Source: Lobosporangium transversale
Taxonomy: Eukaryota
Length of the DNA: 64,000 nt
NCBI RefSeq assembly: GCF_002105155.1
Contig: NW_019028980.1
Coordinates: forward strand, 1,240,001-1,304,000
Direction of reading: 5' to 3'
The notes under the pieces: generated by a model
Told to the model about the DNA's origin: nothing
Database searches by the model: none
Seen by the model: only the letters and a program-made list of their open reading frames with translations
Shown: piece after piece, positions 1 to 64,000 of the stretch
How the letters are laid out: each line of letters begins with the position of its first letter
Numbering within the stretch: position 1 is the first letter of the stretch
Program-made: the position numbers and the translations under genes

Positions 1-358
1 AAGGGAGACCTGCCCATTTTTTTTTTTTTTTTACTCATCTCCCTCCCATTTTTTTCGCTGTGTCGATCATGATTGTTTTTTTTTTTTTGTAATATAAAAT
101 TTCCGGTTCTGATTGTCCCGGTTCATAATCGTGCAGGATGCATTTGTTTGTGACTCATTTTAGTTTTTGTGCTCACTCACTTGGATCAACTGTCAAATCT
201 TGTGCATTGTTCCCAATGGAGCAACATTCTTCAAACAGCACTTGTTACACGACTTTTTAATCAGACAAGGCACCAAAATACAGTATATTTTATGTATATA
301 TACAATGAAATAGTTGTGTACATATTGATGTTGTCCATAAATATATATAATATATATT

Positions 359-921
359 TTATTTCTTTTTGTTAGCCAACCTTGCAAGTTGTTCTTTCAA
401 GATTGCCTGTGCCTCTTCTTCAATCACATACCGAGTGATTGTCTTCACATCCTCTTCTTCCGATGCTCTAAAGAGTTTCAAGAAATCCAATCGAATCACC
501 CTCATGGTTTCAGCCTGAGCCCTTGGAGGGGCCTTGGATCGTCCTACCAAATACCGAACTACGAAATCATCCATCTCTTCCTGACTTTTGAAATCAATCT
601 TGTCTAGCAATCCAATGGAATGAGCCTCTTGAACAGAGAGGATCCGACCTAATGGTAACAATCGTTCTGCATGACGACGACTTGTGATGGCACCGAAGAG
701 CTCGACTAACCAATAGGGTACTGGAACACCGACAGAGACCTCATTCAAACCGATGGTGCCTGGTTTAGGGACCGAACCCATCATGAACCGATCTTGACAG
801 GCCATCGCCAAGACACAACCGAGCCCTAAACTGTGACCATGCATCGAGGCTGCAGTATTGAGTCTGGAGCTGTAGATCACCTCAAACACTTTCCGGACTG
901 TACGCCAGTAGTTACTGAAAC

Positions 922-954
<33 letters not shown>

Positions 955-1251
955 CCATTATAGAATATGTAACAAATCAAGAGATTTGATATTAGAATCT
1001 CTTTCACATCGTCGTCAAAAGGCATATATGAATGAGTTAATGTACTGCATACCTCTCAGGCCCTTTCAAGAACTCTTTGAAGTCAATACCAGCACAGAAA
1101 ATTGATTTGAGATCGCTCTTAAGCATCGCTGCACGAATTGATGGATCTTGCTCCATAGTTTCCCATTCCTAAATTGTAATCGTAAAAAAAAGATAAAGGA
1201 CATTCAGTATTTTTGCTCCGCAGAGAGACGGGAAATAAATAAAATATACAC

Positions 1252-1283
<32 letters not shown>

Positions 1284-1599
1284 GATACAATGTGTGTTTT
1301 ATGAAGTGGTACGCCTACTATAATCTTACCTTGATCAATTGTCTGGCAGTATCATGATTAAAAGCACTCTGGTGCAAGGTAACAATTGCGACTTCTGGAG
1401 AGGTTTCGTGCTTGGATATGGTGACGGGTGTTGGTGTTACTGCAGCGGTTGAGGAGCTAAATGAACGAGGCCAAATCAAGTCTGGGCGAGTCAAGTTGAT
1501 CCCGGTCCATTGCCAAATCTGTTTCTGTTGTTTTTGTATGACATGACGACGGGCCGAGGCTACAACTGTCCTTGCAAGGAATCCTGTGTGCTGCATCAT
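359..1599 (-). CDS. Mitochondrial enoyl-CoA delta isomerase / crotonase-fold protein, 3 exons (1599-1330, 1168-1053, 920-359)
   Basis: Spliced translation gives an Arg-rich presequence, then crotonase motifs SIFCAGIDF, GHSLGLGCVLAMACQDRFM, IGLNEVSVG and EAHSIGLLD. GT-AG boundaries keep the frame. Most similar in motif pattern to the ECI1 type. Confidence 0.85.
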
Positions 1600-2205
1600 T
1601 TGTAATGAGTGGAATGGAAAGTAATTTGAAAGGAATTGATGCAACAAAAAAGATCTATAAAATTATTGACACGCGTTTTGGATTGGTGAAATATTAAATA
1701 GCGCAGGATAAAATAGGACGCCAGAAATTCAGGAACTGATTAGAAATGCTCTCTGATATAGCCTGGCACGTATATATAAATGTATAGTAGTTATAAAACG
1801 CTGAACCAGAAACTATATCCTTGATTATGCCAGAGGGAACACAGAGCTTATTACTGGATACTTATGATGGTTTTTATTATAAAAAATGAAATGAAATATA
1901 GTACAATGGAAGGATAAGAGGTTCTCTCGCTCTCCGCTGGATCGGATCGACATGTATACTCTTCCCCATTATGGTGCTGCTCAGTTCTATTGATACTATC
2001 GTGCATAAGAATCACTTAGAATAAAGTGCGCGACCTCATAATGAACTCGTTGCATTTACTACATCTGCTACAAGTAAATCAATATCCTTTGATTACTTCA
2101 CTCCCTGAAATCATCCCTCTTCGGTTTCGTATCCAAAGCATCGCTCCTCGCTAATTTGAGCTTGGATAGCGTAGATACCACCGCCTTGGCCTCATGGCTT
2201 GCTCC

Positions 2206-5200
2206 CTAGGGAGTCCGACACTGTTCTGGATCACTGACAGATCCATGTTGATCCAAAAACTTCCTGTTGGCTTCACTCAAGCCGATCACGCCTCGAATTC
2301 TTGCACCAACGGCATTAAGAGGCGAGTGTCTCGTGGTCCACTTCAAGCGGACACGACATTGGCTATTCCCACTCTTGACAATCCTCCACATCCGAATACC
2401 ACCATCAAAATGTCCGGTCACCAAGGAGCAGTGTTCTTCAGAAATAGCCCATGCAAGGGCCCTAGGATCGCTAGCGAATGGGATAACAGCCAAGCACTGA
2501 CCTGAATCTGGATCCCACAGCCGCACAGTCATGTCTTTACTGCTTGAGGCAATGTACTGCCCATCGCATGAATAGGATATGGTGTTTATACCCCCGGTGT
2601 GTTCTTTAAGCGTACGCAATACGGCTCCTGATTCAGTGTCCACTATACTAATTGACCCATTTCCACTTCCAACAACTGTCAGTTCGCTGGATGGTGAAAA
2701 TGTTATGTGCTCTTGAGAACCATCGAAGTTTGTTTCGTGCAGTAGCTCGCCCGTTTCTGCGCTCCGTACTTGCAGCTTATTTTTGTCCTGGATAAATGCT
2801 ATCTTCCGACTGTCAGGTGAATATGCCATAAAGGAGGTGCCCTCAAAGTCATACAGAATCCCCCAGGTGTGCATTTTCCAGACTATGATTCTTCCATCGC
2901 TATAGTAAGAAGCAACCTGGGCACCATCAGGCGAGAATAACACACGTTCGGGGTCTTTATCGTGCCCCGGCAGAGTAGTGGGTTTTTTTGTTATCAAGTC
3001 CCACACACTCACATTGCCATTTTCATGGCCACAGGCAATATGGAGGCCAATTGGTGAAATATCAAAGACCAGGATAGTATCAAAGACCAGGATAGCCGGG
3101 CCTCGATAGATCGGACGCAAAGTGTCAGTAATTTGGCCTGATTCAGTGTTCCATAAGTAAATACAATGGCCAAGGTAAGGGTCAGACGAGGCTAACAATT
3201 GACCACCAGGGTGGTACTTGACATCGTATGTTTGCCTTCGTAGAACATAGATACATTGCCCTGATTGACTATCCCACACACGCGCTTCATCACCAAGGCC
3301 GCATGAGGAGATGCGTTTTCCATCTGGCGACAATCTTAACTCTTTGGTGGGGCCCCTGTGGCCATACGAATCGTGGCTAGTTTGCCTCGCTTGTGTGTCC
3401 CACAGATGTATCATCCCATCATTGCCGAATGACGCAACCTGATGGGAGTTTGGCGAATACGCTACATCAATTATATCGCAAGAGTGACCATGGAATATGT
3501 TGACCAATTGTCCTGACCTAGCATCCCAAAGTCGCAATGTACGGTCGAGAGAACTAGTGACTATCTGTTTTCCTTTTGGTGAATATTGCAGATCTTGGAT
3601 CACGGCGGTATGGCCTGCAAAAGTATGGATGACTTTTCTTGTTTGCATATCCCACTGATATGCTATCGTATTAGAGAACGAAGCGGCATGCTTTCCGTCA
3701 GGGGAATATTGAACACCGTCGGGATCGAAAATATGGCTCCCATCTTTCAAGCTCCCCTTTCGCTGACCAGACCCAGCATCCCATACATTCAAGGGGCCGA
3801 TGCTAAAACAAGTTATGATCTCCTGACTGTTAGGTGAATATACGATCTGGTTGATTTTGTAACCATCGCCCTGGGCCGTCGACACCAGCCCCCCTGATGC
3901 CGCATCCCACAGCCGCATCGTCCATTTTTCATCAATTGAGTTTCCAGCAGCAGCAAGCTGCTTCCCATCAGGTGAATAGGCCATGCTTGCCACTTTGCCA
4001 ACGTAATCCTTTAATGAATGCTGGAGTGCGCCAGAGTCGGTGCTCCATATATGCACTGACCCATCCTTGCTACCTGAGGCGAGATAGTTGCCATTTGGCG
4101 AGTATACCACATGATAAACATCAACTGCAGGACCATTCAATGTACGGACCACTGCCCCTGATGTTGCATCAAATACAGAAACTGTATTGTTATCCCCAAT
4201 GGCAATATGGCGACTGTCTGGAGAGTAGGTGAAGTTGTATGTGTGCACGTCCCTCAAAGTCATACGCTTCGCCCACGTGAACGTATCATAGATGCTGACA
4301 TGCATCTTTTTGGAATCACGATTGTACGTAGCTGCAGCAAAAGCCTTGCCATTAGGCGAATATATTCCCTTATATATTTCTCCCTCTTCTTTAAGGGATG
4401 GCCATCCTCCAAATTGTACACCTGCCATCTTTGCTCCCTCCAAGCCTGCTCCTCGAAGATAACAGCCGCGAAGATTGACATTCCTCAAATCTGCCCCTTG
4501 TAGTTGAGCACTATCGAATATACCATGACTAATGTCAGCTCCGGGGATCTGGATGCCTTGCAAGTCTGCTTCGCTGAATGACTCTCTTGCTCGTACCAGT
4601 ATCGTCATTGCATTCGCTGCTGCTATCCGCCATCTCTTGTCGCTCTTCGATAGCTCAACATACTCATACAGCTGCTGCTTGAACTTTGGTTCAATCTCAA
4701 CACGCTCTTTCAGGAACTCAAGGATCGATGGCTCATCCACAAAGCTCCTCCACACTAAAGGTGAGGTCTCATCTGCCTTGGCTGGATCTAGCTCACCTCC
4801 ATCCGCTTTACTCCCTTCCACTTCAAAGCTGAATACAGAGCTGACACTTTGTCGGCGACATTTCAGTGCTGTTGCTGCTACTGTATCACTTGCAACTGCA
4901 TTTGCCTTTTTCTGTGGCTCGAACATCGCTCGTACCACACAGTACTCCAGAATAGACCGATGCACAAACCGATACTGATTGCCTGTACGGCTCAGAGGTG
5001 ATGCTTCTCGAAGGAGGTGTTTCTTGCTTCCTCGGCTAAAGTACTCTCTCTTCCATGCTTCTTTGCGCTTACATGGATACTCTACCACTGGGTTGCCATT
5101 TTGATGCTTGTAGATTGCCACGGCCAGTTCTGTCAAGTACTTAATCCCATTTCGTGAAAACCCCTCATCGCACAGTATTTGGAACATCTCCTTATCTGAG

Positions 5201-8200
5201 CTATCGCTTGGCGGTGCCTCGATTAGTCGTTTCTCTCCTCGTTTGAGCCACGACTCAATGAACTGGTCATACAGTGTGATGCGCTTGAACTTTGTTGCAG
5301 AGATGTCTTGATGTGGGTTTATCATTTGAGGCAGCACTTCTAGTGCCATCGATAGTATGAATGGATTCTTCACAAGCTCTTGTAGACTAGGGACCATCTT
5401 GAGTGCAAACTGATAGTCCTCTACACTCCACAATATGCCTTCGCTTGGGACATTCTGTTTGATGTACTCATCAATCTGATCCTCAGAGAATGGTATAATC
5501 ACAGCCTCTTGGAACAAACCAGTATCTGCTTGGTGGTTGCAGCCCATAGGCTGGAACCGATCTCGATAGTCTATCCCAAGGTACTCGCTGCGACAACTAA
5601 TCACCATCTGACACTTCCATTCGCCAGACTGGTTGAGGCGGTTGGTGAAATAAAGGTTGCCGGGCAGCGTAATCTCATCATATCCATCACAGATCAAGAT
5701 GAATGCCCGATTCTTCTTCAACTCTTTGATCTGTTTCTTGGTGAAACCATGTATTTGCAGCTGTTTTGTGACCATATCTTTGGATGGGTCATTGATAGCT
5801 GGCAGGTAGATAAATAATGGAATCCGATGGTCCTTTGAATACTCTTTCCACAGCTTGTGCTCCAAAGTGAGGTTGAATGTCGATTTGCCTGCTCCTGAAT
5901 CACCTTGGACGAGTAGCACTTTCTGGTCACTGTTTAGGAACTCCCTCACCTTGTCCATTATCAAGAACGAATCGTCGTCACTTGCTTGGGGACTTGCCTT
6001 GGCATACTGCTGAATGTAGAAGGGTCTAACTTCCCTGTCCTCCATCCGCTGTTGCTTGAGCATACGTAAACTCTTCTCGACATCAGGCTTTTTCTGCGCA
6101 CGATCGAGTAATGACGGGGATGCAGGTGGAGGCGGGTTGACAATGAAGTGGTACTGTGGCTCTGGCTCCTGGATACAATCCTTGAAGAGTTGCTGTTTTT
6201 TGACATCTCCATCCTTAGCAAGGCTATCCAGGAGTAGCTTTGCAGCTATAAAGAGACAAATGCAGAGTATTATATACTATCGATATCAGTATCCCTACTT
6301 CCCGTAACTGAGTCAATGATGACGAATTAAAGATGAGATACCATGCCCACCTTGTAGGCCATCACTTGGCAAAGAGTCCAGTCTCCTCAGTATACCAATA
6401 ATACATCGCTTGATCTCCACATGATCACCCCAATCCTTGTCATTCCTGTATATCACTTCAAGAAAAGTGATCGCGTCTTGACGAGTTTCCATGTCCCACT
6501 GTGTATTGGCTGCAATCTGTCCTAACCGCTGACATAGCCCCCATTGGAATGCTGGCTCTCGTCGACAGGGCACCTCACGCACAAAAGCCTTGAACTTGGT
6601 GAGCTCGCCCAACTGAAGGAATGTATCAACTCCACGGAGCGCTGGATACCATGCACTCCTATGATTATATTTAAATCCTGCTTCCAAGCACTGTTTGAAG
6701 GCCTCTCCACTCTTAGCTAATGAGGCTACACCGTTGTACACACGCAAGCTCATGCCGGCAATTTCCGCCACAGTTGGAAGCCCTTCCTGAATATTGATCA
6801 GCTCATCCATGAAGGCATTTATATTTAGGTCTTTGACTGCACTCACTATTCCAAACACTCCTCGAGCCACTACTGATGTGCGTCGAAGCGTGGCTTGCAT
6901 TAGTGTTTCATCATTTGGAATATATAACAGTGCTTGGAAAGCATAGGCTGCATGGAATGCTAGATGTGGCTCTGACCTCCTTCGTAGTTCCCCCAAGTAG
7001 ACTGATAATGGCTCGTGAAGTTGCTCTCGCTTCAGGCCCTTGACTTGATTGTTAAGCATGGCATCCAGTACATGTGAGACTGACACACATAGCCGATATA
7101 TGTGGTTGCTAGACTGATCATGTGTGCTCTGCAAGCGGGAACCGAGGATATTGAGGATATTGACTAGGTCATCAGAGTCAAGGTATCCGGAAGAGGCATG
7201 CTGGATCAGCTGAGCTAATCCTCCCAGCAAATTAGTCTCTAGCATGGTGCTCCCATTGATTCTAGAGACTAAGAACTCAAGTACTGCCTTATACTGATCT
7301 TCGTTGAGGACTGGAGCCAGCATCACCACTTCAGCGACAGTAGCCTTGGTCCTGATATCGTCATGAATGAATATTGTAATAACGGCTGAGGCCAGGCTGT
7401 GAAGTCGATCTTGCTCATCTTGATTCTTCGCTGTGATCAAAGACCACTCTTGCTCCTGAACTGTAATTTCATTTTGCGGTTGGTTTGCAGTACCAAGCAG
7501 GCTGAGGCAGTAGACGAGATGGTGGATATCGACCAGAGAAGCATCTGGAGGGGGCAAACTGTACTTGGGCACTCGAGCTACATCACAAGCAAATATGTCT
7601 ACAGGGATAACTGAATTACTGTGCGGTGTTTTGGCTGTTACTGCTCTATTCACCCTCAGCTGGCTGATGCTGGTACTACTGGATCCTTGGCTGACGCTAT
7701 TATTGCTGCCTCTACCGTTGCTAACACTGCTAATGCTACTGGTGATACTATTGCTGTTGCTAATGCTGTTGCTAATACTGCTGTTGTTACTTGTGCTACC
7801 GCTAATAATGCTTTTATTGCTGCTGTTGCCGTTGCTGTTGTTGTTGCTGTTGCTGTTGCTGTTGCTGCCGCTGTTGCTGTTGTTGTTGCCGTTGCCGTTG
7901 CTGTTGCCGTTGCTGTTGCTACTTCTATTGCTGTTGTTGTTGTTGTTGCTAGCAGAGCTATCTGGCTGTAATGACTCTTGGCGGGTTGGAATATATCCCC
8001 ACTTCTCTGCTTTTTTGTCGTTCTTCTTAGCTTTGCATGTGTGGCCCAGACTTTGGAATAAGCAAGCGACTTTGTAGTGGGCTAAACCAATGCTTTGGCA
8101 GAGCTTCTGGTCTTCAGCGGAGCTTGAGGAGACAAGCCTCTTTCTCTCCGACCGCTGGATTCGAGACAGTGCAGCATGTGCATTAAGACACAACTTCTTG

Positions 8201-8310
8201 AGGGCGGCACTGCCATTACTTTCTATTCCAGAGTCTTCCATACTACTATTGAATTCCCTTAGAGCCTCAGATGGTGAGAGAACGCCTCGTGACGAAAAGC
8301 AGCTGAACAT
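2206..8310 (-). CDS. NLR-A: N-terminal helical domain + Asn/Ser linker + ARM-like domain + NACHT + pentapeptide repeats + WD40 array, 1999 aa; exons 8310-6351 and 6245-2206
   Basis: A phase-1 GT-AG intron at 6350-6246 joins the 665-aa and 1285-aa ORFs in frame (1960+4040=6000 nt). Walker A GDSGAGKS, Walker B LICDGYDE, NPF and YRFVHRSILEY motifs, ADL/AQL pentapeptides, many YSPDG...LWD repeats. Confidence 0.9.
7690..7950 (-). repeat. Coding low-complexity repeat (AGCAAC/AACAGC/GGCAAC units) encoding the Asn/Ser/Gly-rich linker of NLR-A
   Basis: Runs of gttgct/gttgcc on the + strand; translates to SNNNNNSNRSSNSNGNSNGNGNNNSNSGSNSNS... Confidence 0.9.
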
Positions 8311-9619
8311 CGAATATTGTCCTCTTTTTTTCTTTTTCTATTGATTGTGATCTACTGATTTACATTATGAGAAAGCAACTCCTATTTAGATAAAAATGCC
8401 TTTGCAAAAATGATAAGCTTTTTTTTTTTTTTTTTTTTTACTTACAGCAATGTCTAGGGTAAATGGATTGTTCAGTAAGCGCTCTCTGAGGGGATACAAT
8501 CTTAATGCGATGCAAGAGAGGAAAGGGAAGAAATGAAAAAAAAACAAGAGTAAAAGTAGATGTGAAAAAGCAAATGTGGCTCTCAACGTGGGTATTTCAA
8601 ATGATCTTTTCCAGGGAAACTTCCCGTTCAACGTTCCGCGGCAAAGCGCAAAGAGAGATGTAAATAGTACAACTAATATAACGAATATCACCCAAGGGGT
8701 GTAGGCGTTGCGATCCTGAATCTAGTTTCCACTTTTTCGGTGCCTTGTTCTCTTAACTAAGGGGGTTTGACCACAAAAAAAAGCATCTGTTCCTGGTCCT
8801 TCTTTATCCCTTCTTCTCCTCACGTCATTTATAGTATAGACATGTACAGGAGCTTTAAAGGTGCAACACTTTGTCTGGCAAGAGGCCGATTGCTGCAAGG
8901 AGAGCCGGCTCACTTGGGGAAATGTTTTTCAGGTAAAAGGGGATTTTTCTTATTACCAAAGCATTGTGCATCATCTCTTTTTCTCACCGTCGCGCTTTGT
9001 CCGTCATCTTTGAACCTAATTTATTTATTTATTTATTTTTTACCATCCTTTCTTTGTATTCCACTGTTTAAGGCCGTTAAATATATAAGGGAAACGCCTT
9101 TATTCCATATATCCCCTTACCACCGCTACATGACATACCTATCTACTCTGTTAACCAAAATGATACTTAAGAGATGAACAGTGTTATGGATCTCAATAAT
9201 CTGTTGCGGGTTATCATCACATTAACTCGCTTGCTAATAATATAAAAGGCCTCCATCCGCAATAGACTCGTAACAAGCAATGACAGGCTTCTGTATAGAA
9301 TAATAACATAAATGCGTCATTTCACCTTTACACTCTACGCTGGTTATATGTGAGTGGGGCAGGTTCTCTTCTTTTATATTTATTTTAGATACTGTCGCCT
9401 CAATTTTATTACTTGGACTCTCCAATACCGCCTTACTGCATCCTGGGTGGGGAGGTGGTTTGTAAAGTAGGAAAAAAAAAAAAAAAAAAAAAATTCAGTC
9501 TTTTTTTGCCGCTCAAGACAACGTGAAAAATATTTTGGAGATAGATCATGAGCAGTAGAAAAAGTGAGAATCAGATGTGGGCCCACATATTACAACTACG
9601 AGGTATTTATTCATTTTCT

Positions 9620-10790
9620 GGTGGAGGAGCTTGTACCAGGTAACTACGTATCCATCTATAAGGTGACATGAGTTCATTCTAAAACCCCATATCAAAGATT
9701 TATCGCGTCAATGTGTATGGCGCGTTATCCCTTCGTCCGTCACAAAATCTAGAACGAATTTGTTCTAGATTTTTATGGGCACTAAATGCATGTCACACCA
9801 TATGATAAGTGTCAGTAAAGGAGGTTGGAATCGAGCTGGCCCCAGGAAGCCGGTGCTGGCCCTGGAGACTTGGGATTCGAGATATTTATTCTTCATTTAT
9901 TACTTTATCTTGTTTTTTTTTTGTGGGGGGGGGGTGAGCTAGGCGGCTGGTGTGATATGGAGGGATAAAGTTCTTTGATTTCATGAGCATTTATGAATAG
10001 TAGGGTCCAGTGAGTGAAGTGCGTGAAATGGAGGAGTATGGAATGAAGGAATTAAAGAAACCGATGAATCATGTAATGCGTAATGCTCAACGTGAACCTC
10101 ATGAACTCCCATTCAGTGTGAAATTGGAACGCGAATCGAGATCCCTTAGAGAATGGGGGGAGGGTCTCCTAAGCTAGTTTTTGAGGAAAACCTCTTTATT
10201 TGCAAATCGAGGAAAATCTGGAACAAATTTGTTCTGGAAACAGACGAAGGGATACAACGCAGGGCTCGGAAGCCGGAGTCAAGGTAAATAGGGACTGCCG
10301 TGCTCCATCCTGTTTTGTATCAACGCTTCGGGCGCATCGCTCCTCAAGGCAGAACCTATGTGTGCATTGAAGCCACTAGACATTGGTAAGGAGAAGCAAC
10401 TACTGGAAACCCTGGTAAATATTAAACATTAGGTTGGCATGTTATATATTATATACTAGGCAAAACCATCGCCCAGGGCATTGGCGAGGAGCCGGCAAGT
10501 AAGATCGCTGTAAAGAAGCCCGAGTCGAGTGGATGACGAATCATATCTTTGTGAAATGGTTGAATGAACTCGATGGCCAGCTCACGGAGCCAAGCCTACT
10601 TCTCCTAGGTTCAGCTCCACAACACAACAACATCGATATGCGTGACCCTTCCACCAATCAATCTTGGAAGCACCGCCGCATCCAACGACTCCCGGTGAAT
10701 TCAACACCTGTTACGCAGCCTCTTGGCGCAGGTATTATTAGTGTGTTCAAGCAAGCATTCTTGAGATGCTTACCCATGAGTCGCATCTCA
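9620..10790 (+). mobile_element. Degenerate pogo/Tigger-type (DDE_1, Tc1-mariner superfamily) transposase remnant, interrupted by a MITE
   Basis: Fragments SILFCINASG, LKPLDIG, WMTNHIFVKWLNELD, LLLLGSAPQH and LPVNSTPVTQPLGAGIISVFK match the pogo DDE core. The two expected Asp residues (LLLLD, QPLD) read as Gly. Frameshifts present; boundaries approximate. Confidence 0.75.
9728..10252. mobile_element. 525-bp MITE with ~40-45-bp imperfect terminal inverted repeats and TA target-site duplication (Stowaway/mariner-like)
   Basis: Left end TA|TCCCTTCGTCCGTCACAAAATCTAGAACGAATTTGTTCTAGATTTT; right end AAAATCTGGAACAAATTTGTTCTGGAAACAGACGAAGGGA|TA. No ORF inside. Confidence 0.8.
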
Positions 10791-11425
10791 TCCAAACGTT
10801 TGATATTGTTGGTTTTAGTTTTAGTCACGTGTAGAGGGTTCGCCACCAACTATTTAACGAGCAACAGCTCAGGAAAATCTGGCTCCTTGTTCCTTATTTT
10901 TACACAAGAGCCATTTGAGTACTGACTGTTCTCGTCCAGTCTTTGAGTAGTGTGTGTGTTCTTTTATTGTGTTAGAATTATTTATCTATCTGCAGCTGGA
11001 AGTGACCGGCTTCATAATCCACCAAAACGACCTAAATCTCCTACCACATCTGCCCCTAAATTTTGCAACAATATGGCGAAGCTTATTTTTAGTGAATGCG
11101 CGTAGCCGATAATCCCATATACATCCATATACATGGAATTCCGTTAAAGCGACAACACTAAGGAATTGCTTGCTAAACGCCGGCCCTTCCTGAAGAGATG
11201 CGGCAGCGTCTCGAAGCCGTGTCGACTACCAATGTAGAGCGGGACCATGAGCTCCGGTACAACACCGAACAATAGTCATGTTCCAACATCAGATGATGCC
11301 ATGGGACCCCCTAACAGATGGGCTGGGATTATGTGTAAGTCTTTTTTTTTTTTTTTTTTGCTCTGACAGCCACAAGATTTCATGACTTCTGTAGCGTTAA
11401 TGATACCAAAAATTTGTGCAACATG

Positions 11426-11458
<33 letters not shown>

Positions 11459-11825
11459 GAGATTGGCCCTGTGAAATTTTGTCTTCGCCACTTCGTCCTC
11501 GCCCACTTCGTCTTCGCCACCTTTGTTCTCCATCTTTGAAGTGTCTTTTTTTCTTCTCCTTCCACTCTCCTTTTCACACACCACCCATTTTCAACATCCT
11601 CCTCCTCTTTTCTTTCCTTCTATATCCTTCAACTTTTCTGTCGTATCTTTTAGACCATCTATACCCTATAATCTCTATAATCGTATCCGACTGCTCCACT
11701 GTAAGGTTTCCTTCACCAATATTTCTAACTGATTATCTTGCTAACGGAACATTCATCATTTAACAGCAACCATTGTTTTATCAGTTACAGTAAAAGGCTA
11801 TAGACTGTCAAAAAAAAAAAAAAAA

Positions 11826-14800
11826 ATGGGATCGCAGCAAAGCAAACCCCATTCAAGAAGAGACTTCAAGTGCGCAATCAAATGGGGTCGTACACGAAAA
11901 ACATTTCAGCTTCAGACAGCTCCCGCGACTTTGCAACTATCCCGAAAGAAATATTTGGATATGATATAGCTAGAGGGACCAAATATAGCTTACCCCCTCC
12001 AAACGCTTCTCTAGATGATATTCACCACCTCGTTTACTGCCTCAGAGTGCTCTCGACTGCACCAAAAGATCTCACAGACGAGGAGAAAGATTGGGTTTCG
12101 GTCATATCGGATGATAAAGATGAAAAAAAGCGACTTCGCAAAATGGCTCCGGATGTGGCTAAAATGTTTATTCGTGATAACAACAAGACCAAAGCTACTG
12201 TTGCTGAGGTCGTAATGCTGGCTCCGGTCCTCGACGATTATCATTATACGAAAGTGATCAGCACTTTGATCGACCTAATCAGTAAAGGTATTATGCTAGA
12301 GACTACTTTGCTAGAAGGGTTAGCTCAGCTGATACAGTATGCTTCTCCAGGATGCCTCAACTCTGATGATCTGGTCAATATCCTCATTCCCCTCAGTTCT
12401 CGTCTACAAGGCATTCACGAGCAGTCTAGCAGCCACATTTATCAACTGTGTGTAGCAGCCTCACATGTACTTGATGCCATGGTCAACAATCAAGTCGAGG
12501 GTCTGGAACGAAAACAGCATGAGGCACTAACAGCTTCCTTCAAGAGGCTGCGAGACAGTTCAGACCCTTATTTGGTATATCATGTAGCATATGCTTCTCA
12601 AGCTCTACTGTATATTCCAAATGATGAAACACTAATGCAAGCTATGCTTCGGCGTACATCAGCGGTTGTACAAGGTGTATTTGGATTAGTAAGTGCGGTC
12701 AAAGATATAAATCTAAGTGACTTCCTGCATGTGTACAACAATGTAGTCTCACTAGCCAAGAGCGGGGAGGCATTCAAGCAGTGTATGGAAGAAGGCTTTA
12801 GCTTCAGTCGCAAGGCCGCATGGTATCCAGCACTCCGTAGAGTTGATGCATTCCTCCAATTAGGTGAGCTCACCAATTTCAGGACTCTCGTATGTGAAGC
12901 ACCCTGTCGACGAGAACCAGCATTCCAATGGGGATTATGTCAACGCTTAGGTCAGATTGCAGCCGATACACGATGGAACATGAAAGTTCGTCAATATGCG
13001 GTCACTTTTCTTGGAGAGATGTACAAAAATGACAAGGATTGGGGCGACTATGTGGGGATCAAGCGATGTATCATTGGTATACTGAAGAGACTGACCTCAC
13101 TGTCAAAGGATGACATACAAAGTGAGTAGACAATAAGTCTCATCCTTAGTTCACCATCATTGGTTCACTTGTGAGGATCAGAGGAACTGACATTGATATA
13201 TTTATCGTGCTCTACATAAATTTCTTTGTAGCGGCAAGACTGCTTCTGTGTAACCTTGCTATGGATGGAGATACTAAAAAACAACAGCTCTACAAGGATT
13301 GTTTCCAGGAGCCAGAGCCACACCCCTTCATTTACATACCGTCGCCACTTGAATCTCCGTCATTGGTTGATCGTGTGCAGGACAGACCTGATGTCGGGGG
13401 GAGTTTGCGTATACTCAAGCAACAGCGGAAGAAGGCAAGAGGCGACAAGTTCTTCTACATTGACCAATATGCCAAGGCGAGTCCTCAAGCTAGTGATGAC
13501 AAATCGTTTCTATTGATGGACAAAGTGAACGAGTTCTTGAAGAGCGAGCAGAAAGTGCTGCTTATCCAAGGTGATTCAGGAGCAGGCAAATCGACATTCA
13601 ACCTTGCTTTGGAGCGTACTCTATGGGAATCATTTCGAGAGGGAGATGACGGGATCCCATTACTCATTAACCTGCCAGCCATCGACAACCCAGCCAACGA
13701 TATGGTCGCAAAACAGCTGCAAATACATGGTTTCACCAAGAAACAGATCAAAGAGTTGAAGAAGAATCGGGCATTCATCTTGATCTGTGATGGATATGAT
13801 GAGATTACGCTGCCCGGCAACCTTTATTTCACCAACCGCCTCAACCAGTCTGGCGAATGGAAGTGTCAGATGGTGATTAGTTGTCGCAGCGAGTACCTTG
13901 GGATAGACTATCGAGATCGGTTCCAGCCTATGGGCCGCAACCACCAAGCAGATACTGGTTTGTTCCAAGAGGCTGTGATTATACCATTCTCTGAGGATCA
14001 GATTGATGAGTACATCAAACAGTATGTCGTAAGCAAAGACATATTGTGGAGTGTAGAGGACTATCAGCGTGTGCTCAAGACGGTTCCTAGTCTACAAGCG
14101 CTTGTGAAGAACCCATTCATACTTTCAATGTCCTTGGAAGTATTGCCACGTATGGTTGATCCACGTCAAGACATTTCTAAAGCTCAGATCAAGCGCATCA
14201 CACTATATGACCAGTTCATTGAGTTGTGGTTTGAGCGTGGCAAGAAGCGACTAGGCGAGAGATCAGCGGCAAACAGTGCAGACAGGGATATGTTTCAAGC
14301 ATTATGTGATGAAGGGTTCGCACAGAATGGAGCCAGATACTTGAAAGAGCTGGCTGTTGCAATCTATAAGCATCAAGGAGGCAATCCAGTCGTAGAATAT
14401 CGCCCGTTCAAACACGGGGGCACATGGAAAGACCAATACTTTAGCAGAGAGAGTAGGAACTACCTCCTGCGAGGGGAATCACCTCTAAAACGCACAGGCA
14501 ACCAGTATCGGTTTGTCCATCGGTCTATCCTAGAGTACTCTATGGCGTTAGCGACCTTTGAGCAAAAGGAAGTGACGAATGCGACTGTAAATGATCAGGG
14601 AACAGCAGCGGAATACGGTGAGACTTCACCTCTGGTATGGAGAAGCTTTGTGGACGAGCCATCTATCCTTGAATTCCTGAAAGAGCGTGTCGAAATAGAA
14701 TCAGAGTTCAAAGAACAGCTGTATAAGTATGTTGAACTGTCGAAGAGCGACAAAAGATGGCGGATAGCGGCAGCAAATGCAATGACAATCTTAGTCCGAG

Positions 14801-17088
14801 CAGGGAAGTCGTTCACTGGGGCGAACTTGCAGGGCATCCGGATCCCAGGAGCCGACCTTAGCCATGGGATATTCGATTGTGCTCAGCTACAAGGAGCGGA
14901 TCTAAGTGGCGCCAACCTTCGTAGCTGCTGGCTTCGCGGAGCAGACCTGAGCGGGGCAAAGGTGGGAGGCGTACAGTTCGGAGAATGGGCACTTCTTCGT
15001 GAAAGGGGAGCGATAATCCAAGGGTCATATTCACCTGATGGTAGAACATTTGCTGCAGCTGTATACAGCTTTTATACCAAGGAAAGCTATGTCAGCATCT
15101 ACGATACATCGACATGGGAGAAACGTATGACTTTGGGTGCCGATGTGAGGGACAACTGCTCCTCTACCGACTTTATCTACTCTCCAGACAGGCTACACAT
15201 TGCCATATGGTACAGACATGACAGGAGTATGATTTTTGTGTTCGATATAGCAACAGGCAGAGAAATCCATAAGCTGGAGGGTCATGCAGCCGTTGTCTGT
15301 TGTGCAGCATACTCACCAGATGGCAGCCATCTCGCATCAGGTGGCGGAGATGGATCAGCGTACGTGTGGGATACTAGGTCTGGGGTGGTTCAGTACAGAT
15401 TAAAGGGACACAATGGTGAGGTGACAAGCATGGCATATTCGCCTAATGGGAAATGCGTTGTGACGGGAGGCGAAGACAAGGCGGTACGGCTATGGGATGC
15501 AGCATCAGGGAAGCCAATAGTGGTGCTCCAGGGCTGTGAATCTCGAGTTGAGCAAATTTTATGTTCGCCTAACAGTCAGAAAATCATTGTTCGTTCTTAC
15601 GATACACTGAATGTGTGGGATGCTAAATCTGGCCAGAGGATTTGGGCCTTGAAACATAACGGCCATGTCAGCGGTGTTCAATATTCGCCCGATGGGAAAT
15701 ATGTTGCTTCGTTCTCCGAGAATACAGCATTCCAGTGGAATTTGCAAACAGGAGAAGTCACTCATGCCCTTTCAGGCCATTACGATCGGATCAGAGACTT
15801 GAAATACTCACCGAATGGAGAGCAGCTAGCCACTTGTGCTTCGGACAGTACAGTGCGACTTTGGGATGCTCGATCGGGGCAGTTGATCAGCACATTTTAT
15901 GGCCACTCCCGTACATATAATGACATAAATGGTGTGGCATATTCGCCAAACAACTCTCAGGTTGCATCATTCAGTGAAGGTGAAACTATACGCCTGTGGG
16001 ACACGCAATCACGACAATCAAGCCATGATTCATATGGTCACACAAAATCAGTTCACCGAGTAAAGTTTTCGCCGGGTGGGCAGCAAATAGCCTCATGCAG
16101 CCCCCGGGATACAGTACGAGTGTGGAATACTCAAACGGGACAATGTATTCATATTTTACAATCCGATACGTTCGATGTAAAGTATTCGCCAGACGGCCAA
16201 CTGCTTGCCTTTCACAACTACAATGATGAGCGCGTTCACCTTTGGGATACTGTATCGGGCCAAGCTGTTCACACCATGGACCCGCAGAAACAGAGCCATA
16301 GCGGCTACGCCTTTGATATTTCACCAATTGACCCCCAAATTGCCTGTGGTGATTACAGCAGAAACGTGGGTGTGTGGGACATGCAAACAGGACAATGCAT
16401 ACGTACCCTGAAGGGGGAGGGCAGTACTGTGAAGCGTGTGTTATTCTCCCCCAATGGTCATCAGATTGCTTCTTATGACTCAAGTGGGAGGATCATAGTC
16501 TGGGCAGCGCGCTCAGGGAAGCTCCTGTATGTCCTGCGTGGGTTGAAAGCCGATGAACTATTTGAGGGTTTTTTAGTTTATTCACCTAATAGTCAGAGGA
16601 TAGCATTTATCCATGACTACAAAACACTCCAATTATGGAATGCAGAAACAGGCAAGCTGTGCTACAAAAGAGTCCTCGATGATTTCCAACAACACATCGC
16701 ATTTTCACCGTGCAGTCGACAGCTGCTTGTTGGAAGTAAAAATGGGTCAATTGTCATGGTAGGCACTGAGTCAGGAGCTTTGTTGCATAAGTTTACAGGG
16801 CATACCAACACTATAACCGCCATATCTTATCCTTGTGACGGTCAGTACATCGCCTCAAGCAGCTATGACGGTACTGTACGGCTGTGGGATTCAGAGTCAA
16901 GCAAGTGCTTGGCTGTCATCCCATTTGCAGATGGATATGTTCAAAGCCTTGCATGGAGTAATGCCGAAGGAGGGCACTTACTGGCGACAGGGCATGATGG
17001 GGGTTGTATTCGAATGTGGAAGATTGCTAAGGATGAGCATGACCGATGCCATCCTCGCCAGTCGCTGCACAGTTCGTCCAGCTTCTAA
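11826..17088 (+). CDS. NLR-B: ARM-like + NACHT + pentapeptide + WD40, lacking the N-terminal helical domain and conserved C-tail; intron 13122-13231. Orthologous ATG 11826 is out of frame by 1 nt; in-frame ATG 11882 gives 1698 aa
   Basis: Same phase-1 intron as the paralogs; Walker A GDSGAGKS and Walker B LICDGYDE intact. The 5' end ATGGGATCGCAGCAAAGCAAACCC aligns with the NLR-E start ATGGGATGGATGCAAAGCATGCCC. The A5 run at 11897-11901 would need to be A6 to keep that frame. Confidence 0.8.
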
Positions 17089-18651
17089 TATGATTCAAGC
17101 ATAAATAGCATTATACCCTTTTCCCATAATATAAACGACACTCAATCTACCCTTAATCCTATGCCTTCTGGCCAGGCCTTTTGCAGCTTCCAAAAAAGCA
17201 AGCCATGTAACCAAGACAGCGCAATCTATGCCATCCGGGCTCGCTGGAGTAGAAAGCGATGCTTTGGATACGAAATTGCAAAGAGGCAACTTTGGAGAGT
17301 GAAGTAGCTATTTATTTGTGGTAAATATAGCAAGAGTAACGATTATGAATTTGCGTATCTTTTCTAAGTGGGTCGTAAGACAGTATCGATAGTTGACCAG
17401 CGTCATGAGAAGAACATACATGTCGATGCAGGGAAATGTCTTACTCTCACACCGTTTTTTCATTATTTTACTTTACAATATTAAGCCACATAGACTACAT
17501 GTACTTGCTGGATTGATATCTCCTTAGTTCCTTATGCTACTCAACCACTCTAGCATCCTGCAATAAGCTCCATATATTATAGTATGGAAGCAGTATTTGA
17601 AGTGTATTTTAAGACGAGGATATAGTGTTCTAGAGCAAACGTGGGTTTGTGTTCACGTTCATGCTTATGAAAGGTAGCATATTTACTTGGCATAGAGACA
17701 GTCAAAGGACGAAGTCAATTGGTCATTTCTGAAGAACTTTCAAAATGAGGCCGTGAAGAAAAAAAAAAGGTGTAAAGCAAATTAACGGGTAACATTGGTA
17801 AAGAGAGACCTTCAGGAAAACCACTTGAGAACGCGAATGAGGTTTAGATAATGAGTAATCTAAAATAAGACAATGAAGATAGGTGAATCAAAAGAATAGG
17901 GGAATACCAAAGATGGATGTTTGAATAGAAGAGCAAGGAAAAAAAAGGGGGCTAGCTCGACATTTCCACAGATCAATCTCCGAAATAAGAGACGATGCAC
18001 AATGCTCTGACAATAGGAAGAATTGTCTTTGTCACTATAGATGATTTCCTATATGGGCGAAGTACAGCCACTGTTTCTATTTTCTATTTATATGCATGAA
18101 AACAAAAGAAAAGGCAACAACTATAATGTTTGTGGCCAACTCTCTTTCCTTGTGGCACAGATCTTGATTCCTGAATTATGATTATGGGACAACCTTTGCC
18201 TTTACTCAGTCGATACATTACTGTAATATTCAAATTGTGTGAAACAACGTAATGAAAAGTGAGAATCAGATGCGGGGGAAGACCCCTGCTTAGATATTTG
18301 TACCACTTGGATTACATACTTATCCCCTCCGAAGTATGCTGCAAGATCTTGAGCGGGAAAATTTTCCTTGAATTGAGCAAAAAAACCACACATGTCAAAG
18401 CCATATTTACTTTTTCACATCTATTTTCCCTTTTGTTTTCCTTCTCTTTTCTCTCTTACATCACACTAAACCCATCCCTTATCAGAAAGCACCATTTACA
18501 TAATTACATGCTTAGGAATATTTGTAAGTATAAAAAAACATCGATCATCCCTACAACCGTATCTATCTATAGTATTATCTAATAATGGCTCTTAATTCAT
18601 TGAAATCAGTAGAGCACAAACTATAGAAGTGGAAAAAAAAGACAATAGCTA

Positions 18652-21600
18652 ATGTTTTGTATTCCGCTGGCTTCATCTGGAGGGGTCCTCTCGCCAACAA
18701 TGGCTCTAGAGCTCTTCAACCTTTACATGGAGGACGTCCAAAGAATAGACAATGACGATGGCGCCCTCACAGAGCTGTGTCTCGATGCAGACTTCGCACT
18801 ATCTCGAATAGAACGGTCAGAGAGAAAGTATCTAGCCTCTTCACATTCTATTGAAGATAAAACGCTTTGCCAAAGTATTGGTTCGGCCCATTCTGAAGTA
18901 GCTCGCCTATTCGATCGTTTAGATCGCTCATTTGATGCTAAGAAAAGCGCCAGAAAAGCAAAAAAGTGGGGATATGTCCAAGGGAACAACATTATCCGCC
19001 AGGAGCCATCACAACCTGACAACTCCATTAAGGATAGCAGTAGCAGCATTAGCAGCACCAACGGCAACAGCAATATAAGCAACAGCATTATCAACATCAA
19101 TAACAATAGCAACAATGATAACACCGCCCTAGCATTGAAGAGGATGATTAGAGCAGCGAGAATCGGAGCAACACAGAGTATCGCAGTTGTTTCCACAGAC
19201 ATATTTGGCCAGGACGAAGCTCGGGTAGTCAAGTACAGCCTGCCCCTTCCAGATGCCTCTCTGGATGATATCTACCACCTTGCCTACTGTCTCTGCCTGC
19301 TTCGTACTGCAAACCAACCGCAAAATGAAATTACAGTTCAGGAGCAAGAATGGTCCTTAGCTACATTAAATGATCAAGATGAGCTAGATCGACTTCACAA
19401 CCTAGCTTCAGACGTGGTTACGACGTTTATTCGGGATGATATTAAGACCGAGAGTGCTGTTGCTGAGGTTGTAATGCTAGCTCCAGCTCTCGACAGTAGG
19501 CAATACAGGAAAGTGCTCACTCATGGCTTTGATTAATAGAATCAATGAGAGCGCCATGCTGGAGGCTCATTTGCTGCAAGGATTGGCTCGACTGATGCAA
19601 CATACTTCTCCTGGCTATCTTGAGTCTGATGATCTGGAAAACATCCTCAATGCTCTCAGTTCTCACTTACAAAGCATGCATGCACAAACCGGCGATCACA
19701 TCTATCGGCTATGCATGACAATCTCAAGTGTACTCGATGCTATGGTCAACAGCCAAGTCGAGGGCCTGAAGCGAGTGCAGCTCCATGAGCCATTAGCAGC
19801 CTACTTAAAGGGACTGAAAGACAGTTCAGATCCTCATCTAGTATACTATGCAGCATATGCTTACCAAGCCCTGTTGCATATTTCAAATGATGAAACACCA
19901 ATGCAAGCTATGCTTTGGCGTACACCGGCAGTGATTCGAGGGTTTCCTGGAGGGCAGAGTGCAATAAAAGAACTTGATCAAAATACCTTTATGAATGAAC
20001 TGATCAATATCCAGAAAGAGCTTCCGCCTGCGACAAACGCTTCAAACATGTGCCGCCGTTTCTTCAATAGAGTTGCTTCGCTGTGGAGGGGTGGGGAGAC
20101 ATTCAAGCAATGTGTGGAAGAAGGGCTCAGCTTTAGTCGTATGTGTGCATGGTACCCAGCACTTCGTGGAGCTGACATGTTGCTCCAGCGAGGCGCGGTC
20201 ATCAAGTTCAAGGCACTTGTGTGTGAGGTGCCCTGCCGACGAGACCCTGCATTCCAATGGGGACTATGTCAGAGGTTAGGACAGATTGCAGCCAATACAC
20301 AATGGGCTATGAAGACTCGCCAAAATGCGATCGCATTTCTTGGAGAGATGTACAAGAATGATAAGGATTGGGGTCATCATGTGGAGATCAAACGATGGAT
20401 TGTCGCCATATTGGAGAAACTGATTCTGTCGTCAAAGGATGGCCTAAGGGGTGAGTTGATATCGTATCTCATTGCTAGCTCGCCATCATCGGCACTAATA
20501 CCAGTAATGCACTGCGCTCCACATGTGTTTTCTAGTAGCTGCAGAGACACTCCTGAGGAGCCTTGCCGCAGATAGAGATGTCAGCAAGCAACAGCTCTAC
20601 AAGAAATACCCCTTTATTGCCACATCATTTCAACATGGGTCTCCATCATTACTTGAACGTGTGCAGAATAAACCTGATGCCGAGAACAGTTTGCGTATAC
20701 TCAAGCGACAGCGGATAGGGACTAGAGAAGACAGACACTTTTATATTCAGCAATATGCTAAAGCGAGCACTCATGCGAGCGATGATGAGTCGTTTTTGTT
20801 GATGGACAGGGCGAAGGAATTCCTGGGCAGCGACCAGAAAGTGTTACTTATTCAAGGCGATCCAGGGGCAGGCAAGTCGACATTCAACCGTAATCTAGAG
20901 TCCACTCTGTGGAAGTCCTACCAAAAGAACCACGGTCAGATCCCATTGTTCATCGATATATCAGCCATCGATGACCCAACAAAGGATATGGTCGCAAAAC
21001 AGCTACGGATTTATAGTTTCACTGAGGAGCAGATCAAGGAGCTGAAGAGGACTCGATCATTCATCTTGATCTGTGATGGATACGATGAGATCACACAAAC
21101 CGACAATCTCTACTCCACCAACCAGCTCAATCAGCCTGGCGAGTGGAAGTGCCAGATGGTGATCAGCTGTCGCAGTGAGTATCTTGGGGCAGATTACCGA
21201 GACCACTTCCAGCCTATGGACCGCAACCACCAAGCCTTTGCTGGATTGTTTCAAGAGGCTATGATTGTACCCTTCTCTGAGGATCAGATCGATGACTACA
21301 TCAAGCAGTATGTCACAACAGTAGCAACCGTGGGCCCGGAGTGGGGTGTAGAAGACTATCAGCGCGCACTCAAAATGATCCCTAACCTACTAGAGCTTGT
21401 GAAGAATCCATTCTTACTGTCACTGTCGCTAGAGGTACTACCACGGATAATGGGCTCATGCCAAAGTATCTCTAAAATGGCAATCAAACGCATTACATTA
21501 TATGACCAGTTTATTGAGCTATGGTTCGAACGAAGCAAAAAGCGACTAGGCGCGATTTTGAAGCCTGAAGATAGGAAGATGCTCCAAATATTATGTGAGG

Positions 21601-23590
21601 GGGAGTATACGCAAAATGGGATCAAGTATATGACAGAACTGGCTGTGGCAATCTACAAGCACCAAGATGGTAACCCAGTGGTGAGTTACTCTTCATCCAA
21701 GCACGGGGGTACATGGAAGGAGGAGTACTTTAGCAGAGAGAGCAAGAAGCGCCTTCTACGAGAAACATTGCCTCTGCGCCGTACAGGCGATCAGTATCGA
21801 TTTGTCCACCGGTCTATTTTGGAATACTGTGTTGTGCGAGCGATTTTTGAGCCACAAGAAGCGGAGAGTATGAGCGCAAGCGACAGAGAGGGATCATTGA
21901 CACTGAATTACCCCTGCCATAGTGTCAGCTCTGTGACCACCTTTGGAACTGAAGATAACAAAGTAGGTGAGCAGGAAGCAGAGTCGGCCAAGGCAGATAA
22001 GGCCTCACCTTTGGTGTGGAGAAGCTTTGTGAACGAGCCATCTATCCTTGAGTTCCTGAAGGAGCGTGTCGAAACCGAATCGAAGTTCAAGCAACAACTG
22101 CATAAATACGTTGAACTGTCGCAGAGCGATAAGAAATGGGCGATAGCAGCGGCGAACGCAATGTCTATCTTTGCCCGGACAGGAGAGCCGTCCGCCGAAG
22201 TAGGCTTGCGAGGCAGACAGACTCCAGAAGCCGACCTAAGTCGCGATGTATCTGATTGCGCTCAGCTACAAGAGGAAGATACGGAGGATAGCAGCCTTCG
22301 TTCCTGTTGGCCTCAGGAAACAAACCTTAGTGGGACAAAGATGGAAGGCGTACAGTATGGAGAACGAACTGCTCTCTGCAAAGAGGGGCAAATACACCGG
22401 GGATTATATTCTCCTGATGGCAAGGCCTTTGCTGCAGCTGTGCGTAATGATGATACCAAAGAGGACTATGTCAGCATCTACGATACATTGACATGGCAGG
22501 AGCGTGTGACTTTGGAAGTCAATGTCTTTGGAGACAGCTTTATCTTCTCTCCAGACAATCAACATATTGCTATATGGTATGACGATAGTACAGTTTCTGT
22601 AGTTGACATCACATCCGGCACAGTGGTTCATAGGCTAGAGAGCCATACAGACATTACTATCCATGCGGTATACTCGCCAAATGGTGATTATCTCGCCTCG
22701 GGCAACAGAGATGGATCAGTGCATGTGTGGAATGCCAGATCTGGCATGATCCAATACACATTAGAGGGTCACGATGGCGGAGTAACAAGCATAGCATATC
22801 CATTTGATGGGAAGCAAATCGCAACTGGAGGTGAAGACGAGACGGTACGACTATGGGATACCACAACAGGGGAGCTGGTGCTGATGCTCCAAGGCTGCGA
22901 ATCCCCAGTTATGCAAATCATATATTCGCCTAACGGTCAAGAAATTATCACTCGTTATTTCGACTGCATTTTACTAGATGTATGGGATGTCAGGTCTGGT
23001 CAGAAGAAGTGGGTCTTGGAGCATGAAGATAGTGTCAGAGGTGTTCAGTATTCTCCTGATGGGGAATACGCCGCTTCTTTTTTCAGGAATATAGTATTCC
23101 AGTGGAATATGCAAACAGGGAAAGTCATTTACGCTCTTAGAGGCTCCAGTCCCTTCAGCATCATCGCTGACTTGAAATATTCACCAAAAGGGGAACAGAT
23201 AGCTACCTGTGCTTGGGACAATACAGTGGGGCTGTGGGATGCTCGATCAGGACAACTGGTCCACACATTCTATGGCCACTCTTCTATGATATGGGGCGTG
23301 GCGTATTCGCCAAACAGTCGTCAAGTTGCATCATTCAGCAAGGATGGGACAATACGCTTGTGGGACATATGATCATCGTATTCTAGTTGTGATTCATGTG
23401 TTCAGGCACCCGAGTAAGACTTTTATCGGAAGAACAACTTTTAGCCTCATGCAGCAGCGACAATATAGTGCGTGTATGGGATAGTCGGATAGGACAGTGT
23501 ATCCAAGTCTTACAGAACCGAGAAGAGAGCATCAAATATCTACATGGCGATCAGTTAATTGAAGGGCGCTGTGCTCTTTTCACTGTTTAA
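18652..23590 (+). pseudogene. NLR-C: disrupted paralog (4-bp duplication frameshift at 19516-19523, intron 20451-20538, premature TGA at 23370-23372, WD40 array truncated)
   Basis: CTCACTCA stands where paralogs have CTCA. NACHT motifs are present (GDPGAGKS). The pentapeptide consensus is eroded. A frameshifted WD remnant (LASCSSDNIVRVWDSRIGQC) follows the stop and homology ends near 23565. Confidence 0.85.
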
Positions 23591-24232
23591 TTACCCTGCC
23601 TCCTGATTTGTCTTGTTTTACTTTGGTTCTGAATCTGATTCTTTCCCTGTTTCTCATCCCTGACATTATTGAATATCCCGGACCTTTGCACCTCTATTCT
23701 AGGGACTAAAAAAAAAAAAAAAAAAAAGTAATCGATCGGCAAGTAGTGCAAACTAATCATGAACATGTACATGAACTCTTTTGCGATAAATAAATAACTA
23801 AAAAAAGACGCCTATTCTACTCATTCAGCGACAGATGAAAAAGGCGAAATGACGCGTTTTTTCATTTTTCATTTTTTTTTTGTTTCTGGATTATGATGAG
23901 TGAGCAGAGGAGGAAGATAACCCCTTACAGAAGACGACTACAGTATTACAGACTATTGAGATCTATACTATTTTTTTTTTTTTTTATCTCTTTAATAAGG
24001 TTTTAGTCAATGAAGCAGCTGAGAGAAAGTCTGGTCTCATTCATATTATGATGACAAGGAGAGAGAGAATATGGAGATGAAGGTATTTTTTTCTTTTATT
24101 TATCTTTCTCTATAGCAGAAAACAATGGTTTAAATAAATATACGAGTAATGGGGGTTTTTTTTTTATTTTCTTTTTTAAAGAAAAAAAAAAGAGAGGGAG
24201 AAAGAGAAAAAAAAAAAAAGATTTTTTTTTTT

Positions 24233-25239
24233 TTACACGCGCTTTCTACGGCTTGCTTCTGCGACTTCCTTCTTCAATGGTCCAGGACCGGCTCTCTTGG
24301 AGTTGCGATCACCAGGGAAGACAACATTCATCCTGTGGCCCTTGAAGTCATAAAGCTGAATGCCCTTCTCGGGCAATTTGCCGTTCTTGACGCCCTGGAT
24401 GGTTACATCAGCGCAGCTGAGATGAAAAAAATAAAATAAAATAAAATAAAATTAATTAGAAACAGAAATTCATTGAACCAATAGGAATCAAAATAATTAC
24501 TCCACACGCAAAAAAGAAAGGAAAAAGAAAAAGGAGGAGAGAGACTTACTTGTGGTAGAACTGAGGAATCAAGGCAGCAGTCCAGCTCCAGACGAACAAG
24601 CATTGACCGGGCTTGTTGCAGGAAGGAACGTTATCGGGGATTCTGACGGGCCATTCATAGACAGCATCGGGGCAGGTCTTGGAGTAGGTTGCAATGAGAT
24701 GGTAGGTTCTGCCGTTGTTGTACGAGAGAGAGAACTCGCACAAGCCACCACCATGACGAGCCTGAGGGATTGACTTCTTGGGCAAGCGGCTGGCATCACG
24801 GATCGCTGAGGTCCAGAAACGGACAGGGACGAGTTGACCAGCCTTAAGAGCTGTTTTTGTTTAAAAATAAAAAAAGTGTTGTTTTTGGTAAGACATTTGC
24901 TAACCATTTGGGTAAATGGAATGTGATACAAAGAGCACAGCAAAAAAGAAGTTGTTTATGCGCCTTTTTTTTTTTTTTTTGTGTATTTTTGTAATTGTTT
25001 GTTTCCTTACGGGTAACAGGGCCCCTTGGGTATCCACCGCAAGGATACTTGAATCCACGGGAGCCGATGAACTCGTGAATTCTCCAATTGAAGTGCTTGG
25101 TGCCATATCCACCACGGGGAGGAGGATAGAGCAAGGCCATGTGGGCCTCTGCAGTGTTTTCAGGAAGGATGGAGGCCCCCAACAACAGAAGGGCTAGGCA
25201 CAAGAGCCAAGATGTATGGAATGATGCGAATGCCGCCAT
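24233..25239 (-). CDS. Secreted copper-dependent lytic polysaccharide monooxygenase, AA11-like, 237 aa; exons 25239-25011, 24850-24550, 24416-24233
   Basis: Signal peptide ending AEA, followed by mature N-terminal His (HMALLYPPPR). Second His in ARHGGGLCEFSLSY; also FVWSW and QFYHNCADV. Spliced length 714 nt, in frame. Confidence 0.8.
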
Positions 25240-26899
25240 TTGTTTATGTTGTTGCGGTATTATTGATGATGAATTGACTATGGTGATGGGTAGAGGGGGA
25301 AAGGTACGGGTTGTCGGATGTTGATGATGTTGATGAGGGATGTGTGAATGGGACCTTATTCAAAGTATGAAAGTGAGTGGTCGTTAGAAAGTCAAGGGAA
25401 AAAAGAAAAGAAAAAGAAAAAGAGACGCCGAGAAGGCAGGAATGGGTTGATGGATGAGATGAGTGAAGAAAAGAAAAGAGAAAAGAAAAAAAAAAAAAAA
25501 AAAAAAGAGAGAGAGATGTTTGTTCGGTCTAACGTTCTTTTATAGCATCAAGGTTTTTTTAAAAATGTTTATTCTATTTTATTTTATCTGCGAGATATTT
25601 TATTGGGGATGGATGGATGGGTTACACTGGAGACCTTACCTCATGTATGCATGCAAACAAATTAAACATGTTTTTATTTGAGCAAAAGAAAAAATTAAGG
25701 CCAAGAATAGACGGAGAAAAACCATTGGAATGAAAAAGAAAAAAGCAAAAAGGAGACAGTGGGGGGTCCAGGTCAAAAGTCAAAGTGTCCAGATGCTTGT
25801 CCCATACACAAGAAAGATGTAAATTAAATGGATGTAAACATATAAACATGTAAACATGGGATATTTTTACCATTACAATTAAGCAATTCTCGAACCATAA
25901 ACGATTAAACAATTAAAATAAGCCAACAACGAATCGGCGTGAACGGTCAGAACGGGCGTCAATGGCGTGGAATAAAAAAAAAAAAAGAAAAAGACAGGGT
26001 CCAGACAAAAATATACATATATATATACAACATTGTAAATAACTTATCTGGTATGGTTCTGTATTATCAGCTACATGTTCAATCTCATCCTTCATCAAGC
26101 CAGTTGTACTCCACCCTTTTATTTTATTTTATTTTGCTCTCTCTATCTGTCTCTCTTCTATGCTAGAGATGATTGCAATATGTATGAATCAGAAAGATTG
26201 TTGGCTATGATTCCATTCCCCCTGATGACCGTAGCTGTCTACAAAATGAAAAAAATGATGATTGATTCCTTCATCATTCGACCATTTAACATCATCTTTG
26301 ACCTCATGCTCTCTTTTTCAAAAAAAAAAAAAAAAAAAAAAATAGCTCATTACAGACATTGTAGCCTGTAAAAAAAAAAAAAAAAAAAAAAGAGCATGGT
26401 GTTCGTTGGTCTTTGTTTTTTCTAGATCTCCATTCTCAAGGTCATTTTATTCTTCTTCTTCTTTTTCATGATTAACCACGAGAGATGGAAGATGCTTTTG
26501 TTGAAAAATAATGAGCGGCTCCTTTCTGCTTGACACTGCCTTCGTTCAATTATCAATGTTCCATCCTAGAGGCTTTTTTTTTTGGGATGGATTATTTGTA
26601 CTTTGGCACTAGTAGGCACTATTTTGATCGAAAAAAGGGGTGATGGATTCAAACTAAAAAAGGAACTTTGGAGGTCGCAGGCACAAGCTTCTTTTTTGTG
26701 TGACCCCATGCAAAGGAGCTGTAGAAGTCTTTGTGCACGTTAAACATGTCCATGTCAATGCCCAAGCCTAGTCTGTGTAATTATAACTATTTCGTGTACA
26801 GTGTCTATCTTTATCTTTTGCTTTAGTCTGATATCCATCATTTCTATATAACAAACAACACTTTTTTCCCTCTTTTTGTTTTATATATACAATATGCAA

Positions 26900-26935
<36 letters not shown>

Positions 26936-28075
26936 GGTAACCTATTACTTGCTAACCTACTAGCCTACTATGCTTCTCTAGAAGGAAAAAGAAAAGTGAG
27001 CAAAAAGATAAGAATGAAGGGGGATTGGGAAAAGGGGCAGAGGTGGAGAAATATAAATCGATGAACAACGTTTTGTTCTTGTCATCCAATGCAGGGTCAG
27101 ACAAAATGACGAACGCGTTCACTCTCCAGCCTCAAGTCCTCCAATCTTCAGTTGTCAGACTTCTCCCCCCTTGTTCTTTATTTTAGCTTTTCTATGCTAC
27201 TGAGGATGTCCTCCTTACAAGTTCAGCAGCCATTTTGTTTCTGTCTCGTAACACGTGTGTAGGGGGAATGTGTAGAGCTGTACATTGATGCGTTTTATTT
27301 TTACTCTTATTTTTCCGTATGCTGCTTGCTTTAATGAGTGATTTTATTTTTTTTAATCGGATAAAAGGAGTGATCCACGTGCCCACTGAAATGAATGGTC
27401 GATAACTATGGCATTGAAATATATAGCCTTTAGAGGTGATAAATCGTAGTCCATACATGACAACAACCATGATGTCTTCACAGATGGAAACAGAAAGAGA
27501 TAAAGTCTCAGGAAACACAATGTTGCAGGCATTTTGCAACTTGCATTTAAGAAAAGAAAAAGAAGAAAGGGAAGTAACATGTAATTGAACAACCGTGAAT
27601 GTTGCCAATATTGAGTTTACAATAGGTATTGGCAAAGCATGTGACACAAGAAGAGTGCCGCAGTCAGTAAATCATCCAGGGTCCTATTCGGATTAAAAAG
27701 CTGATCTTACAATGATGATCTACTGATAAGAGATAGCACTCCCTCCTGCTGCCAATACCAATACCAATACCAATGCCAATGCCAATGCCAATGCCAATGT
27801 CAATGTGGCTACCCACTGTGGTACATGTGGATTCTGTAAGAGAAAGAAGGGGCTCATCTCATCTCATCCTCCAGCCCGTTATGGCGTAAAAGGATCAAAT
27901 GTGCTCTCATCTCCTGCCACGCGGCAATTCTTTCTTTTCGCCACCATTTTTTTTTCTTTTTTCTTTTTTCTTTTTTATTCAGCCCCGATTAACCAAAAAG
28001 TTCATGCGGGGAAAGAGTTGTTCATTTTACATTCAACAAAGCATTCTCTTCTCCATTCCTTCTTTCCTTTCCACA

Positions 28076-28110
<35 letters not shown>

Positions 28111-28335
28111 AAACAATTACGCGTACTACAATTGATTGTTCTTTTTTCACGATCACTTTTTTTTTTTTTTTGTATTCCAAAAGTCCCATGTACATGCGCA
28201 ACCTTCCTTCTCTCTGAGCCCCTCTCTCGCACCCTCTGAGCCCTTTTCCTTTCCTTTTTCTTCTCCTCCATTCTTCCTTCCTTCCTGTGTGTGTATGCTG
28301 TGTTGCATTGTGCTGTGTTTGTCTATAGAAGTCAA

Positions 28336-29172
28336 ATGTCACCTCATGTTCATACCAACTCTACTTCAACATTCAGCCCTCCTCCTACCCCAACTCCTTC
28401 TCCTGGACCCTTGAGTTGCCTCAACCAAATCTCTCCCCCATCTTCTCCTACCAACATGAACATGGCCTCTACGACCACAAATGCTACTGCCACTGCCACC
28501 GCTACTGCGACCATAGCCTCTTTAATGACTAGAGCTACAGGAACAGTCAAAAAACGTTCACGGCCTCAGGAAGAGTTTGCACAACAGGCGCGTAAAAAAG
28601 TCGCAGGGGAACTCATCACCTTTGAGTAAGTTTTTTTTTTTTTTACAAAAAAAAAAAAAAACATTAATGGGTGAATGGTAAATGTAAGGGGCGAGGAAAT
28701 AGGGGGGAGGGCGCAGAATAGAGAATAATAGGGGAGCAGAGTTCTTTCCCAGCCCTTGAATGAACAGGGCAAGGGAAGAACAAGGCAAAGCATGACAGAA
28801 CAACACTGAGCTGAGCTGGGCTGGACTGCGCTGGACTGCGCTGGTCTGGGCTGGGCTGAACTAGACTGAACCAAGTCTTGCCTTGAGCCTCACAGTTGAA
28901 TTATAATTACCAATTCTCGTCTTTGGTCCAAGATTCTCTCATCAATTCATGAATGGCGATTGCAAAATTAAAAAAGGAAGGAAAGAAGCACTAACACTTT
29001 AAAATATTATCCATCTTTTTTTATTGTTTTCACTTTTACTAGTTTTCAGTCGCTTTCATTAAGCAATCCTGATGGATCGGCAATACAAAATAACATTCAT
29101 GGTACGGGATCATATCTTCAGATATGTCCTCCAGTTCAACAACAAAGTCCTCAGATACAACCGCTACAGTCA

Positions 29173-29207
<35 letters not shown>

Positions 29208-30957
29208 GTTAGAAGATTATCGTAGAGTCAACTTCTTTCAGCAACAACAGCAGCAGCAGCAACAACAACAGCAACAGCAACAGCAGCAGCAGCGTGGTCG
29301 TGCTAAAAGCAGTCCAGCTGGACCCCTCTCAACAAGAGGTCAAGGATCTGTAATATCAGCGGCGTATCCATCTCAACAACATCAGCATCAGTCTCAGCAT
29401 CAACATCATCATATAGATACCACAGTCATAAATCCGACCGGTGTTCCGTCTCCACCATTGTCATCGCCGAATTCTCCATCAATCCCTGTACCTCCGACCT
29501 CACTTGATACGATGATGATAATGATGATGGACGATAGTAAGCTTGATATGGCGAGTCAGGAGCAATCTCAAAGACAAAGAAATGGTAGCGATGATCCGAT
29601 GACAGAGGTTGTAAGTGTACCGTCTCCACCATCTTCATTATCATCATCAGAGGTCAAAGTCCTAAATTTGAGACAGAGGAAATGGAACAGTGTCAGAAAA
29701 GAATGGCAGGAGTGGCACGAAGTCCAGGCGACCCATACTCCAGACTCTTCATCTATCACCGCACATTTGCAAGCATCGGCCTCTGATGGTAAGTCCATAA
29801 GCAGTGGTCGTAATAATATGGGAATGAACAACTGCATATGCACTGGCTAATGAAGAAGGATGTCTTTATTTTTATTTAAAGGCGTTCGAACCAAACTCAC
29901 AACGGATCAGAGTATGTCTGAACAATGGACTGGCAAGGAACGCTCGTATGAAAGTCCACCAACGATGCCTTGTTTTTCGTCATCTGGAGGTAGTCTTGGT
30001 CGTCAACGATCATTCCATGGAGCGGAAGAAAAACCTAAACCGGATTCCCATGGAGATCAAACTACCGACTCACGAAGCTCATTTGGTGCTAGGGCAAGAT
30101 CGTTCAGCGAGACCAATATTTATCCGTATCCTCAATTGCAGCATCAAACCCAAGGCGAGCAGCAACAGCAACAGCAACAAGAGCAACATAATCCGTACAT
30201 TTTACCACAGCATTCACAGCCAACTTCCTCATATTATCAATCACTAATACATCAAAGAGTGGACCAAGCCTCTGGACAATCATCGAATGGGCACCAACAA
30301 CAAACAGATCGCATGCGGCCTGGGCCATCAAGCAATATTCATCATCAACACGCTTTGATGGGTCTGTCTATGACATCTATGGACGGAACCATGAACATTC
30401 CTAGTGATCGTTTTTCGAGGCTGACATCCAATTCATCAGCCTCTGCATCTGTATCTGCATCGGGGTCAGCATCAGCATCGCCTGTGGCATCGTTATCGCC
30501 AGTGCATGCTGGTCCTCAGTCAATGTCGATGTTGTCATCGCCTTCGCCATCATCATCTTCTCAAGGCGTAAGAGCAGAAGAGACGGGCACGCCGTCATGG
30601 AATCAGCAACTGCCTAGGTCACAGAACTTATACCACGAGAGCTATAGCAACAGCGTGACGGTAAGAAATGGAAATTATGGACGAAGTAGTCCAGTAAACA
30701 TGTATACGCATTACGGACAACAGCAACAGCAGCAACATCAATACTATGGCTATCATCATCAAAGCCACCAAGAAGATGTATCAATGGGAGAAGAAGCAAG
30801 TTTACGGTCCACGATGCCCTCGCGGTCATCATCCCCGGCGCCATGTTTATCAATGGCTCAGACAGTTACTCGACCTTTGAGCATTTCGTTTTCTCACCTC
30901 GCAGGAGCCAACATGCTCGGTAATCTGTCCGAGCATGACGATGATATGGAGCTCTGA
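28336..30957 (+). CDS. Gln/Ser/His-rich, probably disordered protein of unknown function, 703 aa; exons 28336-28625, 29043-29788, 29882-30957
   Basis: Canonical GTAAG donors and AG acceptors give one 2112-nt open frame with CAG/CAA poly-Gln tracts and a basic NLS-like KKRSRP...RKK. No domain recognised. Confidence 0.7.
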
Positions 30958-31434
30958 TTTTTTTTTTTATCATTATATTTGCTTTCTCATTCTTTGTATT
31001 GTACATAGGTAGCCTTTTTTTTTTTTTTTTTTTTTTTTTGTATGCTCCATGTAAACAGCTTTTCAATTGTCTCCCATCTTTGTAACACTAGACTTTTTAT
31101 TTTTATTTCTTTATTTATTATATATTTACCTTACCCATCTCAACTAAATATATAACAAAGAGATATTCTTTCGTATACCATTGGTGTCTACATTTACATT
31201 AGTCAATGCTGACTGTGAGAACGTGAGAATTGGTGAATCAAATAGCGGCGTGAGTAAAGTTTAAAAAAAACTTTTTTTTGATAATGAAGCAGTATCGCTT
31301 ACGACTTTTACTGCAGGATCTTGAAAGAAAGCTACCCCGGAACACGATCTACTTGAAAGACTGTATGACGTGAAAGGATTCGTGTCTGGGGCACTTTGTT
31401 TAGATGGTGTAGAAAATATTTCTAGAGGCGCAAA

Positions 31435-34400
31435 GGTCGAGGTTTGTGCATAACATCATTACTTCTCACCTTAAATATCTTTTGTTTACAGAGTTCATGC
31501 TGGAGTTCAGAGAAACTTTTTACAGAACGTTTGTATCATTGAAGGCCTGGTACTGAGGGAATAGCAGCCTGGCAAGTAAACCATATAGCTATCTTATTGT
31601 AGAAATGAGATAAATAACTAAATAACTAAAAACTGTGAAAGCATGGAAACCTCACTCTACTAGTCCGACATGTATACTCCTCTCATGGTGCTGATCAGTT
31701 ACTATCAGATTTGATGTTTAAACCACTTAGGATGAAATGTGCATCTCCACACTTGTCGCATTCGCTACATTTGCTACAAATGAATTAATATCCCTTACTT
31801 TCTCCACTTTTAGGCCTTGCTCTGACCCTGTCCCTCTTTGAGGTCGTATCCAACACATTGCTTTCCACTTCTCCGGTCCTAGGTAGCGTAGATGTCGCTG
31901 TATTGGTCTCATAGCTTGCTTTTTTAGAAGTCGGGCACTGCACTGGGTCACCAACAGCTTCATGTTGTTCCAAAAGCTTTCTGTTAGCTTCACTCAACCC
32001 AGATACATCTCGAATGTTTACTTTGTGAGCGTTAAAAGGCTGTTGCTCCGTGCTCCACTTCAGTCGGATATGGCACTGGCCATACTCATCCTTAACAATC
32101 CGCCACATCCGGATAGAGCCACCTTCATATGCTGTTACTAGAAAGTGACCTTCTCCGGTAACATTCCATGCAAGGCTTGTAATACCTTTGTATATATTCG
32201 GGAGAACAGCCAAGCACTGGGCTAACTTTGCGTCCCATAGTTGTACAACTGTATATTCACCAAGTGAGGCGAAGTACTGGCCATCGCTAGAATAAGAAAA
32301 GCTTATACGTCCGGCATGTCCTTCAAGTATATGTAACACCACCCCTGATTCTGTATCCACCACGCTAATTGATCCACTATAAGCCCCAACAGCCACCAGC
32401 TGGCTGGATGGTGAGAATGCAATGAATCGTTGTTGACAATCGAAATTCGTTTCGGAACAAAGCTCGCCTGTTTCTGCATTCAGTAGCTGGAGGATATTGT
32501 CGTTCTGAATCAGTGCTATCTTCTGGCTGTCAGGCGAGTAAACCATTGAATGACTGCCCCTAAACTCATAAAGATAGTTCCCTGAATGCGCTACCCAGAC
32601 TTTGACTATATCACCTTGACCGCGACAAGTAATCTGGCGACCACAAGGTGAGAATAATATATCCCACAAATCGCCCCCATACTGCAAAGTACACACGAGC
32701 TTTTCAGCTTGTGTGTCCCATACATCTACTTGTCCACTTTTATAGCCAATTGCAATTTGGTGGCCAACTGGTGAAATATCAAAGGCATTGATCTCATCGC
32801 TTTTGGCTTGTGATTCCAAGACAAGGGCAGGCTGGCCTGTTCCAGTATCCAGAAGGTGAACACGATGATCACTGTAGTCATAAAATGCAAGCAGCTGACC
32901 ATCAGATGAATACTTGATGCCAAATGCTTTGTTTTTCAAGGCGCGAACACATTGTCCTGTTCGACTATCCCATACACGCACTGTACCGTCATCGTAACTG
33001 CATGTGGCCATGTACTTCCCATCCGGTGAAAGCCTTGGTGTGTCGATATCAGATATATGACCATAGGACACATGTCTAGATTGGCCTGATTGTGTGTCCC
33101 ACAGTCGTATCGTTCCATCTTCGCTGAATGATGCAAGCTGATGGTTGTTTGGCGAATATGTCACATCACATATCATGTTAGGGTGAGCATAAAGTGCGTT
33201 TAGTTGTCCTGATCGAGCATCAAAAATGCGTACTCTATGGTAATAAGCTATAGCTATCTGTTCTCCATTTGGTGAATATTTCAAGCATTTGATGTAAGTG
33301 GTATGGCCTTTAAAAGTATAGATGACTTCTCTTGTTTGCATATTCCACTGATATGCTGCATCCATGGAAAACGTAGTGGCATATTTCCCATCAGGTGAAT
33401 ACTGAATACCCTTAACGGATTGTCCTTTATGCCACAAAGTCCACTTCTTCTGACCAGACCTAGCATCCCATACATCTAGTGACCTACTGTCGTCATAGCG
33501 AGTGATGATCTCCTGGCTGTTAGGTGAATATACAATTTGCAAGAGTTGAGATTCCATATCTTGGAGTATCAGAATGAGCTCTCCTGATACCGCATCCCAT
33601 AGCCGCACTATCTTGTCTTCGCCTCCAGTTGCAATCTGCTTCCCATCTGGCGAATACACCACGCTTTTCACCGCACCAGTATGGCCCTCTAATGTGTATT
33701 TGATTGTGCCTGACTTGGTATCCCACAGATGTACTGGTCCATCCTTGCTTCCTGAGACGAGATGATTTCCATCAGGTGAGTATACTACACATTCGACAGT
33801 GCCTGCATGGCCTTCTAACTTATGAACTTCTACCCCTGATATTATATCAAACACATAAACCACACTGTCGCCTCTGTACCATATGGCAATGTGTCTACTG
33901 TCTGGGGAGTATGTAAAATTGATGGAGCGGCTTTCGTACTTATTGATCCCCAAAGTCATACACTTCTCCCATGTCAGAGTATCATATATGCTGACATGGC
34001 TCTTTTCGATGTCACGATTATACACAGCTGCAGCTAATGTCTTGCCATCAGGCGAGTATGACCCTTTCTCTGCATTCCCCTCTTCTTTCAGGAATGCCCA
34101 TTCTCCAAACTGTACACCTGACATCTTTGCTCCACTCAGATCTGCCTTCTGAAGCCAACAGCCTCGAAGATCGACTTTTCTCAAGTCTGCTCCTTGTAGT
34201 TGAGCACTATCAAATATACCATGGCTAAGGTCGGCTCCTGGGATCTGGATACCTCGCAAGTCTGCTTCGCTGAACGACTCTCTTGCTCGGACCAGTATCG
34301 TCATTGCATTTGCTGCTGCTATCCGCCATCTCTTGTCGCTCTTCGATAGCTCAACATACTCATACAGCTGCTGCTTGAACTTTGGTTCAATCTCAACACG

Positions 34401-37400
34401 CTCTTTCAGGAACTCAAGGATCGATGGCTCATCCACAAAGCTTCTCCACACCAAAGGTGATGTCTCATCTGCTTTTGTTGAGTCAAGTTCATCCCCATAT
34501 GCTTTAATCCCTTCCACTTCAAAGCTGAATACAGAGCTGACACTCTGTCGGCGACATTTCAGTGCTGTTGCTGCTACTGTATCACCTGCAGCCGTATTCA
34601 TCTCTTTCCGTGGTTCGAACATCGCTCGTACCACACAGTACTCCAGAATAGACCGATGCACAAACCGATACTGATTGCCTGTACGGCTCAGAGGTGATGC
34701 TTCTCGAAGGAGGTGTTTCTTGCTTCCTCGGCTAAAGTACTCTCTCTTCCATGCTTCTTTGCGCTTGCATGGGTACTCCACCACTGGGTTGCCATCTTGA
34801 TGCTCGTAGATTGCTACTGCCAGTTCTGTCAAGTACCTAATCCCATTCTTTGCGAACCCTTCCTCACACAGTATCTGGAGCATCTCTCTATCTGTGCTAT
34901 CTGTTGTCGATATCTCACTTAGTCGCTTCTTGCCTCGTTCGATCCACGACTCAATGAACTGATCATACAGTGTGATGCGCTTGACCTGTGTTGTGGAGAT
35001 GCCTTGATGTGGGTCTATCATTCGTGGCAGCACTTGTAGTGCCATCGATAGTATGAATGGGTTCTTTACAAGCTCTTGTAGACTAGGGACCATCTTGAGT
35101 GCACACTGATAGTCCTCCACACTCCACAATATGCCTATACTTGCGACATACTGTTTGATGTACTCATCGATCTGCCTCCCAGAGAATGGTACAATCACAG
35201 CTTCTTGGAACAATCCAGCATCTGCTTGGTGGTTGCGGTCCATAGGCTGGAAGCGACTTCGATAGTCTACTCCAAGATACTCACTGCGACAGCTGATCAC
35301 CATCTGACACATCCATTCGCCAGCATGGTTGAGGTTGTTGGTAACATACAGGTTCTTGGTCTGCATGGTCTCATCATATCCATCACACACCAAGATCAAT
35401 GACCGACTCCTCTTCAGTTCCTTGATCTGCTCACTCGTGAAGTCATACATCCGCAATTGCTTTGCAACCATATCTTTTGTTGGGTCATCGATGGCTGGCA
35501 GGTTAATGAACAGTGGGATGCGGCCATGGTTCTTTTGATACGCTTCCCACAGAGTGGACTCTAGATTGCGGTTGAATGTCGACTTGCCTGCTCCTGAATC
35601 ACCTTGGATGAGCAGCACTTTCTGCTCGCTCTTCAAGAACTCGTTCACTTTGTCCATCAATAGGAACGATTCGTCATCACTAGCTTGAGGATTCGCTTTG
35701 GCATATTGGTCAATGTAGAAGAACCTGTCGCCTCTTGTCTCCATCCGCTGTTGCTTGAGTAAACGTATGCTCTTCTCCACATCAGGCTTATTCTGTGCAC
35801 GATCGAGCAGTGATGGAGATGCAGGTGAAGGCAAGGTGGCAGTGAAAAGATGCTGTGTTGTTGGCTCATTGATATCTCTATCCGCAGCAAGGTCATGGAG
35901 GAGTGTCTCTGCAGCTACAGAGGAATACATGTGGAACATAGTGTACTATGCTTATTAGTATCGCTGCTTTTTGCAACTGAACCAACGACCTAATATTGAG
36001 GTAGCATGACTACTCACCTTGCAGGCCATCCTTCGTCGACAAGGCCAGCCTCTTGAGGATAAATATAATCCATTACTTGATCTCAGGATGGTGACCCCAA
36101 TCATTGTCATTCTTGTATATCTCTCCAAGGAGAGCGACTGCATCTTCTCGAATTTCAAGGGTCGACTCTGTGTTGGCTGCAAGCTGTCCTAAGCGCTGAC
36201 ATAGACCCCATTGGAACTCTAGCCTTTGTCGACAAGGTGACTTATACACAAGGGCCTTGAACTTGACGATCTCGCCTGTCTGGAGGAATGCATCAATTCC
36301 ACGGAGTGCAGGATACCATGCACTCTTGTGACTAAAGCTGAGTCCTTCTTCCATACACTGCTTGAATGTAACCCCACTCTCATACAGTGAAACTGCGTTG
36401 TTGTACATACTCAAACTCTTGTCAATAGCTCTTGTCACAGATGGAAGCTGCTTTTGAATGTTGGTTAGCTCGTCCATAAAGACATTTAGATCCAGGTCTT
36501 TGATTGCACTCACTACTCCAAACACTCCTCGAGCCACTGCTGATGTACGCCGAAGCATAGCTTGCATTAGCGTCTCATCATTTGGGATATATAGCAAAGC
36601 TTGAGAAGCATAGGCTGCATGGTATGCCAGGTGAGGATCAGAGCTCTCTTGTAGTTCTTTCAAGTAGGCTGCTAGTGGTTCATGGAGTTGTTCTCGCTTC
36701 AGACCCTTGACTTGGTTGTCGACCATGGCATCCAGCACATGTGAGACTGTCACACACAGTTGATAGATGTGACTGCCACACTGTGAATGCGTGCTTTGTA
36801 AGCGAGAACTGAGGATATTGAGGATGTTGACCAGATCATCAGAATCGAGGTATCCAGGAGAAGCATGCTGCATCAGCTGAGCCAGTCCTTCGAGCAAATG
36901 AGTATCCAGCATGATATTCTGACTGATTCTGTTGATCAAGGCCATGAGCACTGCCCTGTATTGATCATAGTCAAGGACTGGAGCCAGCATCACAACCTCA
37001 GCAACAGCAGGCCCATTCTTGACACTCTCCTGGATGAAGATTGCAATGACATCTGAAGCCAGGTTGTAAAGTCGGAGTTGCTCATCTTGATCATTCGATA
37101 TGGCTAGGAACCACTGTTGCTCCTGGTCTGTGAGAGCAGTCAGTGATCGATGTGCGGTGTGAAGCAGACTAAGGCAGTAGACAAGCTGATGGGTACTATC
37201 CAGATGAGCACCTAGGTCAGGCAGACTGTACTTGTGCACCACTGGAGGGACATCGTGGTCAAATATTTCTTTTGAGGAAGTTGGAGGCTTATGGGTTGTA
37301 GAGGCCTCTGGTGCTTTGATAACATTGTCCGCTCCATTGGTATGGGCATTGGTACTTTGTTGAGCACTTTTGTTACTGTTGCTATTGACGCTGTTGTCAC

Positions 37401-38212
37401 TTTGAGTACCATTGCTGTTGCTGCTTTCATTATTGTTACAATCGTGATCATCTTTGCTTATGTTGGCAGGTTGGTGAAGCGTATGAGAACTGTCTGAAGC
37501 TAGATTGGCTTGTCGTACATGACCCCATTCGGCTGCGTACTTGTGGCCTCTTTTCGAATGATCTGGATGACCAAGATTGTCGAATAGCTCACCGATATCA
37601 TTCAGAGCAGCACCGATTGTTTTACACAATGTTTTATCTGTTGAGGCTGAGAGAAGAGACTTTCGTTCAGACCGGTGTATTCGAGAAAGAGCACTCTCAG
37701 CATCCAAACAGATCTCCAAAGCGAGCACAGGGTCGTTTGTCTTGTGTGCATGTTCCAAGTAGATGGTAGCAAGGTCTAAGGCTTTTTGAGGTAGGAGCTG
37801 ACTCCGTTTGGGCATGCTTTGCATCCATCTCATTTCTTCTTCTTTTCTTTCCCAGCCAGAAGTCGGTTAAAGCAATAGTGATTTGTTAGATTGATGACGT
37901 TTCATTAGCAAAGCAACCAACCAACTAGTTAATCGTAGTGAAGGAAGCCTTACAATGAAGGACTTGAGAACATGAATGGTGTATAAGATAGTCTACAATA
38001 CGACGGAGAAGTCGAGTAATATAAAAGGGAGAGGGGAGAATGGGAAAGAACAGTGAAAGGAGAAAAAAAAAAAAAGAGAGCAGTTCGACACCTCAACGAT
38101 GGGGAACAAGGTGGCGAAGGCGGTTAAAATAAATAAAGAAATAAATATACACAATGGTATAATATTTCTTTGAAGCGACATCTTTACGAACACCATGGCT
38201 TTTTTTGCATAC
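31435..38212. repeat. Left arm of a ~6.8-kb inverted duplication (NLR-D plus flanks)
   Basis: Its reverse complement aligns with 43266-50078 across promoter, CDS, intron and 3' flank (e.g. TTCTCTGAACTCCAGCATG, CATTTCTACAATAAG). Ends approximate. Confidence 0.85.
31785..37833 (-). pseudogene. NLR-D: near-copy of NLR-E with an in-frame TAA at 36075-36073; exons 37833-36018 and 35914-31785; NACHT-WD40 exon fully open
   Basis: GAG ATC AAG TAA TGG versus GAG ATC AAG CAA TGG in NLR-E. The 103-nt intron 36017-35915 is homologous to that of NLR-E. No other frame disruption seen before the terminal stop. Confidence 0.8.
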
Positions 38213-38734
38213 AAGTGTCTGTTTTCATGCATTTTGGAGAAAAAGAATAAACAAGACGCATGAAAGATCTATAGTATTTGCGGTCACCCTGCCCCGACAC
38301 CATGTGAAAAAAAAAAAAAAAAAAAAAAAACTATGAAATATCACACTCCTTTTCCATACACCCATCCTTGCCAGAAAACTCATCCTCACATAGGAATATA
38401 AAATAAAGAAACACATCACACACGCACATTCATTTATCTACACCACCATATCTTTAGCATCCACTACCACCAAGACAACCAGGGCTTCCAAGGCCACACT
38501 TCAAGCCACCAGACGCTGATTAGTCTATGAACACATTGGAAACGTCTTTCCTTTGGTATGCTTCTTTGTGTCACATCACATTAAACTGGGTTTTAGATTA
38601 TTGGCGTACAATTGAACTCTTTATTCCTTTCCCAAGAACAATTGACATTAGACATTAGACATTAGACATTAATTAAACATTTTGTAATTTACATTCTGCT
38701 CTCATTCTGCTCCCCTATTCGCTATTTTCCATTC

Positions 38735-39373
38735 ATGTTTAATCCTCTTTCCTTTGCAAGGAGTCTGTTCCTTGCGTGTCTCAGTACTGGGTTGGTCCTC
38801 CTATTATCATCATCTTCTTTTTCTTCTTCCTCCTCAATCTATTTCGTCTCTGCTCAATCCCAGAATTGCCACAGTTGTATCAAACGTACAGTCCCTCTTG
38901 TCGACAACTGTTCTGCTCTGACGCCCGCTCAATATCAAACCCTGGACAAGTTAATCCATGGAGCCAAAGTTCATGAGAACATTGGTGTCTACCATCGTGA
39001 GGATCCCAAAGGGTTTGACTGCTTGGTCGCTTTGATGTGGGATATCGTTCATTACAAGGCAAAGCTCTGGGGTGCTTGTCTAGACCCCAAAACTGCTTGT
39101 CCCTGGGGAGAAATGATGCATTATTTCACAATCATCCCTAAAATCGCGTCCATCTATGGTGCTCAGAACCCACCTGTAGGTTTTCTTTTCTTTTTTTTTT
39201 TTTCTTTTTTTTTTTTTTTTCCTTTTTCAAAAAGCGCTTCCGGAATAAAGGGGTGAGGAGAGGAGGGGAATGATTTTCTCGTTAACGCTTTTTCTCTCTC
39301 TCTTTTTTCTTTTTCTTTCTTTCCTGGCTTTTAATCTGTATAGGCTCCCATCTTGGTCGATGCACCCAAGTAA
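38735..39373 (+). CDS. Small secreted cysteine-rich protein, 156 aa; exons 38735-39175, 39344-39373
   Basis: Hydrophobic leader ending VSA-Q; six Cys in the mature part (CHSC...C...C...C...C). A GTAGG...TAG intron removes the poly-T run and gives the ending APILVDAPK-stop. Confidence 0.75.
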
Positions 39374-39579
39374 AAAAAAAAAAAAAAAAAATCTTCTTGC
39401 AGACCAATTCCTAATTCAACCAATTCTTTTCTTTTCCTTACTCTGAAAAGTCATCAATCACTCTAATAAACAAATAATGTTAGACATCCATTTAAACAGA
39501 CAGACAACCAGATATTTTTCTCATTATTATTGTTTATTGCTCCTTAGTTGAATGTTATATACAAGATCACTTCTTTACT

Positions 39580-40388
39580 TTAGATGAGGACATTCTTTTG
39601 GAGGCGTGTCTCAGCACCGAGAGGCTCGTCAACGGTTGCGTGGAGGCCACTTCCTGTCTGTTGCTGAGCATTGGGTACGGCATCGGACTCTAAATCATTC
39701 ATTAGGAAATAGGAAAGAAGAAGGAAAGAATTAAAAAGGGGAAAATAGAAAAAAAGTCATTTGTCGATTAAGATAATGTAAAAAAAAAAAAAAAAAAAAA
39801 AAAAGAAAAGCTTTCCCTTTTTTTTTTCTTCCTCGGCCACTCTATCAGGTTTCTTTATTATTATTATTTTTTTACTCACCCTGAAGGATATGGTGGTTCA
39901 CCAACTCTGAGACTGGAGGACGGTGTTCCAACTTGTGGTTAAGGGTGTTCTCAAGTTGAGCCTTCTTGAGTTCCTCCGCCTGTTGTTGGAGTGCTGGCGC
40001 AACCTTGGGATCTAATTTGGAAAAATAAAGAAAAGAAAAAAAAAAAAGCATTTGTCAGTCCTCGCATCCTATTCAATTATATTCTTCCCACGCACACATG
40101 CATTATAGCTTCATTGCTAATGCTGTTATTATCACCTTTAAGGATGTTCCTCTCAACAAGTTCCTCAGGCGCGGGACGTTCTTTCAAGAACTTGTCGAGT
40201 CCTTCTGCAGCCTTGACATGTTCAGCATGTGCAGTAGCGGGATCGATATTCTCAGCTGTCGATGATGAATGGAAAGAATGAATAATAAAATAAAAGAAAA
40301 AAGAAAATAGAAATTAGTTTTCGTTTTCGATTCCCTCCTGTTTTTCCTAAAGTCCTTCATTTGCTTGCCCAGATGAGAACATACACAT
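39580..40388 (-). CDS. Small RPEL-repeat protein, 121 aa; exons 40388-40385, 40255-40136, 40011-39880, 39689-39580
   Basis: Not in the ORF track. Spliced translation contains two RPEL motifs: LDKFLKERPAPEELVERNILK and LNHKLEHRPPVSELVNHHILQ. 366 nt, in frame. Confidence 0.85.
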
Positions 40389-40787
40389 GGTTATAGTTGT
40401 TTCAATGGTTGGAAATAGCTGAATGGAAAGAGGATTGGGAAAGAAAGTAGTAAGAATTGGTCAAAACTAAGCTAAGAATGTGGGGAATTTACACCATTTT
40501 ATATTTTTAAGCTTCTTGTGATGATGACATGACGTCTTTTGCATGACTTTGTTGTGCTGTGTGTCGTGTACATGTACAGCAAATTTTTTTTTTTTACAAA
40601 CAAATCGTCATTTCATCCACCCCTCATCTCAACCATGTCCATGTCAAGCACATGCAGCAAATGTATAAATAAACAACATGCAGCCCCCTTCATCAAATGC
40701 TTTTTTGTTTTTTGTTTTTTTTAACTCTTTTTATTTCTTGAAAACAATTTATTTGTAATCTGGATATTTTATAATGAGCAGATCCAA

Positions 40788-42636
40788 TTAGAAAGTGCTC
40801 CAGGACCAGTCGTGTGGGACACTTGGCATTGGCATCACTGTCGGATCTAACATAAAGTAAAAACAAGTTTTTAGACACTCGGCTTCTGTTCTTTTTGGAG
40901 ACTATAAATAGCTATGAGAATAATAATAGTAGTAAGAAATAACAATATGTCACCCGGAGCATTTTTGTTTACCTGTCGATGGTCGTCTTTTGATGGGGAT
41001 TGTCCTTGATGAAGGGCTTTTCCTCCTGACAATATCTAGTGATTTTTTTTTTTAAAAAAAAAGAAGAAGAAAGGAGAATGGAAAACAAAAAAAGTGTTAA
41101 AAAAAAAAAAAAAAAAAGTGCTGTGCTTTCAAAATGACGCGACGGCTTAAATATTAGTCAAGTGCGTATACAAGATGAAAAATATAAACATGGATTGTAT
41201 GTGTTTTTACCATCTCGTCCAATGGCTTCCCGTGTGGATTGTCCACCCAAGAATCCATCTGGGATACGTCCTATATTCGGCCTTTGAGTCGCTGCTGAAA
41301 TAATGGGTGATAACGAGATCTTTGGCGCAGAAAAGGGATCTGTAGAATTGGCACTACTATTGCCTCCACTATTTGCGCTATGGTATACACTGTTGTAACT
41401 AGAACTACTGTTGTTGTTGTTGCTGTTGCTGTTATTGTTGGAATTGCCGTAGCTATTATTGAAGATATAGTCGCTATTGCTGCTGGTCGGGGTTTTTCCT
41501 TGCCAACGTTCAAACTGTTCAAAACATCCGACACATGCTCGACTCTTCCTTCCTTCTATCGGGTTGAAATCCAATGCTTGATCGAGCGGAACTTCTTTTG
41601 AACAATGTGTGCTGCAAAAGATGTCTCCACATCTGTTACATTAAATTAGAAAATAAAAATAAAAATAAAAATTAGAAATTAGAAATAAGAAATAAGAATT
41701 AAGAATTAAGAATTAAAAATAAATAAAGAGAAACATTTAAATGTCTTTCTTTCCCACGGACTAATTTGTCATGTTGGCATCATTTGTTCATTTGTATGAC
41801 AAAGAAAAAAAAAAAAAAAATCGAAAAAAAGTAAATTCCATACTTTCTACAGTGGTGTCGTCGGTCAAAGAGTCCGAATTCAACTCGGCATCCTGGCCAA
41901 GTGCAAACATTCGTGCTACTATCGGGCTACAAGAGAGGAAAAAAAGAAAAGAAATAAAATAAATAAACTGCGTATCTCTTTGAGTAAAAAAATAAAAAAA
42001 GAAAAGTTTCGAATAGAGGAGACGCTATTATTTTCTTACCTTCCAGTGTGCACGGCTAGGTCCAGTTATGCCTAAGGAGGCATTGCTTCTCAACGAATCA
42101 TTATCTCGATCAAACCGATCACCGCTGATATAGCTCTGGCTATGACTATGACTTTGACTTTGACTTTGATTATAGCCGCTACTGTTGCTGTTACTGCTGC
42201 TGTTATAAGACATCAGCGGCGCAGAGGCTATGCGTCGACGTGTTGAACTCCAAACTCCGCTAATGTCACTCATCAATTTGGACCCTCTTGCTCCATCTCC
42301 TCCTTTGTTACCACTGCCGGCACTGCTGGTATTGCTATTATTACTACTAATATTACTATAGTTATGATGACTGTTGTTATGATGATTGGTAGGCGAGGAA
42401 TCTACAGAGGCCGAGGGATATCTGGCCCTTCGTTGTTGCTGAAGTTGTTGTCGTGGCTGTGATTGGGGTTGGGGTAGCGGTGGTAGATGTTGTTGTTGCT
42501 CCAACACCCGCATTTGATACTCTCGTTGCTGTTTCTCGAAAACTGCTTGACGGTATTGTGGTGGGAGTTGTGAATACTTTTGGTCGATATCTTGTATCGT
42601 AGGGGGTCTTGCTGTGTGCTGTTGAAGGTGTGCCAT
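40788..42636 (-). CDS. PIB2: FYVE zinc-finger protein with Pib2/phafin-type C-terminal tail, 407 aa; exons 42636-42040, 41926-41844, 41632-41211, 41035-40973, 40846-40788
   Basis: WKPD...C...C...F...RRHHCRKCGDIFCSTHCS...RACVGC is a canonical FYVE finger. The last exon ends SVPHDWSWSTF-stop, like the yeast Pib2 tail motif. The symbol is by motif similarity; orthology untested. Confidence 0.75.
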
Positions 42637-43265
42637 TGGGTGAAGACTTTTTTTTACAATCGATAAAGGGTATTGTGTTGTTTGAGAAAAAGGAAACAAA
42701 AGAGAGGTAAAGCAAAGTTGGATGAATACAAATGAATGGATTAAATGAATGAACGAGCGAATGAACGAATGAAGCTGAACAGAAAGTTCCAACAAATTTT
42801 ACTCCACACATATACCCGAAGAGCCTTTTTTTCCCTCCAAAATTGAAGTGCATTTTCCCTCAAAAGGGAAATGTGTGATTGTCCTGTCTGATGTCTTTGC
42901 AAAATAAAGACATTAGAAAACATTAGTCCACCACAACCCATTCACTTTATTAAAAGTATATATATATATAAAAGTAGTAAAAGCCAATGCAATGGCATCA
43001 AAGGAGATTAGAGAATGAATCACTTTTTGTTGCTCCTTCAGATTTGTGGCACCAGTCTTGACATCTGATTCTCCTTCTCATCCAGCAGAGCAATAGTTGG
43101 CACACGGTTCAGGAACCTTGAGAAAGTACGGGTCAGTCATAATTATGGCAAGATGAAAGCTGACTTTGTTCCCCTCTTCTCCTTCTCTCTGCCACATGTA
43201 AATAGACAGCTGGAAAAGTGTAGCTGCTTTGGCCACCAAGGAGGAGGGAGATAAAAAAAAAGGAA

Positions 43266-46200
43266 TATGCAAAGTAAAAAAAAAAAAAAAAAATCTTGAT
43301 GGTTTACACAAAGAAAATATTGCGCCCCCATCTTTTTTTTTTTTGACTGCCTTCGCCGCCTTGTTCCCCATCATTGAAGAGTCGAACCACTCCCATTTTT
43401 TTTTCTTTTCCTTCCACTATTCTTTCAGCACATCATCCATTCTTCCATCTCCCTTTTATATTGCTCGACTTCTCTGTCGTATTATAGACTATCTTATACA
43501 CATTCACGTTCTCAAGTTCTCCACTGTAAGGCTTCCTCCGCCGTCATTAACTTGTTGGTCGCTTTGCTGATGAAACATCACCAATCTAACGAACCGCTAT
43601 TGCCTTTATCAATTACAGGCTGTGAAAGAAAAAAACAAAGAAAAATGGGATGGATGCAAAGCATGCCCAAACGAGGACAACTCCCGCCTCAAAAAGCCTT
43701 GGACCTTGCTACCATCTACTTGGAACATGCACACAAGACAAACGACCCTGTACTCACTTTAGAGATCTGCTTGGATGCTGAGAGTGTTCTTTCTCGAATA
43801 CACCGGTCTGATCGAAAGTCTCTTCTCTCAGCCTCAACAGATAAAACATTGTGTAAGGCAATCAGTGCTGCTCTGAATGATATCGGTGAGCTATTCGACA
43901 ATCTTGGTCATCCAGATCATTCGAAAAGAGGCCACAAGTACGCAGCCGAATGGGGTCATGTACGACAGGTCAATCCAACTTCAGATAGTTCAGGCACACT
44001 TCATCAAGCCACCAACACAAGCAAAGATGGCTACAGTGATAGCAATAATGAATATGGTGACAACAACAACAACAGCAGCAATAGTAACAGCAATAATAAC
44101 CAGTGTAACAACAGGGACAATAACAGCGACAACAAAAGTTCTCAACAGGATACCGGCACCTATACCAATGGAGTGGACGATACTATCAAGGCACCAGAGG
44201 CCTCTACAACCCACAATCCTCCAACTTCCTCAAAAGACATATTTGACCATGATATACCTCCAGTGGTGCACAAGTACAGTCTGCCTGATCTAGGTGCTCA
44301 TCTGGATGGTACCCATCAACTCGTCTACTGCCTTAGTCTGCTTCATACTGCACATCAATCACTGACTGCTCTCACAGTCCAGGAGCAACAGTGGTTCTTA
44401 GTCACATCGAATGATCAAGATGAGCAACTCCGACTTTACAACCTGGCTTCAGATGTCATTGCAATCTTCATCCAGGAGAGTGTCAAGAATGGGCCTGCTG
44501 TTGCTGAGGTTGTGATGCTGGCTCCAGTCCTTGACTATGATCAATACAGGGCAGTGCTCATGGCCTTGATCAACAGAATCAGTCAGAATATCATGCTGGA
44601 TACTCATTTGCTCGAAGGACTGGCTCAGCTGATGCAGCATACTTCTCCTGGATACCTCGATTCTGATGATCTGGTCAACATCCTCAATATCCTCAGTTCT
44701 CGCTTACAAAGCACGCATTCACAGTGTGGCAGTCACATCTATCAACTGTGTGTGACAGTCTCACATGTGCTGGATGCCATGGTCGACAACCAAGTCAAGG
44801 GTCTGAAGCGAGAACAACTCCATGAACCACTAGCAGCCTACTTGAAAGAACTACAAGAGAGCTCTGATCCTCACCTGGTATACCATGCAGCCTATGCTTC
44901 TCAAGCTTTGCTATATATCCCAAATGATGAGACACCAATGCAAGCTATGCTTCGGCGTACATCAGCAGTGGCTCGAGGAGTGTTTGGAGTAGTGAGTGCA
45001 ATCAAAGACCTGGATCTAAATGCCTTTATGGACGAGCTAACCAACATTCAAAAGCAGCTTCCATCTGTGACAAGAGCTATTGACAAGAGTTTGAGTATGT
45101 ACAACAACGCAGTTTCACTGTATGAGAGTGGGGTTACATTCAAACAGTCTATAGAAGAGGGGTTCAGCTTTAGTCACAAGAGTGCATGGTACCCTGCACT
45201 CCGTGGAGTTGATGTATTTCTTCATTCAGGCGAGATCACCAAGGTCAAGACCCTTGTGTATAAGTCACCTTGTCGACAAAGGCTAGAGTTCCAATGGGGT
45301 CTATGTCAGCGCTTAGGACAGCTTGCAGCCAACACAGAGTCAACCCTTGAAATTCGAGAAGATGCAGTCGCTCTCCTTGGAGAGATATACAAGAATGACA
45401 ATGATTGGGGTCACCATCCTGAGATCAAGCAATGGATTATATTTATCCTCAAGAGACTGGCCTTGTCGACGAAGGATGGCCTGCAAGGTGAGTAGTCATG
45501 CTACCTCAATATTAGGTCGTTGGTTCGGTAACAAGAAGCAGCGATACTAATAAGCATAGTACATTATGTTCCACATGTATTCCTCTGTAGCTGCAGAGAC
45601 ACTCCTCCATGACCTTGCTGCGGATAGAGATATCAATGAGTCAACAACACAGTATCTTTTCACTGCCACCTTGCCTTCACCTGCATCTCCATCACTGCTC
45701 GATCGTGCACAGAATAAGCCTGATGTGGAGAAGAGCATACGTTTACTCAAGCAACAGCGGATGGAGACAAGAGGCGACAGGTTCTTCTACGTTGACCAAT
45801 ATGCCAAAGCGAATCCTCAAGCTAGTGATGACGAATCATTCCTATTGATGGACAAAGTGAACGAGTTCTTGAAGAGCAAGCAGAAAGTGCTGCTTATCCA
45901 AGGTGATTCAGGAGCAGGCAAGTCGACATTTAACTGTAATCTAGAGTCCACTCTGTGGGAAGCGTATCAAAAGAACCATGGCCGCATCCCACTGTTCATT
46001 AACCTGCCAGCCATCGATGACCCAACAAAGGATATGGTTGCAAAGCAACTGCGGATGTATGGCTTCACGAGTGAGCAGATCAAGGAACTGAAGAGGAGTC
46101 GGTCATTGATCTTGGTGTGTGATGGATATGATGAGACCATGCAGACCAAGAACCTGTATGTTACCAACAACCTCAACCATGCTGGTGAATGGATGTGTCA

Positions 46201-49200
46201 GATGGTGATCAGCTGTCGCAGTGAGTATCTTGGAGTAGACTATCGAAGTCGCTTCCAGCCTATGGACCGCAACCATCAAGCAGATGCTGGATTGTTCCAA
46301 GAAGCTGCGATTGTGCCATTCTCTGAGGATCAGATCGATGAGTACATCAAACAGTATGTCGCAAGCATAGACATATTGTGGAGTGTGGAGGACTATCAGT
46401 GTGCACTCAAGATGGTCCCTAGTCTACAAGAGCTTGTAAAGAACCCATTCATACTATCGATGGCACTACAAGTGCTGCCACGAATGATAGACCCACATCA
46501 AGGCATCTCCACAACACAGGTCAAGCGCATCACACTGTATGATCAGTTCATTGAGTCGTGGATCGAACGAGGCAAGAAGCGACTAAGCGAGATATCGACA
46601 ACAGATAGCACAGATAGAGAGATGCTCCAGATACTGTGTGAGGAAGGGTTCGCAAAGAATGGGATTAGGTACCTGACAGAACTGGCAGTAGCAATCTACG
46701 AGCATCAAGATGGCAACCCAGTGGTGGAGTATCCATGCAAGCGCAAAGAAGCATGGAAAAGAGAGTACTTTAGCCGAGGAAGCAAGAAGTACCTCCTTCG
46801 AGAAGCATCACCTCTGAGCCGTACAGGCGATCAGTATCGGTTTGTGCATCGGTCTATTCTGGAGTACTGTGTGGTACGAGCGATGTTCGAACCACGGAAA
46901 GAGATGAATACGGCTGCAGGTGATACAGTAGCAGCAACAGCACTGAAATGTCGCCGACAGAGTGTCAGCTCTGTATTCAGCTTTGAAGTGGAAGGGAGTA
47001 AAGCGGATGGAGGTGAGCTAGATTCAGCCATAGCAGATGAGACATCGCCTTTGGTGTGGAGAAGCTTTGTGAATGAGCCATCGATCCTTGAGTTCCTGAA
47101 AGAGCGTGTTGAGATTGAACCAAAGTTCAAGCAGCAGTTGTATGAGTATGTTGAGCTATCGAAGAGCGACAAGAGATGGCGGATAGCAGCAGCAAATGCA
47201 ATGACGATACTGGTCCGAGCAAGAGAGTCGTTCAGCGAAGCAGACTTACGAGGCATCCAGATCCCAGGAGCTGATCTTAGCCATGGTATATTTGATAGTG
47301 CTCAACTACAAGGAGCAGACTTGAGGAAAGTCAATCTTCGCGGCTGTTGGCTTCAGAAGGCAGACCTGAGTGGAGCAGAGATGTCAGGTGTACAGTTTGG
47401 AGAGTGGGCATTCCTTCAAGAAGAGGGGATTGCAATGAAAGGATCATACTCGCCTGATGGCAAGACACTAGCTGCGGTTGTGTATAATCGTGACACCAAG
47501 GAGAGCCATGTCAGCATATATGATACTCTGACATGGGAGAAGCGCATGACTTCAGAGATCATTATTGGCGGCTTCATTAATTTTACATACTCTCCAGACA
47601 GTGGACGCATTGCCATATGGTACAGAAGTGACAGTAGTGTGGTTTATGTGTTTGATACAGTATCAGGGGTAGAAGTCCATAAGTTGGAAGGCCATGCAGG
47701 CACCGTCGAATGTGTAGTATACTCACCTGATGGAAATCATCTCGTCTCAGGAAGCAAGGATGGACCAGTATATGTGTGGGATACCAAGTCAGGCGTGATC
47801 CAATACACATTAGAGGGCCACACTGGTATGGTGGGGAATGTGGTGTATTCACCGGATGGGAAGCAGATTGCAACTGGAGGCGAAGACAAGATAGTGCGGC
47901 TATGGGATGCGGTGTCAGGAGAGCTCATTCTGATACTCCAAGGGTGGGAATATCAACTCTTGCAAATTGTATATTCACCTAACAGTCAGGAAATCATCAC
48001 TTGCTGTGGTGGCAGTAGGTTACTAGATGTATGGGATGCTAGGTCTGGTCAGAAGAAGTGGACTTGGGAGCATAAAGAAGGTTCCGTTGAGGGTATTCAG
48101 TATTCACCTGATGGGAAATATGCCGCTACGTTTTCCCAGTACGCAGTATATCAGTGGAATATGCAAACAAGAGAAGTCATCCATACTTTTGAAGACCATG
48201 ACGGTCAGATCAAATGCTTGAAATATTCACCAAATGGAGAACAGATAGCTATTGGTTATTGGGACTGTATAGTACGGATTTGGGATACTCGATCAGGACA
48301 ACTAAACGCAGTTTATTATCACCCTGACATGATATATGATGTGGCATATTCACCAAACAGCCATCAGCTTGCATCATTCAGCGAAGATGGAACGATACGA
48401 CTGTGGGACACACAATCAGGCCAATCTAGGCATGTGTCCTATGGTCATACATCTGATATCGGCACACCAAGGCTTTCACCGGATGGGAAGTACATGGCCG
48501 CATTCAGTCGCACTGACGATATAGTGCGTGTATGGGACAGTCGAACAGGACAATGTGTTTACGTCTTACAATACAAGCCAACTGACGTCAAGTATTCATC
48601 TGATGGTCAGCTGCTTGCATTTTATGACTACAGTGATCATCGTGTTCACCTTCTGGATACTGGAACAGGCCAGCCTGCCCTTATCTTGGAATCACAAACC
48701 AAAAGCGATGAGATCAAAACCTTTGATATTTCACCTGTTGGCCACCAAATTGCTTTTGGCTATAAAAGTGGACAAGTAGATGTATGGGACACACAAGCTG
48801 AAAAGCTCGTGTGTACTTTGCAGTATGGGGGCGATTTGTGGGATATATTATTCTCACCTTGTGGTCGCCAGATTACTTGTCGCGGTCAAGGTGATATAGT
48901 CAAAGTCTGGGTAGCGCATTCAGGGGACTATCTTTATGAGTTTAGCGGCAGTGATTCAATGGTTTACTCGCCTGACGGCCAGAAGATAGCACTGATTCAG
49001 AACGACAATATCCTCCAGCTACTGAATGCAGAAACAGGCGAGCTCTGTTCCGAAACGAATTTCGATTGTAGACCACTACCCATTGCATTTTCACCATCTA
49101 GTCAGCTGGTGGCTGTTGGGGCTTATAGGGGATCAATTAGCGTGGTGGATACAGAATCAGGGACGGTGTTACATATACTTGAAGGACATACCGAGTATAT

Positions 49201-50078
49201 AATGGACCTTTCTTATTCTAGCGATGGCCAGTACCTCGCCTCACATGACATAAACGATGTAAAGCTATGGGATGCAGAGTCAGGCCAGTGCTTGGCTGTC
49301 CCGAATATATACAAATGTATTACAAATCTTGCATGGAATGTTACTGGAGAAGGTCACTTTCTAGTAACAGCATATAGTAATGGCTCTACCCGGATGTGGC
49401 AGATTGTTAAGGATGAGTATGGCCAATGCCATGTCCGACTGAAGTGGAGCTCGGAGCAACAGCCTTTTAACGCCCATAAAGTAAACATTCAAGATGTATC
49501 TGGCTTGAGTGAAGCAAACAGAAAGCTTTTGGAACAACATGACGCTGTTGGCGACCCAGTGCAGCGCCCGACTTCCAGCGAAGCAAGCTATGAGGCCAAT
49601 ACAGCGATATCTACGCTACCTAGGATCAGTGAAGTGGAAAGTAATGTGTTGGATACGTCATCAAAGAGAGACATGACCAGAGCAAGGCCATTGCTCGCTA
49701 AAAGTGAAGGAAGCAAGGGATATCAATTCATTTGTAGCAAATGTAGTGAATGCGACGAGTGTGGAGATGCACATTTCATTCTAAGTGGTTCATACGACAA
49801 ATCTGATAGTAACTGATCAGTATTGTGAGGAAGGGAGCATGCATGCCAACCTAATAAAGTAAAGGCACTCTGTGCTCCCACACCTCCTTAGCTAGTTAGT
49901 TATATATTTCATTTCTACAATAAGGTGGTCAAATGGCCTGCTTGCCAAGTTACTATCTCCTCAATATCAAGCCTTCAATGACACAGACATTTTGTAAGCT
50001 TCTCTGAACTCCAGCATGGACTCTGCAAATAAAAGGTGTTTTAAAGTGAGAGGAACGACGCTTTTACATAGCTCGACC
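43266..50078. repeat. Right arm of the inverted duplication (NLR-E plus flanks)
   Basis: Reverse-complement match to 31435-38212. Ends approximate. Confidence 0.85.
43645..49816 (+). CDS. NLR-E: intact full-length paralog, 2022 aa; exons 43645-45487 and 45591-49816
   Basis: ATG 43645 (MGWMQS...). Phase-1 intron 45488-45590 (GTGAGT...TACTAAT...TAG). GDSGAGKS, LVCDGYDE, pentapeptide repeats, WD40 array, GLSEANRKLL tail and a Cys-rich extension. Confidence 0.92.
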
Positions 50079-50566
50079 TACGTTCATGTACAACTGGTTA
50101 TTATTCACAGTTATGGAAGGATACATGTGTCATACAGGTTCTAAGCAAAGGCATGGCCGAAAGGGCAAATGTCCTCGTCACTCCTGATACCCAAAAAAAA
50201 AGGAAAGACTTGGAAGGAAGCTGCAGTGAATGAATCCAGAACATGCCATTTCTTTCGCTTCTACACCATTTAGGATCGAAGATGCCGAGAGAAATAAATA
50301 TAACAAATAAAATAGAGATATAACACCATCAGTGCAGCTAGTCAAAAGACTTGCTTTCTGGCTTTTATCATCTTTATATTTCTCCTATAAAATAAAAACA
50401 TATTTGCTTTCTTTTAAAGCAGAGTTGCTTTATTCTATTGACCAAATCTTTTGAAAAAAAAAAAGCCATTAGGAAACAAAGCAAAGGGTAAACTAACCGA
50501 AATGATTAGATCAATAAAGAGTATTTACAAATGCCCAAAGCGTGGTCCTTGAGGAAGATTTTTTTT

Positions 50567-50954
50567 TCAATGAGATTCTCCTCCTGCGAGATGGACACTC
50601 GCAATAGCTGCTTCGTCCAGATCATCCTTCAATGTGATATTCAAGCCAGATCGGCGCAAGCACTCTTTGCCTTCTTCCACTTGGTTGCCCTGTAGCCTGA
50701 CCACGATAGGGATATTGATCTTTGGACTGGCCTCTTTCAGAGCGGTGACCATGCCTTCTGCAATGGTCAGACAACTAGCAATGCCTCCAAAGATATTGAC
50801 CAAGATGGTCTTGACATTCTGATCCTCTGTCAGGATCTTGAATGCTTGACTGACCTGTTTTGTTGTCACACCCCCTCCAACATCCAAGAAATTGGCTGGC
50901 TTGGCTCCATGTAGTTTTATAATATCCATTGTTGCTAATGCCAGTCCAGCGCCG

Positions 50955-51029
<75 letters not shown>

Positions 51030-52903
51030 AATAAATAAATAATGTCTATAAACATACAAGCAAAAAAAAATATCAAGAGCAATGAATATAGTTGTAAAGG
51101 AAACTAAAAAAGAGGCAGACACTTACCCAGACAGCCAATGTTGCCATCCATACCCACGTAATTGAGTCCACAGTCTTGTGCCTCTACCTCTCGTGGGTTT
51201 TCTTCTGTCGTATCACGCATCATCTGAAGTTCTGGATGCTTGAACGCTGCATTGTCATCAAATGCAATCTTGGCATCGAAGCATACCACTTTGGGAAAGG
51301 AATGTTATAAAGTGAAAGAGAGAGAGAAAGAAGTCTGGTTAGTTCCCAAAAGAATGCTGTAACTTAATCTTGTCATACTATTTTGTATAGTGATATCAAT
51401 GGATATAATATAATACCTCGATTATCAGGAGTTAAACCAAAGGGATTGATCTCGATCTGGGTGGCGTCTACCTCCAAGAAGAGCTCATATAGTCTCTGCA
51501 TTTGATCAGAAGCCTCTGCCACGGTCTTTCCTTTAAATCCGAGTTTCATTGCCATATCGAGCGTCTGCTGTTCTGTGGGACCTGTCTCGATATCAACCGG
51601 AGTCTAGATGAATATGAAGAAAGAAAAAAAAATAAAATAAAAACTTGTTGAGCGACAGTCTTTATGATTGAATAAGAGGTGGAACAAAAAAAAAAATAAT
51701 AATATAATAATAATTTGCTCAAGCCCTTGCCTTAAAGATGCGATCAGGATGAGTTTCAGCAACTTGTTCAATCTCTACGCCTCCATCAGGGCTTCCGACC
51801 AAGACAGGACCACCACTCTCACGGTCCATCAAGATTGCAAAATAGGTTTCTTTATCAATGTCCAATGCTTCTGCGACCATGACCTAGACATGTATGCATA
51901 AAATCAAGAAACAGAAAAGAAAACGTAGTTGGTGATAAGCAATTTTTATTTTTATTTTTATTTTTTATAACACATTAAAAACAGATTAACATTATTATCT
52001 TTTTTATTTATCTATTTTTTGTTCTTACCTTGCTGACAAGAACACCGTCCTCGCCTGTTTGCTTTGTCTTGAGCTTGTAGCCCAACATTTCCGTGACCAA
52101 GTCTGGGACTTTTGCAGGGCTTTTTTTTTTATTTTTTTTATTTATTTATTTATTTAAAGAAGAAATAAAAACCATTGAATAAGTGTGGGCATAGATATAG
52201 ATATTGGATATTGGATATTGGATATTGGATATAACGATACAGATGCAATAGGTCTTTGGATATACACACTTGATATATATATTTTTCAACTTACTCTTTT
52301 GTCAGATGTACACCACCTTTGAGTCCACTAGAAAACTCACCCTTGCCTCGTCCACCTGCATGGATCTGAGCCTTGATCACCAGTTCATTTGCCTCTGTGT
52401 GGTGTGGGTATACGAGGGATAGAGAAGAGAGAAAGAAAGAAAGAAATATTTAGTTAATAAAAAATGCTTGTGTCCGGAAAAAATTAGTTTTTAGTTTGCT
52501 TCCCCACACACATTTTGAAATAATGACATCTCTCTCTCTTCTTTTTTTTTTTTTATTTTTTTCCCCTTTGCTTACTAAGACTTAGTGCTGCATTATGTGC
52601 TTGTTCAGGTGTTTCGACGACTGCAAACCGTTGGACGTTCACATTATGTTTAGCCATCAACTGTTTCGATTGATACTCGTGCAAGTTTAGGAACCGGACT
52701 TGACTGGCTACAAATGCCTTGGCTGCTAGGGTCGGTAGCTGTTGGAGCAAAGGAGTGTTTAGTAAAAGGGAAATAGCAATAACAATAACAACAACAGCAA
52801 AATAAAATAATCAAGTTGAGGAGATATATACCTGGCGCTGGACCAGAAGAGGTCGTGCCATTCCAATGGTTGGAACGCGTTGTTTGAATGCATGTCGGAG
52901 CAT
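50567..52903 (-). CDS. SUCLG2: Mitochondrial succinyl-CoA ligase beta subunit, GDP-forming (SUCLG2-like) type, 8 exons
   Basis: Motifs [90 protein letters not shown] and NIFGGI. Includes one GC-AG intron (51730-51604). Confidence 0.9.
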
Positions 52904-53108
52904 AGTGAATAGGAATAGCAAGAAGAAAAGAAAAAAGAAAAAGAAAAAACCTAGGATAAAAAGAACGTAGTGTATGTGTGGTATAGGAAGGAAAGGAAAG
53001 GAAAGGAAAGGAAAGGAAAGGAAGAGGTGAAGAGTAGCAAAAGAAATGAAGAAAAGAAGAAAAAAGAGATACTTTGTTATGATAGGCGTGTGAAAAGTAA
53101 ATGAGAGA

Positions 53109-53207
<99 letters not shown>
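53109..53207. repeat. (AAT)n microsatellite, about 33 units; a (GGAAA)n run lies nearby at about 52986-53022
   Basis: Read directly; intergenic. Confidence 0.95.
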
Positions 53208-53528
53208 TAAACCCGAGTCTCACTTGCTCATGCGATGGGAAAAAAAAAAAAAGAGAGAAAGAGAAAGAGAAGGCACAATCCCTTTCCTTTTCCCTTTGAC
53301 CCTTTGACCCCCCTCCTTTTTTTATTCCCAATTGAACAATGGCTGATGTGTCTTGATATTTTATATGTATATCCCCACATGTCCCATTGAAAATGTCACA
53401 AGAGCACTTTTATAATTCATGCAAGTCTGTCTTTTCAAGTGGTCCGTTCGCATTTATTTTGGTTTGCTCCTTTTCTTGTGCACTTGTCTGTCTATCTCCA
53501 TGAATTATCTTTAACAAATGTCCATGTC

Positions 53529-53793
53529 TCATGTCCTGTGAGAAACTACAAACGAATCAGGGACCATGCCATCCGTGCTGTTCTGAGCATTCGAGTGGTT
53601 CACATACGGATCAATATAATCATCCGGCACCTTTTCATCCTTCATAAACATCCTGCTCATCAACAGCACAAACGAAGCTGATATGAAAATAGTCACTATT
53701 CATATATATACACATAAAAGATATCATTAGTGTCTCTCTTTCTTTCTTTTTTTCTTTCATTTTCTTTGCCACAAAACTGTCCTCTTTTATCAA

Positions 53794-53826
<33 letters not shown>

Positions 53827-55057
53827 CCCCACTTGTTGTACTTACCCATGCCTTTACGGGTCGCTTCCCATTTGGCTGCCTCCATTCGAGTCCTCATATC
53901 CCCCAATTGGGCCATATAATGATTACTCATTGACTGGATCCGAATCTCGAGTTGCTTCTGTTCTTCACGCACATCACTCTTCCGAGAGTTCATATCGATC
54001 GCAATATCGTTCTTCACATTCGCAATGTCCTCCCTCAACTTTTGATTCAAGGAATCGATCTCTCGAGAAATGATTTCACTCCGGATTGCCAAGGCCGCTG
54101 CATCGTTCTTTCGCAAAATCTGGAGCTCTGTCCGGAGTTCTGTCAACGCTGCCTTGAACAAGTACGTCTCATTCTCCAGATCACTCCTCGTCAACATGTT
54201 TTTCCTGACCTTGTTTGTACTGCATAGTCAATCAACAAGTATTAATATTACGCAGATAATAATTACAATATTTCGATTTTTTTTTTTTTTTTTTTTTTTT
54301 TTTATAGAAAATAATAATATTTAGACATACTGTTGTCCAATGAATGCTTTGATGACCCGCATGATACCCTCAGCTTGTCCACGTTGGAATCCATTTGATT
54401 CAAGTTTGGAAACAATCTTGTTCGTATTAAAGTGATGGTTCGTAATGATTGAGCGACGAAAGATTAATGATGATGATAACTGCGGTGGCGATAACAGACC
54501 ATTGGGCTTCCTGAACAGCTGGGTATACTGATGTTTTTGAGTAGAGAGAAATGGACTGTTTCCCATAGAGGACAAGGACGCGGATGAGGACGAGGATAAG
54601 GATAAGCAGGAGAAGAGGGATGAATTTTGACGCTGTGAATGAGATTGGTTCCTGAGATGGATCATGGTTGAATCTTCCTGTCCTGTGCATCCTAAAGAAG
54701 GATGAACGCTGCTGTCACTCCTACTTTTGTAACTATTTGTAGTAGCAGTCGTGTATTTTGAACGAGCAAGGACAGCATTTGAAATGGACAGGCACTTTTG
54801 GCCATGCAATGACTTTGTGACAAGACCTGTTGACCCTAAAAAGAGAAGAAGAAGAAAAAGACATTAGCATTGCTAAACATGATGTGATATGAATGTGATA
54901 TGAATGTGATATGAATGTGATATGAATGTGATGAATGTGATGAATGTGATGAATGTGATGAATGTGATGAATGTGATGAATGTGATGAATGTGATGAATG
55001 TGCTCCCAGGTTGTTCATATACCAACCTCGAGAGATCAGCTGTGGAGATGCGTTCAT
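53529..55057 (-). CDS. Mitochondrial DUF1640 coiled-coil protein (CCDC90/MCUR1/Fmp32 family), 358 aa; exons 55057-55027, 54835-54331, 54219-53846, 53695-53529
   Basis: HHFNTNKIVSKLESNGFQRGQAEGIM head motif, a long coiled coil and a C-terminal hydrophobic segment VTIFISASFVLLM. 1077 nt, in frame. Confidence 0.85.
54880..55001. repeat. Intronic minisatellite of GAATGTGAT (9-mer) and GAATGTGATAT (11-mer) units
   Basis: Read directly; lies in intron 1 of the DUF1640 gene. Confidence 0.9.
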
Positions 55058-55423
55058 TGAGACAGATATTATAAAAACAAAATAACAAAATAACAAAATA
55101 ACAAGAATAAAAAAAGAGAGGGCAAAGTGAGGGAGTGTGGGAAAGTAAAGAGGAAAAGTAAAAGAAAGAAAGAGTATGCGTTGGAGAGAGTGGAGAGAAA
55201 GTGTTGTGGAATTTCAGGAACGGACAAGATTTAAAGTGGAATGAACAAAAAAGAAACTCAACGACTCAGTTACTACGCGTTTACATCCTGTTCCAGGTCA
55301 CAGGTTCACAAGCCACATTGTTGCTTTTTCTTTAATAAAGTCAAAGTAAAATATCCAGTTGACAAAGCAAAGGCAGCCTTTCCGTAACTCTTAATTAATT
55401 CATTAATCTCTTTTTCAACCAGC

Positions 55424-56251
55424 ATGTTCTCATTCACAAGGTCACTTGGTACTCGTCTATCCGGTATCACTGCCAGATATGCATCCACAGCCGCCAATGG
55501 TAATCCCTTCTTTGACACATTGCCACATTGCTTCACTTATAGATCTTGATCAGCATTTACTTTTTTTTTTTTTTTTTTTAAACTTCTTCCGAAGCAATAT
55601 TAGTAAAAAAAAAAAAAAAAAAAAAAACATGATTGATCAGGAACAATGATTAACTATTAACAACCCTTCTTCCCTTCTTGTCCTGCCTATATATACACAT
55701 ACATTTTATATACTTCATATATCTATATAAAATAGCTGCTATCAAGCCCGTATACACTGCTCCAGCTTCTGTATCAATACCAAAGCAATTCAAACCCAAC
55801 ACTCGTGGACAGGGATTAATGGAATTGATTTCAAAGGAAGAGATCAAACGGATGGGAGCAGACGGTCGTTCTAATCTCTTCAACAAATCCCATCCGGATT
55901 GTCTCCGTCCTGGAGATGTGGTTCTTGTAGAGACACTCAACTCAATGTCCTCTGACAAGACCAGCACCTTCATCGGAGTCTTGATCGCAATGGACCGCCG
56001 TGGTCTCCACAGTAATTCACAGTCCAGGAACGTGGTCCTCAAAGTTGGCGTCGAGATGAAATACATGCTATATTCACCCCTGATCAAATCTGTCCGCATC
56101 ATGAAGCGAGGAGAAGGTTTTCAGGAGAGCAAAACTTTTCTACTTGAGAGACAATCCAGGACGTGCTTTCCGTTTGGAGGGCTTGGCTAAGCAGGATAAG
56201 ATCACTCAGGCTCAAGCTCAGGCCAAGAAGGCAGCAACAGACAAGGCATAG
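55424..56251 (+). CDS. IMG1: Mitochondrial ribosomal protein bL19m (Img1/MRPL19); exons 55424-55499 and 55736-56251, with an apparent +1 indel at 56118-56121
   Basis: Presequence MFSFTRSLGTRLS, then LRPGDVVLVE, FIGVLIAMDRRG, RNVVLKVGVE and YSPLIKSV. The conserved RRAKLFYLR motif is present but in the next frame after a T4 run. Confidence 0.85.
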
Positions 56252-56680
56252 CTCCATCAATGAGCAGGAGGAGGATTATAGGAAGAAGAGAGAGAGGAGG
56301 AGAGGGGAGGAGGGGCATTTGGCAACCATTAGAACAATTTACGGAATAGCTTTGGCAACTTTTGAAATATTTACAATACATCAATACATGTTAGTACCAT
56401 ACTATACATACTATACGATTTGGTGAAGATGTGAAAGGTCTTTTCGATAGGAGGGCTCTGTCCATAAGGTGGTTGTGACGTTCTTTTGGAAGCAATTTAT
56501 CCATTTATTCGTAGTAGGCGCGACAGAATTGTTCACGCGCACCTGCTGCTTTCCCCCCTCTTTCCACTTTATCTGCATTTTTACTTTTTTTTTTTTTTGC
56601 TGTTCTCGTCATTTTACTTTCCATATAACCTCATACTCATTCACTTGCCATAAAACTAAACCTTACAAACCTACAAAAGT

Positions 56681-58071
56681 ATGGTCATTCACAACAATAA
56701 CAACGGCAACAGTAACGTACCAGAAGTGCCACTCGCACTCGTCTCAAACGCGTACCTGGACGAGTTGACCGCTGGTTTGAGAGCACGTCCTATCCCGTGG
56801 GAGGTACATTACTCTTACATGCAAAGCAAAAAAAAAAAAAAAAAAAACTATTCACTTCATTCACTTCGACTTTAGTCTTACTGCTCCAGAGCAGACTGCA
56901 CCATGTAGAACCTCAATAACCAAAGCAACAACAACAGCACCAGTAGAGGCATTTGCCCAATCACTAATTTATTCCTTATCTTCTTAGGGTTACCAAAGAG
57001 CTACACTTATTACACAAAAGGAATTGGAATACATTAAAGCTGTAGACAAGAAGACAGGCGAGGACCTGTCTCGGGTGGTTGACCAGGTACGCCTTTGAGA
57101 ATAGCAGTTAGCAGAGTCAAATCCATTTGAAGCAAAACCGACAATTTCTTTTGACTGGGGTTTTTTCTTTTCTTTTCTTTTATTTATTAAAGGAGGGAAA
57201 AGTATATGCTGAGTTGTTCATCAGTCTCTTACAAAAACTTGTCCGTGTCGATACGATTCAATCGATTCTCATATTGGTTGATGATCTACTTATGGGTAAA
57301 AAATAAGATTTTTTCTTTCTACTTGCCTACTTGCAATTGAGATATTAAAAAATCTCAATATTCTCATGTTGATTTCCTTCTTTCTTCTTTATTTTTAAAA
57401 ATAAATAGATCATGAAGAACGAGCATCTTATTTCCTAGGACTTGCAAAGGGTGACCCCACTCTTCCTTATGCCCCTCTCTTAAAGTAAGGTTAATATGTT
57501 ATGTATATATGTATGTAAAAGAGTGCAGAACCTGTGATAACATCTGACCCTTCTTTTTTTTTTTTTTTTTTTTTTCATTGCGTGATCATATCAATACCCT
57601 TACCTGTATATTCATACACACATATATAAAAGATGCCTACGAAGTGATGATGAATTTGTACCTTTAAAGGCCAGCAAGATCTTGACGATGCTTCTGTGTG
57701 CGAGTCCTAAACCGAACGAAGATGCTGCACAGGAATTGTTCCGATGGACAACAGCTCAGCTACAGAGTAACAATCATTCAGTAGTCGATCTGGCTGTCCA
57801 GGTATTGGAGTCTGCCCTTCGCCAGAGAAGTTTGAGACTCATTTATTGGAACACACCTCAGGCCATGGATGCATTGGTCCGGATCATAAAGAGGGACTCT
57901 CCAACGCCTCAAATGCAATACCAAGTCATTTATTGCTTCTGGATCTTATCCTTTGATACCCAAATCGCAGAGGAGCTCAATCAGTAATGATTCACAAAAT
58001 GAAAAGAAAAAGCCCGAGTCAACTAATATATATACATGTATATATGAATATTGCGTTGACTGATATGAAAA

Positions 58072-58107
<36 letters not shown>

Positions 58108-58506
58108 CTCTTTATTTATTTACCTATAGGAAATACGATATTATCCCAACACTTGTAGAGATTGCAAAATCAGCCATCAAGGAGAAAGTAATTCGTGTTA
58201 TCATCTCCACCTTGCGTGTAAGTCCATACTTTTTCTAGAGAACACTTTATTAAGGAGAAGTATGAATAACGACTTTGCAATTACAGGTATTAATTCTTGT
58301 CCAATCTATATTTGTATTTGTACACAAACATAGAACTTGGTTGAAAAAGCACCAGAGGCAAATTTGGCTGCCATGGCTGCTGTCAAGTTGCTGACTTTTA
58401 CAGAGAATCTATCGACTCGAAAGTGGACCGATGGTGAAATCCTAGAGGATGTCAACTATCTCAAGGCGGAATTGGAAGAGAATTTCCAGACATTGACGTA
58501 AGTAGC

Positions 58507-58538
<32 letters not shown>

Positions 58539-59265
58539 TTGTTAACTGTTAATTGTAGTTTGGGTTCATTTCTATACATAATTAACAAACTGAATATTCT
58601 TTTTTTTTTTTCCGGGACATGCTCAAAAGTACATTTGAGGTTTATCAAGCAGAGTTGTTGTCGGGAAGATTGACTTGGTCACCACCACATCAATCAGATC
58701 TTTTCTGGACAAAGAACTGGCGTGAACTAAAGAACGATAACTATGCCCTCTTGAGGTTAGCCTTTTACTACGTTTCTTTTATTCAGCAGGCAGCTTTTTA
58801 ATGTTGTTTATTTATATACTTATTTATTCTTTCTTTAATCCTTAAAATGTATCATGCTAATGAAACGGATTTTTTTTCCTTTTTTTTTTTTTTTTTTTTT
58901 TTTTTTTCTTCCTTTTAACTCCCTTGCAGGGTGCTTGCGCGATTGCTCAGTACAGCAACGGATACAGTCGTACTTGCTGTTGCTGCCAATGACATTGGAC
59001 AATACGTTAAACGGGATCCTGCTAGTAAAAAGTAACTTATAAACAAATGCACAACTTGAATTTTTTTTTTTTTTTTTTTTTGGCTATTAGAGGTGCAACT
59101 AACCAAGGGATTTTATGATTGTTTGTGTGGCGATTATTCAGGTTTTTACAAGAGATTGGAGTCAAGCAAAAGATTATGGAGCTGATGTCGCACCCTGATC
59201 AGGAGGTTCGTTATAACAGTGTGAACGCCAGTTGGTCCCTGATTGGAGGCAGTGGGCATGTTTAA
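56681..59265 (+). CDS. VMA13: V-type proton ATPase subunit H, about 10 exons
   Basis: LRARPIPWE-GYQRA, QMQYQVIYCFWILSF, AIKEKVIRV, GRLTWSPPHQSDLFW, VLAVAANDIGQYV and KQKIMELMSHPDQEVRY. Confidence 0.93.
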
Positions 59266-59593
59266 AGACAAGGAAGATGGGGATCTACAAAAAAAATAAA
59301 AAAAAAAAAAAATCAATGTTCCTCTCATGTTTTATATTAGAATTTAAAAAAAATAAAAATAAAAAAAAAAGTTTTCTCCATTTAATAGCTTGTTAATTGA
59401 CATTAGTTGTTCCTTTTGGTTTAAAAAAACACACACAAACACATTACAGAATAATAATAATAATAATAATAAGTTAAAAGAAGACCAAACTCTTTCGCTT
59501 TTGTTCAGAAGATGGGACCAGATCTTGCTTTGGCCTTATTGCGCAAGGAACTTTTATCTCTTTTTTTTTTTTTTTCTTTTTTTTTTTTCAGCA

Positions 59594-59989
59594 TCATGGT
59601 GATAGCCATCCATTATAGAAGAAAAGATAGCCTTCGTTATCCTTCTTCGGAAGTGTATTCAAGGCCTTGGAGCGAATCTGAATCAATGTTAGGACAGGGA
59701 GTGCTCTGTGTCTTTGGCAGTGGCTGTCATTTCTCTGTGTCTTGTTGGTGTAACCATTTTGGGGTATATTTATCAAAGTGGCCAAATATCTTTGGCTCGT
59801 CACCAGCCTGAGGACGAAGTTCATGTGCACATGCACGTACCGAAAGGCAAATCTGGCTTGCTCTTGCAGACACTTCTCTCTCAGGCTGGGACCCAAACTT
59901 GACATTTTGGCTGGAGGTCTCTTTTTTAAATTTGAAAAAGTTTCAAAGTCGAAAACACGCCGCAGGAAAGGCTCTTTTTTTTCTGCCAT
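59594..59989 (-). CDS. Possible small hypothetical gene; structure unresolved
   Basis: ATG-initiated 131-aa ORF in a less AT-rich island, with a GTACGT donor and a CTAAC branch-like site. The obvious splice gives only about 55 aa and no domain is recognised. Confidence 0.25.
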   Translation of the reverse strand: MAEKKEPFLRRVFDFETFSNLKKRPPAKMSSLGPSLREKCLQEQARFAFRYVHVHMNFVLRLVTSQRYLATLINIPQNGYTNKTQRNDSHCQRHRALPVLTLIQIRSKALNTLPKKDNEGYLFFYNGWLSP

Positions 59990-60004
59990 TCTCGCCGCAG
60001 AAAA

Positions 60005-60035
<31 letters not shown>

Positions 60036-60499
60036 CAAAGTCCAGACTAGGATATTGATTTGATTGAGAACGAACGAGGAATGAGAAAAAAGAATGGTAT
60101 ATTTCGCGTAAAAAGAGTCATCATGCTCTAATTAATCAACTAATTACCTTTAATTAAGATAGTGTGCTTAATAAGGTCAGAGAGATGGAAACGAGAACTG
60201 TGGAGTAGATTCAAATGTTAGAGTAATAAAATGTTAGAATAATAGATGGCAACGCAGATGATGGAAACAAGAGATGATTGGTAAAAATGAGGCTAGTGAT
60301 TTGGGTGTGTGTGTAGGACCGATTAAAAAGTGCCATCCCGTTTGTCAAAAGGGCAAGTGGATAGTGATGGCTCCGTTCATAAAGGATGAACGATTGTAAA
60401 AGGATACTCAATAGATATGGTATTTTCATTACAAGACAAAATTCCTTTCACTTGATTGACATTCGACTCTTTTCTTCATGCTTGAGCCTCGGCGGTCCT

Positions 60500-60900
60500 C
60501 CTGCATATGCGATATTGATATGAGTTTTTATGACACACTGTCCCGCATGTTTTAAATATCTAGGTGTTGCCTTAACACTCTGATCGTTGTTGATAACGAG
60601 CTCCTAAGCTTTAAGCTTGACGTGTATGTCGCCTGGGACCATGGAACGGAGGAATGTGACATTGTCACTTTTCTCCGAGGTTTGATCGGTTTCTCTTCAA
60701 GCATGATCCAGTAAATATTATCAATCATCTCCTTGGATGATGCTTGCTTGATCGGATGCTCCTCTGATGTGACCTGGAATGGCTTGTCGGGTCCCAACAC
60801 AAAACTTATGGGTGGAAAGATAGGAATAGACAATAGAAACAACTTGCCACTTGCTTGAGAAAATTCCGATGATGCAGCTGCGGCAATTCGCTTGGTGTGC
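60500..60900 (-). pseudogene. Decayed C-terminal fragment of a Crinkler (CRN)-like protein
   Basis: PDKPFQVTSEEHPIKQASSKEMID resembles the LFQVTVS..HPIK motif of CRN nuclease-like C-termini and the APFKEIID segment at the window end. Frameshifted. Confidence 0.55.
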
Positions 60901-61099
60901 TCACTTCTCCTTGCTCAGGTTCTCTAAATAGTGATATTTTAGTTTATCTATTAGTGCCACATTATAAAATTGTGTCTGTGCCATTGTCATAAACAATGGC
61001 GAGTAAAAAGAAGTAAAAGAAACGATCGCTACTTTTTCCTTGGTCCCTTATCCCTGCTTGGCCTACTGGGCTTGTCGTCCTCCGCTTGAGTCGACTCAC

Positions 61100-63150
61100 T
61101 TTTTCCTTTATTTGATCCGCTGTTCAACAAGCTAATATTGAATACGTCGTTTCTATTCGTTTGTCTTTGATGACAGGGGCTTCTTTGACTTTAGCTACTG
61201 AATAACCACCCTGTTCGTGATAAGGCAATATGATAAGCCAACGTGATAAGTAAGGCCTAAACAACAGCAACAAGGATATGTCATTCGAGCAAAAGCCGAG
61301 AGAAGACGGTGATGAGAGGTGTTCTTTGATGCAATTATGGCAAGTTGTATTATGGGCATCCTTAATTCTTGACCTTATCGCCGATTTTTGACTGTACGGA
61401 AACAGGATAATATTTACCCTCCGATTCTAATACAAAGACGATATCTGGTCCAGACAGGTTCTCTTTTGGAAACAAAAAAAAAAAAAGCGAGATTAACTTG
61501 GATTCATGTATTGAGTCTTTGTTACAGTGAGTATCCAAGAATTCGTTCATTGTTATAATTCTGGAAGATTGAAATTAAACAAAGCGGGACTGAAATACTC
61601 AAAATGTGTGCCCTTTGTGCCAGACGTAGTGGGCATCTAGTAACACACTGTTAACCAATTTAACCAATCCAGGGTCATCCACTTCAAATATGTTAAATGC
61701 CATTGGCTCAACGACAATCGTAAATTCCTTCTTCCTTTGATTAACGACAGTTCGAGCAAACGAAGCCTCGACCGGAACAGGCTCATTGTACTCCAATATC
61801 AAGTCTTTACTATATAGTAACCTATTCTTTACGGCTCGACCGAAGGTTTCCCTGATGTCGACACTGGTTTTAATTCCTGCATCCCCTTTGTTAATACGCT
61901 TCAGAATCCTAGATTACTCATGGCATAGGTTACCAGATTCTTTATATCCTGGATCAGTGAGCGACCACACCAGGCCCTTGATTTCTTGCTTCCAAAGGCC
62001 TGCGTCGGCACGTCCAATGAGGTTTTCTATTATAGTGATCATTGGACGGAGACGACCACAGGACCAAGTATATAGCATCCCGATTGCTTGATCATTAAAA
62101 TGGCCTCTCAGCTTTGATGCAGAGCTTGAGGAACCTTGTTTCTCCAAATATCGTACAAGTGTCTTGAAGTATGTCCGGACTTTTGCTTGATTATCCCATC
62201 TAGGAAACGATACTGCACTCTTGAACCTCGAGTCATCGAGAACTTCTCGATATTCCTTGAAGCTTTGCCAGTTCTCTTAATCCAAGCAGGATCATAAATA
62301 CAAAAGCCTATCCCGCAAGGAACTATGCAGATTTGTAGTAAATTCTCTGATAAACCCTCCAATCCATGAAAGAATGCTGATAATATTGGTCGCTTAGTGT
62401 TGTCGTTATTAATAAACTGGTATTTAGCCTCCCCTCCCCATATCCTGCGTCTCGTTCAAAATAACCAAAAACATAGAGTTGCCTTGATGCCGCTCCGAAA
62501 GGACCCTGATTAGATTGTCGAACCAATCTTGCAGGAGCTTGTCAAGGCAATTAAAGCCAACTCCACCAAGTAATTCTGCTACTTTTGTGAAGAGCGCTAG
62601 GAATAAATCTGTCCTGGATGGAACCGAGTTTCCTCAATGAACTTCTCCAAGGACCTGTGGACACACTTGCAATAGCATCCATTGGCTAGGCGTCATTCTA
62701 CCTTCGGACAAGTAAAAAGGGTAAATTGATGAGCATCAAATATAAAACATAAAGGCACTTTTGCTTACGTTCTTCAAGGGGTATACGAAAACCAAACTGC
62801 GATTAACCGCCTATGAACGCAAGACACAGAACATTTGGTGAGATTATAAACAAGCGTGGATATCCCAGACATCAAGGACCTTTTCCTCCTAATCTCCCAT
62901 CCGTCTAGCATGGCTCCCAAGGTAATTGATGTGAGAGGGATGATTCTGGCGAGATTGATGCCCTCAACAGCATGTAGCATTAATATACCGAGAACTATGA
63001 ATATATTGACGACACAATCTAATATTGTATCACATTTTACCGGTCAAGCGCGTGGCAGCCTTGGCCACATTCTTGATGTTTTTTTATTCCATGTCCCTGG
63101 ACGCCTAGAGATTCAGACGCACCGTCTTCACATACTGACACTGAATTGGC
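61100..63150 (-). pseudogene. Heavily fragmented gene of a CRN-associated NTPase / restriction-endonuclease-like family
   Basis: Collinear fragments IVPCGIGFCIYD, SCGRLRPMITIIE, VVEPMAF, KGHTF and NLSGPDIVFVL...PVSVQSK, broken by many stops and frameshifts. Family assignment from motif recall only. Confidence 0.5.
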
Positions 63151-63179
63151 CGAACATACAACAAATATGATCTCATTGA

Positions 63180-63600
63180 TCACAGGTTGCCATCCCGTGC
63201 ACGCACCATGGGGCTAAAACGACATTTATGTCTTTAGAGCGGAGCTGTCATCCTAGCTCCTGGTTAAACGTTCTGGCGCCCTGGATGATGATAATTGATA
63301 GGCCTTCCGCAAGTGGCAAGCATCCAGATGACAAAGCATATGAGAAAGGATAATTTCCTATGCCAGCTGTCCTGGTGATAATAATATGGTTTTGGGTCTC
63401 ATCATCAGACTCTCACTGGGTTCTCCACAGGATTCTTCATCTCTATCCGTTTTTACAAAACTCTTTGATAATAGTATCACAAAATCCTGCACACAAGATC
63501 GCATAATGACACAGCTTTATAAAGTTCTAAATGCCCCAGTAGAAGGCAGGACGGATTAAACCGCTCTATCTATTCGTCTAAAAGGTAAGTGGATGATGAT
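63180..63600 (-). pseudogene. Decayed N-terminal/P-loop fragment of a CRN-like gene
   Basis: MRSCVQDFV, HIIITRTAGIGN (eroded IITGTPGIGK Walker A) and LAPW-like remnants. Multiple disruptions. Confidence 0.45.
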
Positions 63601-63705
63601 GGCTTCATTCATAAAGAATGAGCCATTGTAAAAAAATTCTCAAGGAACGGGTATAATGCTTTTTTTAAAAAAGACAAAATTTCATCCACTTGATTGGTAT
63701 TCGAT

Positions 63706-64000
63706 TTAATTCTTCAGATTCGTACCGGCTGATCCTCCTGAATATGCAGCTTCGGTGTCGATTTTTATAACACGCTGTCTCACATCTTTTACGCATTCAG
63801 GTGTTTTCTCGGCAATCCAACCTTCGAGGGTACGAAACTTCTGAACTTTAAAATCGTCATATACGTTTCCTGGCACCGCAAAATAGAGGAAAATGGTATC
63901 GTCACTTCCCTTCGACATTGATTGGTCTCCCTTCGACTTTGATCGGTGTCCCTTCAAGCAGGGTCCAGTAATACAATCAATTATCTCCTTGAATGGTGCT
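63706..64000 (-). CDS. 3' end of a Crinkler (CRN)-like gene running off the window
   Basis: Open frame from the window edge: APFKEIIDC...IFLYFAVPGNVYDDFKVQKFRT...VKDVRQRVIKID, matching the LYFxVP..YD.F..Q CRN C-terminal pattern. Confidence 0.65.
   Translation of the reverse strand, partial: APFKEIIDCITGPCLKGHRSKSKGDQSMSKGSDDTIFLYFAVPGNVYDDFKVQKFRTLEGWIAEKTPECVKDVRQRVIKIDTEAAYSGGSAGTNLKN

Follow-up and report, generated by a model that had tools for sequence, protein, structure and literature searches.

What are the five giant NACHT-WD40 genes of Lobosporangium transversale, and could they act in innate immunity? An earlier note on this DNA had taken them for a candidate innate-immune or non-self locus of unusual architecture. 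In the window, i.e. the whole stretch of 64,000 nucleotides analysed here, we confirmed five paralogs between positions 2206 and 49816, g1 to g5, and their coordinates (Table 1) agree with those of the note. Pfam supports the NLR-like (STAND/NACHT) architecture and confirms the order of helical N-terminus, N/S linker, ARM-like domain, NACHT, pentapeptide repeats and WD40 array, with E-values across the copies of 7e-58 to 6e-76 for ARM_5, 2e-4 to 5e-9 for NACHT and 5e-9 to 2e-15 for Pentapeptide. The cluster is not strictly tandem: unrelated genes lie between its members.

All five copies share the site of a GT-AG intron (88-110 nt long), and each intron has a motif resembling a branch point, CT(A/G)A(C/T); the phase is 1, as computed for g1, g2, g4 and g5 and read off the sequence for g3. 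Intron-less Mycoavidus ORFs align over the splice joint, which is spanned gap-free in 51 of 120 homolog alignments, and removal of the intron in the five genes can be predicted from this homology. The paralogy and the common phase-1 intron thus stand, but g3 consists of three ORFs instead of two, and the N-terminal helical domain assigned to every paralog is present in four copies and missing from g2. Two intact and three altered copies are indeed present, with g1 and g5 open after splicing and g2, g3 and g4 damaged. Besides the TPR-like N-terminal domain, g2 lacks 21 aa of a Gly-rich segment inside ARM and the C-terminal tail; no HMM match to the domain was found in six frames nearby, and a missing N-terminal exon upstream was rejected, as neither HMM nor tblastn detected one. 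In the assembled g3 sequence a frameshift occurs near 19515, the stop falls in the middle of the WD40 array with remnants behind it up to 23560, and the pentapeptide repeats have no Pfam match. The premature stop of g4 is codon 587 in the assembly sequence, its g5 counterpart being Gln.

Table 1. Features of the locus (positions in the window)
Feature	Position	Strand	Description
g1	2206..8310	-	intact 1999-aa TPR-ARM_5-NACHT-pentapeptide-WD40 gene; phase-1 intron 6350-6246
g2	11882..17088	+	open 1698-aa frame; intron 13122-13231
g3	18652 (about)..23560	+	likely pseudogene; intron 20451-20538; stop at 23372
g4	31785..37833	-	full length, premature TAA at 36075-36073; intron 36017-35915
g5	43645..49816	+	intact 2022-aa gene; intron 45488-45590
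g5 N-terminal domain, aa 15-104	43687..43956	+	five predicted helices forming two TPR-like hairpins; model pLDDT 85.9
g5 ARM_5 (PF23948) alpha-solenoid, NLR_Helical region	44245..45480	+	Pfam; HEAT/ARM fold matches
g5 Gly-rich amphipathic helical segment inside ARM_5, aa about 435-505	44947..45159	+	conserved, poorly predicted; candidate output element
g5 NACHT core	45902..46855	+	Walker A (aa 719) to winged-helix FVHRS (aa 1032)
g5 pentapeptide repeats	47228..47347	+	Pfam
g5 WD40 array	47393..49447	+	15 repeats by anchor motif; likely two propellers
Inverted duplication, 6.7 kb, arm 1	31434..38139	-	g4 and flanks; arms 91.3% identical
Inverted duplication, 6.7 kb, arm 2	43331-50079		g5
Likely gene-conversion tract, g1 NACHT	5455..5768	-	227 + 86 identical nt with g2 13709-14022
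DDE_1 transposase remnant	10503..10925	+	E 2.5e-9; upstream of g2, at its missing N-terminal domain

The N-terminal half, encoded in the exon-1 region, consists of two TPR-like hairpins, the N/S linker and Pfam ARM_5 (PF23948). A profile of the N-terminal domain matches OGT and designed TPRs (E 1e-9 to 1e-11), and TPR-like proteins or designed helical repeats lead both the structural and the sequence comparisons. VIA gave a best Z of 11.6, to a designed repeat, Foldseek returned nothing at E 0.001, and Atlas leads for the g5 domain were under 0.9. Pfam TPR_2, with the 34-aa helix-turn-helix signature of the repeat, matches 20 of 26 aligned members, which are bacterial rows, while the four window rows, g5 included, fail E 0.1. 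An MLKL, HeLo or CC four-helix bundle with a membrane-inserting first helix, or a death fold, was also considered for this domain and set aside as less likely, with no such match among the Foldseek and VIA matches listed. No PDB sequence match was obtained for the ARM or NACHT parts. The motifs of a STAND NACHT NTPase are all present. In each of the five copies Walker A (GxxGxGK[ST]) reads GDSGAGKST, and the NACHT signature at Walker B (D[GAS]hDE) reads DGYDE; the winged-helix His motif is FVHRS. In g5 DGYDE occupies aa 792-796 and a sensor-1-like Arg is found. In agreement with the note, which had recognised no known fungal effector, Pfam finds no HET, HeLo/HELL, Goodbye, SesB, PNP_UDP, TIR or amyloid N-terminus (exon 1 at E up to 0.01, the first 230-290 aa at E up to 1). 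No MLKL effector was found in the N-terminal half, and a scan of 13 ORFs in the neighbourhood revealed no recognisable effector gene.

Contrary to the first impression of an unrecognised architecture, the genes belong to a published NACHT-pentapeptide-WD family, NLR_Helical, for which Pfam holds a dedicated model (PF23948). Wojciechowski et al. (2022, PMC9815663) describe an NLR_Helical cluster KFH66451 (NACHT-PENTAPEPTIDE-WD) from Mortierellomycetes, which resembles the window genes in an N-terminal alpha-solenoid over 500 aa and an identical domain order, and record homologs in Mycoavidus. The window genes have a solenoid of >500 aa (PF23948 E 6e-76), the same domain order and full-length Mycoavidus homologs. 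Judged by their sequences, the five copies are local members of this Mortierellaceae family. OAQ23208 (P0070), listed as NLR_HELICAL in the supplement, matches g1 exon 1 at E 3.3e-110; the name Lobosporangium is absent from the 11 supplements of that paper searched (file 2 in part). The available part of the paper contains no TPR-like label for the first 100 aa, no Gly-rich segment and no intron, selection or local-cluster analysis. The closest relatives come from L. transversale itself (about 60%), full-length genes are annotated across many genera of Mortierellaceae, and the family is large: at 50% identity, 1127 clusters contain a match to the ARM profile. The view of the N-terminal half as an uncharacterised module therefore holds in part: it is homologous to a described family, but the literature gave no function for this half, nor was a tested function of any family member found in the literature searched. 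It maps to no family of characterised function, since none has been demonstrated in the literature examined, and the role of NACHT-PPR-WD40 proteins is called an open question by Ciach et al. (PMC11291939).

The fungal genes were likely acquired from Mycoavidus-type endosymbionts. All five Mycoavidus genomes have 12-20 ARM_5 matches, intron-less copies of full length are numerous in these endosymbionts, and the closest loci share 40-44% full-length identity with the window genes. ARM_5 matches occur in 14 of 199 genomes of Mycoavidus' bacterial family, all of 1.9-3.1 Mb, and in none of 14 controls. An alignment-based scan of bacterial genomes gave 11 loci; a single-sequence pattern scan with the g1 ARM gave 44 pattern matches, none confirmed. 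A transfer of NACHT-PPR-WD40 NOD-like receptors from Mycoavidus cysteinexigens to Mortierellomycota, with 45-50% identity, was previously reported (Ciach et al. 2024, PMC11291939), and our genes agree with it in architecture, in the order of identity to Mycoavidus and in transfer direction. Beyond that study, our trees trace the fungal genes back to a single subgroup within a bacterial family of greater diversity and place the window genes in a Lobosporangium-specific expansion. In the mixture-model tree (ARM+NACHT) the Mortierellaceae and seven bacterial rows form a 100/99 branch within other bacterial paralogs, and an AU test rejects uniting the 12 nearest bacterial rows in a single clade (p 0.0009), a group named after the tree was seen. 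The 40-row tree leaves out 24 of 64 rows as long, compositionally odd or redundant, and the trees do not contain the Pezizomycotina homologs that PMC9815663 reports, since these were not among the named matches of our homolog searches. A single acquisition is favoured on these trees but not firm, because bacterial rows fall inside fungal ones in a quick ARM-only tree (130 rows) and fungal monophyly in the mixture-model tree has a bootstrap of just 58%. The reverse transfer from fungus to Mycoavidus, which the ARM-only tree suggested, was not supported by the ARM+NACHT trees and the AU test; the 58% bootstrap leaves some probability for a back-transfer of the seven closest bacterial rows. The bacterial bNACHT anti-phage proteins share the D[GAS]hDE Walker B signature with the window genes, and that study proposes that fungal NACHT genes were gained from intracellular symbionts (10.1101/2022.07.19.500537). 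In PADLOC the N-terminal half has no match, the NACHT part has a weak match in the P-loop region (PDC-S60, E 8e-6), and one Mycoavidus homolog has a match in the repeat region.

We propose, with a probability of roughly 0.55, that the five copies are NLR_Helical members, likely derived from Mycoavidus, which likely work as cytosolic STAND switches sensing foreign or altered proteins; an immune or non-self role is inferred. By analogy with other STAND/NLR proteins, the WD40 propellers would hold NACHT closed and bind the ligand, probably a protein from an intracellular bacterium or another microbe, on their top faces. Ligand binding would lead to ADP/ATP exchange and oligomerisation, and the resulting ring may cluster the N-terminal TPR and ARM solenoids to recruit a downstream partner. 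Such a partner is proposed because the domain searches turned up neither an enzyme nor an amyloid or known pore domain.

The note had compared the genes with Podospora HET-E and NWD2, but their actual relatives are Mortierellaceae and Mycoavidus proteins. The Podospora HNWD/NWD proteins (HET-D, HET-E, HET-R, NWD2) share the NACHT and WD40 layout, variability focused in the repeat domain and sequence exchange between paralogs (Dyrka et al. 2014, PMC4986451), while in the window genes no HET, HeLo or amyloid N-terminus was found, pentapeptide repeats are additional, and the long identical tracts lie in NACHT and not in the repeats (g1 and g2 are 71% identical overall). An internal WD40 similarity of 85% or more across 100 aa, as in HNWD, occurs in none of four window proteins (28-37%), in 5 of 17 bacterial and in 2 of 93 other fungal homologs. 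We counted the low internal identity against a sensor function of the array. Between g4 and g5, dN/dS is 0.82 in WD40, 0.19 in NACHT, 0.36 in ARM and 0.08 in the pentapeptide repeats (Fisher p 6e-6). Differences occur at 50 of 147 predicted top-face positions, fixed beforehand, versus 58 of 480 others (p 7e-9). Loops are variable in any WD40 protein, which counts against the sensor reading. HNWD/NWD receptors are characterised by positive selection at ligand-binding WD40 positions, whose signature would be a dN/dS significantly above 1 at the top-face codons. The faster WD40 change, the two intact and three damaged copies, the inverted duplication and the conversion tracts bear out birth-and-death evolution.

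The same damage, together with the DDE_1 remnant adjoining g2, would also suit a largely neutral expansion by duplication in a transposon-containing region followed by decay. The WD40 signal would then reflect relaxed constraint, which could explain part of it since g4 is broken, and the top-face codon dN/dS of 1.52 is not significantly above 1 (p 0.28; one pair, g4 broken). The low ARM and NACHT dN/dS of 0.19-0.36 in all five pairs compared argues against neutrality, as do the annotated full-length genes of many Mortierellaceae genera, and we consider this explanation very improbable. A rather doubtful possibility is that host-directed scaffolds or effectors of Mycoavidus were kept and expanded by the fungus as a means of managing or tolerating the symbiont or as decoys, and not for defence. 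TPR, ARM and WD40 are protein-binding modules, which we count in its favour; within the bacterial family sampled, only small genomes contain the domain and most of them have it in several copies, and PMC5877345 reports type II, III and IV secretion genes in Mycoavidus. However, the intact NACHT motifs and the fast change of the sensor end fit a receptor, the fungal family appears to be large whether or not a strain hosts bacteria, and secretion of such 1900-aa STAND proteins is hypothetical.

The output could also be direct: the Gly-rich segment of ARM_5 may swing out after oligomerisation, disturb a membrane and kill without a partner. This segment has 13% Gly compared to 3.6% in the preceding ARM (248 homologs), is conserved in both fungi and bacteria, and is the sole low-confidence stretch within the g5 solenoid (pLDDT under 50 at 443-509), while no other effector domain was found in the window proteins. 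Its profile weakly matches the pore-forming subunit XaxA (E 0.013), but scores better against coiled coils and against designed armadillo repeats. The best 19-residue hydropathy of 0.5-1.5 is under that of a typical membrane helix, Pfam finds only ARM_5 in all ten segments, and the low pLDDT may merely mean a flexible insert. We regard direct killing as unlikely. A broader scheme, in which the Mortierellaceae NLR repertoire was built from the endosymbiont family and became an immune system with a novel output, the TPR-capped ARM solenoid releases the Gly-rich insert against membranes upon oligomerisation and the WD40 top faces diversify against the proteins of the donor bacterium, is more speculative still.

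Since the family and its bacterial origin are already in print, the locus itself is no discovery. New here are the TPR assignment, the gene-conversion tracts, the 6.7-kb inverted duplication, the faster WD40 change and the conserved Gly-rich segment of ARM_5. The window combines two intact alleles with a pair of recent duplicates and a copy that naturally lacks its N-terminal domain, and is a useful test case. If the immune reading is true, early-diverging fungi would have gained NLR immunity from a symbiont, separately from Dikarya, and its effector mechanism would differ from those of HET, HeLo and TIR.

The window DNA is eukaryotic and fungal-like and holds five long paralogs (g1 to g5) within 2206-49816. 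The five-paralog locus of the earlier note is real and was well described, and its reading as NLR genes under birth-and-death evolution is reasonable. After splicing, g1 (1999 aa) and g5 (2022 aa) are stop-free, while g4 contains one stop only, at codon 587. A frameshift near 19515 interrupts g3, which ends in the middle of its WD40 array. In g2, an open frame of 1698 aa, the first domain and the C-terminal tail are missing, as are 21 aa of the ARM region. Upstream of g2, in the interval towards g1, 10503-10925 is occupied by a DDE_1 transposase remnant, and short sequences akin to it were seen by eye near 9745-9770 and 10217-10240. Two small ORFs between the NLR copies, 24844-25359 (-) and 38666-39256 (+), begin with a signal-peptide-like stretch and match nothing in Pfam.

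Earlier publications cover the architecture of such genes, their helical N-terminus and their bacterial origin. NLR_Helical, the Mortierellomycetes family to which g1 to g5 belong, combines a long alpha-solenoid N-terminus with NACHT, pentapeptide and WD repeats and has homologs mainly in the bacterial endosymbiont Mycoavidus, according to the accessible text of PMC9815663 and its preprint; the listed member OAQ23208 (P0070 in our searches) matches g1 exon 1 at E 3.3e-110. The available text of PMC11291939 and its preprint describes NACHT-PPR-WD40 NOD-like receptors gained from Mycoavidus and leaves their role open. No functional study of a family member was found in the non-subscription literature searched. 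Our analysis adds the TPR assignment of the first domain, the shared intron, the pattern of conversion and divergence, and a glycine-rich segment as a specific candidate for testing.

The first 100 aa of the window proteins have no Pfam match, and a first domain of about this length is conserved: most Mycoavidus ORFs, like 100 of 120 homologs, match its HMM. AlphaFold models it as five helices (pLDDT 85.9), 20 of 26 aligned family members match Pfam TPR_2, and its profile matches OGT and designed TPRs. Fold searches gave hits of intermediate score to designed helical repeats and TPR-like structures, and Atlas pointed to TPR clusters (under 0.9). Disorder is predicted for the N/S linker, and exon 1 further contains ARM_5 (PF23948, E 7e-58 to 6e-76), whose fold is a generic HEAT/ARM solenoid (best Z 11.8, not specific). 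Exon 2 matches Pfam NACHT, pentapeptide and WD40, with intact Walker A, winged-helix motif and NACHT-type Walker B (DGYDE; signature as in the accessible part of 10.1101/2022.07.19.500537).

Of 128 longer homologs listed, the best 120 include named ones from Mortierellaceae only, and the top ones are from Lobosporangium transversale (~60% over full length); the window genes fall in a Lobosporangium clade with support 100. Bacterial genomes yielded 11 loci, all labelled Mycoavidus cysteinexigens. ARM_5 matches 12-20 times per genome in 5/5 genomes of this species, most matches lying within one ORF 1600-2000 aa long, and the seven closest bacterial ORFs share 40-44% identity with g1 across ~1800 aa. 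In a sample of the bacterial family of Mycoavidus 14 of 199 genomes match, all of 1.9-3.1 Mb, compared to 0/14 controls. The ARM-domain profile matches 1127 clusters at 50% identity. A few Glomeromycota proteins match too, some of which may be symbiont contamination. P0285, P0289, P0290 and P0292 come from distant Mortierellaceae genera and yet resemble one another unusually closely (88.8% over 1336 aligned positions for Dissophora globulifera and Actinomortierella ambigua, 78-81% for other pairs, most family pairs being far more diverged); transfer between fungi, slow evolution of this subfamily or wrong contig labels might explain it.

Since an ARM-only tree placed two bacterial groups inside fungal rows, reverse transfer was considered; ARM + NACHT trees instead nest the fungi within bacterial paralogs. 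A tree of 64 rows and 815 columns puts all Mortierellaceae rows but one (38 of 39) on a single branch (SH-aLRT 99) inside successive bacterial paralog groups; the exception, P0134, stands among bacterial rows. One clade for the 12 nearest bacterial rows, a group chosen after tree inspection, was rejected (AU p 0.0009). A careful mixture-model tree of 40 of these rows, with the root at the midpoint between two deep groups, joined Mortierellaceae and 7 bacterial rows at 100/99 and these with 4 further rows at 100/100, but the fungi alone at only 58/99. Due to these supports and the AU result, a bacterial origin of the fungal genes is well supported, whereas a single transfer to fungi is favoured but not firm. 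P0134 (Linnemannia gamsii; in one 90% cluster with a 2728-aa protein), P0287 and P0295 (Cetraspora) carry a fungal label, yet group with or near bacterial rows, and are possibly endosymbiont contigs within fungal assemblies.

The common phase-1 intron of the earlier note was recovered: all five copies have it at the identical site, with GT-AG borders and a length of 88-110 nt (phase computed for four, read from the sequence for g3).

Position of the predicted intron in each paralog
Gene	Intron	Strand
g1	6350-6246	-
g2	13122-13231	+
g3	20451-20538	+
g4	36017-35915	-
g5	45488-45590	+

Splicing of g1 to g5 is predicted from homology. Alignments of 51 of 120 homologs span the exon joint gap-free, and intronless bacterial ORFs run across it. 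Ten of 47 short database homologs stop 0-3 residues past the joint (three looked up are Lobosporangium and Entomortierella proteins), and two homologous proteins have a 35-38 aa insert exactly there. These ends and inserts suggest an intron common to Mortierellaceae and acquired after the transfer. In g5 (45488-45495), g4 (36017-36010) and g2 (13122-13129) an in-frame stop lies two codons into the intron, so that a retained intron would yield a TPR-ARM or ARM-only protein.

The copies g4 and g5 make up an inverted duplication of 6.7 kb with 91.3% identity. Between them, dN/dS is highest in WD40 (0.82), lower in ARM (0.36), the TPR-like domain (0.25) and NACHT (0.19), and lowest in the pentapeptide repeats (0.08). 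Amino-acid differences affect 50/147 predicted top-face loop positions versus 58/480 others (p 7e-9). Since the top-face dN/dS of 1.52 is not significantly above 1 (p 0.28) and g4 is broken, this signal is suggestive only. While g1 and g2 are 71% identical overall, they share 227 + 86 identical bases in NACHT, against a longest identical run of 98 among 300 block shuffles. Tracts of 152 and 131 bases are identical between g1 and g4 (longest shuffle, 135). Gene conversion is the likely source of these tracts.

Two Mycoavidus ORFs adjoining NLR-like genes (L003:6058-8811 and L004:3418-5376) carry WD40 arrays related to those of the NLRs after a short, putatively F-box-like N-terminus, which suggests that NLR-type propellers also serve in host-directed proteins. 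In another Mycoavidus ORF (L007:3-9677, 3225 aa) the ARM/NACHT region is repeated in part, and a TPR-like domain occurs for a second time near aa 2334-2428. The WD40 repeats are only 28-37% alike within each window gene, while the medians for homologs are 74% (17 bacterial) and 58% (93 fungal). Due to this low likeness, the concerted repeat evolution of the Podospora HNWD receptors, as described in the available text of PMC4986451, is absent from the window genes.

Within ARM_5, a stretch of ~70 aa (pLDDT under 50) contains 13% Gly versus 3.6% before it (248 homologs). The segment is amphipathic but has a hydropathy below membrane-helix level, and its profile matches generic helices only, the match to XaxA being weak (E 0.013). 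Direct membrane damage by this segment is considered unlikely. A domesticated symbiosis protein or decoy appears doubtful, and a largely neutral expansion is quite improbable.

We consider a STAND switch whose TPR-ARM half recruits a partner the best reading (probability about 0.55). The sequences show the component domains and how they evolved; by analogy with other NLRs, the WD40 propellers would sense a ligand, NACHT would exchange nucleotide and then oligomerise, and the clustered TPR-ARM half would recruit its partner. ARM_5 also occurs without a NACHT match in Mycoavidus (849 aa; doubled in 1310 aa), and paired with HEAT repeats or NB-ARC-like cores (P0135, P0123, P0143, P0132 set), and therefore the N-terminal module is shuffled among different sensors.

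What the first reader, a model, noticed from the sequence alone, without database searches (positions are those of the whole stretch)
4410..4600. Pentapeptide repeats between NACHT and WD40 plus a GVxGLS tail: bacterial-style architecture, possible gene exchange with endobacteria
Seen: FSEADLQGIQIPGADISHGIFDSAQLQGADLRNVNLRGCYLRGAGLEGAKMAGVQFG directly after the NACHT helical region in A, B, D and E, and the tail LNAVGARIRGVIGLSEANRKFL. Established: A(D/N)Lxx pentapeptide beta-helices and STAND-pentapeptide-WD40 proteins with a similar tail are typical of cyanobacteria and other bacteria, not of Dikarya NLRs; Mortierellaceae host Mycoavidus endobacteria. From recall, unverified: Mycoavidus encodes similar NACHT-pentapeptide-WD40 proteins. 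These 6-kb genes also have one coding intron and no homopolymer tracts, unlike their intron-dense neighbours. Inference: horizontal transfer in either direction. The tail may add a final coil to the beta-helix and close the WD40 region into a loop.
Basis: partly seen in the sequence, partly recalled or inferred. Interest (0 to 1): 0.8.

Follow-up and report, generated by a model that had tools for sequence, protein, structure and literature searches.

The report
Bacterial-derived NLR with clasped propeller sensor
This soil-fungus gene encodes an immune-receptor-like switch protein from a family already reported as shared with, and likely taken from, the fungus's internal Mycoavidus bacteria; the new detail is that its short tail is predicted to fold back and finish a pentapeptide coil, clasping the sensor region into a loop.

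Summary
Gene A (minus strand, 8310-2206, about 1999 aa, one coding intron) reads ARM_5, NACHT, three pentapeptide coils, two WD40 propellers, conserved tail. Four paralogues lie in the window: E intact, B shortened and tail-less, C and D broken. The transfer idea is largely published: Ciach 2024 lists Mortierellomycota NACHT-pentapeptide-WD40 receptors as acquired from Mycoavidus, and Wojciechowski 2022 noted the shared N-terminal domain. I confirmed it: intronless Mycoavidus copies (38-57% identical to A, up to 69% to other fungal copies) lie among bacterial genes. Fungal copies group with one Mycoavidus paralogue lineage inside deeper bacterial diversity, and the two fungal lineages examined share one phase-1 intron. 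Bacterium-to-fungus is the best tree, but the alternative root was not rejected (AU p 0.087-0.098). Not found in my literature searches: AlphaFold2 gives the tail the beta-helix register (pLDDT 85-96, falling to 65-70 without the coils), and cyanobacterial relatives carry the same tail. This scan has noted similar proteins in protists (unchecked). Verdict: new member of a known kind, with one useful structural prediction.

The parts
2206..8310 (-). Gene A coding span (ATG 8310; exon 1 8310-6351, exon 2 6245-2206; about 1999 aa): helical N-terminus, Asn/Ser-rich linker, ARM_5, NACHT, pentapeptide coils, two WD40 propellers, tail
   Evidence: ORFs; intron; Pfam
6246..6350 (-). Phase-1 GT-AG intron (105 nt) between ARM_5 and NACHT; same site in all five window genes and in a distant fungal lineage; absent from the bacterial copies
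   Evidence: a spliced contig skips these 105 nt
6409..7428 (-). ARM_5 (PF23948) alpha-solenoid, residues 304-643 of the exon-1 ORF; likely the NLR_Helical domain of Wojciechowski 2022 (equivalence inferred)
   Evidence: E 7.3e-73
4630..6015 (-). NACHT ATPase plus helical domains; Walker A GDSGAGKS at 5881-5904, Walker B DGYDE, SCR, NPF and FVHRS motifs intact
4405..4584 (-). Twelve pentapeptides = three coils of a beta-helix (the finding)
   Evidence: PF00805; PDB pentapeptide proteins; period-5 bridges at model residues 64-119; top five internal covarying pairs are all i,i+20
2335..4404 (-). WD40 region, predicted as two beta-propellers (model residues 121-460 and 469-798); the fastest-diverging part among paralogues
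   Evidence: D versus E 83% here against 97% in NACHT and in the repeats
2242..2319 (-). Conserved tail: three pentapeptide-register units plus a capping helix, predicted to add a partial fourth coil to the beta-helix
   Evidence: conservation; AF2 bridges at 819/824/829 and pLDDT 85-96 against 65-70 without the coils
11804..17088 (+). Paralogue B: lacks the N-terminal helical part, has intact repeats (14806-14985), stops before the tail
18649..23372 (+). Paralogue C: likely pseudogene (frame change in exon 1, degenerate repeats 22185-22364, WD40 cut short)
31785..37866 (-). Paralogue D: repeats 34101-34280, tail about 31959-32036; premature TAA at 36073-36075 in exon 1; 91% nucleotide identity to E
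43378..49816 (+). Paralogue E: open frames throughout; repeats 47225-47404, tail about 49466-49543

Best explanation
Gene A is a Mortierellaceae member of the ARM_5-NACHT-pentapeptide-WD40 NLR-like family that is shared with Mycoavidus endobacteria and was likely acquired once from one Mycoavidus paralogue lineage, and its tail is predicted to finish the pentapeptide beta-helix so that both ends of the double-propeller sensor are pinned to one short stalk. Shown: the domain order, the intact ATPase motifs, the bacterial homologues, the shared intron and the faster change of the propellers. Inferred history: the module is old in bacteria (cyanobacteria, small-genome relatives in the same GTDB class, Glomeribacter, Mycoavidus) and expanded in Mycoavidus; one ARM_5-bearing copy entered an early Mortierellaceae genome, gained one intron and expanded again by local duplication with frequent decay. 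Inferred mechanism, by analogy with STAND proteins such as Apaf-1 (established knowledge; Apaf-1 is a top fold match): a ligand, likely microbial, binds the variable propellers; the clasped beta-helix passes the change to the NACHT helical domains; nucleotide exchange drives oligomerisation; the N-terminal helical/ARM part recruits or acts as the effector. Because the clasp lies outside the propellers, repeats could be gained, lost or changed without unseating the sensor.
For: Homology: Mycoavidus loci at 38-57% identity over the 538-aa NACHT-repeat region; some other fungal copies reach 69% to the nearest Mycoavidus lineage, while Mycoavidus paralogues fall to about 30% to A. Not contamination: single intronless frames beside hisA, hisE, murA and an ornithine carbamoyltransferase gene. 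Patchy range: 14 of 396 scored genomes of that bacterial family match, all 1.9-3.1 Mb. Trees: fungi plus the 34-row Mycoavidus lineage form one side with SH-like 100 (492 rows) and SH-aLRT 99, 95 and 99. With 15 nearer bacterial outgroups the best tree is a ladder of Mycoavidus lineages ending in the fungi, whose 17 rows are one clade (support 56). ARM_5 occurs in 3 of 5 outgroup genomes tested. Two cyanobacterial proteins share helix, repeats, WD40 and tail. Intron: all 80 of 85 fungal loci that cover the junction carry 67-128 extra nt against the bacterial frame, and 60 give a consensus-donor phase-1 intron. Tail: motif in 105 of 184 fungal and 148 of 228 bacterial proteins long enough to test; AF2 with and without the coils. 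Prior art agrees on the direction.
Against: Holding all Mycoavidus/Glomeribacter rows together, as a fungus-first or sister history allows, was not rejected: p-AU 0.098 and 0.087. Outgroup branches are long, the careful IQ-TREE run did not finish, and support for fungal monophyly is only 56. FastTree placed the 34-row Mycoavidus lineage inside the fungi, and two mixture-model trees left fast-evolving fungal rows outside it. Most of that bacterial family lacks the gene in the sample searched, so Mycoavidus itself got it from somewhere. The 80 metagenome loci all come from one assembly, so the intron test covers two fungal lineages, not the family; 20 of 80 junctions gave no consensus-donor intron under my rule. 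The tail contact is read from DSSP pattern and pLDDT, not from coordinates; repeat-tail covariation was noisy; B lacks the tail yet keeps clean repeats. No function was tested.
Confidence: 0.72

Rival explanations
1. Round trip or repeated exchange: after a first transfer to the fungi, a fungal copy went back into Mycoavidus and founded the lineage closest to the fungal genes, or several Mycoavidus copies entered fungi independently.
For: FastTree nests the 34 Mycoavidus rows inside the fungi; IQ-TREE with no or far outgroups leaves some fungal rows outside them; the N-terminus of the L001 protein resembles by eye that of fungal copies.
Against: Fungal monophyly is not rejected (p-AU 0.267) and is the best tree with nearer outgroups; the stray fungal rows have long branches; a return trip needs exact loss of the shared intron.
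Confidence: 0.14
2. Fungus-first (or eukaryote-first): the Mycoavidus/Glomeribacter ancestor took the gene from a host and expanded it, and the fungal genes are the older stock.
For: Mycoavidus monophyly not rejected; the gene was not found in 382 of 396 genomes of the bacterial family; a related N-terminal domain is reported in Pezizomycotina NLRs; a Dentiscutata NACHT-pentapeptide protein appears at 31% to an outgroup query; earlier scan notes report the core in protists (unchecked).
Against: The best trees root inside Mycoavidus, by 18 and 30 log-likelihood units; bacterial paralogues are far more divergent and varied (only 29 of 76 match A's ARM piece); the same architecture is in other bacteria next to housekeeping genes; every organism-named hit among the 120 closest to A is Mortierellaceae.
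Confidence: 0.1
3. The tail does not join the beta-helix; it is an independent cap, localisation signal or binding site for another protein.
For: No coordinates were inspected; cross-module covariation is weak and includes pairs with the first coil; paralogue B lacks the tail.
Against: The tail has the same five-residue register, with bridges at the same position of each unit as in the coils; it loses two of three bridges and about 20 pLDDT points when the coils are left out; it travels with the repeats in bacteria, including a Mycoavidus protein with no Walker A before the repeats.
Confidence: 0.15

Closest known systems
NACHT-PPR(pentapeptide)-WD40 NOD-like receptors of Mortierellomycota acquired from Mycoavidus (Ciach et al. 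2024, PMC11291939; passages and supplement rows seen; Cluster_151: 70 fungal proteins, donor Burkholderiaceae, support 94)
   Same: Same domain order, same fungal group, same bacterial partner, similar identity (they give about 45-50%)
   Different: In the passages and rows seen they do not mention the tail, the shared intron, the donor paralogue lineage or the outgroup bacteria; the window's genes are further members
NLR_Helical NACHT-WD cluster KFH66451 (Wojciechowski et al. 2022, PMC9815663; passages and supplement rows seen)
   Same: Long alpha-solenoid N-terminus, NACHT, PENTAPEPTIDE WD annotation, homologues mainly in Mycoavidus, transfer suggested
   Different: Their Pezizomycotina NLR_Helical proteins end in HEAT/TPR repeats; direction and the pentapeptide-tail structure are not treated in what I saw
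Cyanobacterial NACHT-pentapeptide-WD40 proteins (Calothrix BAY66817.1, Nostoc WP_114080806.1)
   Same: GNAATL-type helix, pentapeptides, WD40 and a C-terminal I-x-x-[IV]-K-G-L-T-E-A-E tail with a helix
   Different: Only about 25% identical to the Mycoavidus NACHT region; their N-terminal region was not compared with ARM_5
Apaf-1 (STAND ATPase with a double WD40 propeller)
   Same: Two propellers after a STAND module; best TM-scores in the fold search (TMq 0.47-0.52); model for ligand-driven activation (established knowledge)
   Different: NB-ARC not NACHT, CARD not ARM_5, no pentapeptide clasp (recalled)
Bacterial NACHT anti-phage proteins (Kibby et al., bioRxiv 10.1101/2022.07.19.500537; passages seen)
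   Same: NACHT switch with repeat sensors, beta-propellers or pentapeptide repeats among them; eukaryotic NACHTs proposed to come from intracellular bacteria
   Different: No mention of Mortierella in the main text; which of their clades holds this family was not tested

Membership tests
Mortierellomycota NACHT-pentapeptide-WD40 NLRs (Ciach Cluster_151) | NACHT, pentapeptide and WD40 domains in that order | tested here: met
   PF05729 and PF00805 above cut-off; PF00400
Mortierellomycota NACHT-pentapeptide-WD40 NLRs (Ciach Cluster_151) | Closest non-fungal homologues are Mycoavidus/Burkholderiaceae endobacteria at about 45-50% identity | tested here: met
   75 of the best 76 prokaryotic loci are Mycoavidus, 38-57%; 56 weaker confirmed hits were not shown
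Mortierellomycota NACHT-pentapeptide-WD40 NLRs (Ciach Cluster_151) | Fungal sequences nested among bacterial ones (xenologue status, bacterium to fungus) | tested here: inconclusive
   Best trees show nesting; Mycoavidus monophyly not rejected, p-AU 0.098 and 0.087
NLR_Helical NLRs (Wojciechowski 2022) | N-terminal alpha-solenoid of more than 500 aa before NACHT, with Mycoavidus homologues | tested here: met
   About 740 aa before the NACHT, with ARM_5; ARM_5 in Mycoavidus L001 and L126. That PF23948 equals NLR_Helical is my inference; their profile was not run
STAND/NACHT NLR-like switches | Walker A, Walker B, sensor-1 and winged-helix His motifs intact | tested here: met
   GDSGAGKS, DGYDE, SCR, NPF, FVHRS in A, B, D, E
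STAND/NACHT NLR-like switches | Ligand-triggered nucleotide exchange, oligomerisation and an immune or death output | not testable with these tools
   no assay
Pentapeptide-repeat (RFR) beta-helix | Period-5 repeats folding into 20-residue coils | tested here: met
   PDB sequence matches; 12 period-5 bridges; i,i+20 covariation
Pentapeptide-repeat (RFR) beta-helix | Tail completes and caps the helix | tested here: inconclusive
   Supported by the two-model AF2 comparison; coordinates not available; the complex predictor was unavailable
Dikarya HNWD (HET-D/HET-E type) NLRs | N-terminal HET domain, no pentapeptide insert (definition recalled) | tested here: not met
   Only ARM_5 found in exon 1; pentapeptides present

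The most novel reading that the evidence does not exclude
A split beta-helix clasp, whose last coil is supplied by the far C-terminus, is the common mount for swappable propeller sensors in a large NACHT family of host-associated bacteria; the Mycoavidus copies (dozens per 2-3 Mb genome) are exported host-directed proteins, and Mortierellaceae captured one and turned it into their main expanding receptor family for sensing or tolerating those same bacteria.
Probability: 0.2. Interest if true: 0.65.

Novelty: new member of a known kind. Interest (0 to 1): 0.32.

Why it matters
The architecture and the Mycoavidus link are in print, so the finding itself is no surprise. It still adds three testable points to a case where a fungal immune-receptor family likely came from the fungus's own endosymbiont: a specific donor paralogue lineage, one intron that marks the event, and a predicted tail-completed beta-helix that would explain how the variable propeller sensor stays mounted on the ATPase. 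Fungal strains with and without the endosymbiont allow the open question named by Ciach 2024, whether these receptors act in the symbiosis, to be tested.

Tried and rejected
No whole genome is held for the window, so copy number in this fungus is unknown. A prokaryote-genome scan with the single protein found nothing; the alignment query did. Gene A's region had no match in plasmids at 1e-5; a Mycoavidus query at 1e-2 gave the cyanobacterial proteins. One search was in the wrong frame and was not used. The careful 80-row IQ-TREE search never finished; all IQ-TREE results are quick trees with SH-aLRT only. For trees I used 492 of 522 proteins with a complete NACHT-to-repeat region, then 80, 40+8 and 34+15 chosen rows. 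Unnamed proteins were labelled bacterial or fungal by identity to Mycoavidus loci and by which search returned them, not by a record name. The apparent back-transfer in FastTree weakened under the mixture model and is kept only as a rival. The complex predictor was unavailable, so there is no two-chain test of tail binding; the fold searches were filled by propeller matches and did not test the tail. The tail alone and the first 137 residues of A match no Pfam family. Repeat-tail covariation was noisy (242 rows, effective 124); the first attempt had a pattern error. No RNA holder on record was listed; run X1 is only guessed to be RNA. The viral-contig scan gave 10 loci, 8 of them at 37-44% identity, not examined further. 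Absence of homopolymers was rejected as evidence of transfer. Literature: eight searches found no paper on the tail or a split beta-helix; the library lacks most subscription papers, I did not read the Mycoavidus genome papers, and two supplement files of PMC9815663 were not searched while a third was cut when stored.

Full report
What is in the window. Five related genes lie in 64 kb of a Mortierellaceae fungus; the nearest named proteins are from Lobosporangium transversale, up to 70% identical. Each has an exon-1 frame with ARM_5 (PF23948) and an exon-2 frame with NACHT, pentapeptides and WD40. Gene A runs from ATG 8310 to 2206 on the minus strand with one 105-nt phase-1 intron (6246-6350), about 1999 codons. 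One low-depth contig of run X1 skips exactly this intron (the run is only guessed to be RNA). The quoted peptide is at 4405-4584 and the tail at 2242-2319. A and E are open throughout. B lacks the N-terminal part and stops before the tail, D has a stop codon in exon 1, and C is frameshifted, degenerate in the repeats and truncated. The repeats exceed chance: PF00805 at E 3e-9 and 14 PDB pentapeptide sequences. The lack of homopolymers is real (1 of 70 tracts) but expected of long exons.

What is already known. Ciach et al. [quoted passage not shown] They call a role in the symbiosis an open question. Wojciechowski et al. 2022 (PMC9815663; passages and supplement rows seen) describe the shared helical N-terminus and suggest transfer; of the 30 of 47 PENTAPEPTIDE rows I saw, 29 were Mortierellomycetes and 1 was Amanita.

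Bacterial homologues. A scan of prokaryote genomes confirmed 136 relatives; the best 76 loci are 75 Mycoavidus and 1 Ca. Glomeribacter, 38-57% identical to A over NACHT and repeats. They are single intronless frames, mostly 1600-2000 aa where complete; 29 of 76 match A's ARM piece. L001 lies between hisA/hisE and murA, so host contamination does not explain it. Within that bacterial family 14 of 396 scored genomes match, all 1.9-3.1 Mb. A phylum sample gave 3 of 400 other genomes with weak matches. A class sample gave 16 of 400, mostly 1.3-2.6 Mb, at E 8e-23 to 3e-127; these have the same helix-repeat-WD40 junction, several lie beside housekeeping genes, and 3 of 5 tested carry ARM_5. I ran the class search after an earlier scan note pointed to intracellular bacteria. 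Two cyanobacterial plasmid proteins at about 25% identity share helix, repeats, WD40 and a matching tail. A divergent Mycoavidus query returned almost only Mycoavidus/Glomeribacter proteins among the organism-named rows of its best 120, so bacterial diversity is much deeper than what the fungi hold. Some fungal copies are 69% identical to one Mycoavidus lineage.

Direction. In all trees the fungal rows and a 34-row Mycoavidus lineage form one well-supported side. FastTree put that lineage inside the fungi; mixture-model trees moved it to or near the base, and with nearer outgroups the fungi became one clade at the top of a ladder of Mycoavidus lineages (support 56). Fungal monophyly was not rejected with far outgroups (p-AU 0.267). 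Mycoavidus monophyly cost 18 and 30 log-likelihood units but was not rejected either (p-AU 0.098 and 0.087). An intron separates ARM and NACHT in all five window genes; across these and 80 loci of a distant fungal lineage, all 80 of 85 loci that cover the junction have extra DNA there, and 60 give a consensus phase-1 intron, while the bacterial proteins are colinear across the site. One bacterium-to-fungus transfer followed by intron gain is the simplest reading. It is not proven: roots rest on long branches, the trees are quick searches, and the protist and choanoflagellate homologues reported in earlier scan notes (unchecked) were not in my data.

The tail. The motif W-x6-L-x-V-x-G-A-x-I-Q-x-V-x-G-L-S-x-x-N-x-x-L-L-x-Q-R-G is conserved in fungi and bacteria (105 of 184 and 148 of 228 proteins long enough to test; misses include loci cut short and my strict pattern). 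AlphaFold2 on residues 503-1352 of the exon-2 frame (mean pLDDT 93, pTM 0.86) gives 12 period-5 bridges for the repeats, two propellers (121-460 and 469-798), then bridges at 819, 824 and 829, at the same position within each five-residue unit, and a helix at 833-841, with pLDDT 85-96. Three units are too few to form a coil alone. In a control model without the helix-repeat segment the tail fell to pLDDT 65-70, kept one bridge, and pTM fell to 0.69. Covariation confirmed 20-residue coils (top five internal pairs i,i+20) but was noisy across modules: 8 of the top 15 pairs involved repeat positions 51-65, at the last coil. Eight literature searches found no description of it.

How it likely works. 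ATPase motifs are intact, the top fold matches include Apaf-1, and propellers diverge faster than the rest (D versus E 83% against 97%; A versus D 52% against 81-85%). By analogy with STAND receptors, the propellers would bind a variable, likely microbial ligand, the clasped beta-helix would couple them to the NACHT helical domains, and activation would oligomerise the N-terminal helical/ARM part. Local duplication and decay (2 of 5 intact) fit birth-and-death evolution of receptors. None of the signalling steps was tested.

Verdict. Real, well read by the first stage, mostly already known: a new member of a known kind. The tail-completed beta-helix, the donor lineage and the shared intron are the additions. 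Interest 0.32.

Noticed in passing
L005, L020, L021, L023-L025, L041, L049, L052, L054, L057, L059, L060, L067 and others (ORF ends): 17 Mycoavidus ORFs of this family, from different subgroups, end in a shared short motif like L-F-S-H-L-A; the window's proteins do not end this way. Possibly an export or localisation signal.
   Followed up: no
L247 (G845:C8:1-20000) and L248: A gene-dense contig carries a tandem array of NACHT-pentapeptide-WD40-type genes, three of which end in CaaX-like motifs, as host-prenylated bacterial effectors do (recalled). No housekeeping gene was identified there, so the contig's bacterial origin is unconfirmed.
   Followed up: partly
L003:6058-8811; G001 and G002: Mycoavidus also has many proteins of about 900 aa that match only the helix-pentapeptide part; the one examined has repeats and tail but no Walker A before them, so the module also exists without NACHT.
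   Followed up: partly
G001, G002: 79 and 83 matches at E <= 1e-10 in genomes of 2.6 and 3.1 Mb (matches, not copy numbers): a large share of a reduced genome.
   Followed up: no
P0420: A Dentiscutata erythropus (arbuscular mycorrhizal fungus) partial protein has NACHT plus pentapeptides; it may be a parallel transfer or endosymbiont DNA in the assembly.
   Followed up: partly
L139-L218: All 80 best metagenome loci come from one assembly (527 confirmed matches in the part scanned), suggesting a single fungus with a very large expansion.
   Followed up: partly
P0001, P0002, P0006, P0009-P0012, P0121, L007, L072: Several fungal and Mycoavidus proteins appear to hold two or more NACHT modules in tandem (multiple matched stretches).
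   Followed up: no
window 7500-7990 (-): Gene A has a long Asn/Ser/Gly low-complexity linker between the N-terminal helices and ARM_5; C, D and E have shorter versions. Whether it is an amyloid-type signalling motif was not tested.
   Followed up: no
window 359-1650 (-): Multi-exon enoyl-CoA hydratase/isomerase gene next to gene A (PF00378), an ordinary neighbour.
   Followed up: partly
window 31000-38500 (-) and 42800-50500 (+): D and E are a recent inverted duplication (91% over 6.8 kb) whose propellers have already diverged more than their NACHT.
   Followed up: partly

Follow-up and report, generated by a model that had tools for sequence, protein, structure and literature searches.

The closest described systems are the HNWD/NWD proteins of Podospora anserina (HET-D, HET-E, HET-R), which, like the genes reported here, join a NACHT domain to WD40 propellers, include pseudogene members and are predicted to form a double propeller (available text of PMC12222747). 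In the accessible part of PMC1805685, the codons of the HNWD repeat under selection are 7, 9, 25 and 27, located in the d-a loop and the b-c turn. Top-face selection in NLRs of Dikarya fungi is documented, in the accessible sections of PMC1805685 and PMC4986451, for highly conserved, shuffling repeats, and the open part of PMC13449251 describes weaker balancing-selection signals for Podospora NLRs of low repeat conservation. A second family, the NACHT-WD40 NLRs that Mortierellomycota share with Mycoavidus cysteinexigens, has the same long alpha-solenoid N-terminus, NACHT and WD40 as the present genes (PMC11291939; 10.1101/2022.03.16.484565, each as far as accessible); we infer that the module called 'PPR' there is the pentapeptide repeat. 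Their accessible text covers where the family occurs and its likely transfer, but neither selection at the level of sites nor gene conversion nor the loss of identity among repeats, and in that of PMC11291939 the role of the family is left open. In the literature searched, with supplements and most subscription papers outside it, no study came up that tests these genes, fungal or Mycoavidus, for selection at individual sites.

The window (the whole 64-kb stretch of Lobosporangium transversale DNA that was analysed) holds five copies, A to E, of one large gene, two of which look intact. D and E lie in inverted orientation and are 91% identical across 6.8 kb. Spliced E comprises 2022 codons with a frame that is open throughout, and the introns in the window are GT-AG. 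The features, in window coordinates, are:

43645-49816, plus strand: gene E, inverted duplicate of D, a Mortierellaceae ARM-NACHT-pentapeptide-WD40 gene
43645..45487, plus strand: exon 1 of E, with the TPR-like helical domain, the Asn/Ser linker and the ARM solenoid
43687..43950 (aa 15-102), plus strand: N-terminal helical domain of E, TPR-like, AlphaFold pLDDT about 95
43969..44241, plus strand: Asn/Ser-rich linker of E, disordered, from sequence comparison with D and AlphaFold
45488..45590, plus strand: intron of E, 103 nt, GT-AG, from the sequence, the matching D intron being skipped in a putative RNA contig
45591..49816, plus strand: exon 2 of E, an open reading frame
45887..46360, plus strand: NACHT domain of E, PF05729, 37.1 bits versus a cut-off of 26.7
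47228..47344, plus strand: pentapeptide-repeat beta-helix of E, PF00805
47414..49450, plus strand: WD40 region of E, 16 degenerate blades, holding 50 differing top-face codons
47993..48251, plus strand: hot segment of E, blades 5-7, with 20 residue differences from D
31785..37833, minus strand: gene D, with exon 1 at 37833-36018, intron at 36017-35915 and exon 2 at 35914-31785
36073..36075, minus strand: premature stop TAA at codon 587 of D, where E has CAA, preceding the NACHT exon
32052..34091, minus strand: WD40 region of D
2206..8310, minus strand: paralog A, both exons open, 16 blades
11804..17088, plus strand: paralog B, without match to E aa 1-170 or to the C-terminal closing segment, likely broken as judged from its sequence
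18649..23372, plus strand: paralog C, broken, with a frame change near 19515 and a stop after blade 8

Between the head-to-head D/E repeats, about 5 kb (38139-43331) carry two unrelated reading frames without a Pfam hit, a segment that the inverted repeats could flip. The cluster is flanked on the minus strand (50500-52000) by an intron-rich gene that presumably resembles the beta subunit of succinyl-CoA ligase, and a further direct repeat pair, 67% identical, lies at the window end (60315-60744 and 63548-64000). In contigs of the sequencing runs D and E were merged, with depths of 16-18 versus 7-10 for unique flanks, and of 202 versus 113-123. With about twice the unique-flank depth in the merged contigs, D and E are more probably separate loci than alleles; the long flank pieces of the sequencing runs compared showed no other letters that would mark independent alleles, and one of these runs may itself underlie the window sequence. 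A third near-identical copy, considered from mosaic contigs, was dropped, these contigs being collapses of D and E at about twice the flank depth.

The earlier note took D for a working receptor, which cannot be upheld, as the spliced message seen cannot yield the NACHT or WD40 part of D. Its TAA was found in a DNA contig of run X3 and in a spliced contig of run X5, which skips the 103-nt D intron exactly; X1 and X2 carry E's letters at this site, in collapsed contigs. X5, which is RNA only by our guess, also covers 1071 bases of the WD40 region of E with 0 differences. D is likely a transcribed pseudogene, or the source of an N-terminal part only. Its truncated frame (36073-37833, minus strand), of which a spliced transcript exists, spans 586 aa with the TPR-like domain, the linker and most of the ARM; the product may serve as a decoy, or it may be broken down.

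E encodes, in order, TPR-like helices, an Asn/Ser linker, an ARM solenoid (Pfam ARM_5 PF23948, E 4e-76), NACHT, a pentapeptide helix and 16 WD40 blades. It has two of the hallmarks of an NLR-like STAND protein of the NACHT type, a nucleotide-binding domain (above the PF05729 cut-off) and C-terminal superstructure-forming repeats (the blades), and its order ARM_5, NACHT, pentapeptide, WD40 is that of the Mortierellaceae/Mycoavidus family. In the AlphaFold model of the WD40 region (pLDDT 93, pTM 0.84) the blades are predicted to form two propellers, blades 1-8 and 9-16. Apaf-1 obtained the top whole-model TM-score, 0.50-0.53, among the Foldseek matches listed; it is a STAND ATPase whose two propellers act as a clamp, like those predicted for E, at 19-20% identity. 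Apaf-1 carries NB-ARC and CARD domains and is a single conserved gene with a fixed ligand, unlike the E family. The N-terminal helical domain (aa 15-102) had no Pfam hit, and its fold search gave TPR-like matches at Z 8-9, which are common for helical bundles; its Atlas clusters were TPR (0.92-0.95) with low recognition, a weak assignment, and searches with exon 1 gave generic ARM/HEAT/TPR matches only. No known cell-death or death-effector domain was found at the N-terminus of E by Pfam and fold searches, the fold lists excluding nothing.

Several properties separate E from HNWD. The N-terminal HET domain of HNWD is absent in E, where a Pfam scan of exon 1 gave ARM_5 only, and the E family has extra ARM and pentapeptide domains and belongs to the Mortierellaceae lineage. 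HNWD repeats are at least 85% conserved, whereas the blades of E are mutually 27% identical on average (maximum 48%) and those of paralog A 25% (maximum 43%). HNWD alleles vary in repeat number; between the paralogs D and E no such change is seen, both having 16 blades, as does A. At only 27% identity between repeats, the repeat-shuffling mechanism of HNWD does not apply to E. The sensor of E would work in an HNWD-like way, yet E falls outside the HNWD family, as it has neither the HET domain nor the repeat conservation.

The comparison of D with E started from the earlier note's claim that their differences cluster in the loops of the WD40 top face. All 12 D/E residue pairs that it quoted were present in the protein alignment; they fall in the d-a loop or at the start of strand a (blades 1, 4, 5, 6, 7, 14 and 15), or in the b-c turn (blades 5, 6, 7, 9 and 15). 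The WD40 register was derived from unrelated proteins, using 473 of their regular repeat units, to avoid a post-hoc choice of sites, and numbered as in PMC1805685. Top and bottom faces were assigned by repeat topology, positions 5-9 and 24-27 being top loops and 14-18 and 33-37 bottom loops, and all WD40 codons were counted. The differences are not spread evenly: 50 of 146 top-loop codons differ versus 10 of 165 bottom-loop codons (Fisher p 1.6e-10). When the register was slid, the top-set count peaked at shifts 0 and +1 (50 and 51), with a trough of 8, and with strand limits taken from AlphaFold 47/135 top-loop codons differ versus 12/150 bottom-loop codons (p 2.4e-8). By blade, top-face changes range from 0 in blades 3 and 12 to 4-5 in blades 5-7, 9, 14 and 15, an uneven distribution that may outline a ligand cleft.

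NACHT (10 of 390 residues differing) and ARM (22 of 459) are near-identical in D and E compared with WD40 (115 of 683), as had been claimed. The claimed sparing of the scaffold holds for NACHT and fails for the strands, where 18/88 (a), 11/98 (b), 11/95 (c) and 13/85 (d) differ, or 11-20% of codons with AlphaFold-defined strands. WD40 is also not the most divergent part of the pair, which is the Asn/Ser linker (32/82 residues, dN/dS below 1); the C-tail differs at 12/55. One ARM patch, aa 500-539 of E (45142-45261), lies amid near-identical tracts and has 10 residue differences plus 6 silent changes; probably conversion passed it over, or it was brought in from another paralog.

The four codons selected in HNWD (7, 9, 25 and 27) differ in 23 of 59 cases versus 91 of 610 elsewhere in WD40 (p 3e-5). 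The proposed match to the Podospora positions, as given in the accessible part of PMC1805685, holds for the d-a/b-c surface, but the D/E variation covers more loop positions, WD40 positions 2, 10, 23 and 26 also being variable. Moving the four-codon set by -2 yields a count of 24, versus 23 in register, so D and E alone do not single out these four codons.

Selection was tested with custom pairwise or four-taxon likelihood code, not PAML or HyPhy. The excess of dN/dS over 1 that the earlier note expected was obtained for the top face, at 2.3-2.9 in all four models, but not for the whole WD40 domain (0.90-1.21), so the selection claim rests on site classes. With a shared rate, top-face dN/dS was 2.88 (p 1.8e-7). 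It came to 2.34 (p 1.8e-4) when double hits were allowed, to 2.50 (p 0.0056) when the top face had a rate of its own and to 2.29 (p 0.026) under both, and it stayed at 2.4-3.1 (p 3e-6 to 0.013) after removal of codons near gaps. For the four-codon set dN/dS was 3.9 with the shared rate and not significant with its own rate (p 0.072, 0.14), so that the top-face d-a/b-c selection known from HNWD is seen here in the top set, and in the four codons with the shared rate only. Model-defined top loops gave 3.3 (p 1e-8), but significance was again lost once they had their own rate (p 0.052, 0.14); overall, the strictest fits give borderline values (p 0.03-0.14). M2a, for which no sites are chosen beforehand, was favoured over M1a (LRT 55.4, p 1e-12, with a selected class of about 10% of sites at dN/dS near 20; LRT 20.6 with double hits), values that are nominal with respect to rate mosaics. 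The bottom loops (dN/dS 0.32) and NACHT (0.22-0.31) are under purifying selection, and ARM through pentapeptide gave 0.27-0.37. Among top-face codons differing by a single base, 26 changes are nonsynonymous and 3 synonymous; the blades 5-7 segment has 26.5 versus 3.5, a stretch picked post hoc. On a four-taxon tree (658 codons) top-face dN/dS was 3.41 on the E branch (p 0.0044), 2.31 on the D branch (p 0.15; D versus E p 0.35, not significant) and 1.48 on older branches (p 0.00055). As the signal lies on the branch of intact E, it is not an artefact of the broken frame of D. D and E show the reverse of what is described for TBLR1, a housekeeping WD40 protein whose benign variants keep away from the top face (PMC4754046, accessible part). 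The claim of positive selection on the WD40 top face is borne out by the partition, site-mixture and branch analyses, the simulations and other gene pairs, is borderline when the top face has its own rate, and is in our judgement highly probable.

The same surface was examined in other members of the family. Of seven other fungal pairs, three had top-face dN/dS above 1 at p<0.05, namely E/A (1.53), E/B (1.54) and A/B (1.64), all at p<0.01 and sharing branches. E/C (1.26, p 0.3) and the locus pair L016/L019 (1.08) showed no significant excess, and the fit of L021/L023, which reached its bounds, was counted as a miss. Three genomes titled Mycoavidus cysteinexigens gave 93, 143 and 141 family matches, which are matches and not copy numbers. 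These genomes (G001-G003, loci L033-L102) contain dozens of pentapeptide-WD40 genes with conserved repeats, many with open frames of only about 800-950 codons. From 30 loci returned, 40 selected stretches and earlier loci, 85 distinct WD40 regions were assembled, and ten close disjoint pairs of 79-88% identity were compared, of which six came from G002, two from G003 and two joined different genomes; these pairs are kin and not independent draws. Top-face dN/dS exceeded 1 at p<0.05 in 8/10 pairs, and in 2/10 it remained significant under own rate and double hits; the four-codon set exceeded 1 in 9/10 with a shared rate and in 5/10 under the strictest model. When these pairs were pooled, positions 6, 7, 9, 25 and 27 differed in 62-79% of codons, with dN/dS of 2.5-5.5, and positions 8 and 26 in 7% and 4%. 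The variable codons of Mycoavidus thus follow the HNWD pattern as far as given in PMC1805685 (7, 9, 25, 27), plus position 6. With 56-73% identity among the repeats of a Mycoavidus protein, exchange between repeats may contribute to the signal seen there. Highly repetitive bacterial and fungal WD40 proteins likewise have diverse hotspots in conserved repeats (PMC5587647, whose available text reports no dN/dS test for them); the D/E copies, unlike these, are not highly repetitive.

In the NACHT tree the five window copies group with L. transversale sequences (SH-aLRT 98). The branch that contains them has 38 fungal and 6 Mycoavidus sequences (SH-aLRT 99), and 37 of the 38 fungal sequences form a single branch (SH-aLRT 95) among Mycoavidus sequences; E thus groups with both halves of the Mortierellaceae/Mycoavidus family. 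As this was a quick LG+G4 tree with midpoint rooting, the direction of transfer rests on the accessible text of PMC11291939; the fungal family likely descends from Mycoavidus endosymbiont genes. The nearest named relatives of E are L. transversale proteins, up to 74% identical over the NACHT region and 54% over WD40, and a Mycoavidus protein is related at 56%. Sequencing run X7, which bears the same species label, has next to none of E's words, which is no proof of absence; together with named L. transversale proteins at only 54-74%, it hints at strain-level turnover.

The analysis establishes the architecture, the clustering in d-a loops and b-c turns, the premature stop of D, purifying selection on bottom loops and NACHT and, in most models, a dN/dS above 1 in the clustered loops. 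We consider it probable that the top-face changes between D and E, a duplicated pair of NLR-like genes, reflect positive selection for new specificity in a predicted two-propeller sensor. A role as non-self receptors is also rather probable. The earlier note's 'strong internal evidence' for recognition receptors is overstated, however, as selection reveals a diversifying binding surface and neither ligand nor output. Selection could be real and the proteins not immune receptors at all, but diversifying adaptors or parts of a genetic conflict, derived from host-manipulation proteins of the endosymbiont. Consistent with this, Pfam and fold searches found no HET, HeLo, amyloid or enzymatic effector and an N-terminus that is only TPR/ARM-like, the family is heavily expanded in Mycoavidus (by matches per genome), and its role is open in the accessible text of PMC11291939. 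NACHT with a C-terminal sensor, sites that match those of HNWD and a birth-and-death pattern are, in contrast, those of NLRs, and we regard the non-receptor alternative as improbable.

The selection itself could be mimicked by relaxed constraint, with top loops neutral, D drifting as a pseudogene, and gene conversion lowering silent divergence and so inflating dN/dS. The stop in D is real, and dN/dS outside the top face is 1.03 on the D branch. D/E divergence is 0.20 and 0.39 in the flanks versus 0.05 in the intron and about 0.05 at silent sites of ARM/NACHT, the flank values being close to the top-face dN of 0.23-0.26, and own-rate tests are borderline. Silent changes are patchy, with 168 codons lacking any (p 0.0002-0.002). 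Given silent divergence so uneven and so much lower than in the flanks, part of the ARM/NACHT identity is likely due to gene conversion; constraint, evident from the NACHT dN/dS, is therefore part of its explanation and not the whole. Against relaxed constraint, the signal is present on the intact E branch and on older branches, and the bottom loops, likewise exposed, are conserved. Of 69 silent sites lying 1-2 codons away from a changed top codon, only 4 differ; being that young, they argue that the top face is not merely an unconverted remnant. None of 240 simulations for the partition test, all with neutral top codons and 180 with added conversion mosaics (tracts of 3-50 codons) and double hits, matched the LRT of 27.2 or the 50 top differences. 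Relaxed constraint is accordingly quite unlikely in our view.

Least probable, and very unlikely, is that loops were swapped without selection, by multi-base mutations or by short tracts converted from other paralogs: although 24/146 top-face codons have 2-3 base differences, transversions are commoner on the top face (32/81 versus 32/114 elsewhere), a double-hit term improves the fits and summed contig depth points to further paralogs in the genome, dN/dS stays above 1 with double hits, the double-hit rate drops to 0.027 once a selected class is allowed, and a neutral process has no reason to follow a 42-codon register, one that recurs in Mycoavidus down to the single codon.

Under positive selection for new specificity, the two top faces would hold a foreign or non-self protein between them, like those of Apaf-1 and HET-E (PMC12222747, accessible part). 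NACHT would then exchange nucleotide and oligomerise, and the TPR/ARM N-terminus would recruit a partner for the output. After duplication, gene conversion has likely kept the ARM-NACHT chassis alike and point substitution has altered the sensor face, the repeats being too degenerate for shuffling of the HNWD type. D then lost its frame as part of birth-and-death turnover.

The setting of this selection is what gives it weight. Selection on the HNWD surface acts here in degenerate repeats and in an early-diverging fungus. The family concerned likely came from an endosymbiont, and its bacterial (Mycoavidus) copies show the same signature. D, E and A are natural variants of specificity on a near-constant chassis, so the question of the ligand is testable. 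A broader scenario is speculative and, on balance, doubtful: Mycoavidus would keep a large HNWD-like repertoire, diversifying at the propeller codons that also vary in Podospora allorecognition receptors, and Mortierellaceae hosts would have captured the module from it; the hosts would have lost repeat shuffling but would go on varying this surface through point mutations, on a chassis homogenised by conversion, sensing bacterial or endosymbiont proteins. If true, it would amount to a host-symbiont recognition race that uses one shared receptor family.
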